Numbered from the stretch's first letter, positions 1 through 64,000 are shown. The stretch: DNA of 64,000 bases from Desulfosudaceae bacterium (GCA_963674745.2 CAXXDV010000001.1:1344001-1408000), one strand, 5' to 3'. Notes: generated by a model not told the origin, from the letters alone. Program-made: numbers and translations.

Positions 1-1
1 C

Positions 2-922
2 GAAAAAGACCTGCTCATCGCTGAAACTGAAGGCACGCGGTCGGACATCATTTGCCAGACCGCCGCCGCCTTTATCAATGTGCTGATGGCGCAGGAAAAC
101 CTGCATATCACCCTTGAAAAAGAGAAGGTGGCCGATCAGGTTTTTGAAACAGCCAGACAACAGGTTATGGCCGGCCATGTCGCGCCAATGGAAGCGGTAA
201 CAGCCGAAATAAATAAAAAAAAGGCGAGACTTGAAGTAGAAAAAGCGGAAAATGAAAACCTGGTTTTTCGGACCCTGCTGTCGGCCATGTGGGATGGTTC
301 GGCTGATGACTTTGGCCAGGCGGTTGGCGCCTTTGATCGAATTCAGCCGCTTCCCGCTCTCGAAGCGTTGACCGAGGCCATCGACAATTCACCTGTGATC
401 AGGGCGAAACGGTCGGAAATCAGCATCGCGGCCAACTGCTTGACGCTTGAAAACCGGAGCCGCATACCCGACCTGTCCCTTTCCGGTGGCATGAAGGAAT
501 CAGACGAGATTGACGACACAATTTACATTGTGGGCATCTCCATGCCTATTCCGTTATTTGACCGGAACCAGGGGGGGGTAGCCCGGGCTTCCGCCGAGCT
601 GAGGCAGCAGCAGGCTGAGTTGAAAGCGGAAAAGAAGCGGTTGCTGACAGAAGTTCAAACGGCTTTTCAAAGGTTGAAAACCGTGCATGATCAGGTCAAT
701 ACCATGAAAACCAACATCCTGCCTGCCGCTGAAAACGTGCTTGATACCGTCAAGGAAGGGTATCGGGAAGGAGAATTCAGTCTCCTTGATATGCTGGCAG
801 CCCAGGGCACTTTTTATGAAACCCGGGAAAGCCATATTGCGTCACTGGGGCAGTATCATCACACCATAATTGACCTGGAAAGACTGCTGGGGCGGGACCT
901 TCTTCGGCTCAACCAGGATTAG
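2..922 (+). CDS. czcC: TolC/CzcC-family outer membrane efflux protein, 5' truncated by the window edge
   Basis: Frame is open from base 2. OEP-type motifs (PDLSLSGG, GISMPIPLFDRNQG, YREGEFSLLDML). Lies directly upstream of adaptor and RND genes. Symbol is family-level. Confidence 0.88.
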   Translation, partial: EKDLLIAETEGTRSDIICQTAAAFINVLMAQENLHITLEKEKVADQVFETARQQVMAGHVAPMEAVTAEINKKKARLEVEKAENENLVFRTLLSAMWDGSADDFGQAVGAFDRIQPLPALEALTEAIDNSPVIRAKRSEISIAANCLTLENRSRIPDLSLSGGMKESDEIDDTIYIVGISMPIPLFDRNQGGVARASAELRQQQAELKAEKKRLLTEVQTAFQRLKTVHDQVNTMKTNILPAAENVLDTVKEGYREGEFSLLDMLAAQGTFYETRESHIASLGQYHHTIIDLERLLGRDLLRLNQD

Positions 923-957
923 CCAGTTAAAGAAATTAAAATAAGGAGTCATATTTA

Positions 958-2340
958 ATGAATACCAAACATATCGTTCTGATTGTCATCATAGCGGCGG
1001 CACTTGTCGGTTTTCGGGTCCATAATGCCGGATCAGTCGTCGAACCGGTAACAGTATACATCGAACACAATGACGAAAAAAATTCCGCCCATGCCCATGA
1101 TCACATGGACCATGAAACAGCGGATACGCATGAAGGCCATAACCATTCAGCCCATGACGAAGAGGAGGCGGTGCATCAAGAAGCAGCCGAAGCCGGTCAT
1201 GACGGCCATGAAGATGCGTGCCAAGAGACCGGCGGGCATGACCGTCATGAAGGTCATGAACATGAAGACGTTGTTGAGCTGATGACCGCCGCCCAGGCTG
1301 AGGAAGCGGGTCTAACGACCGATATCATAAAAACCGGTTCCATCAACCGGCAGATTAAACTTACCGGCGAGGTCCGTTTTAATCAGGACCGCATCATACA
1401 CCTGGTGCCCCGGATTGCCGGCGTGGTGGCTTCGGTCAGCAACAATCTGGGTGATCATGTTGAAAAAGGCGATGTGCTGGCGATTATACACAGCCGTGAA
1501 CTGACGGATATCAAATCCGAATACCTTTCGGCCATCGGGCGGATTGAAAACGCCAAAATTAACTTTGAACGCGAGGCCGCTTTGTGGGAAAAGAAAATCA
1601 TTCCTGAACGGCAATACCTGGCCGGCAAACAGATCTTTGTTGAAACCCGCATTGCACTGCAGGCTGCCGAGCGCAAACTCCATGCGCTGGGCTTTTCCGA
1701 ACGCTATATCTCGGGGCTTCCCGGGCAGCCCCATGAAACCCTGTTTCTATATCAGTTAATCGCACCGGCAGACGGCGTCATTATTGAAAAACACATCGTG
1801 CAGGGAGAACTGGTGACAACCGAATCGCCGGTGTTTATTGTTGCCGATACCACCTCCCTCTGGATCGACTTGCAGGTATACCTTAAGGACTTACCATTTA
1901 TAGAAACCGGGCAGAAAGTGCTGGTCAGCGCTCAGGATGATAAACTGGTCGCAAAAGGCGTTATTTCCTTTTTATCGCCTGTGATCAATCGGGAGACGCG
2001 TACCGCTCTGGCGCGAGTCGAGCTTTCAACGGCTGACCCGATGTGGCGGGCCGGGTTGTTTGCTACGGCTGTCGTAACGCCGGAACAAAAAAGCGACAGC
2101 CGTATGGTTGCTGTTCCCACCAAAGCCATCCAGACCATAGAGGGAAGGCCGACGCTGTTTATTTTAACGGACGAAGGTTATGTTCCCAGGACAGTGAAGA
2201 CAGGAAGATCCAACAATACCCATGTCGAGATTGTTGCCGGCGTCAATGTCGGTGAGACCTATGTCAGCAACGGGTCCTTTGAATTAAAGGCCAAAATGGT
2301 TACCAGTGCCATGGACGGTCATGCCGGTCACGGGCACTAA
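958..2340 (+). CDS. czcB: CzcB/CusB-family RND periplasmic adaptor with His-rich insert
   Basis: N-terminal anchor, His/acidic linker, biotinyl-lipoyl-like segments (PRIAGVV..GDHVEKGD; APADGVIIEK), AAGGAG RBS. Symbol is family-level. Confidence 0.9.
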   Translation: MNTKHIVLIVIIAAALVGFRVHNAGSVVEPVTVYIEHNDEKNSAHAHDHMDHETADTHEGHNHSAHDEEEAVHQEAAEAGHDGHEDACQETGGHDRHEGHEHEDVVELMTAAQAEEAGLTTDIIKTGSINRQIKLTGEVRFNQDRIIHLVPRIAGVVASVSNNLGDHVEKGDVLAIIHSRELTDIKSEYLSAIGRIENAKINFEREAALWEKKIIPERQYLAGKQIFVETRIALQAAERKLHALGFSERYISGLPGQPHETLFLYQLIAPADGVIIEKHIVQGELVTTESPVFIVADTTSLWIDLQVYLKDLPFIETGQKVLVSAQDDKLVAKGVISFLSPVINRETRTALARVELSTADPMWRAGLFATAVVTPEQKSDSRMVAVPTKAIQTIEGRPTLFILTDEGYVPRTVKTGRSNNTHVEIVAGVNVGETYVSNGSFELKAKMVTSAMDGHAGHGH

Positions 2341-2396
2341 TCAGGGCCGGGCAAAACGTTTTCAACAAGCTCAATTTTATGCATAAGGAACAATAA

Positions 2397-5300
2397 ATGA
2401 TTGATTATATAATTGAAAAAGCCATAAAAGAGCGGCTGATCATTATTATCGGCCTGCTCTGCATTATCGGTTACGGCATTTATGAATATAATAGGCTTCC
2501 GGTAGAGGCTTTTCCCGATGTGTCACCGGTCATGGTGCCTGTTTTTGCTGAAGCCCATGGCATGGCACCCGAGGAGGTGGAGCGGCTGATCACATTTCCG
2601 GTTGAAACAGCCATGAACGGGCTGCCCGGCGTATCCCAGGTCAAGTCCACCTCCGCTTTTGGCATGGCCGCGGTTTATGTCTATTTCTCCGATGAAACGG
2701 ATATTTACTTTGCCCGCCAGATTGTGGCCGAGCGCCTGGCCAACGCCATGGCCGATCTGCCGGAAATGCATGAACCGCCCGGACTGGGGCCGATTTCATC
2801 CGGCCTGGGCCAGATTTTCATCTATTATTTGACCATCAGCGAGGATGCCGATACCGGGGGCAGGGATCCGGCTACTTTTCTGCGAGAAGTTAACGACTGG
2901 ATCGTCAAGTTCCAACTTCAATCCATTCCCGGCGTTACCGATATCCTTTCCATCGGCGGTCATATTCTACAATACCAGGTAAAGATTAATCCTGATCGAA
3001 TGAACCAGTTTCACATCAGTCTGGGGGAACTGGTGAAAACCATTCAAAACAACAACAACAATGCCGGCGGGCAGTTTTTGACCCTGAACCATGAAGAATA
3101 TCTGGTCCGGGGCATCGGCCTGCTTCAGGACCTGAACGATATCCGTGACCTGCCCATCAAGGTGGTCAACGGCACGCCGGTTCGGGTCAAGGATGTGGCC
3201 GAAGTTGATTTCGGCAAGGAACTCCGTCGAGGTATCGTCACCCGAAACGGAGAAAAAGAAGTCGTCTCCGGCATCGTAATGCAATTGTTCGGAGAAAACA
3301 CGTCGGATGTCATCGAGCGGCTTTACGACAAAATTCCCGCCATACAAGCGTCGCTTCCGGAAGGGATAGAACTGGTTCCCTTTTATGAACAGGCGGAACT
3401 GGTATCAAAGGCTACCGGGACGGTTAAAAAAGCGCTGGTTTTCGGGGCCGTACTGGTCATCTGTTCGCTGTTTCTGTTTCTGGGTAATCTGCGTACCGCC
3501 CTGATCGTGGCCTTTGCCCTGCCGCTGTGCGTGTTGATTGCCGTCATTTTTATGGGGCTGAAAGGCTTATCCGCCAATCTCATGTCTTTGGGCGGGATTG
3601 CCGTGGGTATCGGCATGCTCGGTGATGGTGCAATCGTTATGGTTGAAAATATTTTTCGGCATTTGTCCCTGCCCGAAAACCGCGGTCGTCCAAAAATCGA
3701 TACGATTGTCCGGGCAGCCCGGGAAGTCGGGCGCCCAATTGTTTTTTCCATAGCCATCATCGTAATCGTTTTCATACCGATTTTTACCCTGCAGCAGGTG
3801 GAAGGCAAAATGTTTTCACCCATGGCTTTTACCATCGTTTTTGCCTTGATCGGATCGATTCTAGCCGCCCTGGTGATGGCCCCGGTGGTGTCCGTCTATG
3901 TTTTACAGCCCCGGAAAGGCCGTGAGTTTATTGTCTTGCGGTTTTTCAAGAAGCTCTACCGACCGGCGCTGGAAAAGGCCATAGATCATAAAAAAACGGT
4001 CCTGTTTATCACGATTATTGTTTTTTTCGTCAGCCTGATGCTGGTACCAAGGCTGGGCACGGAGTTTATTCCGACGCTTGAAGAAGGCTCCATCCTGATT
4101 GGTGTAACCATGGCGCCGGCCATTTCCATGGACAAGGGAAAAGAAATCATCATGAAAATGGAACGAAAAATCATGGCCTTTGATGCGGTAAAAGAAACCG
4201 TTTCCCGCATCGGCCGGCCGGAAGCCGGCAGTCATCCGCACCCGGTTAATTACGCAGAGGTTCACATTGAGCTCAAACCGGCCCATGAATGGAAAAAATA
4301 TAAAAGCAAGGCCGGGCTTATTACCGCATTGGAAAAGACGTTGAAAACGTATCCCGGGGTCCAGCTTAATTTTACCCAGCCCATTCAGAACGCTTTTGAT
4401 GAGCTGCTGTCCGGTGTTAAATCCCAGTTGGCGATTAAGTTGTTCGGTGATGATTTAAGCATTTTAAAAACCAAGGCCGAGGAAATTAAAAGCGCCATAA
4501 TTGATATTCCCGGGCTGGTGGACCTTTCCACGGAACAGAGTTTCGGTCAGCCTCAGGTTCAGATTGTCGCCGATCGTCAAGCCTGCTCTCGCTATGGGGT
4601 CAATGTGTCTGAATTGCTGGAAGTTGTTGAGCTGGCTATTGGCGGAGAAGTCATTGATCAGATGTATCTGAACAGCCGGCGCTTCGGCATCCATGTGCGG
4701 TTTCAGGAGTCTTTCCGCTCAGACCCGGCAGCCATTTCAAACCTGCTCATTCAGGCCGAAAACGGGCAGTTGGTGCCATTGTCCCAGGTGGCCCGGGTCA
4801 GGACGGTCATCGGTCCGGTCCAGATAAACCGGGAACAGAATCAGCGACGGTGGATGATTCAAGCCAATGTCCGGGGTCGGGACATGGGCGGCGTCGTCGC
4901 CGACATCCAGCGACTGATCGCGGATAAAGTTGATTTGCCGCCGGGTTATTATGTTGATTACGGCGGACAGTTCGAGAATCAGCAACGGGCCATGAAGCGT
5001 CTGGCGATTATTGTTCCTATTGCCATTCTGCTGATTTTTCTGATGCTGTATATGGCTTTTGACGATTTTCGCAACTCCCTGCTGATAATCGTAAACGTTC
5101 CCCTGTCCCTGATCGGTGGTATTGTGGGGCTTTATGTGTGTGGAGAATATCTTTCCGTGCCGGCTTCGGTCGGATTTGTCGCGCTTTTTGGTATTGCGGT
5201 CCAGAACGGTGTCGTGCTGGTATCGTATATCAGGCAGGAACGGGTGCAGGGCATGGCGCTCAGAGCGGCCCTGGTTAACGGCGCGCTACTTCGACTGCGG

Positions 5301-5480
5301 CCGGTGCTGATGACGGCTTTTACCACCATTGTCGGCCTGATACCGCTGTTGCTGTCTACCGGAATCGGTTCGGAAGTTCAGCGCCCGCTGGCTATCGTGG
5401 TTGTTTTCGGTCTGATTTCATCAACATTGCTGACGCTGTTTCTGATTCCGGCCATGTATGGGTGGTTTGAAAAGGGATAA
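2397..5480 (+). CDS. czcA: CusA/CzcA-family heavy-metal efflux RND permease
   Basis: 1027 aa. Motifs LPVEAFPDVS, EEVERLITFPVE, NLMSLGG...DGAIVMVEN, RLRPVLMT, GSEVQRPLA. Metal specificity uncertain. Confidence 0.93.
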   Translation: MIDYIIEKAIKERLIIIIGLLCIIGYGIYEYNRLPVEAFPDVSPVMVPVFAEAHGMAPEEVERLITFPVETAMNGLPGVSQVKSTSAFGMAAVYVYFSDETDIYFARQIVAERLANAMADLPEMHEPPGLGPISSGLGQIFIYYLTISEDADTGGRDPATFLREVNDWIVKFQLQSIPGVTDILSIGGHILQYQVKINPDRMNQFHISLGELVKTIQNNNNNAGGQFLTLNHEEYLVRGIGLLQDLNDIRDLPIKVVNGTPVRVKDVAEVDFGKELRRGIVTRNGEKEVVSGIVMQLFGENTSDVIERLYDKIPAIQASLPEGIELVPFYEQAELVSKATGTVKKALVFGAVLVICSLFLFLGNLRTALIVAFALPLCVLIAVIFMGLKGLSANLMSLGGIAVGIGMLGDGAIVMVENIFRHLSLPENRGRPKIDTIVRAAREVGRPIVFSIAIIVIVFIPIFTLQQVEGKMFSPMAFTIVFALIGSILAALVMAPVVSVYVLQPRKGREFIVLRFFKKLYRPALEKAIDHKKTVLFITIIVFFVSLMLVPRLGTEFIPTLEEGSILIGVTMAPAISMDKGKEIIMKMERKIMAFDAVKETVSRIGRPEAGSHPHPVNYAEVHIELKPAHEWKKYKSKAGLITALEKTLKTYPGVQLNFTQPIQNAFDELLSGVKSQLAIKLFGDDLSILKTKAEEIKSAIIDIPGLVDLSTEQSFGQPQVQIVADRQACSRYGVNVSELLEVVELAIGGEVIDQMYLNSRRFGIHVRFQESFRSDPAAISNLLIQAENGQLVPLSQVARVRTVIGPVQINREQNQRRWMIQANVRGRDMGGVVADIQRLIADKVDLPPGYYVDYGGQFENQQRAMKRLAIIVPIAILLIFLMLYMAFDDFRNSLLIIVNVPLSLIGGIVGLYVCGEYLSVPASVGFVALFGIAVQNGVVLVSYIRQERVQGMALRAALVNGALLRLRPVLMTAFTTIVGLIPLLLSTGIGSEVQRPLAIVVVFGLISSTLLTLFLIPAMYGWFEKG

Positions 5481-5716
5481 CCGGTCGTGTTCGGGTTGGT
5501 CTTGATCCATTATTTTCTTGTTTGTTTATTTTCAATTGATTATTCTGGACATATAAATTCCTGATAACTTCTAATACGAAGCTGGTGTTCAGAGCGCTTC
5601 TTGGGGCTTGTTTGATAAAAAGGCGGGCGAAAAGGGTTCCGTATTTAACAGGTTCCTTTTCATGAAATATCCAGGCAGGTAGACAATCGGTTTTAGCACT
5701 CAAAAAGGAGGAAATT

Positions 5717-5908
5717 ATGAAAGCACGTGTCACCGGTCAATGTATGGGAGATCGTAACTGCAACAATTTGTGTCCGGAAGTGTTTCAGTATGATGAAGAT
5801 CAGTTAAAGTCCGTGGTGCAGTTTGATGAGATCCCGGAGAAATACGAGGAAGTGGTGCGCCGGGCGGCCGAGGAGTGCGGCGCCCAGGCCATTGAAATCG
5901 AAGAGTAA
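5717..5908 (+). CDS. Single-cluster ferredoxin (3Fe-4S/4Fe-4S)
   Basis: CMGDRNCNNLCP plus distal EECGAQAI; AGGAGG RBS. Confidence 0.85.
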   Translation: MKARVTGQCMGDRNCNNLCPEVFQYDEDQLKSVVQFDEIPEKYEEVVRRAAEECGAQAIEIEE

Positions 5909-5943
5909 TACCCGGGTGTTTACTTTAGCCCAAAGGAGGGCAG

Positions 5944-6519
5944 ATGGGTAAATTTCGTGACAGCCGGACCGCCCGCAACCTGTTGCTTTCGTTTGCGGGA
6001 GAGTCCCAGGCTCGAAACCGCTATACGTATTTCGCGCGCCAGGCTTTTGAAGAGGGGTTTGTTCAGATTGCCGATATTTTTGAAGAGACGGCTGATCAGG
6101 AATGCGAACACGCCCTGCGGTTTTTCAAATTTTTCAACGGCGGAGAGATGGAGATCACCGGCAGCTTTCCGTCCGGTGTGATCAAGAGCACCTACGACAA
6201 CCTGCTGGCGGCGGCTGACGGCGAACGATTCGAGCACAGTGAGCTTTACCCGGGGTTCGCGCAGACAGCCCGCGAAGAAGGCTTTGAGCGGGCCGCCGAT
6301 ACCTGGGACGCCATCAGTGTTTCCGAACAGCAGCATGAAAAACGATACCGGGACCTGGCGGCCAACCTGCAGGCTGACCGGGTATTTTCCCGGGAGCAGA
6401 AAACGGTCTGGCGCTGCCGCAATTGCGGGTACCTGCATACCGGTACCGAAGCCCCGGAAAAGTGCCCGGCCTGTGTCATGCCGCAGGGGTATTTCGAGCT
6501 GCTGGCGGAAAACTGGTAG
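5944..6519 (+). CDS. rbr: Rubrerythrin
   Basis: FAGESQARNRY, ExEHA, ExxHEKRY di-iron motifs; C-terminal rubredoxin domain WRCRNCGY...CPAC. Confidence 0.96.
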   Translation: MGKFRDSRTARNLLLSFAGESQARNRYTYFARQAFEEGFVQIADIFEETADQECEHALRFFKFFNGGEMEITGSFPSGVIKSTYDNLLAAADGERFEHSELYPGFAQTAREEGFERAADTWDAISVSEQQHEKRYRDLAANLQADRVFSREQKTVWRCRNCGYLHTGTEAPEKCPACVMPQGYFELLAENW

Positions 6520-6540
6520 GGGGCCGGTCAAAAAAACATT

Positions 6541-7026
6541 CTATTTCTTTTTTCCTGCAGCGACGGCCGGGTTGAGCATGTCCGTGCCGTCGCGATGGGT
6601 ATATTCGATGTCCTGGGCCTGCACCGGCTTTCCGCAGTGGCTGCAGCACATGATGGGTTTCAGCCGGTGACCGCAGGTTTTGTGGTGAAGCATCAATGGC
6701 GGTCCCTGGCCGTCATCCAGCCACTTGTCCCCCCACTGCATCATGGTCAGAATAACCGGGTAAAGGTCCAGTCCTTTTACGGTCAACCGGTATTGAATCC
6801 GGCGGGCGTCATCCGGGTCGGTTCGTTTTTCCATAATACCGTTTTCGGTCAAAATCTTAAGGCGATCAGAGAGGATGTTGGTGGCAATGCCCAGGTTGGC
6901 CTTAAACCGGTCATAATAGCGGACACCGAAAAACGCCTCCCGCAATATCAGAAACAGCCAGCGATCCCCCAGCACCATCAACAACCGGGCCACTGAACAG
7001 TTCCGGAAATCCGTTTCTTTTTTCAT
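6541..7026 (-). CDS. HxlR-family winged-helix transcriptional regulator
   Basis: CSVARLLMVLGDRW.FLILRE, LGIATNILSDRLK.L, YRLT.KG.DL; C-terminal HxxCG...CxxCG. Confidence 0.92.
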   Translation of the reverse strand: MKKETDFRNCSVARLLMVLGDRWLFLILREAFFGVRYYDRFKANLGIATNILSDRLKILTENGIMEKRTDPDDARRIQYRLTVKGLDLYPVILTMMQWGDKWLDDGQGPPLMLHHKTCGHRLKPIMCCSHCGKPVQAQDIEYTHRDGTDMLNPAVAAGKKK

Positions 7027-7067
7027 CTGCAGGCCTCCTCAAAAAAATTTATAAAAAAATACATTTT

Positions 7068-7125
7068 TAACTTGCATTTTGCAAGCGGTTTTGTAAAATA
7101 TAATTAACTTGCAAAAAGAAAGTTA
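7068..7125. promoter_or_regulatory. Two related palindromic operators (consensus TAACTTGCA-N3-TGCAAGTTA) in the divergent HxlR/hydratase promoter
   Basis: CTTGCA-ttt-TGCAAG at 7071-7085 and TAACTTGCA-aaa-AGAAAGTTA at 7105-7125. Confidence 0.6.
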
Positions 7126-7163
7126 AAAAACCGTGTAATGTAAACAACTAAAAGGAGGTCACC

Positions 7164-8024
7164 ATGAGCACCCAGGATTTGATACTGAGCATGGACGGCG
7201 ATACCGCCCGCATCACCTTAAACCGGCCTGAGGTGAAAAACGCCTTGAGCATGGCGCTCTCGGAAATGCTGGTTGATGCCGTCGGGAAGATAAAACGATC
7301 CACAGCCATTAAATTTGTCGTTTTTCAGGGTGCCGGTGATACGTTTTGCGCCGGTGACGATATCACTGAAATGATGCGCTGGGCGGAAGATGAGAACGGT
7401 GAATATACCCAGGGCGCCAACGGGGTCATGCGCCGGGTAAGGATTTATCAGGATATGGCCAATGCCATTGAAGATCTGGATAAAATGACCATCAGCGCCG
7501 TGGACGGTTATGCCGTGGGCGGCGGCCTTGAAATTACCATGGCCTGTGATTTTGTCATCGCCACCGAACGGGCCATATGGGGGATGCCGGAAGTTGACAG
7601 CGGGATTACCCCCGGCTGGGGCGGTACAACCCGTATGTCGCGTTATATTGGAAAACGCCGGACCAAAGAGATCAATATCATCGGTGCCCTCATGCCGGCC
7701 AGAAAAGCCGTGGAATGGAACCTGTGGAACCGGGTGGTGTCTGACGACAGGCTGAACGAGGAAGTGGAGGCGCTGCTTGAGGTTTTGCGGGCCAAAAATC
7801 AGCAGGCCTGTCGACAGTTGAAGTACATTATCAACCGCGGCTGCGAAACCGAACTCTATACCGCCCAGGGCTTTGAGATGCTGTCGGCCGGCCTGAGCGG
7901 CGCTGTCAACGGCTTATGGCAGGTTCAGGACGCGGATCAGGGCAGCGGCATCCTGGATTTTGCCGAAAAAGGGAGCCTGTGGCACAAGCGGCGCAGCCTG
8001 GCCAGGCATTTTTGGGCGGATTGA
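7164..8024 (+). CDS. Enoyl-CoA hydratase/isomerase (crotonase) family protein
   Basis: ITLNRPEVKNAL, FCAGDD, AVDGYAVGGGLE, GMPEVDSGITPGWGGT. Confidence 0.92.
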   Translation: MSTQDLILSMDGDTARITLNRPEVKNALSMALSEMLVDAVGKIKRSTAIKFVVFQGAGDTFCAGDDITEMMRWAEDENGEYTQGANGVMRRVRIYQDMANAIEDLDKMTISAVDGYAVGGGLEITMACDFVIATERAIWGMPEVDSGITPGWGGTTRMSRYIGKRRTKEINIIGALMPARKAVEWNLWNRVVSDDRLNEEVEALLEVLRAKNQQACRQLKYIINRGCETELYTAQGFEMLSAGLSGAVNGLWQVQDADQGSGILDFAEKGSLWHKRRSLARHFWAD

Positions 8025-8028
8025 GAGG

Positions 8029-8871
8029 TCAGAGGGTGAAGCGGAGAAACGGCCTCATCCGGTTCCGACGCATGGAAAAAACCATGCCGGGCGTGGGTAG
8101 AAAAAAGGGATCATAAACCGGAAAGCCAAGGCCGGGCATCTTTTTGGTGAGGCCGTATTTTCCGGGATGAAAAACCATTTCAGATAAGGGCAGGGTCAGT
8201 TTATAGTCATAATCCAGCCGACCTTCGCCGACAATACCGACAAACCGGGAAACGCTTTCCGGGTCACGCAAGGTGCCGCGGACACCGGGATGGTCCTGCT
8301 GCCACTTTCGGGCCGCTTCCCGGGAAGCAAAGAAGCTGTTAAAATCACACCAGCCGACAACGTTGTCCGGTAATTGTCGCAAGGCAGCACCGAAATGAAC
8401 CACCAGGGTTGAGGGGGCGTAATTGACCAGGATACCGTCCCGGCCGATCAGCCGTACCGGCTCGCCGGTCTGGCGGCAACGGGATTCCACCACGACCTCT
8501 TTGCCCGGAAACATATAGGAAATGCCGCAGCATTCCACCGCGCATTCGCCAAACCATTTCTGTTCACCGTCTACTGTAACCGGGTAGTGGTTTTTAAAGG
8601 TGGCAAACGGCCGCACGTAGAATATTTCACCAGGACGGGGCAGCCCCTCTTCAGACGTTTCATCTTGAAACGTTTGCTGACGGGAATGGGCTTCGGTCTG
8701 AAGCGCGATCACCAGGGCCGCTTCCAGATCATGTAGAACGTCCGACAGGGCCTGGTCGGATAAGTTATGCTGTTCGGCCAGCTCCGCCACACCGGGACAG
8801 GTGCCGTGGATCAGCATATTGTCCATAAGGGTTTTTCTTACCTGAAGAGCGGTATCGGAAAGGGTTGCCAT
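8029..8871 (-). CDS. Organomercurial lyase MerB-like protein
   Basis: ATG at 8871 has a GGAG RBS, so the track start at 8973 is probably too long. MerB-like pattern: N-terminal HTH-like part, WFGECAVEC, VESRCRQTGEPVRL, WCDFNSFFASREAARKW. Confidence 0.7.
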   Translation of the reverse strand: MATLSDTALQVRKTLMDNMLIHGTCPGVAELAEQHNLSDQALSDVLHDLEAALVIALQTEAHSRQQTFQDETSEEGLPRPGEIFYVRPFATFKNHYPVTVDGEQKWFGECAVECCGISYMFPGKEVVVESRCRQTGEPVRLIGRDGILVNYAPSTLVVHFGAALRQLPDNVVGWCDFNSFFASREAARKWQQDHPGVRGTLRDPESVSRFVGIVGEGRLDYDYKLTLPLSEMVFHPGKYGLTKKMPGLGFPVYDPFFLPTPGMVFSMRRNRMRPFLRFTL

Positions 8872-9063
8872 AAGCGGTCTCCGTTCGTGTTCTAGGGCAC
8901 GGCATCTAAAAATGTGCTTTAATATCAAGATGATAATTATACATTTATAAGACCTGTCAGAAACGGTTGTCAATGAAAAACCGCCCCCTGTTTTTGATAA
9001 TGGAAAAAAATCTAAAAAGATGGTATTTTATAAAAATAATAGAAATCAATTCATGGACGTTTC

Positions 9064-11562
9064 ATGCCGGAAATTCATCCTTTCAACCAGCGGTATAAAC
9101 ATCTGATCCTCAACGCTGACTATGAAATCTGTATTGAGCGGGCCCGGTACTATACGGAAAGCTTCAAGCAGACCGAAGGAGAACATCCTTCCGTACGCGC
9201 GGCCAGGGCCCTGCGTCATACCCTGTCCAACATGACGCTTTATATCCTGGACGGCGAAGCGATCGCAGGCAACCGCTCCAGCAAGATCACCGGCGTGGTG
9301 TTGCCGGTTGAGAGGGGCGATGTGAATGTGATTCTGGACATGGAACTCGAACCCCTGCTGCGCCGAAAGCGTCAGCCGTTTTATATTGATCCGGAGGACC
9401 GCAACGTTCTGGATCAGGAAATTCTGCCGTACTGGCGCGGCAGAACCGTGCGGGACGGCAAAAAAGCAGCCTGGAAAGCCAATGGCCTGAACTTTAAACC
9501 GGCCCTCAACCCTTTCAGTATCGGTAAAAGATTTAGGGGATTAGACCTGGGTCGGTTGAAGAAATCGGCCGCAGTGCCCGGTGCGGGTTTGGATTATGCG
9601 GTTAAAGGTATGAGGGAGCTGCTTCACAACAACCCGGCCATGGTCATGAATGTGTTTGACGTGCAGGGGCATCTGATCCTGGGCTTGAAAAATGTTCTGG
9701 CCGAAGGTTTTTCAGGCATCAAAGCCCGGGCAGAAGCAAGGCTGGAAAAAGCAAGACAGGACAACGATACTGACGGCCTCGGTTTCCTGGAAGGGGTCCT
9801 CATCAGTTGCGAGGCCATCGAAATACTGGCCAACCGCCTGGCCGACCTGGCCACGGAAAAAGCCGATGCGGCTATCGACCCGGCGGATAAAGAGCGGTTG
9901 CGGGCCATTGCCGAACGTTGCCGGCATGTTCCCATGAACCCGCCACGGAATTTTTACGAAGCCGTGCAGGCCATGTGGCTGACCCTGGTCGGCGGCCTGG
10001 TGGCCCACGGCATGGTCGGTATCCTGGCCATCGGCCGTTTTGACCAGTACCTTTATCCCTGGTACGCCAAAGACAGAAAAGCGGGTCGGTTGACCGACGA
10101 GCAGGCCGTCCGGATTGTTGAAGAACTGCTGATCAAGTGCGCTGCCAATCTCATGATTCTGCCCTATGCCGGGAAAAATACAGGAAACGAGTTGGGATCG
10201 GACAGTTGCGTGCCCACGGTTGGCGGCCTGGATGCCGACGGTAACGACGCCGTCAATGAGTTGTCGGGAATTATTCTGGACGCCTTTGCCAATGTCAAGT
10301 CCCTTGGCAACAGCTTTACCATCCGGCTTTCGGAAAAATCACCCCAATGGTTCTGGGAAAAAGCACTGGCCACTTTTCGTCGGACCTCCGGGGCGGCCCT
10401 GTTCAACGATGAAATGGTGGTCAGGTCTCTTGAAAAATGCGGCATGCCGACCGCTGATGCCCGGGATTATGGTGTCATCGGGTGCGTGGAGCCCACCGGT
10501 GACGGTAATACCTTTGGATGCACCTCGGGTAACGATATCTCCCTGGCCGCGGCCATGGAAATGGCCTTGAATAATGGTTACCTGCGGATCATGGGCAAAC
10601 GCATCGGGCCGGCCACCGGCAATGCCCGCAAATTTAAAAATTTTGAAGACCTGGTGCACGCTTTTAACCGTCAGGTGGCCTTTATGGTGGATACCGTCGC
10701 CAGGGCGGTTAATTTAAAAGACGAGGTGTATCGCAAGGGGTTTCATAATCCCTATATTTCCGCCACCCTGACCGGATGCGTCGAAAATGCACGGGACATG
10801 ACCTGCGGCGGGGCCAGATACAACTTTGCCTCTATCAGTGGCCGGGGGTTGGGAACGGCTGTGGATTCCCTGGCGGCGATCAAGTATTTCGTGTTTGACA
10901 AAGACGAGATTTCAATGACGGCCCTGCTGGATATGCTGGACAACAATTTCAGCAAACACGAGGTGTTTCGCCAGAGGCTGCTTCACCAGGCGCCCAAATA
11001 CGGTGCCGACAATGGCGAAGCCGACGCTATAGCCGCCAGGGTATGTGCCTTTTTTTGCGACCAGGTATCCGGCCATCAGTCCATTCGCAACGGACCTTTC
11101 CGGCCGAGCTTTTTTTCCTACGGCATGCACGTGCTGGAAGGCCTGTATATCGGGGCACTGCCCAACGGGAGAAAAGCGGGAGAGCCGGTTTCAAACAGTT
11201 TTTCGCCGTCCAATGGAACGGAAAAAAAGGGGCCGACAGGCGTGCTGCGTTCCGTGACCCGGGTGGATCATACCCGGATTTCCAACGGACTGGCCGTCAA
11301 CATCAAGCTGTCGCCGGCCCTGTTTGCCGGTAAAGAACGGCTGGAAAAAATGGTCGCCCTGGTCAAAGGCTATTTTGCCGAAGGCGGTATGGAGGTCTCG
11401 CTTAATGTGGTTTCCAATCAGGACTTAAAAGCCGCCCAGCAGCATCCGGAACAGTACCAGGACCTGGTGGTGCGGGTGTCGGGCTATTCCGCCCTGTTTA
11501 CGGACCTGGGCAAGCCGTTGCAGGATGAGATTATCAGCCGCACCGAATTCGGAGAAGCATGA
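9064..11562 (+). CDS. Glycyl radical enzyme (PFL superfamily, eliminase-like)
   Basis: C-terminal LVVRVSGYS glycyl motif, YGVIGCVEP Cys loop, GRFDQYLYP, ERARYYTES. Confidence 0.95.
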   Translation: MPEIHPFNQRYKHLILNADYEICIERARYYTESFKQTEGEHPSVRAARALRHTLSNMTLYILDGEAIAGNRSSKITGVVLPVERGDVNVILDMELEPLLRRKRQPFYIDPEDRNVLDQEILPYWRGRTVRDGKKAAWKANGLNFKPALNPFSIGKRFRGLDLGRLKKSAAVPGAGLDYAVKGMRELLHNNPAMVMNVFDVQGHLILGLKNVLAEGFSGIKARAEARLEKARQDNDTDGLGFLEGVLISCEAIEILANRLADLATEKADAAIDPADKERLRAIAERCRHVPMNPPRNFYEAVQAMWLTLVGGLVAHGMVGILAIGRFDQYLYPWYAKDRKAGRLTDEQAVRIVEELLIKCAANLMILPYAGKNTGNELGSDSCVPTVGGLDADGNDAVNELSGIILDAFANVKSLGNSFTIRLSEKSPQWFWEKALATFRRTSGAALFNDEMVVRSLEKCGMPTADARDYGVIGCVEPTGDGNTFGCTSGNDISLAAAMEMALNNGYLRIMGKRIGPATGNARKFKNFEDLVHAFNRQVAFMVDTVARAVNLKDEVYRKGFHNPYISATLTGCVENARDMTCGGARYNFASISGRGLGTAVDSLAAIKYFVFDKDEISMTALLDMLDNNFSKHEVFRQRLLHQAPKYGADNGEADAIAARVCAFFCDQVSGHQSIRNGPFRPSFFSYGMHVLEGLYIGALPNGRKAGEPVSNSFSPSNGTEKKGPTGVLRSVTRVDHTRISNGLAVNIKLSPALFAGKERLEKMVALVKGYFAEGGMEVSLNVVSNQDLKAAQQHPEQYQDLVVRVSGYSALFTDLGKPLQDEIISRTEFGEA

Positions 11563-11802
11563 TGGCTTTGTTAAACGCCCAAGATCGGCGTTGCGCTTCG
11601 CCCCTCGGAATTTCAACGTGCACATTATGTGTTGACAGCCGAATTCGCAGACAAAACAAAAGTCCAAAACAAACGGGTCGCAAAAGGCGGATACAAAGTA
11701 AACGCCGGTGTTTTTGAAAAATTCATCAAGACACAGACAACCAGGTTGTTTTTATAGTTGCACAAACATCTTGATGCCGGTGTCAAACCGGCCAGAGGAA
11801 AC

Positions 11803-12531
11803 ATGGACAAAAAACGCGTTCAAATGAAAGTTTTGCTGGGAATGATGGCGGTTCTGGAAAAACATCCCCTGCTGGTCAGGATTTTTTTGCGGCCGCTGAC
11901 GAAAATACCCTGGCTTTCGAAAAAGATGATGGTGCTGCCCAGGGCCTATATGGGTGCCACGGCCTTTGAGATTCACGATGTGGACCTGAAAAACGGACGC
12001 ATCGGCATCGGCGGCGTGGAAGAAATCATGGCCGGCGCCAAGATCATTCATCTGCTGCATACCACCCTGGCGTCCCGGATGTCGGAGGAAGAAAAAAACA
12101 AAGCCCTGTATGACATGGGGGTGACCCTGTGTACCTGGGAAGTGACCCGGGCCCTGGAAGGCGGCCGCTGGGCGCCTTCTTTTCTGGTTCCGCTGATCGC
12201 CAACAGCCTCATCCTGGATGAGGTCCGCACCGATCCCCTGGTGGCGCGGTTTTTTGAAAAAACCATGAACATGATGTCCCGTTTGATCACCGACGAAGGC
12301 GGATGGGGGCACCTGGCGTTTGATTTTTCAGCCCAACCCATGCGGGTCACCCTGCTCAACTCCCAGGAAGCCCGCTGGCTGCGGCCGTCGGATAAGCCGG
12401 TCTGTCATTTTTATGCCGGGATCGTGGCCGGTTACGCCGGCACCATTTCCGGCCGGCCGATTACCGTCCGTGAGGTGGACTGCCGGGCCATGGGGGCGGA
12501 TAAATGCGTTTTCCATTTGTTTGAGGAATAA
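11803..12531 (+). CDS. Stand-alone V4R (XylR/DmpR-like sensor fold) domain protein
   Basis: ATG at 11803 with AGAGGA RBS. GWGH, PVCHFYAGIVAG, VREVDCRAMGADKCVF. Confidence 0.82.
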   Translation: MDKKRVQMKVLLGMMAVLEKHPLLVRIFLRPLTKIPWLSKKMMVLPRAYMGATAFEIHDVDLKNGRIGIGGVEEIMAGAKIIHLLHTTLASRMSEEEKNKALYDMGVTLCTWEVTRALEGGRWAPSFLVPLIANSLILDEVRTDPLVARFFEKTMNMMSRLITDEGGWGHLAFDFSAQPMRVTLLNSQEARWLRPSDKPVCHFYAGIVAGYAGTISGRPITVREVDCRAMGADKCVFHLFEE

Positions 12532-12548
12532 GGGCGGATAACAAAAAA

Positions 12549-13580
12549 ATGGTCAAACGAATCCTGGCCGCCTTTGTGGTCCTTGTCTTTCTGTTTCACG
12601 CGGGATGGTATGCCATTACCATTGAGAAAACCCGCGCCGGGATACTGAACGATACGGTTATTGATAAATTTCAAGACAAGATGATGGCCCGGATAGGCCT
12701 TAAGCTGGGCAAATCAGTGATTGAAGAGGCCTATGTTGAAGCCAACGGCATTCGCCTGCACCTGGATATTCTGGCCGCTGCCCCCGAAGCACCCGTTCTG
12801 GTTTTTATTCCCGGTACGGCCGTTCACACCCGGGTCTATATAGAACTGATGCATGCCCTTTACCGGAGGGGTATTACCGTCATCGGTTTTGATCCCCGGG
12901 GGCACGGTCGCAGCAGCGGAACGCGAGGTGATTACACCATCAACGAAATCGTGGATGACACCCTGGCCGTGGTTACTTATGCCCGGATTCGCTTCAAGGG
13001 ACGGGTGGCCGTTGCCGGCAGCAGCCAGGGCGGAATCGCGGCTTTTTATGCCGCCGCCCGGGACCCATCTCTGGCCGCGGCGGTATGTCACAACATGGCC
13101 GACCTAAACGGCCGGGACAACCTGCAGCTTGCCCGGATAAAAATTCCGGCCTGGATGGTCTCCACCAACCTTTTTCTGATCAAATTTTACGGCCGGTTTG
13201 CCGTTCCCATATCGTTGTACCTGGACCTGAGCCGGGAACACTTAAAAGACGGCACGGATGCCAAAACATATATATACGAGGACCCCCTGTGTAACACCTG
13301 GGTGACCTTAAGGGCCCTGGGCTCTTTGATGAAGACCGGTCTGGCCAGACCCGTGGAAGAGATCACCGTGCCGATCATGCTGATTCATTCCGATGGGGAC
13401 CATATTTTTCCACAAAAATATGTGGAGGGTATTTATCAACGGCTGAACTGCTCCAAGGCCTATCTGCTGGTAGAAGGCCGCGAGCACCTGGTGATGACCA
13501 ATCATGTGGACGAGGTGGCGCCATCTATTGCCAACTGGCTCAAAATAATGACCCGGCGACCGGTCGGGGACAGCAATTAG
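12549..13580 (+). CDS. Alpha/beta hydrolase (lysophospholipase-like) with N-terminal membrane/signal segment
   Basis: FDPRGHGRS, nucleophile GSSQGG, HSDGD acid, C-terminal His (REHLV). Confidence 0.9.
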   Translation: MVKRILAAFVVLVFLFHAGWYAITIEKTRAGILNDTVIDKFQDKMMARIGLKLGKSVIEEAYVEANGIRLHLDILAAAPEAPVLVFIPGTAVHTRVYIELMHALYRRGITVIGFDPRGHGRSSGTRGDYTINEIVDDTLAVVTYARIRFKGRVAVAGSSQGGIAAFYAAARDPSLAAAVCHNMADLNGRDNLQLARIKIPAWMVSTNLFLIKFYGRFAVPISLYLDLSREHLKDGTDAKTYIYEDPLCNTWVTLRALGSLMKTGLARPVEEITVPIMLIHSDGDHIFPQKYVEGIYQRLNCSKAYLLVEGREHLVMTNHVDEVAPSIANWLKIMTRRPVGDSN

Positions 13581-13617
13581 ATATGCTTTGAAGAATTTGA
13601 ACAAACCCTTGTTTTTG

Positions 13618-13652
13618 AAGGGGTCAAGGATTCGAGGGTTCAAGGGGTCAAG
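13618..13652. repeat. Degenerate 8-bp tandem repeat (4 copies)
   Basis: aaggggtc-aaggattc-gagggttc-aaggggtc-aag. Confidence 0.6.
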
Positions 13653-13675
13653 ATAAAGAAAGGAGCAATGTTAAT

Positions 13676-15103
13676 ATGGTCTTGTCAGCCATAAACGGTT
13701 TATATACCGACTTTTACGAACTGACCATGGCCCAGGGTTATTTCCTTTCCGGCAAAAAAGAGGATACAGCCGTGTTCGATTATTTTTTTCGGGCCAACCC
13801 GTTTGACGGCGGGTACGTGATTTTTGCCGGGCTGGATAATCTGCTTCAGGCTTTGATGGGCTTTACCTATAGCGAAGATGACCTTGACTATCTGGCCCAA
13901 AAAGGCTTTTCAAGCGAATTCCTTTCCTTCTTAAAGGACTTTCAGTTTCAGGGAACGGTCAGCAGTGTCCGTGAAGGGGAAGTGGTATTTCCTCTGGCGC
14001 CCCTGGTTCGGGTGGAAGGCACGATTATCGAATGTCAGTTGATTGAAACCCTGCTGTTGAATTTTTTAAACTTTGAATCCCTGATCGCCACCAAGGCGTC
14101 TCGTGTCCGGCGGGTGGCCGGCGAGCGGCCCGTGGCCGATTTTGGTTTAAGGCGGGCCCAGGGCCTCGGCGGGTTGCAGGCCAGCCGGGCGGCCTTTGTC
14201 GGCGGTCTGGATGCCACCTCAAATGTGCTGGCCGGACGAAATTTCAACATACCGGTAACCGGCACTCAGGCCCATTCCTGGATTCAGGGTTTTGACAGTG
14301 AACTGGCGGCCTTTCGGACTTATGCCCGGCTCTATCCGGACAATACCGTTCTGCTGGTGGACACCTATGACACGCTGGGCAGCGGCCTGCCCAATGCCAT
14401 TAAGGTGGGGCTTGAGTTAAAAGAAAACGGACAGACCTTAAAAGCCATTCGTCTGGACAGCGGTGATCTGGCTTATTTAAGCAAACAGGCCCGGAAGATG
14501 CTCGACGCGTCCGGGTTGATCGAAACAAAAATTTTGGCCTCCAACCAGCTGGACGAATACCTCATCCGGAGCCTGAACGAACAACAGGCACCGGTGGACG
14601 GTTTCGGCGTCGGAACCGAGCTGGTCACCGGTAGGGCCACGGCCGCACTGGACGGGGTGTATAAGCTTTCCGCGTTTAACGGCCATCCGACCTTGAAGCT
14701 GTCCAACACCCTTGAAAAAATTTCCCTGCCGGCCAGAAAGGAAACCTTCCGGTTTTTCAATGGCGACGGAAATTTTTATGCCGACTGCGTCTGTCTGGCC
14801 GACGAAGCCCGGCCTGAAATGATGGTTCACCCTTATGAGCCGGACAAGCGTTGTTCTTTGGTCGGACTGACGGCTGATCCCCTGATTGACACCGTCATGG
14901 AGAACGGTCGGATTGTCAAACAGGTCAGCGGCGTCAGAGAAATAAGAAAATTCTCCAGGAACCGTCTGGCCCTGGTGCCGCAGGAACACCTGCGGTTTGA
15001 AATGCCGCACATATACAAAGTGGGGGTGTCGCCGGGGCTGGCAGCGCTTCGGGATGAATTGACGGTTTTATTAAAAAAAAATGCGAAACATGATGGTTCA
15101 TAA
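13676..15103 (+). CDS. pncB: Nicotinate phosphoribosyltransferase
   Basis: LYTDFYELTMAQ, DFGLRRAQG, GTQAHSW, LLVDTYDT, IRLDSGDL; adjacent to pncA. Confidence 0.96.
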   Translation: MVLSAINGLYTDFYELTMAQGYFLSGKKEDTAVFDYFFRANPFDGGYVIFAGLDNLLQALMGFTYSEDDLDYLAQKGFSSEFLSFLKDFQFQGTVSSVREGEVVFPLAPLVRVEGTIIECQLIETLLLNFLNFESLIATKASRVRRVAGERPVADFGLRRAQGLGGLQASRAAFVGGLDATSNVLAGRNFNIPVTGTQAHSWIQGFDSELAAFRTYARLYPDNTVLLVDTYDTLGSGLPNAIKVGLELKENGQTLKAIRLDSGDLAYLSKQARKMLDASGLIETKILASNQLDEYLIRSLNEQQAPVDGFGVGTELVTGRATAALDGVYKLSAFNGHPTLKLSNTLEKISLPARKETFRFFNGDGNFYADCVCLADEARPEMMVHPYEPDKRCSLVGLTADPLIDTVMENGRIVKQVSGVREIRKFSRNRLALVPQEHLRFEMPHIYKVGVSPGLAALRDELTVLLKKNAKHDGS

Positions 15104-15232
15104 AAGTCAATTAATGATTGAGTTTAGAGGGATTTTAGCGGAAAACAGGATAAGGGGCATTTCTGCGGTTCCTTAACAGAAGGGAAAAGACATAAGGCGT
15201 ATGAGGTCAAAGGGGAAAAAAAGGAGGCAGGC

Positions 15233-15784
15233 ATGAAAGCCATTCTGGTCAATGATGTTCAGAATGATTTTTGCCCCGGGGGGGCGCTGGCGGTTCCGGA
15301 AGGAGATCATATTGTGCCGGTCATCAATGAGCTGATGAATCATTTCGATCTGGTGCTGGCGTCACGGGACTGGCACCCGGAAGAAAGTCATCATTTTGAA
15401 TACTGGCCGGCGCATTGTGTGCAAAACACCGAGGGAGCGGATTATCATGGTGATCTGAATACCGCAAAGATCAATCTGGAGCTGTTCAAGGGGACTCAAA
15501 ACGCGGATGACGGCTACTCGGCTTTTGAGGCCACCAACATGAGCCTGCTTCAGTCGCTGCGGGACAACGGTGTCACCGAGTTGTATGTAACCGGTATTGC
15601 CACGGAATTTTGTATAAAAGCAACCGTGCTCGAGGCGCTTAAGAACCAGATTCGTACGTTTGTCATTACCGATGCCGTCAAGGGCATAGAAGCGTTCCCG
15701 GGAGATTCGAAAAAAGCGCTGGCAGAAATGGAACAGGCCGGTGCCACGCTGATTTCATCAAAGGCGATTATCAATCATGAATAA
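15233..15784 (+). CDS. pncA: Nicotinamidase/pyrazinamidase
   Basis: DVQNDFCPGGALAV, DWHP..H, WPAHCVQ, KG...DGYSAF, GIATEFC. Confidence 0.94.
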   Translation: MKAILVNDVQNDFCPGGALAVPEGDHIVPVINELMNHFDLVLASRDWHPEESHHFEYWPAHCVQNTEGADYHGDLNTAKINLELFKGTQNADDGYSAFEATNMSLLQSLRDNGVTELYVTGIATEFCIKATVLEALKNQIRTFVITDAVKGIEAFPGDSKKALAEMEQAGATLISSKAIINHE

Positions 15785-16382
15785 AGAGAACGCAGCCCGG
15801 CCGGACGGCCGCCGGGCCCGGTCCGATCGATCGCGCAACGCCATTGCCACCGCCATGCTGGAATTGATCGTGGAGGGAACACCCCATCCCTCCGCCCGGC
15901 AGGCGGCCGAACGGGCCGGCGTGTCGCCTCGCCTGGTGTTTCATCATTTTAAAGACATGGAAGCGCTTTATGGACGGTTGATGACCCTCCAGTCAGAGCG
16001 GTTGCGCCCCTTGATGGAAATGGATATGGCGCTTCATGCGCCGTTTGAGGAGCGACTGTCCGTTTTTGCGGATCATCGTGTCACGATCCTGGAATTTATT
16101 TCTCCGATCAGAAAAGTGATTATCGGCACCGAGGTTACGTCGCCGGTTATCGCCGCCGAACTGGACCTTTTCAGGGAAATTAAACGTAAACAGGCAGCGG
16201 CTGTTTTTGCACCGGAACTGTCCCGGCTGACGGCTGAAGAAGCAGGCCTGGCCGCTTCGGCCCTCCAATTGGCCACGTCCTGGTCTGCCTGGCATTCGCT
16301 CCGTCATCACCAGAAATTGCCGCTGGAAAAAGCCGAAACCGTTCTGATTCAAATGATCCGCAGCATTTTAAAAATGCCATGA
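15777..16382 (+). CDS. TetR/AcrR-family transcriptional regulator
   Basis: N-terminal HTH AAERAGVSPRLVFHHFKDMEAL; overlaps the pncA end. Confidence 0.9.
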   Translation: MNKENAARPDGRRARSDRSRNAIATAMLELIVEGTPHPSARQAAERAGVSPRLVFHHFKDMEALYGRLMTLQSERLRPLMEMDMALHAPFEERLSVFADHRVTILEFISPIRKVIIGTEVTSPVIAAELDLFREIKRKQAAAVFAPELSRLTAEEAGLAASALQLATSWSAWHSLRHHQKLPLEKAETVLIQMIRSILKMP

Positions 16383-16413
16383 ACCGTTTAACCGCATTAT
16401 TTGCAGGGATACC

Positions 16414-17544
16414 ATGAGCATATCAAAAGAAGACATTGTCAAAGAGGCGCATCGCCAGGGGTTTGAAGATGTCGGGTTTACCACGGCCGAACCTTTCGAC
16501 CAGCACAAAACGTTTCTGCTGGAAAGACAGGCGGAATACGGCTGGGCCGAAGCCGTGGGCCTCGACCTGTTAAAAGGAACAGACCCGGCCAACATTCTTC
16601 CCGGGGCCAGAACCATTATTGTCCTGATAGAAAACTATTTTAACCGGTCCTACCCCCGCTCCATCGAGGGCCTTTTCGGCCGCTGTTATCTTGATGACGA
16701 TCGGGTCACAAAGGACGGGTTGACCGTACGGATAAAATCTTTTCGGGCTTTTTTAAGAGACAACGGCATTAATACCAAGGTGCCCTTCAACCTGCCCCAT
16801 CGGGTGGCGGCCGCCCGGGCCGGCCTGGGTACGTTCGGTAAAAACTGCCTGTTTTACGCCCACCGGGTGGTGCGGGGCGGATCCTGGACCCTGCCCATCG
16901 CGGTGGTGGTGGACCGGGAATTTGAGCCGGACGAGCCGACCCTTGAAATGGGTTGCCCGGACTGGTGCCGCAGCGTCTGTGTTGCCGCCTGCCCCACCCG
17001 GGCGTTGAAAGGAAACGGTCGCATTGACCCCCGTAAATGTATTTCTTTTCTGACCTATTTCGGTCAGGGCATCACGCCCCTTGAGCTGCGGGAACCCATG
17101 GGTATGTTTGTTTATGGCTGTGATCGCTGCCAGAACGTATGTCCCCGCAATCAGCCCTGGCTGACCAAAACCCTTCCCCTCAACGAAAAGGTGGTCGCCA
17201 AGGCGGATAGTTTCGAACTGCCGGCCCTTCTGCACATGGACAAGACCTATTTCCATGAAAGGGTCTGGCCGCATATGTTTTATATGACCTTTGACGACGT
17301 CTGGCGCTGGCGGATGAACGTGGCCCGTGTGATGGGCAACAGCCGGGATACCATGTATACGACAGATCTGATCCGGGCCTTTGATGAAAACCCGGATGAC
17401 CGGGTAAGGGCAATGTGCGCCTGGGCGCTGGGCCGGATCGGGGGTGAAAAGGCCCGTTCGGCCTTGAGCGGTTTTTCCGGCCGTGACGACCTGACCCCAC
17501 CGGTTTTGCAGGAGGTGACACTGGCCCTGGACGCCGCACGTTAA
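16414..17544 (+). CDS. queG: Epoxyqueuosine reductase QueG-like protein with C-terminal HEAT repeat
   Basis: AARAGLGTFGKN, C...C...CVAACPT, IDPRKCISFLT, GCDRCQNVCP, CAWALGRIG. Orthology to true QueG not proven. Confidence 0.75.
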   Translation: MSISKEDIVKEAHRQGFEDVGFTTAEPFDQHKTFLLERQAEYGWAEAVGLDLLKGTDPANILPGARTIIVLIENYFNRSYPRSIEGLFGRCYLDDDRVTKDGLTVRIKSFRAFLRDNGINTKVPFNLPHRVAAARAGLGTFGKNCLFYAHRVVRGGSWTLPIAVVVDREFEPDEPTLEMGCPDWCRSVCVAACPTRALKGNGRIDPRKCISFLTYFGQGITPLELREPMGMFVYGCDRCQNVCPRNQPWLTKTLPLNEKVVAKADSFELPALLHMDKTYFHERVWPHMFYMTFDDVWRWRMNVARVMGNSRDTMYTTDLIRAFDENPDDRVRAMCAWALGRIGGEKARSALSGFSGRDDLTPPVLQEVTLALDAAR

Positions 17545-17582
17545 AACATCTTAAAAACCTAACGACATAAGGAGGTTCTGCC

Positions 17583-18068
17583 TTGAGTAAACAACAATGG
17601 GATGCCGCACCGGCAATGGAAATCGATCCGGAAAAAACATACCGGGTGACCATGGAAACCAGCAAGGGCGTGATTGAGCTTGCTCTCTATCCTGAGCATG
17701 CGCCTAAGACCGTTAATAATTTTGTGTTCCTGGTCCGGCAGGGCTTTTATGACGGTGTCGTGTTTCACCGGGTGATTCCGGACTTTGTCATCCAGGGCGG
17801 CGACCCCACCGGTACCGGCCGGGGCGGCCCGGGCTACCGTTTTGAAGACGAGCTTGAGGGTAACCCGCTCCGGCATGAAACCGGTGCCATTTCCATGGCC
17901 AATGCCGGGCCCAACACCAATGGCAGCCAGTTTTTTATTACCCATTCACCGCAGCCGCATCTGGACGGCAATCACACCGTGTTCGGCAAGGTCATCGACT
18001 GCCAGGACATCGTCAATGCCATCAAGCAGGGCGATGTCATGAAAAAGGTGACCGTCAAAGAAATATAA
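17583..18068 (+). CDS. Cyclophilin-type peptidyl-prolyl cis-trans isomerase
   Basis: [51 protein letters not shown] start with AGGAGG RBS. Confidence 0.95.
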
Positions 18069-18086
18069 CCAGGCAAAGGACGGGAT

Positions 18087-19262
18087 ATGAAAAACGACCG
18101 GAGAAAGCTGCGGCAACTGGCCAAAATGATGAACACCAAGAACGAAATTCTGGTGCCGCTGGTCGGGGGGGTCCTGGCGCTCATGGACGTGGTGGCCCTG
18201 CCGGCGGATGTTGATTTCCTGCTGACCTTGGGGCCCGAGCCGCATAAGCGCGATCAGGCCGTGGCCAAAACCGGTATGGCCAAACATGAGGCCCTGGATT
18301 ACCTTGACGGCCTGGTCAAAAAGGGCTGGATCTGGCCGTATACGTTTGAAGACGGTCAAACCGGCTATGAACTGCTGCCCATCGTTGTCGGCTGGTTTGA
18401 AATGCAGCTCTGCCACGGCCGGGAAACCGATCAGGAAAAGGCGTTTGCCCGGGCCGCCGAAGACCTGTTCAATTCCCTGGGCCGGCTGAACGTTTTTCCC
18501 CTGCGCCCGGCCTTTAATTTTTTCACCAGATCCGTCACCAAGCCTTACCAGACCATCGGCGCCATTAAACCGCCGGATGATCCGGCCGGGAAAAATCGTA
18601 CCGTGCCGGTCGACCGCCCCCTGGCGGTGGCGCCCCAGGTGGCCGGCCCGACGCCCTATGTGTCCGAGTTGATCGATCGGCACGGACAAAACAACGCCAT
18701 TGCCGTTATGCACTGTTTCTGCCGTCAATGGCGAAAATTCGTCGACACCCCCTGCCGGTTTGACATTGCCCCGGAAACCTGCGTGGCGGTCGGCCCCATG
18801 GCCAATGATCTTGTCGACCATGGTTTCGGCCGCCGCATCACCCGGCAGGACGCCTTGAAAATTTTCGATGATGTTTCCAGGGCCGGGGCCGTGCATACCC
18901 TGTTTCATGAAAAGGACGACATCCGCCTGCCCAACATCGCTGTCTGCAACTGCTGCTGGGACTGCTGCGGTATTTACGGCAGCTACAATCGGGGGCTGAT
19001 TCCGCTGTATATGAAAAGGTATTACCGAGCCGTGGTCAACCGGCCGGAAGAATGCAAAGCCTGCGGCAAGTGCGTCAAACACTGCCCCACCAACTGCATC
19101 CGGCAGATCGATGAAGGCGTTGTCCTTGACGGTGAAAAATGCATCGGCTGCGGCCAGTGCGCCCTGCAATGCCCCACCGGCGCTATCATGCTGGTTCCGG
19201 ACCAGCGCGATGTGCTGGTGCCCATGGTCAAAAAATCCGAAGCAAGAATTCAGGTGGGTTAA
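18087..19262 (+). CDS. 4Fe-4S dicluster protein with additional Cys motifs
   Basis: HCFCR, ETC, CNCCWDCC, CKACGKCVKHCP, CIGCGQCALQCP. Confidence 0.88.
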   Translation: MKNDRRKLRQLAKMMNTKNEILVPLVGGVLALMDVVALPADVDFLLTLGPEPHKRDQAVAKTGMAKHEALDYLDGLVKKGWIWPYTFEDGQTGYELLPIVVGWFEMQLCHGRETDQEKAFARAAEDLFNSLGRLNVFPLRPAFNFFTRSVTKPYQTIGAIKPPDDPAGKNRTVPVDRPLAVAPQVAGPTPYVSELIDRHGQNNAIAVMHCFCRQWRKFVDTPCRFDIAPETCVAVGPMANDLVDHGFGRRITRQDALKIFDDVSRAGAVHTLFHEKDDIRLPNIAVCNCCWDCCGIYGSYNRGLIPLYMKRYYRAVVNRPEECKACGKCVKHCPTNCIRQIDEGVVLDGEKCIGCGQCALQCPTGAIMLVPDQRDVLVPMVKKSEARIQVG

Positions 19263-19330
19263 CAGCGCAATAAGGCTTGAAAAAGCCGGCAGGTATTTTG
19301 TTGCGATTCAAATAAACAGGGGGTTTTCGG

Positions 19331-20374
19331 GTGAATACAATATTTACCAAAGCGGCAAAAATTAAAAATCTGGCCGGCGCCTATCTCAGCAGCCACCTGC
19401 ACGCCACCCCGGCTTTTGTGCGAATGATCCCGACCGACAAATGTAACCTGAACTGCAAATATTGCTGGCAGAAATCGGATCAATCACATGAAATGTCATT
19501 TGAAGAATTCCGTAAATATCTGGAACGGGCGGCGGGTTTAAAAGTCGGGTTGATAACCTTTCTCGGCGGTGAACCCATGTTGTGGAACCCGCTTTATGAC
19601 GCCATCGCGCATTGTTCGAAAAAACATATTTTAACAGACCTGACAACCAACGGCACATTGCTTAACAATAAAAGCATTGAAGCCCTGGGCAAGGCCGGCC
19701 TGGATTATTTAAATATTTCCGTTGACGGGTTTGAACCGGATGCGGTTTCTTCAAAAAATTCTGTTATCCGGAAAAACCTGGTCGACAGCCTTAAAAAGGC
19801 CAAAAAAAAATACCGCATGCACTTCAGGATTAACTCCGTCATTTACAATAATAACTTTGAAACCGTAAAAGCCCTGATCGCGTTTTCCAGAGAACACAAT
19901 GTGCAGATTTCCCTGGGATTCGTCGTTCCCCCGGTTGACGGTTATGATCGTTCGCAAGGCAGTATTTATTTTGAACAACAAGACCGGGAATTGCTGCAGC
20001 AAATCGTGGACTATATTCTCACTAAGAAAAAACAGGGTTACCCCATAATAGATCCGGATGCCTATTTCGAAAATATCTTTCGCTTTCTGGACCGGGAAAA
20101 ATTCTGGGAATGCAATTACCCCACGCGATATGGCTGGGTGAATGTCACCCCGAACGGAAAGATCCGGACCTGTACAAAAAAAATGGATGAGCTGGACATT
20201 GATTTTGAAGACCTGGACATCTATAAATTAAAAGATTTGCGGTCCGTGTTAAAAGAAAAGGTACAGGAGTGCAATATTGACTGCTATTCCAACTGTGCAT
20301 ACGACTCCTACTTTTACACCCACCACAAACTGCAGATGTTAAAAAAAATAACAAGCCGCTTTTCGCGGCAATAA
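19331..20374 (+). CDS. Radical SAM protein (SPASM/twitch-like C-terminus)
   Basis: CNLNCKYC, FLGGEP, TTNG, NISVDG; C-terminal Cys (CNYP, RTC, C.IDCYSNC). Confidence 0.9.
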   Translation: MNTIFTKAAKIKNLAGAYLSSHLHATPAFVRMIPTDKCNLNCKYCWQKSDQSHEMSFEEFRKYLERAAGLKVGLITFLGGEPMLWNPLYDAIAHCSKKHILTDLTTNGTLLNNKSIEALGKAGLDYLNISVDGFEPDAVSSKNSVIRKNLVDSLKKAKKKYRMHFRINSVIYNNNFETVKALIAFSREHNVQISLGFVVPPVDGYDRSQGSIYFEQQDRELLQQIVDYILTKKKQGYPIIDPDAYFENIFRFLDREKFWECNYPTRYGWVNVTPNGKIRTCTKKMDELDIDFEDLDIYKLKDLRSVLKEKVQECNIDCYSNCAYDSYFYTHHKLQMLKKITSRFSRQ

Positions 20375-20603
20375 TGTTTTAGCACGGATTCGGAACATGA
20401 AAATAAGACCGGCAACAGACAATGATATTCAACAAAAGTGTTTGTTCACTTGTCGTTTGATGTGACGTTTATGGAATACACGTTGACTTGAGCCAACGCC
20501 AATCTGCTGATGAAGATGTGGCTGAGGCCGTGCATTACAGGATGAACACAGGCGGATTTGCATACCGCTCAAACAAGAATTAATCTTGGGAAAGGAACAT
20601 GCG

Positions 20604-21878
20604 GTGAATCAGGAAAAACCACGCCCCCTGGTTGAGCCCGAATCAATAGCAGCCCTGGAAGATCAAGTGGCAAGACGGCTGCCCCTGCCGCCGGTGGCGC
20701 TTTCATCCATAAAGCTGCTGATCATCACCCCCCTGCTGTATCTTTCTTTTAAGCAGGCCGGGGTGCTGCCCAATTCACCGGCCTGGATTTTTTTTCTGTT
20801 TTTATGCTTCTGCGCCCTGGATTACATGGTCGGTATAGACCCCCGGGCACAGAAACAGGCATCGGACTTCGGCCGTGTCTATGATCGCGTTACGGATTAC
20901 CCCTTCCTGTTTATCGTGGCCCTGGCCTGCATGGATAAAGCGTCACCCGTGCTGATCATCGCCAAGTTGTTGCTGGACTCTATCCTGGTGGTTCAATTTT
21001 TTGTAAACCCGGATACAACCAGAAACTGGATCCGGTCGACCATTTCCTATACCGTCCTGGTGTCCCTGCTTTTTTTAAGCCAGGGCTGGGCCGGTCAATA
21101 TTTCAACCCCCAGTTCGTCAATGCCCTGCTGCTGGTGAATATTGCCTTCAATGGGGCCGTCGGCCTGTATAATGTCCGGATGTTTCAACTGCGGTTCGTG
21201 GCCGATGTGTTGTCCGGCGCCAACCTCCTGTGCGGTCTGGTCAGTATGTATTTCGCCTATTACCACCGGATCGAAATCAGCCTGCTTTTTCTGCTGCTGG
21301 GTGGGCTGCTGGACGGTTTTGACGGGGCCGCGGCCCGTAAGTTCGGGGGCACCCGCTGGGGTGTTTACTCTGATGATATTGCCGACGGGGTTAATTACGG
21401 TATCGCGCCCAGCGCGGCCCTGTTTTTTATTGTCGGCGGCTGGGAAGGGTTTTTCGCCGGTTTGATTTACGGCTTTTTTACCATATCCCGGCTGGTGTAT
21501 TTTACATTGAACAAGAGTGAATCGGACCCGAACTTTTTTTCCGGTGTGCCCAGCCCTGTCGGCGGTCTGATTGTCCTTTGCTCGATCAATCTGTTCTCAG
21601 AATCGCCGGTGCTGCTCGGTTTGTTTGTGGGCATCGCCTGTGTCCAGATGGTGTCTTTTGATGCCCATTACCGGCATCTGGGCCGGGCCCTGTCCAGTGG
21701 GCAGAAAAAATATTTCCTGGGTCTGCCCCTGTACGCCTTGTTTCTCATACTGGGCGCCTTTGTCTGGGGTATTTATTTTTCAATCGCCTTGCTGCTTCTG
21801 ATTGCCCTGGCCTATGGGTTCGGGCCTTCGTTTACGCGTATGAAAAATGCGATTAAACAGACCAGAGCTGAACGTTGA
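20604..21878 (+). CDS. CDP-alcohol phosphatidyltransferase family protein (PssA-like C-terminal domain, degenerate N-terminal copy)
   Basis: Intact LDGFDGAAARK...GVYSDDIAD and FSGVPSP. GTG at 20604 follows AAGGA; the track gives 20586. Confidence 0.82.
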   Translation: MNQEKPRPLVEPESIAALEDQVARRLPLPPVALSSIKLLIITPLLYLSFKQAGVLPNSPAWIFFLFLCFCALDYMVGIDPRAQKQASDFGRVYDRVTDYPFLFIVALACMDKASPVLIIAKLLLDSILVVQFFVNPDTTRNWIRSTISYTVLVSLLFLSQGWAGQYFNPQFVNALLLVNIAFNGAVGLYNVRMFQLRFVADVLSGANLLCGLVSMYFAYYHRIEISLLFLLLGGLLDGFDGAAARKFGGTRWGVYSDDIADGVNYGIAPSAALFFIVGGWEGFFAGLIYGFFTISRLVYFTLNKSESDPNFFSGVPSPVGGLIVLCSINLFSESPVLLGLFVGIACVQMVSFDAHYRHLGRALSSGQKKYFLGLPLYALFLILGAFVWGIYFSIALLLLIALAYGFGPSFTRMKNAIKQTRAER

Positions 21879-21970
21879 GCAACGAAAAAATGCCGGAACA
21901 GCAGAATCCGTTGCGCGTGATCGTGTTGTATTCGGCCGTGATTTCAAAAACATGAAGGACGCAGCATAAA

Positions 21971-23320
21971 ATGACACCCCGAATCGTTGTTGTCGACGAC
22001 GAACCGATTACGCTCAAGCAGCTTCGCCGGATTCTTGAAAAAGCCGGGTACCGGGTTTCGACCTTTTCAAACCCCCATCGGGCCCTGGAGCACCTGGAAA
22101 CGTCGGGCTGCGATCTGGTGATCAGTGATGTGCAAATGCCGACCATGAACGGGATGGAGTTGATGACCCGTATCAAGGGGCAGTATCCGGCCATGGAAGT
22201 GATTCTGATAACCGGTTACGCCTCGCTTGACGGCGCTGTGGAAGCCACCCGGGAAGGGGCGTTTTATTACCTGGAAAAGCCCTTTACCCCGGACCGGGTC
22301 AGGGAACAGGTAAATCAGGCCCTGGCGATCTGCCGGACGCGCCAGGCCGCAGAGCAACCCGGCGTTTCTGAAAAAGGGACTTTAAAAATTCCGGTCATCA
22401 TCGGCGAAAGCCCTAAAATCCGGGAGGTCGTGTCGATTATTCAGCAGATCGGCCCCACCGACTGTAACGTGATGATAACCGGCGATTCCGGCAGCGGTAA
22501 AGAGCTTGTGGCCAGGGCCATTCACGCCGCCAGCCGGCGTGCCGACGGTCCGTTTCTGGCCTTTAATTGCGGTGCTTTGAATGAAAGCCTGCTGGAAAAC
22601 GAGCTTTTCGGTCATGAAAAAGGGGCTTTTACCGGGGCCCAAACCCGCAGCAGCGGTCTGCTCGAGGCGGCCTCCGGGGGCACCCTGTTTCTGGATGAAA
22701 TCGGAGAAATGCCGCATGCCATGCAGGTTAAACTGCTGCGGGTACTCCAGGAGGGTGAGCTCATCAGGGTCGGCGGCAACCAACCCGTCAAAGTCGATGT
22801 CCGTATCGTTTCCGCCACCGCCGTTGATGTGAAAGCCGCTGTTGACGGCGGCGCCTTTCGCAAGGACCTTTATTTTCGTATCAATATCGTCAATATCAAG
22901 CTGCCCGGTCTGGCCGAACGCAAAGAGGACATCCCGCTTCTGGCCTATCATATTCTTTCCCGCATCAACCGACGGGGTGAAAATAATGTCCGCGCCATTT
23001 CTGAAAAAGCCATGTCGATTCTAAGCGGATACGCCTTTCCCGGCAATGTGCGGGAACTGGAAAATATTCTCGAGCGGGCCGTGGCGGTCTGTCAGGGGCA
23101 GACGGTCAGGGAGTGTGATCTCCCGCCGGACCTGGTGTCCTTGAAGCTTCAGACATACAATCCCCCGGAAGAGCACTTTATGACCCTGGCCGAGCTGGAG
23201 CAGGATTATATCTCCCACCTGCTGAGAATAAACGGTGGCGCGCGCACCAAAACAGCGGACATTCTCGGTATTGACCGGGCGTCCCTGTGGCGGAAAATGA
23301 AAAAATACGGGCTTAGTTAG
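21971..23320 (+). CDS. Sigma54-dependent response regulator (NtrC family)
   Basis: Receiver VVDDE/SDVQMP, GDSGSGKE, GHEKGAFTGA, FLDEIGEM, FPGNVRELEN, C-terminal Fis HTH. Confidence 0.96.
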   Translation: MTPRIVVVDDEPITLKQLRRILEKAGYRVSTFSNPHRALEHLETSGCDLVISDVQMPTMNGMELMTRIKGQYPAMEVILITGYASLDGAVEATREGAFYYLEKPFTPDRVREQVNQALAICRTRQAAEQPGVSEKGTLKIPVIIGESPKIREVVSIIQQIGPTDCNVMITGDSGSGKELVARAIHAASRRADGPFLAFNCGALNESLLENELFGHEKGAFTGAQTRSSGLLEAASGGTLFLDEIGEMPHAMQVKLLRVLQEGELIRVGGNQPVKVDVRIVSATAVDVKAAVDGGAFRKDLYFRINIVNIKLPGLAERKEDIPLLAYHILSRINRRGENNVRAISEKAMSILSGYAFPGNVRELENILERAVAVCQGQTVRECDLPPDLVSLKLQTYNPPEEHFMTLAELEQDYISHLLRINGGARTKTADILGIDRASLWRKMKKYGLS

Positions 23321-23402
23321 TTTTTGCAACACGGCCGTGCGTTTGTGCAACAAACCATTCCTTTCCGGCTTGTGGCCGGATTCGTTCGATATCTCGCTTT
23401 GT

Positions 23403-23419
23403 CGTTGCGTTTTGCAACG
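23403..23419. promoter_or_regulatory. Candidate enhancer (UAS) palindrome for the sigma54 activator
   Basis: CGTTGC-gtttt-GCAACG, about 80-95 bp upstream of a sigma54 promoter. Related TGCAAC half-sites near 23325 and 23346. Confidence 0.55.
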
Positions 23420-23495
23420 CGACGTTCCGCGTCCCGCCGGGCCGTAGAAAGCCACCACCCCGAATAAAAACAGCTAGTTAAAAAACAAAAGCAGT

Positions 23496-23512
23496 TTGGC
23501 AAGCATTTTGCT
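23496..23512 (+). promoter_or_regulatory. Sigma54 (-24/-12) promoter
   Basis: TTGGCAAGCATTTTGCT gives GG-N10-GC, directly downstream of an enhancer-binding protein gene. IHF-like AAACAGctagTTA at 23468-23480. Confidence 0.8.
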
Positions 23513-23540
23513 GTGGCTCTGGATATACAGGAGGCAGAGA

Positions 23541-23990
23541 ATGTTGAATAACATATTAGTGCTTTTTGAAGACGAAACCATTTTTCCTGAAGCCCTGATT
23601 TATGCCAGAGAGTTTGCCCTGCGGCTTGACGCCAAAGTGACCCTGCTGATGATCGTTCCCATGTTGTTTGCCGGTCGTACGGTTCTCGGCCCCCAGAGAA
23701 ACCAGATTCGCAAAATCGAGGTTCGCGCCGGAAAACTGCTGTCCGAGTGTCTTCAGTCTTTTATCAAGCAGGGCCTCGAGGTTAATTCGGCACTCAGAAT
23801 CGGGGACCCGGGCCAGGAGCTGATCAAGTTTCTGGCGGACCGTCCACCGTTTCAGTCGGTTATCTGGGGCAGCGGGCGGGACTTGCCGGACAAGGGGCGG
23901 AACTCCCAGCGACACTGGTTGTCAAAAGTGACCGCCAGCCTGGAGTGTCCGCTGTTGACGGTCAGCAAGCGTCAGGACAACAGCTGCTGA
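23541..23990 (+). CDS. Universal stress protein (USP) family
   Basis: ATG at 23541 with AGGAGG RBS. NILV, ALIYAREFA, IGDPGQELI, LECPLLTV. Confidence 0.8.
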   Translation: MLNNILVLFEDETIFPEALIYAREFALRLDAKVTLLMIVPMLFAGRTVLGPQRNQIRKIEVRAGKLLSECLQSFIKQGLEVNSALRIGDPGQELIKFLADRPPFQSVIWGSGRDLPDKGRNSQRHWLSKVTASLECPLLTVSKRQDNSC

Positions 23991-24022
23991 CAGCATATTA
24001 ACCACTCTTAAGCGGAGCGACA

Positions 24023-25843
24023 ATGGAAGCTTTGACCCTTGACATGATTCTGGTAATGGCCATGATAGCCCTGGCGATATTTCTGTTTATCGTTGAATGG
24101 GTGCGGGTGGACGTGGTGGCGATCATAATGACGGTGGCCCTGCCGCTGCTGCACCTGGTGACCCCCAAGGAAGCCTTTATCGGGTTCAGCAGTAATGCCG
24201 TCATATCGATTATTGCGGTTATTATTATCGGTGCGGGACTGGACCGCACCGGTATGATCAACAAACTGGTTGCCCCGGTGCTGCGGGTGGCCGGCAACAG
24301 CACATCCCGCATCATTGTGGCCATTTCCATGACGGTGGCCATTATTTCCAGCTTCATGCAGAATATCGGCGCAGCCGCCCTGTTTCTGCCGGCCATTCAG
24401 CGCATCAGCAAGATGCAGAAAATCCCCTTGAGCCGGCTGCTGATGCCGATCGGTTTTTCCGCCATTCTGGGCGGCACCGTTACTTTAGTCGGTTCCAGTC
24501 CCTTGATTTTGTTAAACGATCTGCTGGTACCGTTTAATCTCGAACCGTTCGGGCTGTTTGATGTAACGCCCGTAGGCCTGGCGCTGGTGGTCAGCGGCAT
24601 TGCCTGCTTTGTGCTTCTGGGCCGATTTATCCTGCCCCAGGGGGAGCAACCTGTCGGCGGAGGCGTTGATGGCCAGGCCCCCTCCCAGGCACCGCCGGAA
24701 ACCGCTCCGGATTCAGCCGAATTCTATGAGTTGCGGACCCCGGATGATTTTACGGATTATCGGGACCCGGTATGTGTGGAAGATATACGGCGGCGATACC
24801 TGCTGAATGTGGTCGCCATAACCGAGCCGCCGGACTATAAGGTGCTTTCCCCTGCACCGGAAATGGAGGTGCGGTCCGGCATTGATCTGGTGGTTTGCGG
24901 TCAGGAGAAAAACGTCCATCGCATGGCCGAAGCCGAAGGCATGCAGCTTAAGGATACCCTGGAAACCTATAAAGACAATTTAAGTTCCCAGCTGGCCGGA
25001 ACCGTTGAAGTGGTGGTCGCGCCCCGGTCCGGTTACGCCGGAAAGGCCTTGAAGGACATCAATTTTCAGGACCGGTTTCATGTAACGCCACTGAGTGTTT
25101 ACCGGCAGGAAGAAACTTATCGGGCCAAAATTGACGATATCATCCTCCAGGTGGGTGATGTCGTAACCTTGTATGGAACCTGGAAAAGACTTAAAGACTT
25201 GCAGAAAGAAGGCGGCCTGCTGTTCTCCCTGCCGTCTGATATGGAAGATATGCGGCCGGAAAAGGCCCTGTGGGCCGGTCTGTGGCTGGCTGTCGCGCTG
25301 GTGATGATTATGGTTTTCAAAATTCAGCTGTCCGTGTCGCTGATGACCGGCGCCCTGGGAATGATCCTCAGTCGCGTGCTTTCCATTGACGAGGCCTATC
25401 AGTCGGTGGACTGGCGCACAATTTTTCTGCTGGCCGGATTGATTCCACTGGGCATTGCCACGGAAAAAACAGGCACCGCCGCCTGGATCGCCCATTCGAT
25501 CCTGGACATCATCGGAGAGGTATCACCCATTGTGCTGCTGGCGGTCATCGGTGTTCTTTCCACGGTTTTCACGCTGGTCATTTCCAATGTCGGCGCTACG
25601 GTTCTGCTGGTACCCCTGGTGGTGAATATGGCCATCGCGGCCCATGCGGACCCCCGGATGGCGGCGCTGGTCGTCGGCCTGGCCACCAGCAATTCCTTTG
25701 TGCTGCCGACACACCAGGTTAACGCCCTTTACATGGGTCCCGGCCATTATCGTACGGTTGACTTTATCAAAGCCGGAAGCCTGGTCAGTGTGGTCTTTCT
25801 GGTAGTAATGATTGTCATGATTCGTCTGTTTTACGGCGTATAA
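24023..25843 (+). CDS. SLC13/CitMHS-like permease with TrkA-C domains
   Basis: RVDVVA, SSFMQNIGA, GGTVTLVGSSP, soluble TrkA-C region, SNVGATVLLVP, PTHQVNA. Confidence 0.92.
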   Translation: MEALTLDMILVMAMIALAIFLFIVEWVRVDVVAIIMTVALPLLHLVTPKEAFIGFSSNAVISIIAVIIIGAGLDRTGMINKLVAPVLRVAGNSTSRIIVAISMTVAIISSFMQNIGAAALFLPAIQRISKMQKIPLSRLLMPIGFSAILGGTVTLVGSSPLILLNDLLVPFNLEPFGLFDVTPVGLALVVSGIACFVLLGRFILPQGEQPVGGGVDGQAPSQAPPETAPDSAEFYELRTPDDFTDYRDPVCVEDIRRRYLLNVVAITEPPDYKVLSPAPEMEVRSGIDLVVCGQEKNVHRMAEAEGMQLKDTLETYKDNLSSQLAGTVEVVVAPRSGYAGKALKDINFQDRFHVTPLSVYRQEETYRAKIDDIILQVGDVVTLYGTWKRLKDLQKEGGLLFSLPSDMEDMRPEKALWAGLWLAVALVMIMVFKIQLSVSLMTGALGMILSRVLSIDEAYQSVDWRTIFLLAGLIPLGIATEKTGTAAWIAHSILDIIGEVSPIVLLAVIGVLSTVFTLVISNVGATVLLVPLVVNMAIAAHADPRMAALVVGLATSNSFVLPTHQVNALYMGPGHYRTVDFIKAGSLVSVVFLVVMIVMIRLFYGV

Positions 25844-25865
25844 ATAAATAAAAGGAGTCGCGCAA

Positions 25866-26678
25866 ATGCCGATAGTTACCATTTCACGAGGTTCCTCGAC
25901 CATGGGAAAGGTCGTTGCAGAGCAAGTTGCCAAAAAGATGAATTACCGGCTGATCAGCCGGGAGGTGCTGTTGGATGCCAGCAGCCGGTTTAATGTGCCT
26001 GAAATCAAGCTGGAAAAAGCCATCCACGATGCCCCGGGCATTCTGGAACGTTACCGTCACAACAAACAATCCTATGTGGCCTATATCCGCTCGGCCCTGG
26101 TAGAGCGCGTTGTGGATGATAATGTCGTATATCACGGCCTGGCCGGCCATTTATTGTTAAAAGGAATTCCCCACGTACTCAAGGTCCGGATTACGGCGGA
26201 TATGGAAAAACGGGTTGAACTCGTGATGCAGCGGGACGGCATACCGGCCGATGAAGCCCGCGTAAGGATTCAGGAGGACGATAAGCAGCGGCGAAAATGG
26301 ACCCACTCCCTTTATGATCAGGATCCCTGGGACGTGTCTTTATATGACCTGACCATCTGTATTGACAAGTTGTCCGTGGACAATGCCGTTGATTTTATCT
26401 GCCGGGCAGCGGCCGCCAAAGGGTTTCAGGGCACGGAGAAAACCCATCAGCAGGTGGCGGACATGGCCGTGGCCTGCCGGGTCAAGGCGGCTCTGGTCGA
26501 TGATTTCCCGAATGTCGGCGTGACCTGTGAGTACGGGAACGTGCTGGTCTATGTTAAGAGCAGAGAACAGACGAATACCAGATTAACGAAGCAGCTCAGC
26601 CGGATCAGGGACAGCATCGAAGGTATTCATCATCTTGAAACACACGCGGGAGCGACAATCCCTTCGGAAGCGGTTTAA
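25866..26678 (+). CDS. Cytidylate kinase-like family protein with C-terminal BON-like domain
   Basis: IVTISRGSSTMGK, VVYHGLAGH, LKVRITA, YDLTI. Confidence 0.8.
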   Translation: MPIVTISRGSSTMGKVVAEQVAKKMNYRLISREVLLDASSRFNVPEIKLEKAIHDAPGILERYRHNKQSYVAYIRSALVERVVDDNVVYHGLAGHLLLKGIPHVLKVRITADMEKRVELVMQRDGIPADEARVRIQEDDKQRRKWTHSLYDQDPWDVSLYDLTICIDKLSVDNAVDFICRAAAAKGFQGTEKTHQQVADMAVACRVKAALVDDFPNVGVTCEYGNVLVYVKSREQTNTRLTKQLSRIRDSIEGIHHLETHAGATIPSEAV

Positions 26679-26695
26679 TCATACAGGAGATTCAT

Positions 26696-27508
26696 ATGTC
26701 CATCATTATTATTTCATCTGATGATCGGGAAACAGAAGATTTTATTGCTGAAAAAGTGGCTCTGGAAAAAGGATATGATCGGCTGGACCGCCGCTTTTTA
26801 AGTGATGTTGCCGCCGGACATGAAATTAAACCGGACAGGTTGGCCGAAGCCCTGGATTCCACTCCGACGGTGTTTAAAAAATTACCGGCCCGGCACTGGC
26901 ATCAATATCTGGCCTTTATTGAAGCCGAGGTGCTGGACCGGATGCTGGCGGACAACCTGGTCTGTTGCGGTCTGGCGGCTCATCTCTATGTGACCGGTAT
27001 TTCACATGCCATGAGGGTTCGGGTGCTGGCGGGTAAAGAAAAAAAGATCGCCGATATTGCCGACCAGAACGCGATAAATATTGAAAAGGCCCAGAAGTGG
27101 GCGACCAAAGCACTTGAGAACCGGAAAAAATGGTCACTGGCCGCTTTTGGTTCCGATGAAACGGATTTATCCCGCTACGACATGGTCATCAGCCTGGATC
27201 AGATCGACCCGGTGGAAGCGGTTCGGACCATAACCGGTGCCTCTGAATACCGTAAATTTCAGGTCATGACCTACTCGAAAAAATGCCTGACGGACCTGGC
27301 CCTGGCCGCCAGGGTCAACGTGGCGTTGTTGAAAGCCATGACCGATGTCAAGGTTCAGGCCAAAGATGGCGCGGTGATTGTGTATGTCCGGACCCTGCGC
27401 CGCCAGAAAAGAAAAACGGTTGAAACGATTAAGGCGCTTGCCAGTCGTGTGGATGGGGTCAGTTACGTGGAAGTTCATGTTAACAACCGTTTAAAGAAAA
27501 ACAGCTGA
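26696..27508 (+). CDS. Cytidylate kinase-like paralogue (P-loop lost) with BON-like domain
   Basis: Same length (270 aa) and collinear motifs with the preceding gene (GLAAH, MRVRV, YDMVI, LAARV..AL). Confidence 0.75.
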   Translation: MSIIIISSDDRETEDFIAEKVALEKGYDRLDRRFLSDVAAGHEIKPDRLAEALDSTPTVFKKLPARHWHQYLAFIEAEVLDRMLADNLVCCGLAAHLYVTGISHAMRVRVLAGKEKKIADIADQNAINIEKAQKWATKALENRKKWSLAAFGSDETDLSRYDMVISLDQIDPVEAVRTITGASEYRKFQVMTYSKKCLTDLALAARVNVALLKAMTDVKVQAKDGAVIVYVRTLRRQKRKTVETIKALASRVDGVSYVEVHVNNRLKKNS

Positions 27509-27593
27509 TCGTACCCGGCTGTTTTTGTTTATAAACAGACAATCCGGCTGCGGCGCCTAAGGCCGTTGATCGGAGCGGTAAGGAGCGATTTAA

Positions 27594-28013
27594 ATGTCAA
27601 AAACATTAACCGTACTACTTCTGGATGATGAGCCCATTGTCGGCAAGCGTTTAAAACCGGCGCTGGATAAAATCGGCTGCCAGGTGGAGGTGTTTGAGGA
27701 CCCTAAAAAAGCGGTGGCTCGAATTGACGAAAAGGAATTTGATATTGTTGTAACGGATATCCGCATGGAAGAAATAGACGGTATTCAGGTGCTTGAGCAT
27801 GTGCAGCAGAAATGGCCCCGGACCAAGGTCATCATGATTACCGGGTACGCGAAAATGGATCTGGCCCGGGAGGCCATGGGAAAAGGTGTGTTTGATTTCA
27901 TCGCCAAGCCTTTCCGGCCCGATGATCTCAGGCAGATCATTGCCAGGGCGGCTGAAGCACTGGGCATTTCCATTGATACCGAACCCTTGACCGACAAGTC
28001 GGGGAATGAATAA
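27594..28013 (+). CDS. Single-domain response regulator
   Basis: LLDDE, VVTDIRM, ITGY, FIAKPF. Confidence 0.93.
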   Translation: MSKTLTVLLLDDEPIVGKRLKPALDKIGCQVEVFEDPKKAVARIDEKEFDIVVTDIRMEEIDGIQVLEHVQQKWPRTKVIMITGYAKMDLAREAMGKGVFDFIAKPFRPDDLRQIIARAAEALGISIDTEPLTDKSGNE

Positions 28014-28072
28014 TCCCGCCGTTTCTGAAAGCCGTTTTTGGATACCGGCGGCCCACCCGAGGAGATTGTGTT

Positions 28073-29020
28073 ATGAGCATAGCGGAAAAGTTGAGAAAAA
28101 TAGGCCATAAAGAAGCAGGCGTCAGACATTTCTGCTTAGAGACGATTCGGTTCAAAAAATTGCTTGAAAATGCCCGGGGCGTGCTTGATCTGTTCGCGGA
28201 CGGTCGCGAAAAAATGCAAGGAGAGTATATTTTTGACCGGCATTACGTGGTTTCCCTGATTGACGGCGTTTTGGACCGTCTGGGGATGATGGTTTATGAT
28301 GCCGGGGTGCTCGTTCCTGATAACGGCGAGCCTCTGTATACCGTTTTTGATACCCACAAGCAGACGGCTCGAAATCTCATCGACACCAACGCTGCCGGCT
28401 TTTCTAAAGCAGCCGACTTTGATGATCCGGAATACCGGTTACTGGCCGCGGCTGAGGAATGGTTCAACGGTAAGGATAAAAAGAACGATGAAACCGTAAT
28501 GGGTTTTATCAAGCAGACTTTTTATTCCGTCGTTTCCGGGCTTGAACCTGAAGCTTTTTTAGGGCGTCTGGCTGAAAAAAAAGAACTGCTGATGACGGAA
28601 ACCGGCTTATATGTCATTGATTTGTGGAAAGACGCCCGGGGCTTGCCGGAAAGCAAACGGACGCCGGCCGATTTTAACAGTATTCCATTGCGACACCTGC
28701 TTATGGACACCCCTTCTTTTCCGGCTGAACCGGCCTGGATTGCCGCTGTCAGTGAGTACCAGATGAGTCTTCAGTCCTTGAAAAAAGATTGTCGATTTCG
28801 GCTGGAAACCCTGGCCAGTGGATATGAGCCGTCGGACTTCATCTTTGTTTTTACGGATAAGGCGGCTATTTTCGACAGCATGCTCCCCCCGGTTTTTCAC
28901 ATAGAAACCACGGCCTTCGGTCAGTTCGCGTGGAGCCTGGGCCTGTCGGCGAATACCATAGAGGACACCTTGATGGTTATCGGCAAAAAGCTTTTTGACG
29001 AAAGCCTCTGGCGTCTTTAA
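28073..29020 (+). CDS. Hypothetical protein; N-terminus resembles that of the neighbouring PEP-synthase-like protein
   Basis: GGAG RBS, operonic position, FKKLLENARGVLDLFAD..EK..GEYIFDRHY. Confidence 0.7.
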   Translation: MSIAEKLRKIGHKEAGVRHFCLETIRFKKLLENARGVLDLFADGREKMQGEYIFDRHYVVSLIDGVLDRLGMMVYDAGVLVPDNGEPLYTVFDTHKQTARNLIDTNAAGFSKAADFDDPEYRLLAAAEEWFNGKDKKNDETVMGFIKQTFYSVVSGLEPEAFLGRLAEKKELLMTETGLYVIDLWKDARGLPESKRTPADFNSIPLRHLLMDTPSFPAEPAWIAAVSEYQMSLQSLKKDCRFRLETLASGYEPSDFIFVFTDKAAIFDSMLPPVFHIETTAFGQFAWSLGLSANTIEDTLMVIGKKLFDESLWRL

Positions 29021-29054
29021 ACAGTGTTTTTAATTGTTTGAAAGGGAGTAACTC

Positions 29055-29435
29055 ATGTCACAACAACCCCTGAGAATAATGATTATCGATGACGAACAGA
29101 TCGTCGGTAAGCGACTGAAACCGGCTTTGGAAAAAACCGGCGGTGTTGTGGAAGCTTTTGAAGAAGGGCAAAAAGCCCTGGCCAGGTTTGATGAAGCCCC
29201 GTTCGATATTGTGGTTACGGATATCCGCATGGAAAAAATTGACGGGATTCAGATCCTGGAACACATCATGGCAAAATCCGCCCGAACCAAGGTTATTATC
29301 ATTACCGGTTATGCCACAGTTGAAATCGCCCGGGAGGCGCTTTCCAAAGGCGCATTTGATTTTATCGCAAAACCGTTCAAGCCGTCGGATTTGCGGGAGA
29401 TTATCGAGCGGGCAGCCAGGGAACTGCAGTCCTGA
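29055..29435 (+). CDS. Single-domain response regulator
   Basis: IIDDE, VVTDIRM, ITGY, FIAKPF; close paralogue of 27594..28013. Confidence 0.93.
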   Translation: MSQQPLRIMIIDDEQIVGKRLKPALEKTGGVVEAFEEGQKALARFDEAPFDIVVTDIRMEKIDGIQILEHIMAKSARTKVIIITGYATVEIAREALSKGAFDFIAKPFKPSDLREIIERAARELQS

Positions 29436-29469
29436 CGTTTAACCGCCTTGCCGAAAAGGAGTTATCACC

Positions 29470-31956
29470 ATGGCAATACAATCGGACAGTACCGTCGGCC
29501 TTAAAAAGGATTATATCTTCAGGTTTCGTTATGAAACACTTCGCTCTCTGTTGAATAAAAACGGGGGCGCGCTTCAAATCTTAAGTGACCTGGAAGCGGA
29601 TTTAAACCACATGCGACACTATGATAAACGGATCAAGCGGCCCATTCAGCGCCTGATTACAGAGTCTTTGCTCATGGCTCAGGAGTTAAACCTGATGAGC
29701 GGTGACCATTATACGGATCTTTATGATGTTATCTTTCAGCTTCGTGATAAAACCGACCGACTGTTCTCCGGGCAGCGGCCGGATGAAAAAAAGCCCCTGG
29801 TAATAAAGCTGGATGAAGGGCAGGACGCCGACCCGGTGCTGATCGGGGGTAAGGCGTCCGGGCTTCAGCGGCTCGGCCGTTATTTTCCGGAGCTGGTTCC
29901 ACCGGGTTTTGTGGTGACCACCGCTGCCTATCAACTTGTTCTGGAAGAGAACAACATTGATGACCGCATTCGAATTTTACTCAACAACCTGGATGTCACC
30001 GAAGACCAGTCTCAGTTTCAATCCCGAACCCGGACCATACGCGGCATGATCCGGGAAGCGGCGATCAGCGAAAACATTGAAACAGCCGTCAAAGAACAGG
30101 CCGATTTGCTGACGCAGCAGTTTCCCGACTGCCTGTGGGCCGTTCGGTCATCGGCCGTGTGCGAAGATGGTCCCCAGTCTTTTGCCGGACAGTTTGACAC
30201 CGAGCTTCAGGTTAAAGCCGAAGATCTTCTGACCGCCTATCGTCACGTGCTGGCCGGCCGGTTTACGGATCGGGCGGTGAAATACCGTTTTAACCATAAT
30301 TTAAGAGAAGTCGATACGCCCATGGCGGTTTTGTTTATACCCATGATACAACCGGTTTCGGCCGGTGTCATCTACACCTCCGGCACAAAAGAACCGGGGG
30401 CTGATCTCATGGAAATCAGTGCCGTGGCCGGACTGGCCAACCGTATGGTCAAAGGGGAAGAACCGGGGGATACGTTTTTCGTGACAAAAACCGGTACACC
30501 GCAAATCACGCGGATGATTACGGCTTCCGGTCAGGCCCGGAAGGACAGTACCGTGGCATATATCACCAACGATAAGATTCAGGAGCTGGCCGGAATTGCC
30601 GGTCTGGCAGTGCAGCAGTTCGGACATGAACTGGATATGGAATGGGCGGTGGACAAGGATGGAAAAATTTATCTGCTTCAGGCCAGACGGCTGAATGTTG
30701 TTTCCGCTGAAGACATTATGGTGAAGCTGGCCAAGGGGAAAGACGCCGTGCCGATAATAGAAGGGGGGGTTACCATTTTTCCGGGCCGGGCCGAAGGGCC
30801 GGTAAAATTTATCAAGCCGGATGACAGCCTGGCGGATGTGCCCGAGGGAGTGGTGGCCGTCATCGAACAGCCCCTGCCCGAAATGGCCACGATTTTGCCG
30901 AAAATTGCCGCCCTGCTGGTCATGGAAGGCAGCCCGGTGGGCCATCTGGCAACACTGGTGCGGGAGTTTGCCGTACCCTGTATTTTCCGGATTGGCAAAA
31001 ACGCCGCGCTTCTGTCCGGTAAACACATCGTCAGTGTGAATGCCACCAGGCGATGTGTTTATGATGGCGTTCGCTGGGCTGGAATCCGGGAACGTGTGCT
31101 TTCCCGGATCGCGGCCGGGAACCGGCACCAGAAAAAATCCGGTCCGCTTTATGATCTTGTGCTGGGCCTCAACCTTCTTGATCCGGATGCCTCATCATTC
31201 AAGGCCAGATCATGTCAATCCGTCCATGACACCTTGCGTTTTATGCATGAAATGTCGGTTCGGTCCATGTTCGGTTTCGGGGACAGCCAGAACCGCGGAT
31301 GGAGCAAAACCAGCAGTAAGCTGGAAACCGACCTGCCGTTGAAAGCACAGCTGATTGACCTGGATCAGTCGATTTCCGAAAAGACCAAAAAGGTCTCTCC
31401 GGGCGCTGTGGCCAGCGTCCCTTTTATGGCGCTTTGGCGGGGTATATCGGACACTCGCCTGGTCTGGCCGGAACGCTGGGAAAAAACCATGCGCGGCATG
31501 CCGTCAGATTTTACGGAAACGGTTTTAGGCGGCAACAGGGGGCCGAGGCGGCCTTCAGATAAAAATTATGCTATAATTGCCAAAGACTATATGAACTTAA
31601 ATGCCAGGTTTGCTTATCATTATGCCATGGTCGATGCCATGGTCGGTCCGGGTACGGAACATAATCATGTGCATTTCAGGTTCCGGGGCGGGGGAGGACA
31701 GGAAGACAACAAGCAGCGGCGGGCCCGGTTTCTGGAACGGGTTCTGCGCGAATCCGGGTTCGGCGTTGATCGAAGCGGAGACCTGGTTACGGCCTGGTTC
31801 AGGCGATATCCGCAGCAGGACTCTGAACGTGCGCTTGAGCTTCTCGGCCGGTTGATGGTCTGTGCCCAGCAGCTGGACGTGGTGCTGAAAACCGATGCGG
31901 CCGTAAAACTTTACGCGGAATATTTTCAAAGTGAACAGTATGGTATGTTCGGATAA
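29470..31956 (+). CDS. PEP synthase/PPDK-like protein (ATP-grasp plus phospho-His mobile domain)
   Basis: IGGKASGL, VPPGFVVT, AVRSSA..ED..SFAGQFDT, DMEWA, LLQARR, GSPVGHLATLVREF. Confidence 0.88.
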   Translation: MAIQSDSTVGLKKDYIFRFRYETLRSLLNKNGGALQILSDLEADLNHMRHYDKRIKRPIQRLITESLLMAQELNLMSGDHYTDLYDVIFQLRDKTDRLFSGQRPDEKKPLVIKLDEGQDADPVLIGGKASGLQRLGRYFPELVPPGFVVTTAAYQLVLEENNIDDRIRILLNNLDVTEDQSQFQSRTRTIRGMIREAAISENIETAVKEQADLLTQQFPDCLWAVRSSAVCEDGPQSFAGQFDTELQVKAEDLLTAYRHVLAGRFTDRAVKYRFNHNLREVDTPMAVLFIPMIQPVSAGVIYTSGTKEPGADLMEISAVAGLANRMVKGEEPGDTFFVTKTGTPQITRMITASGQARKDSTVAYITNDKIQELAGIAGLAVQQFGHELDMEWAVDKDGKIYLLQARRLNVVSAEDIMVKLAKGKDAVPIIEGGVTIFPGRAEGPVKFIKPDDSLADVPEGVVAVIEQPLPEMATILPKIAALLVMEGSPVGHLATLVREFAVPCIFRIGKNAALLSGKHIVSVNATRRCVYDGVRWAGIRERVLSRIAAGNRHQKKSGPLYDLVLGLNLLDPDASSFKARSCQSVHDTLRFMHEMSVRSMFGFGDSQNRGWSKTSSKLETDLPLKAQLIDLDQSISEKTKKVSPGAVASVPFMALWRGISDTRLVWPERWEKTMRGMPSDFTETVLGGNRGPRRPSDKNYAIIAKDYMNLNARFAYHYAMVDAMVGPGTEHNHVHFRFRGGGGQEDNKQRRARFLERVLRESGFGVDRSGDLVTAWFRRYPQQDSERALELLGRLMVCAQQLDVVLKTDAAVKLYAEYFQSEQYGMFG

Positions 31957-32044
31957 GTTTTGGTGTTATATATCACTTATGTTCAAGACGGGTGTTTTAC
32001 AAAAACAGGTTTTTTTCGCGCATAACCGTTATTAATAAACAAGG

Positions 32045-33565
32045 ATGTCCTTTCTGATGCGGCTTTTTAAGTTCGACAAACTGTTGAGCGACAGCTTTGC
32101 CGATGATCCGGAAAATATCCCCCTGCACAAACGCCCATCCATCAGTATCCGGGCCAAGCTGGCGGTTTCTTTCGCGCTTTTTTTCTTTTTATCGTTTACG
32201 GTTGCTGTCTGGTCTTACCTGATCCTGACTAAGTTCGAGAAAAAAATAGATTTTTTAGAAATTTCAGACAGTTACCTGGTGGAAATTCAGCAGGCGCGAA
32301 GGTTTGAAAAAAATTATCTCTTGTATGGAACCAACCTGGACGACGCCCTTTCGCATCTTGAAACAGCAGAAGGGATCCTGGACCACAATACCAAAAAGAT
32401 CCAGACCATTTTAGGCAAAGAGCATTTCAGTACCATGGTTTCGCTGATGTCGGCCTACCGCGAACAGCTGATCCTGCTGGGTAAAACCAATCATAAGGTG
32501 GCCAAGGAGTTGATAGAGCAGAACCTGCGCGGGTTCGGCGGCCAGATGGTCTCCTTTGCCGAAGAGTTTGTCGAAAAAGAGCAGCGATCCGCCGCCCGGA
32601 TGCTGCTGCTGGCCAAACGTGTCCCCATGTACTTCATGTTTGTTTTGTTTCTGTTAATGCTGTTCGTTGTCTATTTTTTAACCCGGCAGCTTCTGCTGAC
32701 CTTAAACCGGTTCATGGAATACACCCGCCGGATCGGCGAGGGGGATTTTTCACCGATCCAGCCGGCCCGTAAATACAAGGATGAGTTTACCAAACTGGCC
32801 GAAGCCTTTAATCACATGATTAAAGAGCTGGATTACCGGCATAAGGTGCTGCTGGAGTCCCACAAGCTCCGGGCCATCGGTACCCTGGTGGCGGGTGTGG
32901 CCCACGAACTCAACAATCCGCTGAACAACACCATGTTGACGGCATCCATGCTGCTTGAAGATCTGGAGACGCTTTCCGATGAAGAAAAAACAGAGATGAT
33001 CAATGACGTCATCAGTGAAACCGAAAGGGCCCGGAGTGTTGTGAAAAACCTGCTGGATTTTGCCCGGGAAGGCGAAACCCGGCTACGACCGCTGGAAATT
33101 GACAAACTTGTCGAGGATTCGGCGCGCCTGGTGGCCAACCAGGTCCGGTTCGCCAAGGTGTCGCTGTCGGTGTCAACCGAGTCCAACCTGCCTTCTGTTC
33201 ATGCCGACGAACAGAAGCTCAAACAGGTGTTTGTCAATTTGATATTAAATGCCGTGGACGTACTGCCGCCGGGTGGAGAAATCAACGTTAATGTTAAAAA
33301 AGATCAGGCGCCCGGTTATGTCCAGGTCACGGTTCAGGATAACGGTCCGGGTATTCCCGAACACATCCAGGGCCGGATTTTCGAGCCCTTTTTTTCGACC
33401 AAAGGGCATAAGGGCACCGGCCTGGGGCTGTCGGTTTCCCGGGGAATCATCAAAAAACTGGGGGGCTATATTTATATAACGAGCAGTCCCGACGAAGGCA
33501 CGACCTTCACGGTTTCGTTGCCCGCAACCGATTCACCAGCGGAAATCATGTCCAAAACCTCATGA
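32045..33565 (+). CDS. Membrane sensor histidine kinase (HAMP, HisKA, HATPase)
   Basis: Two TM segments, GVAHELNNPL, QVFVNLILNA, DNGPGI, GTGLGL. Confidence 0.96.
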   Translation: MSFLMRLFKFDKLLSDSFADDPENIPLHKRPSISIRAKLAVSFALFFFLSFTVAVWSYLILTKFEKKIDFLEISDSYLVEIQQARRFEKNYLLYGTNLDDALSHLETAEGILDHNTKKIQTILGKEHFSTMVSLMSAYREQLILLGKTNHKVAKELIEQNLRGFGGQMVSFAEEFVEKEQRSAARMLLLAKRVPMYFMFVLFLLMLFVVYFLTRQLLLTLNRFMEYTRRIGEGDFSPIQPARKYKDEFTKLAEAFNHMIKELDYRHKVLLESHKLRAIGTLVAGVAHELNNPLNNTMLTASMLLEDLETLSDEEKTEMINDVISETERARSVVKNLLDFAREGETRLRPLEIDKLVEDSARLVANQVRFAKVSLSVSTESNLPSVHADEQKLKQVFVNLILNAVDVLPPGGEINVNVKKDQAPGYVQVTVQDNGPGIPEHIQGRIFEPFFSTKGHKGTGLGLSVSRGIIKKLGGYIYITSSPDEGTTFTVSLPATDSPAEIMSKTS

Positions 33566-33614
33566 CACGGTTTTGACAAGCCCCTACCTGATTGCAGGCC
33601 ATATGAATGTGGAC

Positions 33615-33759
33615 GTAGGGGCAACCCCCTGTGGTTGCCCTATTACCGGTCAGGCACGGGGGCCTGCCCCTACATTGTTCATGAACGCCCTCCACGACCT
33701 GTAGGGGCAACCCCCTGTGGTTGCCCTTCCACCGGGGCGGCCACAGGGGGCCGCCCTAC
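33615..33759. repeat. GTAG-type REP elements arranged as two inverted doublets
   Basis: GTAGGGGCAACCCCCTGTGGTTGCCCT occurs at 33615 and 33701. Each is followed by an inverted partner ending in CCCTAC (33673, 33759). Confidence 0.8.
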
Positions 33760-33823
33760 AACATACGCGAGCCGCCGGCGACATAACAAAAGAGTAAAAA
33801 TCAATTCGTGAAATATCCGGTCT

Positions 33824-33879
33824 AAACAGACAGAAAAAGGCGCCGTTTCACCACCGGCGCCTTTTTCTGTCTTTGTTTT
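33824..33879. terminator. Bidirectional rho-independent terminator
   Basis: agacagaaaaaggcgcc...ggcgcctttttctgtct hairpin with A/T tracts, between convergent genes. Confidence 0.8.
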
Positions 33880-33900
33880 ATTATGCGTTACAAGCTTTTT

Positions 33901-34626
33901 TTAATAAGCATAAGCGATGCTGATGCCGCCAAACACGTCTGTGTCAACCAGGTCTTCGAGCAGCACGTCATCATCCAGGGTGTCGACATAAGTAATGCTG
34001 GCACCCAGGCTTAACGCATCGGTAACCGCGTATGAAAGACCCAGTGAGCAGGACAGGTCGAACAAACCGCCGTCGGTTCCGCCATATGCTTCGGCAAAGT
34101 CTTTATCAGCGTAACCGGCCGCGGCGGAAATTTCCATGCCCAGGCAGTCGCTCAGGTCAATGCCGTAAGAGAGGTAAACATTGCCGTATAAGCCCTCAAC
34201 CTCGTCAAAATCATAGTAAGCGGTGGCGCCACAGGCCAGGCCGCCGGCAATAGGGACACCGAAATCAAGATAAACTTCACGGGTACCGGCGCCTCCTGCG
34301 GGAAAGAGGTATTCGATATATCCGATACCGATTGAGACCGGTTCAAGGTCGAAGCCATAGGAAAGGGTCAGGTCGACCTCGGAAAACTCCCTGTCATCAA
34401 GGGTGTCGTCATAGTCGTCAATATCATAGTTGGTCCAGACATTAATGCCGAAACCGCCTTTGGCCACATCAATGCTGGGCTGGGCCACCAGGCCGTCATT
34501 AAAGGTAATACCCCTCCAGACATAAGCCGAGTTTACATCAACCGCTGCCGTGGCGTCAGCCGCCACTGCCGAACCGCCGGCCATTAAAACCAGAACCAGT
34601 GCCAGACCGCAAATTAATTTTTTCAT
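33901..34626 (-). CDS. Outer membrane beta-barrel protein (TorF/Gcw_chp-like putative porin)
   Basis: Signal peptide, SAYVWRG, QPSID, EVDLTLSY, GYIEYLFP, terminal aromatic residue (ISIAYAY). Confidence 0.8.
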   Translation of the reverse strand: MKKLICGLALVLVLMAGGSAVAADATAAVDVNSAYVWRGITFNDGLVAQPSIDVAKGGFGINVWTNYDIDDYDDTLDDREFSEVDLTLSYGFDLEPVSIGIGYIEYLFPAGGAGTREVYLDFGVPIAGGLACGATAYYDFDEVEGLYGNVYLSYGIDLSDCLGMEISAAAGYADKDFAEAYGGTDGGLFDLSCSLGLSYAVTDALSLGASITYVDTLDDDVLLEDLVDTDVFGGISIAYAY

Positions 34627-34763
34627 GATGTTTCATCCTCCTGAGAATAATTTATGATTTTGAATGCCGTACCTTCTAAACTGTTTAGACGCACGCCTGT
34701 TTTTAGCCGTTCAAATTTGTTCTCCATGCGTTAATTCCTCATCCAATGTTTTCTGATAAATAA

Positions 34764-34780
34764 AGCAGGTTGCGTGCCAA
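34764..34780 (-). promoter_or_regulatory. Sigma54 (-24/-12) promoter for the barrel gene
   Basis: Reverse strand reads TTGGCACGCAACCTGCT, giving GG-N10-GC. Confidence 0.78.
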
Positions 34781-34874
34781 ACATGAAAAAAAGCGATTGT
34801 GTTCTTTTATCTCCTTTTGTTTCGGGCCCTTATGGCCTTCGGTGGCGAATGGGTCCGGGCACTTTCGAAAAACA

Positions 34875-34925
34875 AATAAATACAATTTTGTTGTTGGCGT
34901 GTTTAATAAATACAATTTTGTTGTT
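34875..34925. repeat. Perfect 21-bp direct repeat (two copies, 30-bp period), candidate enhancer sites
   Basis: AATAAATACAATTTTGTTGTT at 34875 and 34905, each containing ACAA-tt-TTGT. Confidence 0.75.
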
Positions 34926-35157
34926 ATGGCCGTGCTTTTCTAAAAAGCCAGGGGGGCAGCATCAGCGCCTTTGTGGCTGGTGCCGCTGTTGCTATTGGTG
35001 TTATTTGTAAAACATTTGTCATTTCAGGCCTTTTCATTGACACTTCGCTGCGGTTTTCATAGCTTCAAGCACTTGTAGCAGCCAGCAAAAACCGAATTGA
35101 TGCCTGATAACAGTCCCAAACAACCGGACGTCCCGGGAACCGGAAAAGGAGATTAAT

Positions 35158-37212
35158 ATGAAAAAACCACGCATGTTGCTGCTTGGCATGCCCGGAGCCG
35201 ATTCCAGCTTTTACGAAATGAACATTGCGCAACTTCCCCAGGGGCCTCGGCTCCATTTCATGGAATGGTTGTTCAACGCCCTGGACATGTCATCCACCAA
35301 CCGTCGCAGAATACGCATGGCGTTGAAGCTTGAAAACATATTCAATCCTTCACGTCAGACACCTTACATGGGCATGCGGCTGATCGAGTACAATCTCCGA
35401 GACGATTTGGATATTTCCCTGGTTGAGTATCCGAAAAGCGACCGCTGGATCGTGAATCATTTAAAAAAGAACCCGGATATTTCCATAGTGGGCATCGGCA
35501 TCGGCTGCGAGAACCGGGTCTATCATGCCAAAAAACTGTGCGCCGGGATCCGCCGGCAAAGACCGGATATCAAAATTATTCTGGGCAGCTACGGCGCATC
35601 GTCGGGCAAGAAGCTGGGCGTTCTGACACCTCAGGACGGTACTGTTTTGTGGGATTCGGAAGAAGAGCGGGAGGCCAAGAAGAAGCAGGGCCGGGATTTT
35701 TACAAGGGAGAAGGGGTACACGATATCCGCCTGTGGCTTCGCGACGAAGCCGGTATCGATGCCGGTGACCCAAACCTGCCGCTGGTTTCTGAAGCGATTC
35801 CCGATTCGGGCAGCACCTCGTCAAGTGGCTGGAAACAACGGCTCAAGGGGGCACTGGGTTTTGTGACCATGCCCAAGGACTCCCACAAACTGGTCAGCGC
35901 CATCGGGTGTTCCAATAAATGCGGATTCTGCAACACCAGCAAGATGTTCAACCGTGAAAAGACCTATCTGTATCAGAATGCGGCCAGAATTTTTGAGCCC
36001 ATGGAGACCGTGTACGACAGAAACGCGGCCCGATCCGACTATCCGCCGGAAGCCACATTTTTTCTGATGGATGAAAATTTTATGAAAGATGAAAAGGTGA
36101 TGTCGGCCGGCGGCATGATCAATTTCCTGGATACGGCCAAAGAGCTTTGCGGTTATATCGAACAGTCAGGGAAAAATATCCACTTCGGTACTTTTTCCGA
36201 TATCAAGAGCCTCGTTAACGTCAGGGAAAAAGACGGTGATTTTAAATCGCTGGTGCGCGGCGGCTTGACCTCGATCTGGATCGGTATTGAATCCCGGGGG
36301 GATGTGTTTGACAAACGCGGCGATGCTACTCCGGAGACAGTAAAAAGCATTGTCGATGAACTGCAGCGCCTGGGCGTTGTTGTCATTGGTTCGTTTATCC
36401 CGGGCCTGTACTATCATACCGAAGGCGATACCCGTATCTTTGATGATGAAGTTCGGGTGAAGGAAGAGATCAGAAGTTCTGGTGATCTCACGCCCGACCA
36501 GGTTGACGCCCGGTTTGCCGAGTTGAAGAAAATGCGGGAAAAAAACGGAAAATTTGACCGGCTCAATATCTGGGAGGATTTTGAGTGGTGGAAGAGCCTG
36601 CGCACCGGCGCCCGCCAGGTAATGTCCCACAGCATCACCGGAATCGTGGGAAAACACACGCACATGTTCCGGTTCTCAGACTATCAGTTCGGTCATAAGT
36701 TTATTCCCGGTTACAATGAGTCTCAGATAGACGGTCGGCGGCTGGAAGAGATTGACGAAACCATGCGGGAAGGGTTTTACCGCGAAAACGGCCCGGTGGC
36801 CCTGTCTTCTCTGCTGGTCATGTGGCAGGGATTCATGAACCTGAAGGATTCGGACAATGACGCCGAGGTCCGGGCCGCGACGTTCAACTACTGGATGGTG
36901 CGGCGCAACATTCAGCGCGTCATGCTGGCCTCGTTTGTGTTCAATGACCGGATTTTCACCACCTGTTCAGATACGTTTTTAAACCGCCTGGCAAGAATGT
37001 TTCATGAAGTGGGCCTGTACACGCCGCCTGACACGGCCATCCACCGCAAGTACCTGGCGGTTTTTAATATGTATGACAAAATGAACAGCCCCCGTTCCAA
37101 GGCGATTGCCCGCAAGATGGCGGCCGCTTTTATCCGGCGCCACGGAATTGAAGAACGGCGACAGGAGGTCTCCGAAGATCGACCCAAAGCTGTGATTTCT
37201 TCCGCCGCGTGA
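35158..37212 (+). CDS. B12-binding-domain-type radical SAM protein
   Basis: N-terminal Rossmann-like part (PDISIVGIG, PDIKIILG, GEG), GCSNKCGFC, FLMDENF, IWIGIES, GSFIPG. Confidence 0.82.
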   Translation: MKKPRMLLLGMPGADSSFYEMNIAQLPQGPRLHFMEWLFNALDMSSTNRRRIRMALKLENIFNPSRQTPYMGMRLIEYNLRDDLDISLVEYPKSDRWIVNHLKKNPDISIVGIGIGCENRVYHAKKLCAGIRRQRPDIKIILGSYGASSGKKLGVLTPQDGTVLWDSEEEREAKKKQGRDFYKGEGVHDIRLWLRDEAGIDAGDPNLPLVSEAIPDSGSTSSSGWKQRLKGALGFVTMPKDSHKLVSAIGCSNKCGFCNTSKMFNREKTYLYQNAARIFEPMETVYDRNAARSDYPPEATFFLMDENFMKDEKVMSAGGMINFLDTAKELCGYIEQSGKNIHFGTFSDIKSLVNVREKDGDFKSLVRGGLTSIWIGIESRGDVFDKRGDATPETVKSIVDELQRLGVVVIGSFIPGLYYHTEGDTRIFDDEVRVKEEIRSSGDLTPDQVDARFAELKKMREKNGKFDRLNIWEDFEWWKSLRTGARQVMSHSITGIVGKHTHMFRFSDYQFGHKFIPGYNESQIDGRRLEEIDETMREGFYRENGPVALSSLLVMWQGFMNLKDSDNDAEVRAATFNYWMVRRNIQRVMLASFVFNDRIFTTCSDTFLNRLARMFHEVGLYTPPDTAIHRKYLAVFNMYDKMNSPRSKAIARKMAAAFIRRHGIEERRQEVSEDRPKAVISSAA

Positions 37213-37336
37213 TGCTTTGAAGGCGGGATTGAAACTTGATACACTTTTAAATAGTCGAAATTTGGATGGCAAAGTAAAAAGCCCAAGATCAAGGCGCGCA
37301 AGTCCTGAGGAATGCAGCGTAATGTTCTGAAAGCGG

Positions 37337-37459
37337 CCCTGATTTCAAATCAAAGATGATCTCAAGGCGGCCAGGAGGAGGCGACGCAGGCGTATATCTA
37401 ATACGCCGAGGAGCCGATGAAGCAGCTAACGCAGAGAGCGCTTTGATTTGGAATCAGGG
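37337..37459. mobile_element. MITE-like 123-bp element with 19-bp terminal inverted repeats
   Basis: CCCTGATTTCAAATCAAAG ... CTTTGATTTGGAATCAGGG (18/19 match); internal hairpin GGCGTAT-atcta-ATACGCC. Confidence 0.6.
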
Positions 37460-38674
37460 TCAGAATTTGTCGTAGGCAATCATTTCAGGCTCCACCCCCA
37501 GATCGTCGAGCATTTTTTCAATGGAGGAGATCATGGGCGGCGGTCCGCAGAGGTAAAATTCGATTTCCGTTGGATCTTCGTGACTTTTTAGATATTCTTC
37601 ATAGAGGCACTGGTGAATATAACCGGTCAGCCCCTGCCAGTTGTCTTCGGGCTGGGGATCAGACAGGGCCACATGATAGGTAAAGTTTTCGTATTTTTCG
37701 GCCAGTTCGCGGAATTCGTCATCATAAAACATCTCCTGCCATGACCGGGCGCCATACCAGAAAGAGATTTTTCTGTTTGTGTTTAATCCGTTCAGCTGGT
37801 GCAGAATATGGGATCGCATGGGTGCCATGCCGGCACCACCGCCCACGAAACACATTTCGCGATCACTCTCTTCAGCGATAAAATCACCGTAAGGACCGCT
37901 GAGGGTGATTTTATCGCCGGGCTTTAAGTTAAAGACAAATGAAGAACCCAGGCCGGGGGGGATGCCGTCTTTTCCGGGGGGCGGTGTGGCAATACGAACC
38001 GTAAACCGCAGCTGCTTTTCATAGGGCGGGTTGGCCAGGGAATAGGCCCGGAAAATCGGCTCGTCCGCGACCACGCAAAGGTCCAGAAAGTTAAATTGTT
38101 CCCAGGTCGACAGGTAACGGTCGGCCACATCAAAGCTGGTATAGCAGACGTCGTATTCAGGCACATCGATCTGCATGTACTGACCGGCTTTAAAATTAAC
38201 CGTTTCGTTATTATCCAGCGCTACCACCAGTTCCTTGATAAAGGTGGAAACGTTTTTGTTGGATACGACAGTGCCGAGATATTTTTTAATGCTGAAAATA
38301 TATTCGGGGATATGAATGCTCATATCCTCCCTGACTTTCAGCTGGCAGGCCAGACGGATATTGTCCAGTTTTTCCTGGCGGGTCAGATGGTTCAGTTCCG
38401 TGGGCTGAATGTCGCCGCCGCCCGAAGCCACCCGACACCGGCACTGTCCGCAGGAGCCGCCGCCGCCGCAGGCGGACGGCAGGTAAATCTTGTTTTCCGA
38501 AAGGGCCGACAGCAATGTCGAGCTCAGCGGTGCCTCGATGGCCCGGTCCGGATCATCGTTGATAACGATCCGGGCACTGCCTTTGGGCGTGACCTTGGCT
38601 TCCAGAAGCAGCAGAAATACCACCAGAGAGAGAATAACGGCTGCAAAAACGCTGAAGCTGGCAATGTAAATCAA
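37460..38674 (-). CDS. nqrF: Na+-translocating NADH:quinone reductase subunit F
   Basis: SACGGGGSCGQC, RLACQ, RAYSLAN, GPYG, GGGAGMAPMRSH, FYLCGPP. Confidence 0.96.
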   Translation of the reverse strand: MIYIASFSVFAAVILSLVVFLLLLEAKVTPKGSARIVINDDPDRAIEAPLSSTLLSALSENKIYLPSACGGGGSCGQCRCRVASGGGDIQPTELNHLTRQEKLDNIRLACQLKVREDMSIHIPEYIFSIKKYLGTVVSNKNVSTFIKELVVALDNNETVNFKAGQYMQIDVPEYDVCYTSFDVADRYLSTWEQFNFLDLCVVADEPIFRAYSLANPPYEKQLRFTVRIATPPPGKDGIPPGLGSSFVFNLKPGDKITLSGPYGDFIAEESDREMCFVGGGAGMAPMRSHILHQLNGLNTNRKISFWYGARSWQEMFYDDEFRELAEKYENFTYHVALSDPQPEDNWQGLTGYIHQCLYEEYLKSHEDPTEIEFYLCGPPPMISSIEKMLDDLGVEPEMIAYDKF

Positions 38675-38781
38675 AACGTTTAACCCTTTTAATCAGCCAT
38701 AACGGATTGTTACGTTGTTTACGCGTTTCAAGGGGGGCTCAAACTGTCCACCTGAGCCACCTAAAACCCTTACCCCCCGAC

Positions 38782-38813
38782 CCACATAATCACTTAACCA
38801 CATAATCACCTGA
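38782..38813. repeat. Degenerate 8-bp tandem repeat in the nqrE-nqrF spacer
   Basis: ccacataa-tcacttaa-ccacataa-tcacctga. Confidence 0.55.
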
Positions 38814-38863
38814 ACTTCCAGGTGGACGGTTACCTGTCCGTCTGGTCTCGGGCTGTGCCCGGG

Positions 38864-39472
38864 CTATAATGTTATTCCGGAAAACAGCATAAACGCCATG
38901 GCCATCAGACCGGTAACAACCATGGTGATGCCGTATCCATCCAGCCCGGCCGGCACATTGGCATAACGCAGTTTTTTCCGGATGGCGGCCATGGACACGA
39001 TGGCCATCATCCAGCCCACGCCGGAGCCCATCCCGAACACCAGCGACTCCAGAAAGTTATATTCCCGTTCCACCATAAACAGGGACGTGCCTAAAATAGC
39101 GCAATTAACAGCGATCAAGGGCAGAAAAACCCCCAGGGCGGTGTATAACGCCTGGGAATAACGGTCTATGACCATTTCAATGCCCTGCACCATGGCGGCT
39201 ATAACAGCAATAAAAGTGATGAATTTCAGAAAGCTAAGGTCAACCAAAGGCAGTCCCGCCCAGGCCAGGGCACCCGGTGCCAGCAGAAAATGGAAGATCA
39301 GCCAGTTCAATGGCGTCGTCACGGTCAAAACGAAAACCACCGCAAAACCCAGGCCGGTGGCGGTCTGGATGTTTTTCGATACCGCCACAAACGAGCACAT
39401 GCCCAGAAAATAGGCCAGCAGGATATTACCCACAAAGACCGAATTTAAAAATATGCTGATTAAATCTTCCAT
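38864..39472 (-). CDS. nqrE: Na+-NQR subunit E
   Basis: [23 protein letters not shown], operon order. Confidence 0.96.
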
Positions 39473-39474
39473 AA

Positions 39475-40092
39475 TCAGTCTTTCTTAATGGTTTTTTGTA
39501 ACCACACCAGCATGCCGATCAAAATGAACGCCGCCGGCGCCAGCCGCATGAACCCCATGTCTTCATAACCGGCAGCGTAAATCGCCTGAGGAACGATCTG
39601 AAAGCCCATCAGGGTGCCGCCGCCGAACAATTCTCTTACCGCACCGACGATGACCAGCACGGAAGTGTAGCCCAGTCCGTTTCCAAGCCCGTCTAAAAAA
39701 GCCAGGTGGGGCGGATTTCCCAGGGCAAAGGATTCGGCCCGGCCGAGTACAATGCAGTTGGTGATGATCAGCCCCACGAAAACGGACAGCTGTTTGCTGA
39801 TATCGTACATAAACGCTTTTAAAAACTCGTCACATAAAATAACAAGCGTGGAGATAATGGCCAGTTCAACGATGATTCGGATATTCCGGGGGATCAGATT
39901 ACGGAGTGCAGAAATCGTCAGGCTTGAAAACGAGACCACGAAGGTCATGGCCAGCCCCATAACCACGGCCGTCTGAAGCTGGACCGTCACCGCCAGGGCG
40001 GAACAGATCCCCAGCATCTGGATGTTGATGGGATTGTTGGTCCAGACGGATTCGGAAAAAATTTTAAACGATTTGGTTTTGGTCAGTTTCAT
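39475..40092 (-). CDS. nqrD: Na+-NQR subunit D
   Basis: [38 protein letters not shown]. Confidence 0.96.
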
Positions 40093-40149
40093 TCTCTCTT
40101 TTAGCCATTATTTTTCATGCACTCGTAAAAAGTCAAAATTGGGATGGCA

Positions 40150-40890
40150 TCATTTATCTACCGGACACATGCCCGCTCCCGGCGGCAATTTTTTGAGTTC
40201 ATCCTGTCGGAACCGGATGGATACCGGTTCATACTCCCGTAAAATATCATGCAGGCCCTGGCTCAAGTATTTTCCGGTCAAGGTGGCGCCACTGATGCCG
40301 TCAACATAATTGGCCTGCTTGTTTTTGGCGATTGAATCCTTGACCACCCCCTTGGCGATTGATACGGCCACAAATTCATTGGCCTGATCGACAATTTTCT
40401 TGCCCACAAAGTTCTGCCCGAACCATTGTTTTTCAATTTCGCCGCCCAGCCCCGGGGTTTCAGAGTGTTTATATACCGTAAAGCCGGAAATCGTCCGGCC
40501 GTCCCTGTCAAGGGCCAGGTAGCCTTTGATGTCTCCCCAGAGACCTTTGGTATTAATGGGTATGATATAATTGTCAATGACCTGGTCGGCATTAATGTTT
40601 AAATAAACAGGCAGTTCCTGGACGTTGGCCGTTTCCAGGGGCAATTGTTGGCCCTCGGGCGAAACCCGGAGGCAGCGGATGTGGTCGGCGAACAACCGAT
40701 CGATCTCTTCTGCGGGGTAGTGCCTGCCGGATTCAATCAGGCCGACGGATTTTAACACATTCATCTGCCGGTCGACCCGGACGTTCTGACGCTGGTATTT
40801 CCGCAGGCCCACGGATGCCCCGGTCAGTGTAATGCTGCACACCAGGCACAGGATCAGGGCAAATAATAATGATTTGATCGAATCAGCCAT
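40150..40890 (-). CDS. nqrC: Na+-NQR subunit C
   Basis: GLWG, HSETPGLGGEI, FMN site VDGISGATLT. Confidence 0.95.
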   Translation of the reverse strand: MADSIKSLLFALILCLVCSITLTGASVGLRKYQRQNVRVDRQMNVLKSVGLIESGRHYPAEEIDRLFADHIRCLRVSPEGQQLPLETANVQELPVYLNINADQVIDNYIIPINTKGLWGDIKGYLALDRDGRTISGFTVYKHSETPGLGGEIEKQWFGQNFVGKKIVDQANEFVAVSIAKGVVKDSIAKNKQANYVDGISGATLTGKYLSQGLHDILREYEPVSIRFRQDELKKLPPGAGMCPVDK

Positions 40891-40911
40891 AATTGTAGGT
40901 TTTATCTTGTT

Positions 40912-40960
40912 TCGTCATCCCGGCCAGTGGAGCGAAGCGGAACGTGAGCCGGGATCCAGT
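40912..40960. repeat. REP-like imperfect palindrome in the nqrB-nqrC spacer
   Basis: tcgtcATCCCGGC...GCCGGGATccag. Confidence 0.55.
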
Positions 40961-40972
40961 ATAAAATTGATA

Positions 40973-42151
40973 TCATACATTGGGAATTCTCTTTTTCAGT
41001 TGCACGCTTACCGCCACATGATCCAGCAACGGTGAAAACAAATTCATAAATAAAATGGCCAACATTACCCCTTCCGGATAAGCCGGGTTGAATACCCGGA
41101 TCAGCACGGTCAGCACACCGATCAAAAACCCGTAAATCCATTTGACCGATTCCATGCCCGGGGCAGACACCGGATCTGTGGCCATATAAACAATGCCAAA
41201 AGCGAACCCGCCCATGACCAGATGATAAAAGGGGTTTAAGGCGTACCAGGGCGCCGCAATATCCCCGGCAAACAGATTTAACAGCCACCCGGTTGCCAGC
41301 AGGCCGAAGACACCGCCTAAAATGATACGATAACTGGCAATGCCGGTTGCGATCAGAATGGCCGCGCCGATCAGGCAGCACAAAACCGAAGTGCCGCCGA
41401 TACTGCCGGGGTAATGGCCGACAAAAAGCTTGAAAAAAGAAATGTCTGCATTGGCTAGAACCGCCTGTATACTGTCTCCGACCTGGCATAAGGCGGCCAC
41501 GCCCAGCGGTGTGGCGCCGGTGACCGCGTCCGCGCCGCCGGATGAAAGGTGGGCCACCCAGACCGGGTCACCGGACATATGGGCCGGATAGGCAAAAAAC
41601 AGAAAGGCCCGGCCGGTCAGGGCGGGGTTGAAAATATTACGACCGGTTCCCCCGAAAATTTCCTTGCCGATGACGACGCCGAAAGAAATTCCGATAGCGG
41701 CCTGCCACAGTGGCGTGGTGGGCGGCAGTGTCAGCGGAAAGAGCAGGCCGGTCACCAGAAAGCCTTCGCTGATTTCGTGTTTGCGCACCGAGGCAAACAG
41801 CAATTCCCAGAAAAAACCCACCGTATAAGAGACAATAATCAGCGGCATCACCACCCAGAGGCCCCGGGCCATGACGGCAACCAGGTCCAGGGACAGGCCG
41901 GCCGACAGGGATGCCTGGTAACCGGTATTGTAAATACCGAACAGCAGGGGCGGGACAAGGGCGATCAGGACCATGCTCATAAAACGCTTCAAGTCCAGGC
42001 TGTCCCGCACAAACGGCCGCTTGCCGGTGACCAGGCCGGGTATGAAGAAAACCGTCTCCATGGCATTGAACAGCGGCGCCAGCATGGTCAGGCGACCGTT
42101 GGATTGAAAGTGCCGGCGCTGGGCGTCAAATATTTTCTGGATGAATTTCAT
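40973..42151 (-). CDS. nqrB: Na+-NQR subunit B
   Basis: VRDSLDLKRFM, KEIFGGTGRN, FMN site DAVTGATPL, MATDPVS, YPEGVMLAIL. Confidence 0.96.
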   Translation of the reverse strand: MKFIQKIFDAQRRHFQSNGRLTMLAPLFNAMETVFFIPGLVTGKRPFVRDSLDLKRFMSMVLIALVPPLLFGIYNTGYQASLSAGLSLDLVAVMARGLWVVMPLIIVSYTVGFFWELLFASVRKHEISEGFLVTGLLFPLTLPPTTPLWQAAIGISFGVVIGKEIFGGTGRNIFNPALTGRAFLFFAYPAHMSGDPVWVAHLSSGGADAVTGATPLGVAALCQVGDSIQAVLANADISFFKLFVGHYPGSIGGTSVLCCLIGAAILIATGIASYRIILGGVFGLLATGWLLNLFAGDIAAPWYALNPFYHLVMGGFAFGIVYMATDPVSAPGMESVKWIYGFLIGVLTVLIRVFNPAYPEGVMLAILFMNLFSPLLDHVAVSVQLKKRIPNV

Positions 42152-42157
42152 CTTCCG

Positions 42158-43498
42158 TTAGCGCTCCGATACTTCCTTATAATAGTTATTCCTGGCCTGC
42201 TGCAGAATACTGTTCAACTCGATCTTGGATGGACAGACATAAGTGCACAGGCCGCATTCCACGCAATCCAGCATACCATGGGCCAGGGATTCTTCAACCT
42301 CACCGGCCAGAATACTTTTGATCGTAAACTGGGGCAGAATATCAACCGGACAAACCCCGGCACAACTGCCGCAGTTGACACAGGCCCGCTCTTCTCCATG
42401 CTGACCGGAATCGGGAATAAACGGTTTTTTGTTCAAAACAGATAAAAACGCCCGGGATTGGCTGGGTTTGTTCCAGCCCGGCCGCAGAAAACCGAAAAAT
42501 TCAGGTTTGTTGCCGGCCGGTAAAACCGTCAAAGCGGAATCGTAAAACCCGAGATAATCATTCGATCCTGCCGCGCTTCCCCGCCAGGCACTGCCGGAAA
42601 TGGCCCGGAGATCTTTATTCTCGTTTAATTCCGGCGCCAGCAGTGAGATCGGCGCACCGGCCCGGGTCAGGACGTGGCGGGTGTTGCCCGGTGCGGAAAC
42701 CGTAACCAGTCTTTCGACGGGAAAAAGCCCCTCCCCCAGAAAACGACCCATCTGAAGCACATCCCGGCCGTGAATAAACCAGCAGCGGTTGGCGGCCGAA
42801 GAGGCCCGGGTATAATAGAGGAACACGCCCGGGTCATCCGCCGGGTATCTGCCCGAAACCCGGTGGGTAACCGCCCGGGCAAGTTCCGGTTCCAGGCTGT
42901 CCGTATCATGACAGGTGACCAGGTAAATTTCAGGGGCCAGTCGCTTTAAGGCGTCCAGGCCGAAAAAAAACGCTTCCATGGAACCGTTCAAGTAAAGCGA
43001 CGGACCGGCGTGAAAAAGATCCAGGGAATCCAGGTTGACGATAATGGCCGGCGGCGTCACCGCCGGGTCGGCAATATCACGGAAGGGCAGGGTCCGGATC
43101 AGCGGCCAGAGGCCTCCGGACATCAGGTGCCGGGTCAGGTCTTTTCGTGAAATGGTGGCCAGCTGATGGGGGTCAATGGCGTCAAAACCCTGTCGTTCTT
43201 CTTCTTTGTCAAGCTGAATCACAATGGCGCGGATGATCCGCCGGGGGCCGAAATCAATTTCTTTAATCGTGCCGCTGCCGGGTGAAACAAAAACAAAGTC
43301 CGGATTACGCTTGTCCGTAAACAGAACACTTCCCTGTTTGACGCGGTCATCGACCTTGACGTGCAGTTTGGGCTTGATATGGGGAATGCCTGCCGGTGAC
43401 ACGCCGACATGATCCATGTCCGTCAAACGGGACACATGATCCTTCGGCCGGCCGGTAACATTCAGATCCAGCCCTTTTTTCATGGCAATGGTAATCAA
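42158..43498 (-). CDS. nqrA: Na+-NQR subunit A retaining two Fe-S cluster motifs
   Basis: KKGLDL...G, PKLHVK..DRVK.G..LF.DK, first gene of nqrABCDEF; CVNCGSCAGVCP and CVECGLCTYVCPSK. Confidence 0.9.
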   Translation of the reverse strand: MITIAMKKGLDLNVTGRPKDHVSRLTDMDHVGVSPAGIPHIKPKLHVKVDDRVKQGSVLFTDKRNPDFVFVSPGSGTIKEIDFGPRRIIRAIVIQLDKEEERQGFDAIDPHQLATISRKDLTRHLMSGGLWPLIRTLPFRDIADPAVTPPAIIVNLDSLDLFHAGPSLYLNGSMEAFFFGLDALKRLAPEIYLVTCHDTDSLEPELARAVTHRVSGRYPADDPGVFLYYTRASSAANRCWFIHGRDVLQMGRFLGEGLFPVERLVTVSAPGNTRHVLTRAGAPISLLAPELNENKDLRAISGSAWRGSAAGSNDYLGFYDSALTVLPAGNKPEFFGFLRPGWNKPSQSRAFLSVLNKKPFIPDSGQHGEERACVNCGSCAGVCPVDILPQFTIKSILAGEVEESLAHGMLDCVECGLCTYVCPSKIELNSILQQARNNYYKEVSER

Positions 43499-44023
43499 TT
43501 TGGAATCCGTATCAGGGTTTATCCAAAGTTACCACGAGTGAAGACAAGTTTCAAGTCAGACGTTGGGTCTTATCAGCGGGACCCAACATAGCAGTATTCC
43601 GGGTTGTACTTTAAACTGTTTTACGTTTTCCTGAGTATAGCGCAGGTTTTTTATTGATCCTTTTATGGTTTGCACCCCCGGTCATTTTATAGATATCGTA
43701 TCAAAAAAGCAGGAAAATTGTTATGTATATCGAAGTTACCACTTCAACTGGCAGAGAACCTAAAAGAGCAGGATTAATAATATACAGCAGAGCAAGTACC
43801 TTTTTAGCCAACTAAAGGGGTTGTAATCACAGCAACTTGTATAGGGTCATTTATCTGAATACAATTAATCGGTTATTTTTCACCTGTATCTTTCACAAGC
43901 AAATACCCATAATTTTTACAGATTTATGAGATATATCCCAAATTCCTTGTTGATGTTCTCTACCGGTTCGCTTTTTTCCTGTTGACATTCGTAAATATAT
44001 AATAGAAATTTAGAAAAATTAAT

Positions 44024-44105
44024 CTCATGCTAAAGCTAGACTTCGGGTGACTGAAGGACGGAAAGCAACGGGTCTTTAGATTAAAGACAGCCGGGCCGCC
44101 ATGAG
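44024..44105 (+). ncRNA. c-di-GMP-I (GEMM-I) riboswitch aptamer
   Basis: P1 CTCATG/CATGAG; J1/2 ctaaagCTAGA; P2 CTTCGG-GTGA(GNRA)-CTGAAG; conserved GACGGAAAGC; P3 GGGTCTTT-agatt-AAAGAC-AGCCGGGCCGCC. Matches the GEMM layout known from Geobacter-type aptamers. Confidence 0.85.
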
Positions 44106-44117
44106 GCAAAGAACTTC

Positions 44118-44164
44118 AAGCCGGGCTGTCTGGACAAAAAGACGGCCCGGCTTTTTTTGTTTTT
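44118..44164 (+). terminator. Intrinsic terminator (riboswitch expression platform)
   Basis: AAGCCGGGCTGTC-tggacaaaaa-GACGGCCCGGCTT followed by a T-run, in the leader of the transglutaminase gene. Confidence 0.85.
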
Positions 44165-44286
44165 GGGGGAGTGTTTCAACATACCAGAAAAGATTTACCA
44201 ACTGAACAACAACATTAAGACAAATTTATTGCCATTCCGGGCGAAAGGGGTGAAGACCAGCATGATAATATTGTAGAATATTACAA

Positions 44287-45213
44287 GTGCTTGAGTCTTT
44301 TCGCATAAAAACTTTGATAATAAAGAAAAAATTGATATTTACCGGTTTTGTTTTTGTTCTGATTCTGGTAATGGGCGGTGCGGTTTATTTTATAAAATAT
44401 AACGAGCGTGTTGTTTCTTATACAGTACCCAGGCAAATCAGATACGGCTTTACGGTTCAGAACACGACCAACAGGTTAATAAACAATGCGGGGCTTTTTG
44501 TTTACGCGCCGGTAAAACAGACCGGTTCGCAATTGTGCAGCGCCATTGAGGCGTCTCACCCCTATACGATGGAGATTGATGCCCTTGGTAACCAGGTACT
44601 CAAGTTTACTTTTGAGAAGCTCCCACCCTATGCCACCAGAATTATAAACATTAAAGCAGAAGTAATGCTTTCGGAAGAGCCGAATCGCCTGCCCGGTGCA
44701 AAGAAAGACCGGGCCGCTTTCCTGAAACCGGAAAAATATGTGGAATCAGATCAGCCCGCGGTTATTAAAAAGGCGCAGGCATTAAAAAAGAAAAAAACGG
44801 TTGATACAGCCGAGAGCATTAATAATTTTGTCGCCGGTCATATCCAGCAGGTCGGTTATATCCGCAATGAACGGGGGGCACTTTACGCCCTGTCCCGTAA
44901 AAAAGGGGACTGCACGGAAAATATGGACCTGTTTACCGCCCTGTGCCGGGCAACAGGTATCCCGTGCCGGAGAGTCGGCGGATACATCTGCCGGAATAAC
45001 TGCCTGCTGTCAGCCGGCGGATTTCACAACTGGGCTGAATTCTATGATAAAGATCGCTGGTTTCTGGCAGATCCACAGCAGCGTGTCTTTATGCAGAAAC
45101 CAGACGACTATATCGCTTTCAGGATTATCAGCGATACCAGCGAAAACAGTATGCAGCACTATAACCGGTTTCGCGTTCAGGGGAAGGGCGTGACCGTTAA
45201 AATGAATTCATAA
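44287..45213 (+). CDS. Membrane-anchored transglutaminase-like protein
   Basis: N-terminal TM segment; Cys-His-Asp triad motifs GDCTEN, FHNWAEFY, WFLADP; ALCRATGIPCR. Exact start uncertain. Confidence 0.9.
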   Translation: MLESFRIKTLIIKKKLIFTGFVFVLILVMGGAVYFIKYNERVVSYTVPRQIRYGFTVQNTTNRLINNAGLFVYAPVKQTGSQLCSAIEASHPYTMEIDALGNQVLKFTFEKLPPYATRIINIKAEVMLSEEPNRLPGAKKDRAAFLKPEKYVESDQPAVIKKAQALKKKKTVDTAESINNFVAGHIQQVGYIRNERGALYALSRKKGDCTENMDLFTALCRATGIPCRRVGGYICRNNCLLSAGGFHNWAEFYDKDRWFLADPQQRVFMQKPDDYIAFRIISDTSENSMQHYNRFRVQGKGVTVKMNS

Positions 45214-45306
45214 GCAGCACCAGCAATAATATTAAATAAGATCCGGGATATCCGGTCATAAAAGGGCCGATCCGCCTTTTACAAAACCACCATTATGGGG
45301 GAAAGA

Positions 45307-48300
45307 ATGGGTACAATCAGTCGACTGAAAAATGGGTTGTTTGTCCTTTTTGCAGCGGTTTTCTGCTTTGCGACTATGCAAGCAACTTTATCAATTGCTG
45401 AAGATTCCGAGGAACCAGTTTGCGCTAAGGTCAAAATCGAGATACGCCAGGAACTGACCCTGGAACGACAGGCCTTTGACGCGCATATGCGCATCAATAA
45501 CGGATTGTCAGACATAGACCTGATCAACCTCAAGGTGGATATCATCTTTACCGATGAAGAAGGCAATTCCGTTGTTGCTACAACAAGTACTATTCCGGAT
45601 GATACGACTTCTGGTGCCTGTTTTTTTATTCGCAAGGATTCGGACAATATTACCCTCCTGGCAGATGACACCTGGAAGCTTGATAACGTCACCCCTTCTA
45701 CTTCCTCTGATTTTCACTGGCTGATTATTCCGGTTCCCGGATCCGCCGGAGATGATCCTGAAGGCAAACTCTATTTTGTCGGCGCGAGGCTGACATATCA
45801 AATGGGTGCCAACGGAGAAGAGCATATTGTGGAAGTGCGCCCTGATTCCATTTCTGTAAAACCGTTGCCGGAACTCACCCTGGACAGTTTTTTGAAATAC
45901 TGGGTATATGGTGATGACCCCTTAACGGAGGATGTTGTTGAACCCTTAATACCCTTTACGCTTGGAACACGGGTCAAGAATACCGGTAACAGCACCGCTT
46001 ATAACCTGAAAATCGAGTCCGCTCAGCCTAAAATCGTCGACAACGAAAAAGACCTGTTGGTCACATTTACCATTATCGGCAGCGAAGTCAACGGCGTGGT
46101 AACAGAAAACAGCCTGATGGTGGATCTGGGTAATATTGCGCCGGGCGAGGCCGCCATTGGTCGCTGGCTGATGACCAGCAGTCTTGTGGGCGAATTCACC
46201 GAGTTTGATGCCACCGTGTCGCATGCCGAAGCCCTGGGCGGGCAGGTCACCTCGATCATGAACAGTGACGGTATTAAAACCTGGTCTTTGATAAAGGATG
46301 TGCTGGTGGATCTGCCCGGCCGGGACCAGATCCGGGATTTTCTCGCCCTGACTTTTGATAATCCGCAGGTTCTGAAAGTGTGTGAATCAGAAGACGTGAA
46401 TGGTGTTTGGGATTCGGATGTTGTCGATCTTACCGGCGACGCATCAGTATCCTTTAACGACACATCATCCGGTGATGATACAACCTATAAGCTTCAGTTT
46501 TCCTCTTCTTCTCCTTTTGTTTATGTACGGGTTGCAGATCCGTTTGAAGAGGAGAAGATCATTAAAGAAGTGATCCGCAGTGACGGCAAACACATAAAAT
46601 CAGATAATGCCTGGCTGTGCAAAGAAAGAAACGATGATAAGGAATGGGAATACTTTTTCAATCTTTTCGATTTTGATTTCAATTCTACCGAAGATTATAC
46701 CGTTGTTTTTGATACGTCGATCGCGAATGATCCACCGAATTTTGTTGATTTAGACGAGCAGATAGGAACGGAAGACGAATTGTTGGAATTTACGGTTTCC
46801 GCAACTGATCCTGAAGGGGAAACGCTGACCCTCTCCGTTTCCAATCTTCCGGAAGGAGCTGATTTTATAGATAACGGTGATGGTACCGGGATCTTCAGCT
46901 GGACGCCCGCAATCGGTCAGGCAGGTGACTATGCGCCTGTTTTTCGGGCCAGTGACGGGCACACAACGGTTGTTATGATCGTACCCGTTGAAATCCGTTC
47001 AATAAACGATACGGATGGCGACGGCATGGATGATGACTGGGAAAAGGAATATTTCAATGATAGCCTGGAACGGGATGGCACCGGGGACTTTGATAGTGAC
47101 GGTATTTTAGATCTTGATGAATATTTAAACGGAACAGATCCAACAAGGGAAGACTATGGCCCGTCGCCACCGCTCATTGTATCACCCGCCGAGGGGCAGG
47201 ACGTGACCGTTCTTTCTCCTGTTTTGACAATCGACAACAGTACGGATCCGGACGGTGATACCCTGACCTATGACTTTGAGGTTTTCTCGGACTTGCAGCT
47301 GACCGACCGGGTGGCTGCTGCTCATGGTATGGCCGAAGGCGTTGACACCACGGCCTGGTCCGTTACCGGCGACCTGGACGACAATACACTGTACTACTGG
47401 CGTGTCCGGTCGTGTGACTATGCTGCTTCAAGTATCTGGACATACGGCACCTTTTTCGTAAATACAGCCAATGAAGCCCCCGGCGTTTTTAACATCAGCC
47501 GTCCGGCTGACGGCTCTTATGTGGACACCCTGACACCGGTCCTGGAAGTCACCAACAGCAGCGATGTCGATCAGAATGTCCTTACATACAAATTTGAGGT
47601 GTATGTACATAGTGACCTGACCGGTCTAGTTGCTTCGGTTACAGATAAATCGGCCGGCACCAGCGGTACCACCGCCTGGACGGTGGATACGAATCTTACT
47701 GATGAAACCACGTATTACTGGAAGTCGGTGGCGGTCGACCCCGATGGCCTGGAAACATCAACAACCGGTTCCTTTACCGTATCCACCGCCAACCAGGCGC
47801 CGAGCGCGCCGGCCATAGATGCCCCGGCTGTCGGTGAGAGGGTTATTGTTCATCAACTGGATATTGTCGTTACCAACGCGGTCGACCCGGAAGGGAATAC
47901 CCTGGTCTACGACTTCCAGCTCGATACGGTCAATACGTTTGACAGTTCAAATCTGGTAACAGCCGCTGATATTCCCGAAGGCACGGCCTCAACCGCCTGG
48001 TATGTGACCGACCTGTTCAGCAACACCACTTATTTCTGGCGGGCACGTGCTTTTGACGGGGCCGCTTACAGCCCCTGGGTGACAGGCAATTTTCTGGTCA
48101 ATCCCATCAATCAGGCGCCCCAGACACCGACCCTGAACAACCCGGGCCATACCGCCTGGGTCCAGTCGCTTACCCCGGAACTGGCCGTCAATCCCGCCAT
48201 TGATCCGGATGGGGATGATCTGAACTATTATTTTGAGTTGTATTCGGACAGCGAATTTGAAGACCTGGTTTTTGAAGGATCTTCCGCCCAGCCGTCTTTT

Positions 48301-51120
48301 GTTGTTCCTTCAGAGCTTGATGATAATACCCGTTATTTCTGGCGGGCTTTGGCGGAAGACCCGGATGGCGAAGTCAGCGAATGGATGGAAGACGCGCAAT
48401 TTTTTGTCAGGGCGTATGGGAGCGGTTCAGATGATCTGACGGTCAACGTAACAACAAGTAACGAGACGCCGGTTGTTGACGTACCTGTTTATGCTTTTAC
48501 GGCTTCAGGATCATATACGGGGCTTAAATCCCAGACCGATGATGATGGCGACGCCCTGTTTGTACCGGATGATTTTGCATCAGGCGATTATCAATTCCGG
48601 GTGGATTATATGGGAAGTCAATTCTGGACGGAAACGATATCCATGCCCGAAACCACGCTGGTAGAAAAAAGCATAGAAGTTGAAACTGTGGAAGTAACGG
48701 TTTCAACCGCTACCGGTGTTGTTGAAGGCGCACCCGTCTATCTGTTTACTGCTGATAAAAGCTATCTTGATCTCGACGAAGTTACCGATGTGGACGGTAT
48801 GGCCGACTTCATACTGCCCGTGGAAGAAGACTTTGTTTTCCGGGCGGATATCTTGTCCAGCCAATACTGGAGTGATGTGACGACCGTGTCCGTCGGAGCA
48901 ACCAATGAGGTGGCGGTGGAGGCCGGCGGCGGTGAATGGACGCTCTACGTCCTGAAAGACGCCTTTTGGCCCATGGAAGAAATAAACACCTATTTGTTTA
49001 AGGATAACGGTGCCTATCTGAATAAAAACGAAACCACCGACGTGTCAGGAGCGGTTTTGTATAATGTTCCGGAGGGCGTCTATAAAGTCAGGGCGGATTA
49101 TCTGGGATACCAGTTCTGGACCGAGGATACGACCGTAGATGATGATATAACCCTTGACCTGGATATTGCCCACCAGGATGTTGTTATCGATGTTGTCGGC
49201 ATGTATCAGGGCACGGCCGACCCCCTGGAAGACCTCAGTGTCTATCTCTTCACGGAGGCAGGCGCATATATGAATCTCAACCAGAACACCGATGTCGACG
49301 GCCAGGCCCTTTTTAATCTGCCTGAGCAGGCCTATAAAGTCCGGGCCGATTTCCTCAACAGGCAGTATTGGTCCGAAATCTTTACATGGGAAGACCGGAC
49401 AATCGAGATCCCCATGGCGGAAGTCGAGATCACAGTCGTTGATGGCGTACCCATAACTGATGTGCCGGTTTATGTATTCAACGAGGCCGGTGCTTATCTG
49501 AACATCACCGGAACCACCGATACCGACGGTACAGTATCGTTTCGTATTCCCGCCGGCTTATATAAATTCCGGGCGGACTATCAGACCCATCAATTCTGGA
49601 GCGGCACAGCTCAATTAACAGCGGATCAGGAGAATCCTGTAACCATTTATACCGGGGGAGGACTCTTTTCCCTGACGGTCACAAAAGACGGCACCCTGCC
49701 TGTCTTCGGCGAGAACTGTTATGTCTTTAACGAGATTGGGACATATATTGGATTGACGGGTGTGACCGACAGTTGCGGCCAGGTCGGTTTTGATCTGTCT
49801 GACGGCATCTACAACTTCCGGTTAGATTATTTGGGCTATCAGTTCTGGTCAGGGTTCTTGACCGTACCGGAAGCCTTGAGCGAGGCCATGATTATTCCCC
49901 ATCAGGATACGATTGTCACCGTCAACAGCGTCTACCAGGATACGATTGAGCCATTAGTCGAAATTAAAACGTATCTCTTCACCGATTTGGATATTTATAT
50001 GAACCAAAGTCCGGTCACCGATGTCAACGGCCAGGTGGCCTTTGATCTGCCTGAGCAGCCATATAAAGTCCGGGCCGATTACCTGGGCCGGCAATACTGG
50101 TCTGAAGCGTTTACATGGCAGGAAAAAACCATCGAAATTCCCACGGCCGAAGCCGAAATTACGGTAGCCGGAAACGGACAAACGCTGGAAGGAATACCGG
50201 TTTATGTCTTTAATGAGGACGAAGATTATTTAAATATCACTGATATTACCGACATGGATGGTCAGGTCTCCTTCCGGCTTCCGGCCGGTGATTACAAGTT
50301 CCGTGCTGATCATCAGGGCAGCAACTACTGGAGTGAGATTGTCGGTTTGACGGCTGATCAGGTCAATACGATTGACATCTCGACCGGCGGTGGCACTTTT
50401 AACCTGACCGTTTTAAAAAGTGCCACCGAGTCCCTGGTCGGTGCCGGGTGCTATCTTTTCGGCAGCAGCGGTAATTACTTGAACCTGTCGGCTGTCACCA
50501 GCAGTGAGGGCCAGGTGTCCTTTGACGTGGCCGACGGTGATTATAAGGTCCGGGTGGACTATCTCGGCTATCAGTTTTGGACGGAAACCTTTACCGTGCC
50601 CGATACACTTTCAAAAGTATTGACCCTACCCCATCAGAACGTAACCATAACAGTTACCAGGGAATATCAGGCTCAAACCCCGCTGGAAGGAGTTCCCGTT
50701 TACCTATTCAAACCTTCCGGTACTTACATGAACCAAAGGCTGAGCACGGACGTCAATGGCCAGGCGGTTTTTTATCTGCCCGACCAGGCCTACAAGGTCA
50801 GGGCGAATTATCTGGGCAACCAGTTCTGGTCGGCCGACTTTCAAGCCACTGATACCGCCGTCACCATTGACCATAACCTGGTGAAAGTGCATGTTCACCG
50901 ATCGGGCACTGATGTGGTCGGGGCGGTAGTTTACCTTTTCACAGGCAGCGGATCATACCTGAGCACAAACCAGGCCACCGACAGCACAGGCATGGTGGAT
51001 TTTCTGCTGCCGGAGAGGGATTTTAAATTTCGGGCCGATCAAGGCAGCGACAAGGTTTACAGCACGGTCATCAGTGTACAGACGGGGCCGGAGCAGGTAG
51101 TGGAGATCGATCTGGATTAA
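45307..51120 (+). CDS. Giant secreted acidic protein (~1937 aa): Ig-like, Ca-binding Asp repeats, 4 FN3-like and 11 beta-sandwich modules
   Basis: Sec signal; SATDPEG..L...NLPEGA.F (putative Ig); DTDGDGMDDDWE; 4 x DPDGD.L.Y.FE...YYWR; 11 x VY.F...G.Y....TD..G...F.LP...YKVRADY. Track start is 45295; 45307 has the better RBS. Confidence 0.9.
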   Translation: MGTISRLKNGLFVLFAAVFCFATMQATLSIAEDSEEPVCAKVKIEIRQELTLERQAFDAHMRINNGLSDIDLINLKVDIIFTDEEGNSVVATTSTIPDDTTSGACFFIRKDSDNITLLADDTWKLDNVTPSTSSDFHWLIIPVPGSAGDDPEGKLYFVGARLTYQMGANGEEHIVEVRPDSISVKPLPELTLDSFLKYWVYGDDPLTEDVVEPLIPFTLGTRVKNTGNSTAYNLKIESAQPKIVDNEKDLLVTFTIIGSEVNGVVTENSLMVDLGNIAPGEAAIGRWLMTSSLVGEFTEFDATVSHAEALGGQVTSIMNSDGIKTWSLIKDVLVDLPGRDQIRDFLALTFDNPQVLKVCESEDVNGVWDSDVVDLTGDASVSFNDTSSGDDTTYKLQFSSSSPFVYVRVADPFEEEKIIKEVIRSDGKHIKSDNAWLCKERNDDKEWEYFFNLFDFDFNSTEDYTVVFDTSIANDPPNFVDLDEQIGTEDELLEFTVSATDPEGETLTLSVSNLPEGADFIDNGDGTGIFSWTPAIGQAGDYAPVFRASDGHTTVVMIVPVEIRSINDTDGDGMDDDWEKEYFNDSLERDGTGDFDSDGILDLDEYLNGTDPTREDYGPSPPLIVSPAEGQDVTVLSPVLTIDNSTDPDGDTLTYDFEVFSDLQLTDRVAAAHGMAEGVDTTAWSVTGDLDDNTLYYWRVRSCDYAASSIWTYGTFFVNTANEAPGVFNISRPADGSYVDTLTPVLEVTNSSDVDQNVLTYKFEVYVHSDLTGLVASVTDKSAGTSGTTAWTVDTNLTDETTYYWKSVAVDPDGLETSTTGSFTVSTANQAPSAPAIDAPAVGERVIVHQLDIVVTNAVDPEGNTLVYDFQLDTVNTFDSSNLVTAADIPEGTASTAWYVTDLFSNTTYFWRARAFDGAAYSPWVTGNFLVNPINQAPQTPTLNNPGHTAWVQSLTPELAVNPAIDPDGDDLNYYFELYSDSEFEDLVFEGSSAQPSFVVPSELDDNTRYFWRALAEDPDGEVSEWMEDAQFFVRAYGSGSDDLTVNVTTSNETPVVDVPVYAFTASGSYTGLKSQTDDDGDALFVPDDFASGDYQFRVDYMGSQFWTETISMPETTLVEKSIEVETVEVTVSTATGVVEGAPVYLFTADKSYLDLDEVTDVDGMADFILPVEEDFVFRADILSSQYWSDVTTVSVGATNEVAVEAGGGEWTLYVLKDAFWPMEEINTYLFKDNGAYLNKNETTDVSGAVLYNVPEGVYKVRADYLGYQFWTEDTTVDDDITLDLDIAHQDVVIDVVGMYQGTADPLEDLSVYLFTEAGAYMNLNQNTDVDGQALFNLPEQAYKVRADFLNRQYWSEIFTWEDRTIEIPMAEVEITVVDGVPITDVPVYVFNEAGAYLNITGTTDTDGTVSFRIPAGLYKFRADYQTHQFWSGTAQLTADQENPVTIYTGGGLFSLTVTKDGTLPVFGENCYVFNEIGTYIGLTGVTDSCGQVGFDLSDGIYNFRLDYLGYQFWSGFLTVPEALSEAMIIPHQDTIVTVNSVYQDTIEPLVEIKTYLFTDLDIYMNQSPVTDVNGQVAFDLPEQPYKVRADYLGRQYWSEAFTWQEKTIEIPTAEAEITVAGNGQTLEGIPVYVFNEDEDYLNITDITDMDGQVSFRLPAGDYKFRADHQGSNYWSEIVGLTADQVNTIDISTGGGTFNLTVLKSATESLVGAGCYLFGSSGNYLNLSAVTSSEGQVSFDVADGDYKVRVDYLGYQFWTETFTVPDTLSKVLTLPHQNVTITVTREYQAQTPLEGVPVYLFKPSGTYMNQRLSTDVNGQAVFYLPDQAYKVRANYLGNQFWSADFQATDTAVTIDHNLVKVHVHRSGTDVVGAVVYLFTGSGSYLSTNQATDSTGMVDFLLPERDFKFRADQGSDKVYSTVISVQTGPEQVVEIDLD

Positions 51121-51175
51121 ACGGTTATGATCGACATGCTTTTCGTAAAAGGAATGGCGTTCCGGGAGTAGCGTT

Positions 51176-52009
51176 ATGAGATTTCTTATATTGATAATTC
51201 AAATGATGTTGAGTCTGGTTCCGGCAGCAGCTGCCCTGGCAACTGATACACCGCCGGCTGGTTCTTCCGCAGCAGCCCCTCTGGTGACTCACGACTATAC
51301 CTTGTCCCTTACGGCCAATTCAATTCGTCACAAGATCGAAAAGGAAGCACCAGTCGTGATCGTGGATGTCAGAAACCGGTCGGACTATGAGAAGATTCAC
51401 ATCACGTCCGCCATTAATCTCCCGCTTTATGCGGTCAAGACCAAGCCGTTTTTTAAACGAAGTACGCTGGTGCTGACCAACAACGGGTTTAATTACGGCC
51501 TTCTGGAAAAGGAAGCCGGACGTCTCAAAGAACTGGGCTTTGATGTTTCAATCCTGCGAGGAGGAATCAATGCCTGGCTGGAAGCGGATTTTCCGCTGAC
51601 CGGTGATGTCTTTTCCCAAAAGGATGTCTGGCTGGTTGAGCCCAAAGATGCCTGCCTGGAGCAGCGATACAATTCCTATCTGGCGGTCAACGCGGAACCT
51701 GAAAAAAAATCAGGCTCAATGTTTTCAAACGTGATGGACCTGGAACCAACCGATCCAGCCGTTATTGGAAAACTGAAAAAATATAATCAGAACCACCCGG
51801 CCAATAATGTGCTGGTGTTTAACGAGACCGGCGAAAGCTATGCCCCCATCAGAGAACAGCTGCTTGAAGCCGGTGTCAGGCATGTGTTTTGTCTCAAGGG
51901 CGGGCTGGAAGGTTACGCGACATATCTTCATAACCTTGAGTTGTCCAGGGCGCCCCGGGAAAAACGGATCGTATCCACTGAAAAATGCAAAAGATGCAGA
52001 GATTTATAA
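51176..52009 (+). CDS. Secreted tandem rhodanese-like domain protein
   Basis: Signal peptide; IVDVR...YEKIHITSAINLP, ILRGGINAW, CLKGGLEGY. Confidence 0.8.
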   Translation: MRFLILIIQMMLSLVPAAAALATDTPPAGSSAAAPLVTHDYTLSLTANSIRHKIEKEAPVVIVDVRNRSDYEKIHITSAINLPLYAVKTKPFFKRSTLVLTNNGFNYGLLEKEAGRLKELGFDVSILRGGINAWLEADFPLTGDVFSQKDVWLVEPKDACLEQRYNSYLAVNAEPEKKSGSMFSNVMDLEPTDPAVIGKLKKYNQNHPANNVLVFNETGESYAPIREQLLEAGVRHVFCLKGGLEGYATYLHNLELSRAPREKRIVSTEKCKRCRDL

Positions 52010-52111
52010 ACGGCTTGTGCCGGCCGCGGAACTACTGGCCGGACTATTAATAATAACACGCAAATATTATTACGACACATTAAACATTATAAAAGAATGA
52101 GGTCATCCCCC

Positions 52112-55100
52112 ATGACGGCTTTGACTATCGACAAGAGATCGAAAATACGACAAAGACAAATACGCTATCGCCAGCTCATGATTCACATGATGATGGTAGT
52201 AATGATGCTGCCGGTGTTACTGGCCGGAACGCCTGACCTCTCTCTTGCCGCCACAACTGTCAGTGAACATATTCGGGCCAGCAAAACCTGGGACCTTTCC
52301 GGTAGCCCTTATATAGTCACTAATGAGGTATTTGTTTGTGACAACGCGAAATTAACCATTGTTGCCGGTGTTGTTGTTAAGTTTAACGCGGGTGCGAGCC
52401 TGAAGATTGGGTATAGCAGTACTTCCTGGGGCGCGCTTTCAGCCGTCGGTGAACAGGATAACCATATTGTATTTACTTCCAACGTCAGTCCGCAGAACCC
52501 CGGAGACTGGAAAGGGATATACTTCACCAGCGCCACAAGCAGTACTACCCAGCTTAATTACTGCACTATCGAATACGGCGGGCATACCAACAATGCCAAT
52601 CTCTATCTGGCTAATTCTGCTGCATTCTCCATAAGTGAAGTCATCGTCCAGAAGAGCAGTGGGCATGGAATATATATTAGTTATTCAAACCCTGTAATAT
52701 CTAACTGCCGGATAATTGATAACCAGTCTGATGGTATATATTGCGATAATGGTGAAGGCAGTACTGTCTATACTACGACAATAGCCGATAATTTGTTCGT
52801 GAACAATGGCGGCGCTGCTATCAATACCCGCGGATATATTAATTCAATAACCGGCAGCCAGGGATACGATAATGGCGTCAACGGAATATCGGTAAGAAGC
52901 GGTTATATTAGGGGAGACTGTACCTGGAGTGCTCAGGACCTGCCTTTTGTTGTCCAGGGGGATGTATCTATTATTAATAATAAAAAGCTAACAATTACCC
53001 CGGGAGCGATAATCAAATTTAACGCGGGAGCGGGCCTGAGGATTGGGTATAGCAGTACTTCCTGGGGCGCGCTTTCAGCCGTCGGTGAACAGGATAACCA
53101 TATTGTATTTACTTCCAACGTCAGTCCGCAGAACCCCGGAGACTGGAAAGGGATATACTTCACCAGCTCTACAAGCAGTACTACCCAGCTTAATTACTGC
53201 ACTATCGAATACGGCGGGCATACCAACAATGCCAATCTCTATCTGGGTTCTTCTCCGGCTGCATTCTCCATAGGCGATACAACCGAGGGTGAAGTCATCG
53301 TCCAGAAGAGCAGTGGGTATGGAATATATATTGGTGCTTCAAACCCCATAATATCTAACTGCCGGATAATTGATAACCAGTCTGATGGTATATATTGCGA
53401 TAATGGTGAAGGCAGTACTGTCTATACTACGACAATAGCCGATAATTTGTTCGTGAACAATGGCGGCGCTGCTATCAATACCCGCGGATATATTAATTCA
53501 ATAACCGGCAGCCAGGGATACGATAATGGCGTCAACGGAATATCGGTAAGAAGCGGTTATATTAGGGGAGACTGTACCTGGAGTGCTCAGGACCTGCCTT
53601 TTGTTGTCCAGGGGGATGTATCTATTATTAATAATAAAAAGCTAACAATTACCCCGGGAGCAATAATCAAATTTAACGCGGGTGCGGGCCTGAAGATTGG
53701 GTATAGCAGTACTTCCTGGGGCGCGCTTTCAGCCGTTGGTGAACAGGATAAACATATTGTATTTACTTCCAACGTCAGTCCGCAGAACCCCGGAGACTGG
53801 AAAGGGATATACTTCACCAGCTCTACAAGCAGTACTACCCAGCTTAATTACTGCACTATCGAATACGGCGGGCACACAAATAACGCCAACCTGTATCTGA
53901 GTAATGTCGCTTCCACCGTTCCTACCATTCAAAACAGCGACATTCGTGCCAGCAGTGATTCCGGGATTTATATAGCGACTTCAAGTCCCGTTATTTCCTG
54001 CAACAATATTATGGAAAATGTGGAAGGTATCCACTATGAATATGGTTCGGCTACTCCGACAATCGAAAATAATAATATCCTTGAAAACACAGGAATGGAA
54101 TTTTACGCAGGCACTGCCGTCACGATAGGCAGCAATTGGTGGGGACCGTCAGGTGATCCGGGTATTGTAGAGATAAGCGATAATGTGACCTATGGCGTTT
54201 TGGCTGAAATCGCATGCAACACCGGTGTGGTGGTGGATAATCCGCCCTATCCGCCGGCTAAGCCCAGTCCGGCCGACGGCGCCGGGGTGGCGATTTATGA
54301 GAACGGGGAATTGATTGATTTCACCACACTGTCATGGTCCTGTACCGACTATAACCCGGCAGATACGCCCGACCTGAATTTTGACGTGTATTTCGGCACG
54401 AACCCGGACGCGTTGCCTGAAGTATCTTCCGAACAGACAGACAATGCCTACACTGTTGCCAATTCCGGTCTTTCACTCAATACCACTTACTACTGGAAAA
54501 TCGTCGCCCGGGACAGCCAGGACAGCCTCGGCCGAATCATCTCCGGGCCGGTATGGTCGTTCACGACCAGTGGATACGCGCCGGCCAGGGTTACGAATCT
54601 GTCAATTGACGGCGTAGGTGACGGCAAGTCCGCCGTGCTCGACTGGGACGGTTACACCGACCCGCTGAATACCGTTATAGACCGGTTTGAGATTTATCAA
54701 TACGGAAGCACTTTTGATAAATTGGACTATGAAGATCCTGTAGCAGACCCGGTAAAAGTCGGCCAGGTCGAAGGCGATGTATTCACCTACCAGGCCGTCG
54801 ATCTTCAGCGCGGCAACACATACTATTTTGCCGTGGTGCCGGTTGATGAATTTAATAATTATTATACTGACGGCCTGACATCAGTTACGGGTACCCTTAC
54901 GGACGAGCAGGCCCCGGGTGAAGTAACCGATATTACAGTTGTCTCAGGGGCCAATCAACTGACATTCAACTGGACAGCGCCGGGTGATGATGACCTGGCC
55001 GGATATGAAATCTATTTTGATGATGCTGAAGTCCCGGCCACAATTGACGTTAACGACCCCAATAGCACAAGTTATACTGTGGACGATACCATGGATCCGG

Positions 55101-58100
55101 ATATCGTTCCTGCCTCAACCTATACGTTTAAAATTATTATCGTTGACGATGCGTCCAACAAAAGCGAGGGCCTGGAAATCAACGCCGCCACCCTGGTGGC
55201 CAACCCCGCTGCGCCTGATACGGTTGCCAATGACGGGTATGTCTCCTTGTCCTGGGATGAGCCGGATTCTTATGCTCGGGGTATAGCCAGTCCCATCAAG
55301 CGTTACGTCGTCTATAAGTCGGAAACTGACGCCATCACATCGCTCAACCAGATGACCTGGGCCTTGACCACCACGTCCACCTCGGCCAATGTGGCCGGCC
55401 TGACCAACGGCCAGAATTATTATTTTGCCGTGGCCACGGTGAATATCTCCGGCTGCAAGGACGATGCGGTCAATCTTTCCGGCGCGGTTGTGCCCCTGGC
55501 CGACGATATAGACCCCACCATCGGCGAACTTCAGTTTAACGGTACAACTTTTAACGAAGTTAATCCGCTGACCGGCTCCGGCGATTTTGAGCTTACCGCC
55601 ACGGACGCCTCCGGCATCAGCCGGGTGGAGTTTGTCGTGCTGGACGGCAGCAATGATGAGGTGTTCCGTACCACGGATTATTCACCGGTTTATACCTGTA
55701 ATATGGACCTGCTGGCCTTTCATAACCAGTCCTATACCCTGCAGGTCACGGTTTACGATACCATCGGCAATGAAGCATTTTTGGAGTATCCCTTTACCGT
55801 CGCGATGCCTGCGCCCGCCGTCCCTGTTATCAACAGCCCTGTCGACGGGTTCTCCACAAACCAGAGTGCAATAACCGTCAAGGGCACGGCCGAACCCCTG
55901 TCAACCATTACCTTTTACGTCAACGGCACGGAACAGCAGACGACCACCACGACCAACGCCTCGGGCAATTTTTCCGGCAGCGTCGATTTGGTCAAGGGCA
56001 CGTCGGATATTACGACAAACAATATCAATGCCACGGCCACGGCCGCAAATCGGCCTCAAACGAGCGGTCATAGCACCACCATTACCGGTTACCTTGATAC
56101 ATCCATCCCGGATGCGCCCGTGCATCTGACCGCGGAGCCGCTTGAAGGCGGAAAAGTCCACCTCACCTGGGACTGCATGGCATCCGATCTGGCCGGGTAT
56201 AATATTTACCGTCACACTGCATCGTTTGAGACCGCCACTGCGGCAATCAGGGTTAACAGCTCGCCGGTAAAAGTCCTCCAGTTTACAAATGCGCCGGAGG
56301 TGGAAGGCCTTTACTATTATAGTGTTACGTCCGTCAACAGCCTGGGCACGGAAAGCGCGTTGTCCAATCAGGTGGAGGCCCAGAGCGATGCTTCCGGACC
56401 CGAAGTCGATATTACCTATACGCCCCAGGGCCCTGTCAGTCCTGTTGACGGCGCCATCGGCCCCGGACGGGTGGACGTCACCCTGGTCGTCAACGAACCC
56501 CTCTTGACCACCCCGTTCTTCAGCATGGTGCCCGACGGCGGTGTCCTCATCCCGGTCGACCTGACCAAAATATCGGACACGGAATATAGCGGTTATTTTA
56601 CAATAGAAGCAGATACCATTTCAGCGGAAACCTATGCTGTATTTTCCGCCCGGGACAGGGTCGGCAACCGCGGCACCACAGTGCCGGCGGAAGACCAGTC
56701 GATTCTCGTCGATGCCCGCGGCCCGGAAGTGATCCGGCTGGATGTCACACCGGCCGCCCCCATTGATAACAACGGCCCTGTGACGGTTACCGCTGTCTTT
56801 GGTCTGGATGAGCCGATCCCGCAAAGCGATGACCATGATTACCCGGTCTTTGAATGGGAACTGTCCGGAGCCCCGGGGTCCTCATATCCGACAAACACGG
56901 CGGTTGAAATCGATCCCCAGCCGGAAGAAGCCCAGGCCTGGCGGGTATCTTTTACCATCCCGGCAATGGCGGTATCTGCCGACTATGAATACCTGTCTTT
57001 TTCCCTTGAGGGTATCGATTATCTGGGCAACATCGGTGATACCATTAGCGCCGACAATGCCTTTGAAATCTATCAGGGTAACCTGCCTAAACTGGATCCG
57101 CCCACCAGCCTGACCGGCACTTCTCTGCCATATGGAGATATCGAACTTTCCTGGGATGCGGTGGATAATGCCTCCGGATACAAGCTGTACCGTGGAACGA
57201 CAACAGGTGACCTTACTGAAATTTATGAAGCCCCGGCCGGAATCACCACCTATACAGATACGAACCAGCCTGGGGATGGCGACTATTTTTATGCCATTAC
57301 CAGTATAAGAGAGGAAAACAGCCTGAGCAGCGAAAGTGTGCAGCGTGTTCTGACCCAAAGCGTCAGTTCCGATTCCGCGCTTCCGCTCGCGCCCGCAAAT
57401 CTGTCCCTGGAACTGGTGCCCAACGGCATTCAGGCCACCTGGGAATATTCCGCTGCCGATCAGGTTACCTATTCTCTTTACCGGTCCCTGAATTCCATAT
57501 CCTCTGTTGACGGCCTGGAGCCGATTATCCAGGGCATCTCAATGGCCAACATTTCGGTCATCGACCCCAACCCCTCCGAGACCGACCACTACTATGTGGT
57601 GGTTGCCGTGGACGATGCCGGCAATATCTCTCCCTTGTCAAATAACGATGATCTCGACCCCGGCCTGTTGCCGGTCACCTCGCTTAATATCGTGCAGGAA
57701 GACCTGTCCGATCCGGTCATCTCCTGGACGACCACAGGAAGCAGTATTGTGGGATGCAACATCTACATGGGCGAAGCATCCAATGATGATCCACTGAACG
57801 ACACCCTCATCACCACCAATACTTACACTGACACAGGGTATGCAGAAGATCAGCGCACCTACACTGTAACCACTGAGAATAACAGTGGAACAGAAAGCCT
57901 GGATCGTGTTATCACCCTGCCCAAAGTGACCGCTGTCCGGGCTGCTGATGCCCGGATCGACCGCGGCATCATGAACGGACTGACCTATACGGTTACCAAT
58001 CATTCCAGCGACGATATCGATCCCATCCAGCTCCAGGTCGATGTTGTGCTGGAGGATGATTCTGAAAAATCTCATCTGTCGACTCCGTTCGCGCTCGCAG

Positions 58101-61100
58101 CCGGCGAAACCCGGGATGTCTCCGTCATTATCGGTGGTTATGAAAACCTGCTCGATAATACCGAGATCACCACCACCATCAAGATTACCGAAGATGTCAA
58201 TGAAACCATTGATATTATCCGCACCGGCTACATAGACGTGGGTGACGGCCTGCTGGGCCTGCGCCTGACCACGGAAACCTTCACCCGTGGCGGAGACGGC
58301 CAGGTCCGGTTCAGCCTGGAAAACACCTGCGCCGAAGAAATCGAGATTATCAGCGCCCGCAATTTCGGGGATGACCCCTCCGATCAAGTCGTTATTTTTC
58401 TGGAGGATTTTGAAGGCAACCCTGTGGCCACCCGGAGCTATAAGTGCGCCATCGCTCCCAGCGTCACCCAGACAGACGGCACCAGCGTGATCAGTATACC
58501 CCCGGGTCAGACTTTCGAATCCGAACTCATCACCATACCCGTGCCGGCCAACGCGTCCGACGATCTGATCGCGCGCCTGTCCATAGCCCATATCTATTAT
58601 CATTTCAACGATCCGGATCAGGTTGAAATGGGTGAAATGAGTACATCCCTGCCCGTGTCCCTGGTGGATACTTCCTACTATGGTGAAGTCACCTCGGTTT
58701 CTCCGGCAAACTCCTCCGGAGACACGGACATTACCATCTCCGGCCATGCCATGGAACGGGGAACCGGGGACGTCCTGTCCGGCGTGCCCTTGACCGTGGT
58801 CATCACCAATAACGGGTTTGAACGCAAGGCCACGGTCTATACCGACCAGAGCGGCTGTTTTGAATATCTGTATACCCCCACAATCGGTTCGTCCGGCACC
58901 TTCCAGGTCTGCGCCGTTCATCCCGACCTGACCGAACGGCCCGTGCAGGGCACCTTTGTCATTAACCAAATCAACCTGCAGTATTCCGCCTATAACCTGA
59001 CCCTTCCCCGGGGCCTTGCTTATGATGTCACCCTTGCAGCCACTGCCGGCAGCGGCACCGCTGCCACCAGCCTGGGCTTCGAATACCGGGCCCAGGACCA
59101 GGACGGCGGCGTTTTCCCGGCCGGTATAACCGTCACTCCCGGCACGTTCATCGATCTTGATTCAGGGGAATCAGCCCCGGTTTCTTTTACCATTGAAGGA
59201 GACCTTTCTGCAGCAGATACCAGCCGGATTGTTCTGCGCCTGGTCAGTAGTGAAGAACCCACCAACGGCTGGGACACCCTGGAAGTCAATCTCAGCCTGG
59301 TCGAGTCCAGGCCCTCCCTGTGGACCACGCCGGATTATCTTATGACCGGTATGAATACCGGCGACTATATCACCGAATCCGTTGTTCTGGAAAACAAAGG
59401 CTATGCCGACATGGAAAGTCTCTCCCTGTCCCTTATCAATAGTGACGGGAGTGCCGTTCCGGACTGGATCTATATCTCCTCGCCCACCCGGATCAGTTCA
59501 CTGGCAGCCGGCGCCACCTCAAATGTGAGCATTGTCCTGTCTCCGCCGGCGGATTTTGCCCCTGATGTGCTCTACCTGTACCTCAAAATCACCAGCGGAA
59601 ACCACGCGGATGTGAAAATTCCCATCAGCGTAACCGTCACCACCGATGTCACCGGCCAGGTCCTGTTCCATGTCAGCGATTTTTACACAGGCACCCCGGA
59701 TGATTATAACGAGCCGATTAACGGGCTGGCCAATGCCAGAATTCTTGTTCAGAATGAAGCAACCTTTGATGAATATACCCTGACCACGGATACCGAAGGC
59801 GAAGCCCAGTCTCCGCCCATACCCGTCGGCAATTACCGCGTGCGCGTCCGGGCGGATAACCATCAAGAACTTGTCGACCGTATCTGGATCAAGCCCGGTA
59901 TCACCCTGGCAAAAGAGATATTTCTTGCCAATCAACTGGTCACGGTCGAGTGGGAGGTGGTGGAAACCACCATTGCCGATAAATATGAAATTATTTATAC
60001 CGCCACTTTTGAAACTGATGTGCCGGCCGCCATTGTCGTGTCCGAGCCCCCGGTTATTGAAATCCCGGACGGCATGAAGGTCGGCGATGTCGCCAACGGC
60101 GAAGTGAAATTGACGAATAAAGGTCTGATCCGGGCGGAAGATATCGACCTGCCTGCCCCTGTATGCGAATATTTTCAGGTCGAATATATCGGCGTTCCGG
60201 AAAGCATTCAACCCCACCAAAGCGTTAGTGTTCCTTACCGCATTACCTGCCTCAAGCTGCCCTACGCGGATGCAGGGCAGGACGGTACCGGTGGAGATAC
60301 GGAATCAGAATACGATGAAGAGACCTGCAGCGAAAAAATCAGAAAATGCAATAAAGGATATTACACGTTTACGTGTTCCAATGGAACGACATTTAAAAAG
60401 GAGTTTGAGTCCTGCGTTGATTATACGGAACACTATCCACGTAATCCTGACGGATCCTGCGACTGGACCACTGATTCGAATAATACTGACAAGAGTGAAG
60501 CGGCAGATGATCTGATTGAGCAAGATCAGAAAGAATTTGAAAAAGAAATGCAGGAACTGATGGACAGCGGGGAATTAGCCGCAATGTGCGCGGGAGAAAC
60601 CGACGGATGTGAAGATGATGATGACGATGATGATTTCTGTGACAAGTTTGAAAAAGATCACAACCTTGATGAAACCGGGTCGGCCGTTGATTTGTTGAAT
60701 TTTATGTATACACGCGACGACACCGACCTGTCCTTGCAGGTGCCCGGCGGCCTGTTTGAAATGACCCGGCAGTATAAAGACGGCCAATGGGACTGGGGCC
60801 TTTCAAAGAAAAACCTGACGCTCAATTATGAGGATGACCAGATCGCGTCGATTGATAAAAACGGTATAATTTTCCGAAAAGTGCCGGAAAGTCCTTCGGA
60901 TGTAAAAGCGCTGTTTACCAACACCAGCTATAAAATCACCCAGCAGATGGACGATACCTTTGTCTGGCAGAGCCGCGGCGGAAATTATAAATTTTATGAT
61001 GCCCAGGGCCGGCTGACCGAAGTGGGTGATGCCAACGGCCCCCAGCGCTACCTGATATATAGCGGCCAGTATCTGATCGGGTATAAAGATAAAGACGATC

Positions 61101-64000
61101 AGCAGTTCTTGTGGCTTGAATATACCGGCAATCAGATTCTGCGTATCCAGGACAATAACAATCGTGAAGTTCAGTATGACTATACGGTTGATGGCTTGCT
61201 GGAAACCGTTACCTTTGTCAACGATTTAAGCGAAAGCAAGGTCATTTACGGCTATGGCTATGATGATGTCGGCAACCTGACGTCTGTCTGGCTGGCCGGT
61301 GACGGAGAGGTGGATATCCAGAACGACGATCCCACCTATACCATTACTTACAATGAATTAAATATGGCCAAGTCGGTCGTTGACAGCACCGGCCAGGGCA
61401 AATATTTCAGTTACAACTATTTTTCAGAAAGAAAAGAGCGTTACGCTTCTTCAGAAACCTCTGACGGTCAGATCAAAGAGATCTGGTATGACGACGAGGG
61501 CAATGCCAAACGCATGGATATCAATGGTGAAACCCAGTTTGCCATTGAAATAGACGGCCGCACCACCCGTATCACCAGAAACGGCCATACCACCTCAAAT
61601 TATTACGATGAATGGGACAATGAAATTAAAAGAGAGTTTCCGGACGGCTCATCCATCACCCGTGAATTCGAACGCAAGTTCAGCAAGATGACCAGCAAAA
61701 CAGACGAGAACGGCGTTGTCACCGAATACACCTATGATGACAAGGGCAACCGGACCAGCATGACTGAAGCTGTGGGGACCCCGGAAGAACGGACGACCGA
61801 ATACGAATACGAAGACGGTAACCTCATCGAAACCCGCATCCTGGGGGTAACCGATATTGTCACCACCATGACCTATGATGATGACGGCAATCAGACGTCC
61901 ATCACCACCGATGCCGAAGGAGACGCGGTAAAAACCGCTTTTATCCATGATATCATGGGTAATGTCCTGACCAGAACCGTGGATCCGGATGGTGTAAACC
62001 TGGTCTGGACCTATACCTATGACGACCGGGGCAATATGCTTTCTGTTGAGGACCCGGAACACCGGCTAACTCAATATGAGTATGATCTTGGCGGCAGAAA
62101 GACCAAACAGATCGCCCCGGATTTAACCGAGACCCTGTATGAATATGACAGCGTCGGCAACATGATCAAACAGACAGTGGTGATGAGTCCGGAGAACATT
62201 GTCACCACATTTGAATACGGGTATGACAACAAACTGTTAAAAACCATTGATCCTGAAGGTGCGGTTACAGAATATGTCTACGACTCCCGGGGCAGAAGGG
62301 TCAAAACCATTGATCCTGCCGGAAACGCAACAATTACGGCATATGATCCGATCGATTCAGGCGGATGCACTTCATGTTCCGGAAGTGCCGGCCAGCCTAT
62401 ACGGATAACCTATCCCACTTATGAAAAAGCCTTTGTCTATGACGAACGCAACAGGAAGATCGCCGAGAAGGTCATTACCGCTGAGCAAACCTTTGAAACC
62501 CTGTTTGTGTACGATCCGGTCGGTAATTTGATCGAAAAAACGGATAAAGATAACCAGACCACGTATTATGAATACGATGCCTTAAACCGGCTGATCCGGG
62601 TGACGGACCCAAACCAGGGCCAGACCTCTTATACCTATGACAACCGGGACAATATGACCTCTTTGACCGATGCCCAGGGCAATACCACCGAGTTTGAATA
62701 TGACGCCAACAACCGCCTGGTAAAGGAAACCCGGCCCGAAGGTGAAATAACGACTTATGATTATGACTTGATGGGCAACCTGATCGAAAAGATCGATGCC
62801 AAAGACCAGAAAACCGAATATGACTATAATAATGCCGGCCAGTTGGATGAAACCCGTTATTATGACGCATCGCTCACCCTGGTCAAGACCGTCAGCTTCA
62901 CCTATGATGACGCGGGTAATCTCGAAGGTTACAATGACGGTACGACATCTGCCGTCTATGTTTTCGACAAGGCCGGCAGAAAAACCAGCGAGACCGTGAC
63001 CTGTGGCGGCTATAGCTGGACCAATACTTACACCTATTTGAAAAACGGGCTCAAGGATACCTTTACCGGCCCGGACAATGTCACTTACACCTATATGTAT
63101 GACACGGCCAATCGTTTGGCCGGGGTCCAGATGCCTGCCGGTGTCGGATTTCTGACGGTCAACGGTTACAACTGGAACCGGCCGGCCGGCTTTACCCTGC
63201 CCGGCGGCGGCGCCAGGGAAACCCTCTATGATCCGCTGATGCGGATAAAGCAGATTATCGGCAAAGACCCGGGCGGGAACGACTTGTTGAATTATGACTA
63301 CACCTATGACACAATGGACAACATCACTTCCAAAGCCACCGAGCACGGGGATTATAATTACGATTACGACAATCTGCACAGGCTTGTTGATGTTGACAAC
63401 CCCGAGGTAGCCGGACTGGCTGACGAAGAATTTACTTACGACAACGTGGGTAACCGCCTGACCACAGAGGATAGTACAAGTGATTGGGGCTACAATAGCA
63501 ACAACGAACTTCAGTCATCTTCAGACACCACAGGGAACGCTGTGTACGAGTACGATGACAACGGTAACACCATTAAAAAGACTGTTGCTGGTGTTGTCAC
63601 AAATTACGTGTATAATGTAGAAGACCGCCTCACCGAAGTCAGAGACGGCTCGAATAATTTAATAGCCAGTTACTATTACGATCCCTTTGGCAGAAGATTA
63701 AGCAAGATAGTCGGTGGAACAAAGACTTACTATCATTACAGTGATGAAGGTCTGGTAGCTGAAATTGATTCTTACGGTAATGTCGTTAAGTCCTATGGCT
63801 GGCAGCCGGGTGGTACCTGGGGAACTGACCCACTGTTCATGAGAGTTGGAGGTGCTTACTACTTCTACCACAACGATCACCTGGGTACGCCACAGAAACT
63901 GACGGCTGCTAATGGTGCTGTTGTCTGGAGCGCTAAGTACAGTAGCTTTGGTGAGGCAGTTGTTGAGGTCGATACGGTTGAGAACAACCTGAGGTTCCCG
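52112..64000 (+). CDS. Giant RHS/YD-repeat protein (>3960 aa, 3' end outside window): signal peptide, beta-helix modules, FN3/Ig domains, YD repeats, RHS core
   Basis: ATG at 52112 with GAGG RBS. The same frame reads ...YYFYHNDHLGTPQKLT...VVWSAKYSSFG...NNLRFP at the window end. The track lists no terminated ORF in this frame across the interval, and spot translations at 52.1, 59.9, 60.3, 62.4 and 63.8 kb are open and in frame. Confidence 0.9.
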   Translation, partial: MTALTIDKRSKIRQRQIRYRQLMIHMMMVVMMLPVLLAGTPDLSLAATTVSEHIRASKTWDLSGSPYIVTNEVFVCDNAKLTIVAGVVVKFNAGASLKIGYSSTSWGALSAVGEQDNHIVFTSNVSPQNPGDWKGIYFTSATSSTTQLNYCTIEYGGHTNNANLYLANSAAFSISEVIVQKSSGHGIYISYSNPVISNCRIIDNQSDGIYCDNGEGSTVYTTTIADNLFVNNGGAAINTRGYINSITGSQGYDNGVNGISVRSGYIRGDCTWSAQDLPFVVQGDVSIINNKKLTITPGAIIKFNAGAGLRIGYSSTSWGALSAVGEQDNHIVFTSNVSPQNPGDWKGIYFTSSTSSTTQLNYCTIEYGGHTNNANLYLGSSPAAFSIGDTTEGEVIVQKSSGYGIYIGASNPIISNCRIIDNQSDGIYCDNGEGSTVYTTTIADNLFVNNGGAAINTRGYINSITGSQGYDNGVNGISVRSGYIRGDCTWSAQDLPFVVQGDVSIINNKKLTITPGAIIKFNAGAGLKIGYSSTSWGALSAVGEQDKHIVFTSNVSPQNPGDWKGIYFTSSTSSTTQLNYCTIEYGGHTNNANLYLSNVASTVPTIQNSDIRASSDSGIYIATSSPVISCNNIMENVEGIHYEYGSATPTIENNNILENTGMEFYAGTAVTIGSNWWGPSGDPGIVEISDNVTYGVLAEIACNTGVVVDNPPYPPAKPSPADGAGVAIYENGELIDFTTLSWSCTDYNPADTPDLNFDVYFGTNPDALPEVSSEQTDNAYTVANSGLSLNTTYYWKIVARDSQDSLGRIISGPVWSFTTSGYAPARVTNLSIDGVGDGKSAVLDWDGYTDPLNTVIDRFEIYQYGSTFDKLDYEDPVADPVKVGQVEGDVFTYQAVDLQRGNTYYFAVVPVDEFNNYYTDGLTSVTGTLTDEQAPGEVTDITVVSGANQLTFNWTAPGDDDLAGYEIYFDDAEVPATIDVNDPNSTSYTVDDTMDPDIVPASTYTFKIIIVDDASNKSEGLEINAATLVANPAAPDTVANDGYVSLSWDEPDSYARGIASPIKRYVVYKSETDAITSLNQMTWALTTTSTSANVAGLTNGQNYYFAVATVNISGCKDDAVNLSGAVVPLADDIDPTIGELQFNGTTFNEVNPLTGSGDFELTATDASGISRVEFVVLDGSNDEVFRTTDYSPVYTCNMDLLAFHNQSYTLQVTVYDTIGNEAFLEYPFTVAMPAPAVPVINSPVDGFSTNQSAITVKGTAEPLSTITFYVNGTEQQTTTTTNASGNFSGSVDLVKGTSDITTNNINATATAANRPQTSGHSTTITGYLDTSIPDAPVHLTAEPLEGGKVHLTWDCMASDLAGYNIYRHTASFETATAAIRVNSSPVKVLQFTNAPEVEGLYYYSVTSVNSLGTESALSNQVEAQSDASGPEVDITYTPQGPVSPVDGAIGPGRVDVTLVVNEPLLTTPFFSMVPDGGVLIPVDLTKISDTEYSGYFTIEADTISAETYAVFSARDRVGNRGTTVPAEDQSILVDARGPEVIRLDVTPAAPIDNNGPVTVTAVFGLDEPIPQSDDHDYPVFEWELSGAPGSSYPTNTAVEIDPQPEEAQAWRVSFTIPAMAVSADYEYLSFSLEGIDYLGNIGDTISADNAFEIYQGNLPKLDPPTSLTGTSLPYGDIELSWDAVDNASGYKLYRGTTTGDLTEIYEAPAGITTYTDTNQPGDGDYFYAITSIREENSLSSESVQRVLTQSVSSDSALPLAPANLSLELVPNGIQATWEYSAADQVTYSLYRSLNSISSVDGLEPIIQGISMANISVIDPNPSETDHYYVVVAVDDAGNISPLSNNDDLDPGLLPVTSLNIVQEDLSDPVISWTTTGSSIVGCNIYMGEASNDDPLNDTLITTNTYTDTGYAEDQRTYTVTTENNSGTESLDRVITLPKVTAVRAADARIDRGIMNGLTYTVTNHSSDDIDPIQLQVDVVLEDDSEKSHLSTPFALAAGETRDVSVIIGGYENLLDNTEITTTIKITEDVNETIDIIRTGYIDVGDGLLGLRLTTETFTRGGDGQVRFSLENTCAEEIEIISARNFGDDPSDQVVIFLEDFEGNPVATRSYKCAIAPSVTQTDGTSVISIPPGQTFESELITIPVPANASDDLIARLSIAHIYYHFNDPDQVEMGEMSTSLPVSLVDTSYYGEVTSVSPANSSGDTDITISGHAMERGTGDVLSGVPLTVVITNNGFERKATVYTDQSGCFEYLYTPTIGSSGTFQVCAVHPDLTERPVQGTFVINQINLQYSAYNLTLPRGLAYDVTLAATAGSGTAATSLGFEYRAQDQDGGVFPAGITVTPGTFIDLDSGESAPVSFTIEGDLSAADTSRIVLRLVSSEEPTNGWDTLEVNLSLVESRPSLWTTPDYLMTGMNTGDYITESVVLENKGYADMESLSLSLINSDGSAVPDWIYISSPTRISSLAAGATSNVSIVLSPPADFAPDVLYLYLKITSGNHADVKIPISVTVTTDVTGQVLFHVSDFYTGTPDDYNEPINGLANARILVQNEATFDEYTLTTDTEGEAQSPPIPVGNYRVRVRADNHQELVDRIWIKPGITLAKEIFLANQLVTVEWEVVETTIADKYEIIYTATFETDVPAAIVVSEPPVIEIPDGMKVGDVANGEVKLTNKGLIRAEDIDLPAPVCEYFQVEYIGVPESIQPHQSVSVPYRITCLKLPYADAGQDGTGGDTESEYDEETCSEKIRKCNKGYYTFTCSNGTTFKKEFESCVDYTEHYPRNPDGSCDWTTDSNNTDKSEAADDLIEQDQKEFEKEMQELMDSGELAAMCAGETDGCEDDDDDDDFCDKFEKDHNLDETGSAVDLLNFMYTRDDTDLSLQVPGGLFEMTRQYKDGQWDWGLSKKNLTLNYEDDQIASIDKNGIIFRKVPESPSDVKALFTNTSYKITQQMDDTFVWQSRGGNYKFYDAQGRLTEVGDANGPQRYLIYSGQYLIGYKDKDDQQFLWLEYTGNQILRIQDNNNREVQYDYTVDGLLETVTFVNDLSESKVIYGYGYDDVGNLTSVWLAGDGEVDIQNDDPTYTITYNELNMAKSVVDSTGQGKYFSYNYFSERKERYASSETSDGQIKEIWYDDEGNAKRMDINGETQFAIEIDGRTTRITRNGHTTSNYYDEWDNEIKREFPDGSSITREFERKFSKMTSKTDENGVVTEYTYDDKGNRTSMTEAVGTPEERTTEYEYEDGNLIETRILGVTDIVTTMTYDDDGNQTSITTDAEGDAVKTAFIHDIMGNVLTRTVDPDGVNLVWTYTYDDRGNMLSVEDPEHRLTQYEYDLGGRKTKQIAPDLTETLYEYDSVGNMIKQTVVMSPENIVTTFEYGYDNKLLKTIDPEGAVTEYVYDSRGRRVKTIDPAGNATITAYDPIDSGGCTSCSGSAGQPIRITYPTYEKAFVYDERNRKIAEKVITAEQTFETLFVYDPVGNLIEKTDKDNQTTYYEYDALNRLIRVTDPNQGQTSYTYDNRDNMTSLTDAQGNTTEFEYDANNRLVKETRPEGEITTYDYDLMGNLIEKIDAKDQKTEYDYNNAGQLDETRYYDASLTLVKTVSFTYDDAGNLEGYNDGTTSAVYVFDKAGRKTSETVTCGGYSWTNTYTYLKNGLKDTFTGPDNVTYTYMYDTANRLAGVQMPAGVGFLTVNGYNWNRPAGFTLPGGGARETLYDPLMRIKQIIGKDPGGNDLLNYDYTYDTMDNITSKATEHGDYNYDYDNLHRLVDVDNPEVAGLADEEFTYDNVGNRLTTEDSTSDWGYNSNNELQSSSDTTGNAVYEYDDNGNTIKKTVAGVVTNYVYNVEDRLTEVRDGSNNLIASYYYDPFGRRLSKIVGGTKTYYHYSDEGLVAEIDSYGNVVKSYGWQPGGTWGTDPLFMRVGGAYYFYHNDHLGTPQKLTAANGAVVWSAKYSSFGEAVVEVDTVENNLRFP
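52379..53897 (+). repeat. Near-identical intragenic tandem repeat, about 2.3 copies, periods 636 and 654 bp
   Basis: ATTGGGTATAGCAGTACTTCCTGGGGCGCGCTTTCAGCC recurs near 52406, 53042 and 53696. Shadow ORFs repeat at the same offsets. Confidence 0.92.

Follow-up and report, generated by a model that had tools for sequence, protein, structure and literature searches.

Four closely spaced genes in the genome of a Desulfosudaceae bacterium probably form a riboswitch-gated operon for a giant polymorphic toxin, exported by Sec, and for three conserved helpers of the cell envelope. The helpers are a transglutaminase-fold enzyme, an Ig-repeat protein with a distinct N-terminal module (IgN) and a tandem rhodanese-like protein. 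The stretch of DNA analysed, called the window hereafter, comprises 64 000 nucleotides of contig C1 of the genome under study (G000:C1:1344001-1408000), which is 99.96% complete. Coordinates are those of the window unless a contig or a locus is named.

Organization of the locus

The operon was delimited using ORF calls, Rfam and a terminator scan. Its features are as follows:

44025-44103, + strand: c-di-GMP-I (GEMM-I) aptamer (Rfam RF01051; 50.7 bits, gathering score 35; E 5.7e-07; model 1-87 covered in full)
44086-44130, + strand: predicted antiterminator, formed by the aptamer 3' strand (44086-44096) and the terminator 5' arm (44120-44130)
44118-44163, + strand: intrinsic terminator (stem-loop 44118-44153; 14-pair stem with 9 G-C pairs, 8-nt loop, T-run)
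44287-45213, + strand: transglutaminase-fold cysteine enzyme (308 aa, GTG start, Pfam Transglut_core 7e-19)
45295-51120, + strand: IgN partner (1941 aa; signal peptide, N-terminal module at about aa 40-480, then repeats)
51176-52009, + strand: exported tandem rhodanese-like protein (277 aa, Pfam Rhodanese 1.2e-14)
52097 to 64558, + strand: giant RHS protein (4153 aa; aa 1-3968 are in the window and 558 nt lie outside it)

The four genes have one orientation and are located downstream of the aptamer and the strong terminator. They are separated by gaps of 81, 55 and 87 nt, in which the terminator scan detected no strong terminator on the + strand. Each of the four products has a single hydrophobic segment, which is N-terminal. 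Read by eye, these segments would correspond to one signal anchor (transglutaminase-fold enzyme) and three signal peptides with Ala-x-Ala-like sites. The GEMM riboswitch with its terminator, the four co-oriented and closely spaced genes, and the export or anchor signals on all the products had been described in a first-pass annotation of this DNA and were all confirmed.

Housekeeping genes for an Rnf/Nqr-type complex are found upstream of the operon on the opposite strand (up to 43498). The other upstream genes encode regulators, transporters, a glycyl-radical enzyme and an RND efflux set. An alkylmercury-lyase-like gene adjoins the glycyl-radical enzyme gene (8029-11562). The RND efflux set (80-5480; outer-membrane factor, HlyD-type adaptor and AcrB) is 39 kb away from the operon and is not a T1SS. 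The ORFs scanned (upstream ORFs of at least 150 aa) gave no match with the PAAR, VgrG, TPS or POTRA families, and neither a T1SS ABC gene nor a LapD-like gene was present among the ORFs scanned around the locus. This agrees with the first-pass annotation, which had seen no PAAR/VgrG, two-partner transporter or T1SS gene. It had also proposed Sec export, a view upheld by the Sec-type signals on the products and by the absence of the T6SS sheath gene VipB/TssC from the 99.96% complete genome. Four secretins are encoded in the genome. Since no outer-membrane translocator is encoded in the locus, surface display is an assumption. IS and tyrosine-recombinase genes border the locus.

The giant RHS protein and its tips

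The RHS protein consists, in order, of a signal peptide, three beta-helix repeats of about 240 aa, an fn3/Ig (Big) array, a Cys-rich acidic linker and the RHS region. The fn3/Ig stalk accounts for about 2000 residues. RHS_repeat (PF05593, 4.6e-59, 8 stretches), RHS, Beta_helix and fn3 were identified with Pfam and TIGR01643 with NCBIfam. The RHS-associated core (TIGR03696 Rhs_assc_core, 91.7 bits against a cut-off of 32.5) ends near aa 4024. It is followed, beyond the window, by a Cys-rich C-terminal tip of 129 aa that carries an HEQKH motif (HExxH). No Pfam or NCBIfam match was obtained with this tip; atlas clusters gave weak metallopeptidase leads (SprT-like and Tox-MPTase4, scores below 0.9).

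Five orphan tips are located downstream of the main RHS gene, on the opposite strand (64804-80537; locus L010 804-16537). They begin with the junction motif RVDP/KVDP (four RVDPIG/VG-like, one KVDPSH), and the gene behind each of them encodes a product with a hydrophobic segment at its start. The tips diverge after the RHS junction, which is itself conserved. One orphan tip is 41% identical to the main tip and carries HENIH, another one carries HEMVH, and a weak Tlde1 match, below the Pfam cut-off, was found in one of the five. No same-strand immunity gene follows the main tip, where the + strand holds only ORFs of 48 and 38 aa; the next gene is convergent and encodes a 289-aa product with a signal peptide. 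The first-pass annotation had pointed downstream for cargo and immunity genes: the HExxH tip and the five orphan tips with immunity-like genes are what is encoded there.

An IS transposase gene is inserted inside the orphan array and two adjacent tyrosine recombinase genes are present at its far end. DNA of the main-gene junction (63998-64149) recurs in inverted orientation at 68702-68827, 75230-75359, 76983-77113 and 78136-78287 (127-152 nt, 72-78% identity). Tip swapping through site-specific inversion by the two tyrosine recombinases is conceivable, the inverted repeats being the sole evidence for it. In G045 and G287, the giant proteins have a HINT/pretoxin-HINT end and no RHS shell (L089 10863-13262 (-) and L091 4646-7045 (-)); IgN is adjacent in both.

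On the basis of the RHS-associated core, the orphan tip and immunity-like cassettes and the HINT-ended homologues, we are strongly confident that the RHS protein is a polymorphic toxin. It had previously been regarded as an RHS cargo carrier within a surface assembly. The RHS core was confirmed; the cassettes make the protein foremost a candidate polymorphic antibacterial toxin.

The IgN partner protein

The first 480 residues of the IgN partner gave no Pfam or NCBIfam match. From residue 478 on, the protein is made of repeats in which He_PIG/Big and many CarboxypepD_reg domains were recognized by Pfam. A profile of the N-terminal module was searched against 1.84 billion proteins and matched 3172 cluster representatives at E<=1e-3, of which 2081 reach E<=1e-30. 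A second search retrieved 973 proteins at E<=1e-20 among 7998 candidates scored. Among the best 120 relatives listed, the module is about 50% identical across phyla and the Pfam content varies widely (PKD, cadherin-like, CarboxypepD_reg, fn3 and others). Source names for the relatives are generic only; the named sources include Thermodesulfobacteriota, Pseudomonadota, Zixibacteria, a Parabeggiatoa and an Olavius symbiont.

An AlphaFold model of the module made from a 6-sequence alignment was poor (pLDDT 53.8), and a 40-sequence model was used instead (pLDDT 88.7, pTM 0.81). In this model, the module is composed of three beta-sandwich domains. Fold searches returned only generic tandem beta-sandwich matches (tandem-Ig, pilin and macroglobulin-domain), with a query-normalised TM of 0.20 or less in Foldseek and a best VIA Z of 8.0 over about 100 residues. 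Nothing usable for the module came from sequence searches of the atlas and the PDB. C43, near the mature N-terminus, and Q59 are invariant in the 40 sequences. C43 was considered as a lipoprotein Cys, and this was rejected because there is no lipobox upstream of it. C43 and Q59 might instead take part in a thioester or an isopeptide bond. The IgN module defines a large family without a name, usually encoded beside homologous giant proteins, putative toxins, that end in RHS or HINT.

Conservation of the gene set

A paralogous four-gene locus with the same order is present on contig 3 of G000 (2413010-2439303; loci L070, L011 and L009). The three helpers are 66-81% identical between the paralogues, and along the RHS protein identity amounts to 62-78%. 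The Ig partner of the paralogous locus has 3815 aa. Classical same-strand immunity genes and orphan tips are found at that locus, in an array interrupted by IS66-like genes.

Other loci were collected by a rhodanese-anchored scan. With one genome per species, 17 loci were obtained, six of which match most of the protein. In 401 genomes of the phylum, there were 8 rhodanese places in 5 genomes (E<1e-50), the two from G000 included. The total was 14 rhodanese-anchored places (2 own and 12 other), and their neighbours were labelled by tblastn and Pfam:

Transglutaminase adjacent to rhodanese: 8/14 places
Giant-toxin homologue adjacent to rhodanese: 8/14 places
IgN adjacent to rhodanese: 7/14 places, and 25 kb away at one more
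All four families together: 6/14 places

The six complete places show four different gene orders. Two of them are in G000 and two in G228; the others are in G150, whose contig ends within the giant gene, and in the gammaproteobacterial genome G004. The rhodanese has no partner at L060 and L015, and L013 is a 3.2-kb contig. The Ig protein is present and the toxin missing at L014. Only the enzyme is found beside the rhodanese at L016 and L064, the contig of the latter stopping 1 kb further, and the G157 locus has no enzyme over 49 kb. The first-pass annotation had made its reading dependent on co-occurrence of the four families elsewhere, and such co-occurrence is provided by the paralogue and the six complete places.

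IgN was matched in 13 of the 401 genomes, and 8 further IgN-anchored loci were examined. A giant-toxin homologue adjoins IgN at 6 of these 8 loci (with a Pfam rhodanese neighbour at 2 of the 6), and the enzyme was found at none of the 8. In G067, the rhodanese, the enzyme and the giant protein are together on another contig. At L094, a D-Ala-D-Ala carboxypeptidase (S13) gene (9369-10796 (-)) is located between the RHS toxin and the IgN partner. According to the neighbour counts at the rhodanese- and IgN-anchored loci, the stable core of the set is the giant putative toxin with IgN; the rhodanese often joins it as a helper, the transglutaminase less often.

These counts bear on the idea that there is no mechanistic linkage at all, the helpers being envelope proteins of a general kind, carried along with mobile toxin islands, and the riboswitch controlling the first gene only. 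The IS and tyrosine-recombinase genes that flank the locus, the paralogue without a riboswitch and the solitary rhodanese of L060 and L015 would fit such an idea. It is nevertheless highly improbable: linkage is kept over four gene orders and three phyla, the 55-87 nt gaps are devoid of strong internal terminators, and the orthologous operon of G150 retains both the order and the riboswitch. That the gene set is functionally linked is considered very likely.

The transglutaminase-fold enzyme and the rhodanese-like protein

The enzyme is composed of an N-terminal TM segment, a beta-rich domain and a Transglut_core domain with C209, H247 and D262. This triad is invariant (8/8) when the enzyme is aligned with seven orthologues. 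PF01841 is the only Pfam family matched; the LapG family PF06035 is not, and NCBIfam gave no match. The closest solved chains by sequence are 3isr (5.7e-15), an uncharacterised putative cysteine protease, and 6g49, a protein-glutamine gamma-glutamyltransferase. The enzyme gene directly adjoins the rhodanese gene at the 8 enzyme-bearing places and also at L098. Since it is missing at many related loci, the enzyme, judged by gene content, cannot be essential to the core pair made of the giant toxin and IgN. Any particular role assigned to it is tentative, including the processing or cross-linking put forward in the first-pass annotation.

In the rhodanese-like protein, the active-site loop reads TNNGFNY or variants, and a Cys is present there in 0/12 aligned sequences. 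The second rhodanese domain is also without the catalytic Cys in 7 close relatives. Both domains lack the catalytic Cys, and the protein is not a catalytic rhodanese (sulfurtransferase). It had been called 'Cys-less', which is right for the catalytic loop of both domains and wrong for the whole protein: four Cys are present (160, 239, 271 and 274), and the C-terminal CxxC (C271 and C274) is kept in 9 of the 12 sequences. The family is rare, with 7 proteins, own and paralogue included, in a collection of 5.8 billion proteins.

Inactive rhodanese domains are known as docking modules. In combination with an enzyme that is probably anchored in the inner membrane, faces the periplasm and has an intact Cys-His-Asp triad, and that is beside the rhodanese at all 8 places that have it, this could suggest a LapG-like release protease. 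The enzyme would cut the N-terminal part of the toxin or of IgN under regulation by the dead rhodanese, which would place a retain-or-release switch atop the transcriptional one. We find this quite unlikely, as the enzyme belongs to PF01841 and not to PF06035, no LapD-like or T1SS genes were seen at the locus and no cleavage motif was identified.

The c-di-GMP riboswitch and its leader

The RF01051 element is the only Rfam match in the whole 64-kb window. In the Rfam alignment, G, A and C are read at model positions 11, 38 and 83, which we take to be the ligand-contacting G20, A47 and C92 of the Vc2 aptamer. Aptamers of the cGAMP class carry A20 and those of the c-di-GMP class G20. With the Vc2 numbering so assumed, the aptamer nucleotides would match the c-di-GMP class and not the cGAMP class.

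The aptamer and the terminator do not overlap, and the sequence TTTTTGTTTT is found directly 3' of the terminator stem-loop (44118-44153). The antiterminator pairing involves 10 of 11 positions. It is the minimum-free-energy fold for transcripts ending at 44131 or 44140 (-35.8 and -36.7 kcal/mol, respectively); the aptamer alone folds at -23.8 kcal/mol. For the full-length leader, the best fold is aptamer plus terminator (-55.2 kcal/mol). Because the terminator is separate from the aptamer and the antiterminator is best at intermediate lengths, an OFF layout is predicted, and we think it rather likely that c-di-GMP shuts the operon off. The predicted folds favour the terminator over the antiterminator state by about 18 kcal/mol, so the terminator may form without regard to the ligand, which weakens the OFF-switch reading. 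Control by a cyclic dinucleotide had been claimed in the first-pass annotation. The aptamer does lead the operon, here and in G150; the leader suggests that the switch is OFF, not ON.

In G150, which belongs to another genus and has the same gene order, an aptamer of the GEMM-I clan is located immediately upstream of the enzyme gene. This leader (L063 9136-9215 (-)) gave RF03168 (c-di-GMP-I-UAU variant) as the best model, with 71.2 bits. The leader reads G and C at the two positions from which the RF03168 variant takes its name, instead of U at both. Its separate terminator and its intermediate fold are similar to those of the operon studied here. No riboswitch was detected at the paralogous contig 3 locus, searched up to E=1, nor at the other related loci with upstream DNA scanned (all but L066 and L069). 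As the paralogue and these relatives have no riboswitch, c-di-GMP control appears to be a local addition and not a part of the system.

Five further c-di-GMP-I elements are present in the genome (C3:66575-66655, C3:904596-904675, C3:356229-356307, C1:641517-641599 and C1:1001790-1001864, the last one below threshold). Three of the five are upstream of exported proteins of 1247-1507 aa with a signal peptide, and one is upstream of a polyketide synthase. The terminator overlaps the aptamer, i.e. the opposite layout, in two of them and is separate in three. Both switch polarities thus seem to be used in one genome. We know of no GEMM-I riboswitch that leads an RHS toxin operon. In a full-text search (subscription-only papers excluded), no paper combining riboswitch, c-di-GMP and 'RHS repeat' was found.

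The polarity of the switch matters for another explanation, in line with the surface assembly of the first-pass annotation, according to which the locus builds a biofilm or surface matrix. The Ig and RHS giants would be adhesins, induced by c-di-GMP and cross-linked by the transglutaminase, and the toxin tip would be incidental. Adhesin-type repeats do dominate both giants, the IgN tails contain cadherin, PKD and CarboxypepD_reg repeats, the enzyme has kept its transglutaminase triad, and three of the five other c-di-GMP-I elements precede large signal-peptide proteins, as mentioned above. Against this, repression by c-di-GMP is predicted from the leader layout, many loci keep both giants without a transglutaminase, and the orphan tips with immunity-like genes, the RHS-associated core and the HINT-ended homologues point to a polymorphic toxin. 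We consider the matrix explanation unlikely and retain the polymorphic toxin with its helpers.

Comparison with known systems

WapA-type RHS toxins of Gram-positive bacteria have a Sec signal peptide and a C-terminal polymorphic toxin with immunity, and act in contact-dependent competition. WapA of Streptococcus suis was reportedly the subject of a 2025 paper. The giant protein described here shares with WapA-type toxins the Sec signal peptide, the RHS repeats and the C-terminal polymorphic toxin. It differs in being about twice as long, in having beta-helix and fn3 arrays and in being accompanied by three helper genes. Since the producer is a diderm of the Thermodesulfobacteriota, the outer membrane must also be crossed, unlike for WapA.

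T6SS Rhs effectors have in common with the giant protein an RHS shell with associated core, a C-terminal toxin and orphan tips. In contrast to them, no PAAR/VgrG was matched in the protein, whose Sec signal looks cleavable, and TssC is absent from the genome. Unlike in CdiA and other two-partner toxins, neither the protein nor the scanned ORFs around it gave a match with a TPS domain or a CdiB/FhaC-type transporter. The BC cocoon of Tc toxins has TcB-type domains (SpvB and mid-N) and a TcA partner; no such family was matched by Pfam in the 3967 residues scanned.

In Pseudomonas, LapA/LapG/LapD is a system in which a giant surface adhesin exported by a T1SS is controlled by c-di-GMP through a periplasmic transglutaminase-like cysteine protease. 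The resemblance lies in c-di-GMP, in a giant protein and in a periplasmic enzyme of the transglutaminase-like superfamily. The differences are a riboswitch instead of LapD, PF01841 instead of the LapG family, Sec instead of T1SS and a giant protein that is a probable toxin. GEMM-I aptamers with a terminator are known upstream of surface-protein genes of Clostridioides difficile and exported-protein genes of Geobacter, and both ON and OFF types exist. The leader of the operon resembles these in having an aptamer with a terminator upstream of genes for exported proteins.

The closest description in print is that of Zhang, de Souza, Anantharaman, Iyer and Aravind (Zhang et al., 2012; PMC3482391). 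In the parts of that article relevant here, Sec/T2SS-type RHS polymorphic toxins are described, Sec/T2SS is the commonest route for polymorphic toxins and the HINT domain is one of their hallmarks. Inactive transglutaminase domains, in which at least one residue of the triad is missing, are reported there to be fused behind a signal peptide at the toxin N-terminus, sometimes beside bacterial Ig domains, and are guessed to anchor the toxin. As far as these parts go, the two have in common a signal peptide or TM helix, bacterial Ig domains, a transglutaminase fold, an RHS array that ends in a variable toxin, and spare toxin cassettes; dedicated secretion genes are lacking near either. Unlike the fused inactive domains of Zhang et al. 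(2012), the transglutaminase-fold enzyme is here encoded by a separate gene, with the triad intact in 8/8 sequences. The dead tandem rhodanese, the IgN partner and the riboswitch are additions with respect to the toxins in these parts of the article, and the word rhodanese is absent from it.

The first-pass annotation knew of no characterised system with this gene set. From the parts of Zhang et al. (2012; PMC3482391) considered, Sec-type RHS toxins with fused inactive transglutaminase domains are already in print, and the four-gene set was not found there. Full-text searches (subscription-only papers excluded) on the gene set, on RHS under riboswitch control and on Sec-dependent Gram-negative RHS gave only this article as relevant. 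Within the same scope, the separate intact enzyme, the dead rhodanese with CxxC, the IgN family and the riboswitch control were not found in print.

Proposed mechanism and significance

The following mechanism is proposed. The toxin would be exported by Sec, then displayed on the surface or released from it, possibly via a secretin pathway, and would attack the envelope of neighbouring bacteria. The constant IgN module may dock on the toxin stalk, its hypervariable repeat tail giving anchoring or target binding. In the periplasm, one giant or the other may be cleaved or cross-linked by the membrane-anchored enzyme. The dead rhodanese would be a non-catalytic adaptor or escort, perhaps acting via its CxxC tail and the invariant C43 of IgN. 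Binding of c-di-GMP would stabilize the aptamer, the separate terminator would form and the operon would be off; the weapon would therefore be made at low c-di-GMP.

In its most far-reaching form, which we regard as speculative and rather doubtful, the four proteins would constitute a dedicated and so far unrecognised pathway by which diderms display or deliver giant polymorphic toxins. The IgN module would dock on the stalk, the tail would pick the target and the enzyme would covalently fix or release the complex. Such a pathway, if real, would be widespread in sediment and symbiont bacteria, because more than 3000 clusters belong to the IgN family. Some lineages would have placed the pathway under c-di-GMP control, with the weapon present only at low c-di-GMP.

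The locus touches on the question of how Sec-dependent RHS/HINT toxins of diderms exit the periplasm, stay bound to the surface and find their targets. A testable parts list is offered for this, namely a helper set shared across phyla, the large unnamed IgN family and an intact transglutaminase-fold enzyme. The riboswitch would directly link c-di-GMP signalling to interbacterial weaponry, a link that can be tested in vitro.
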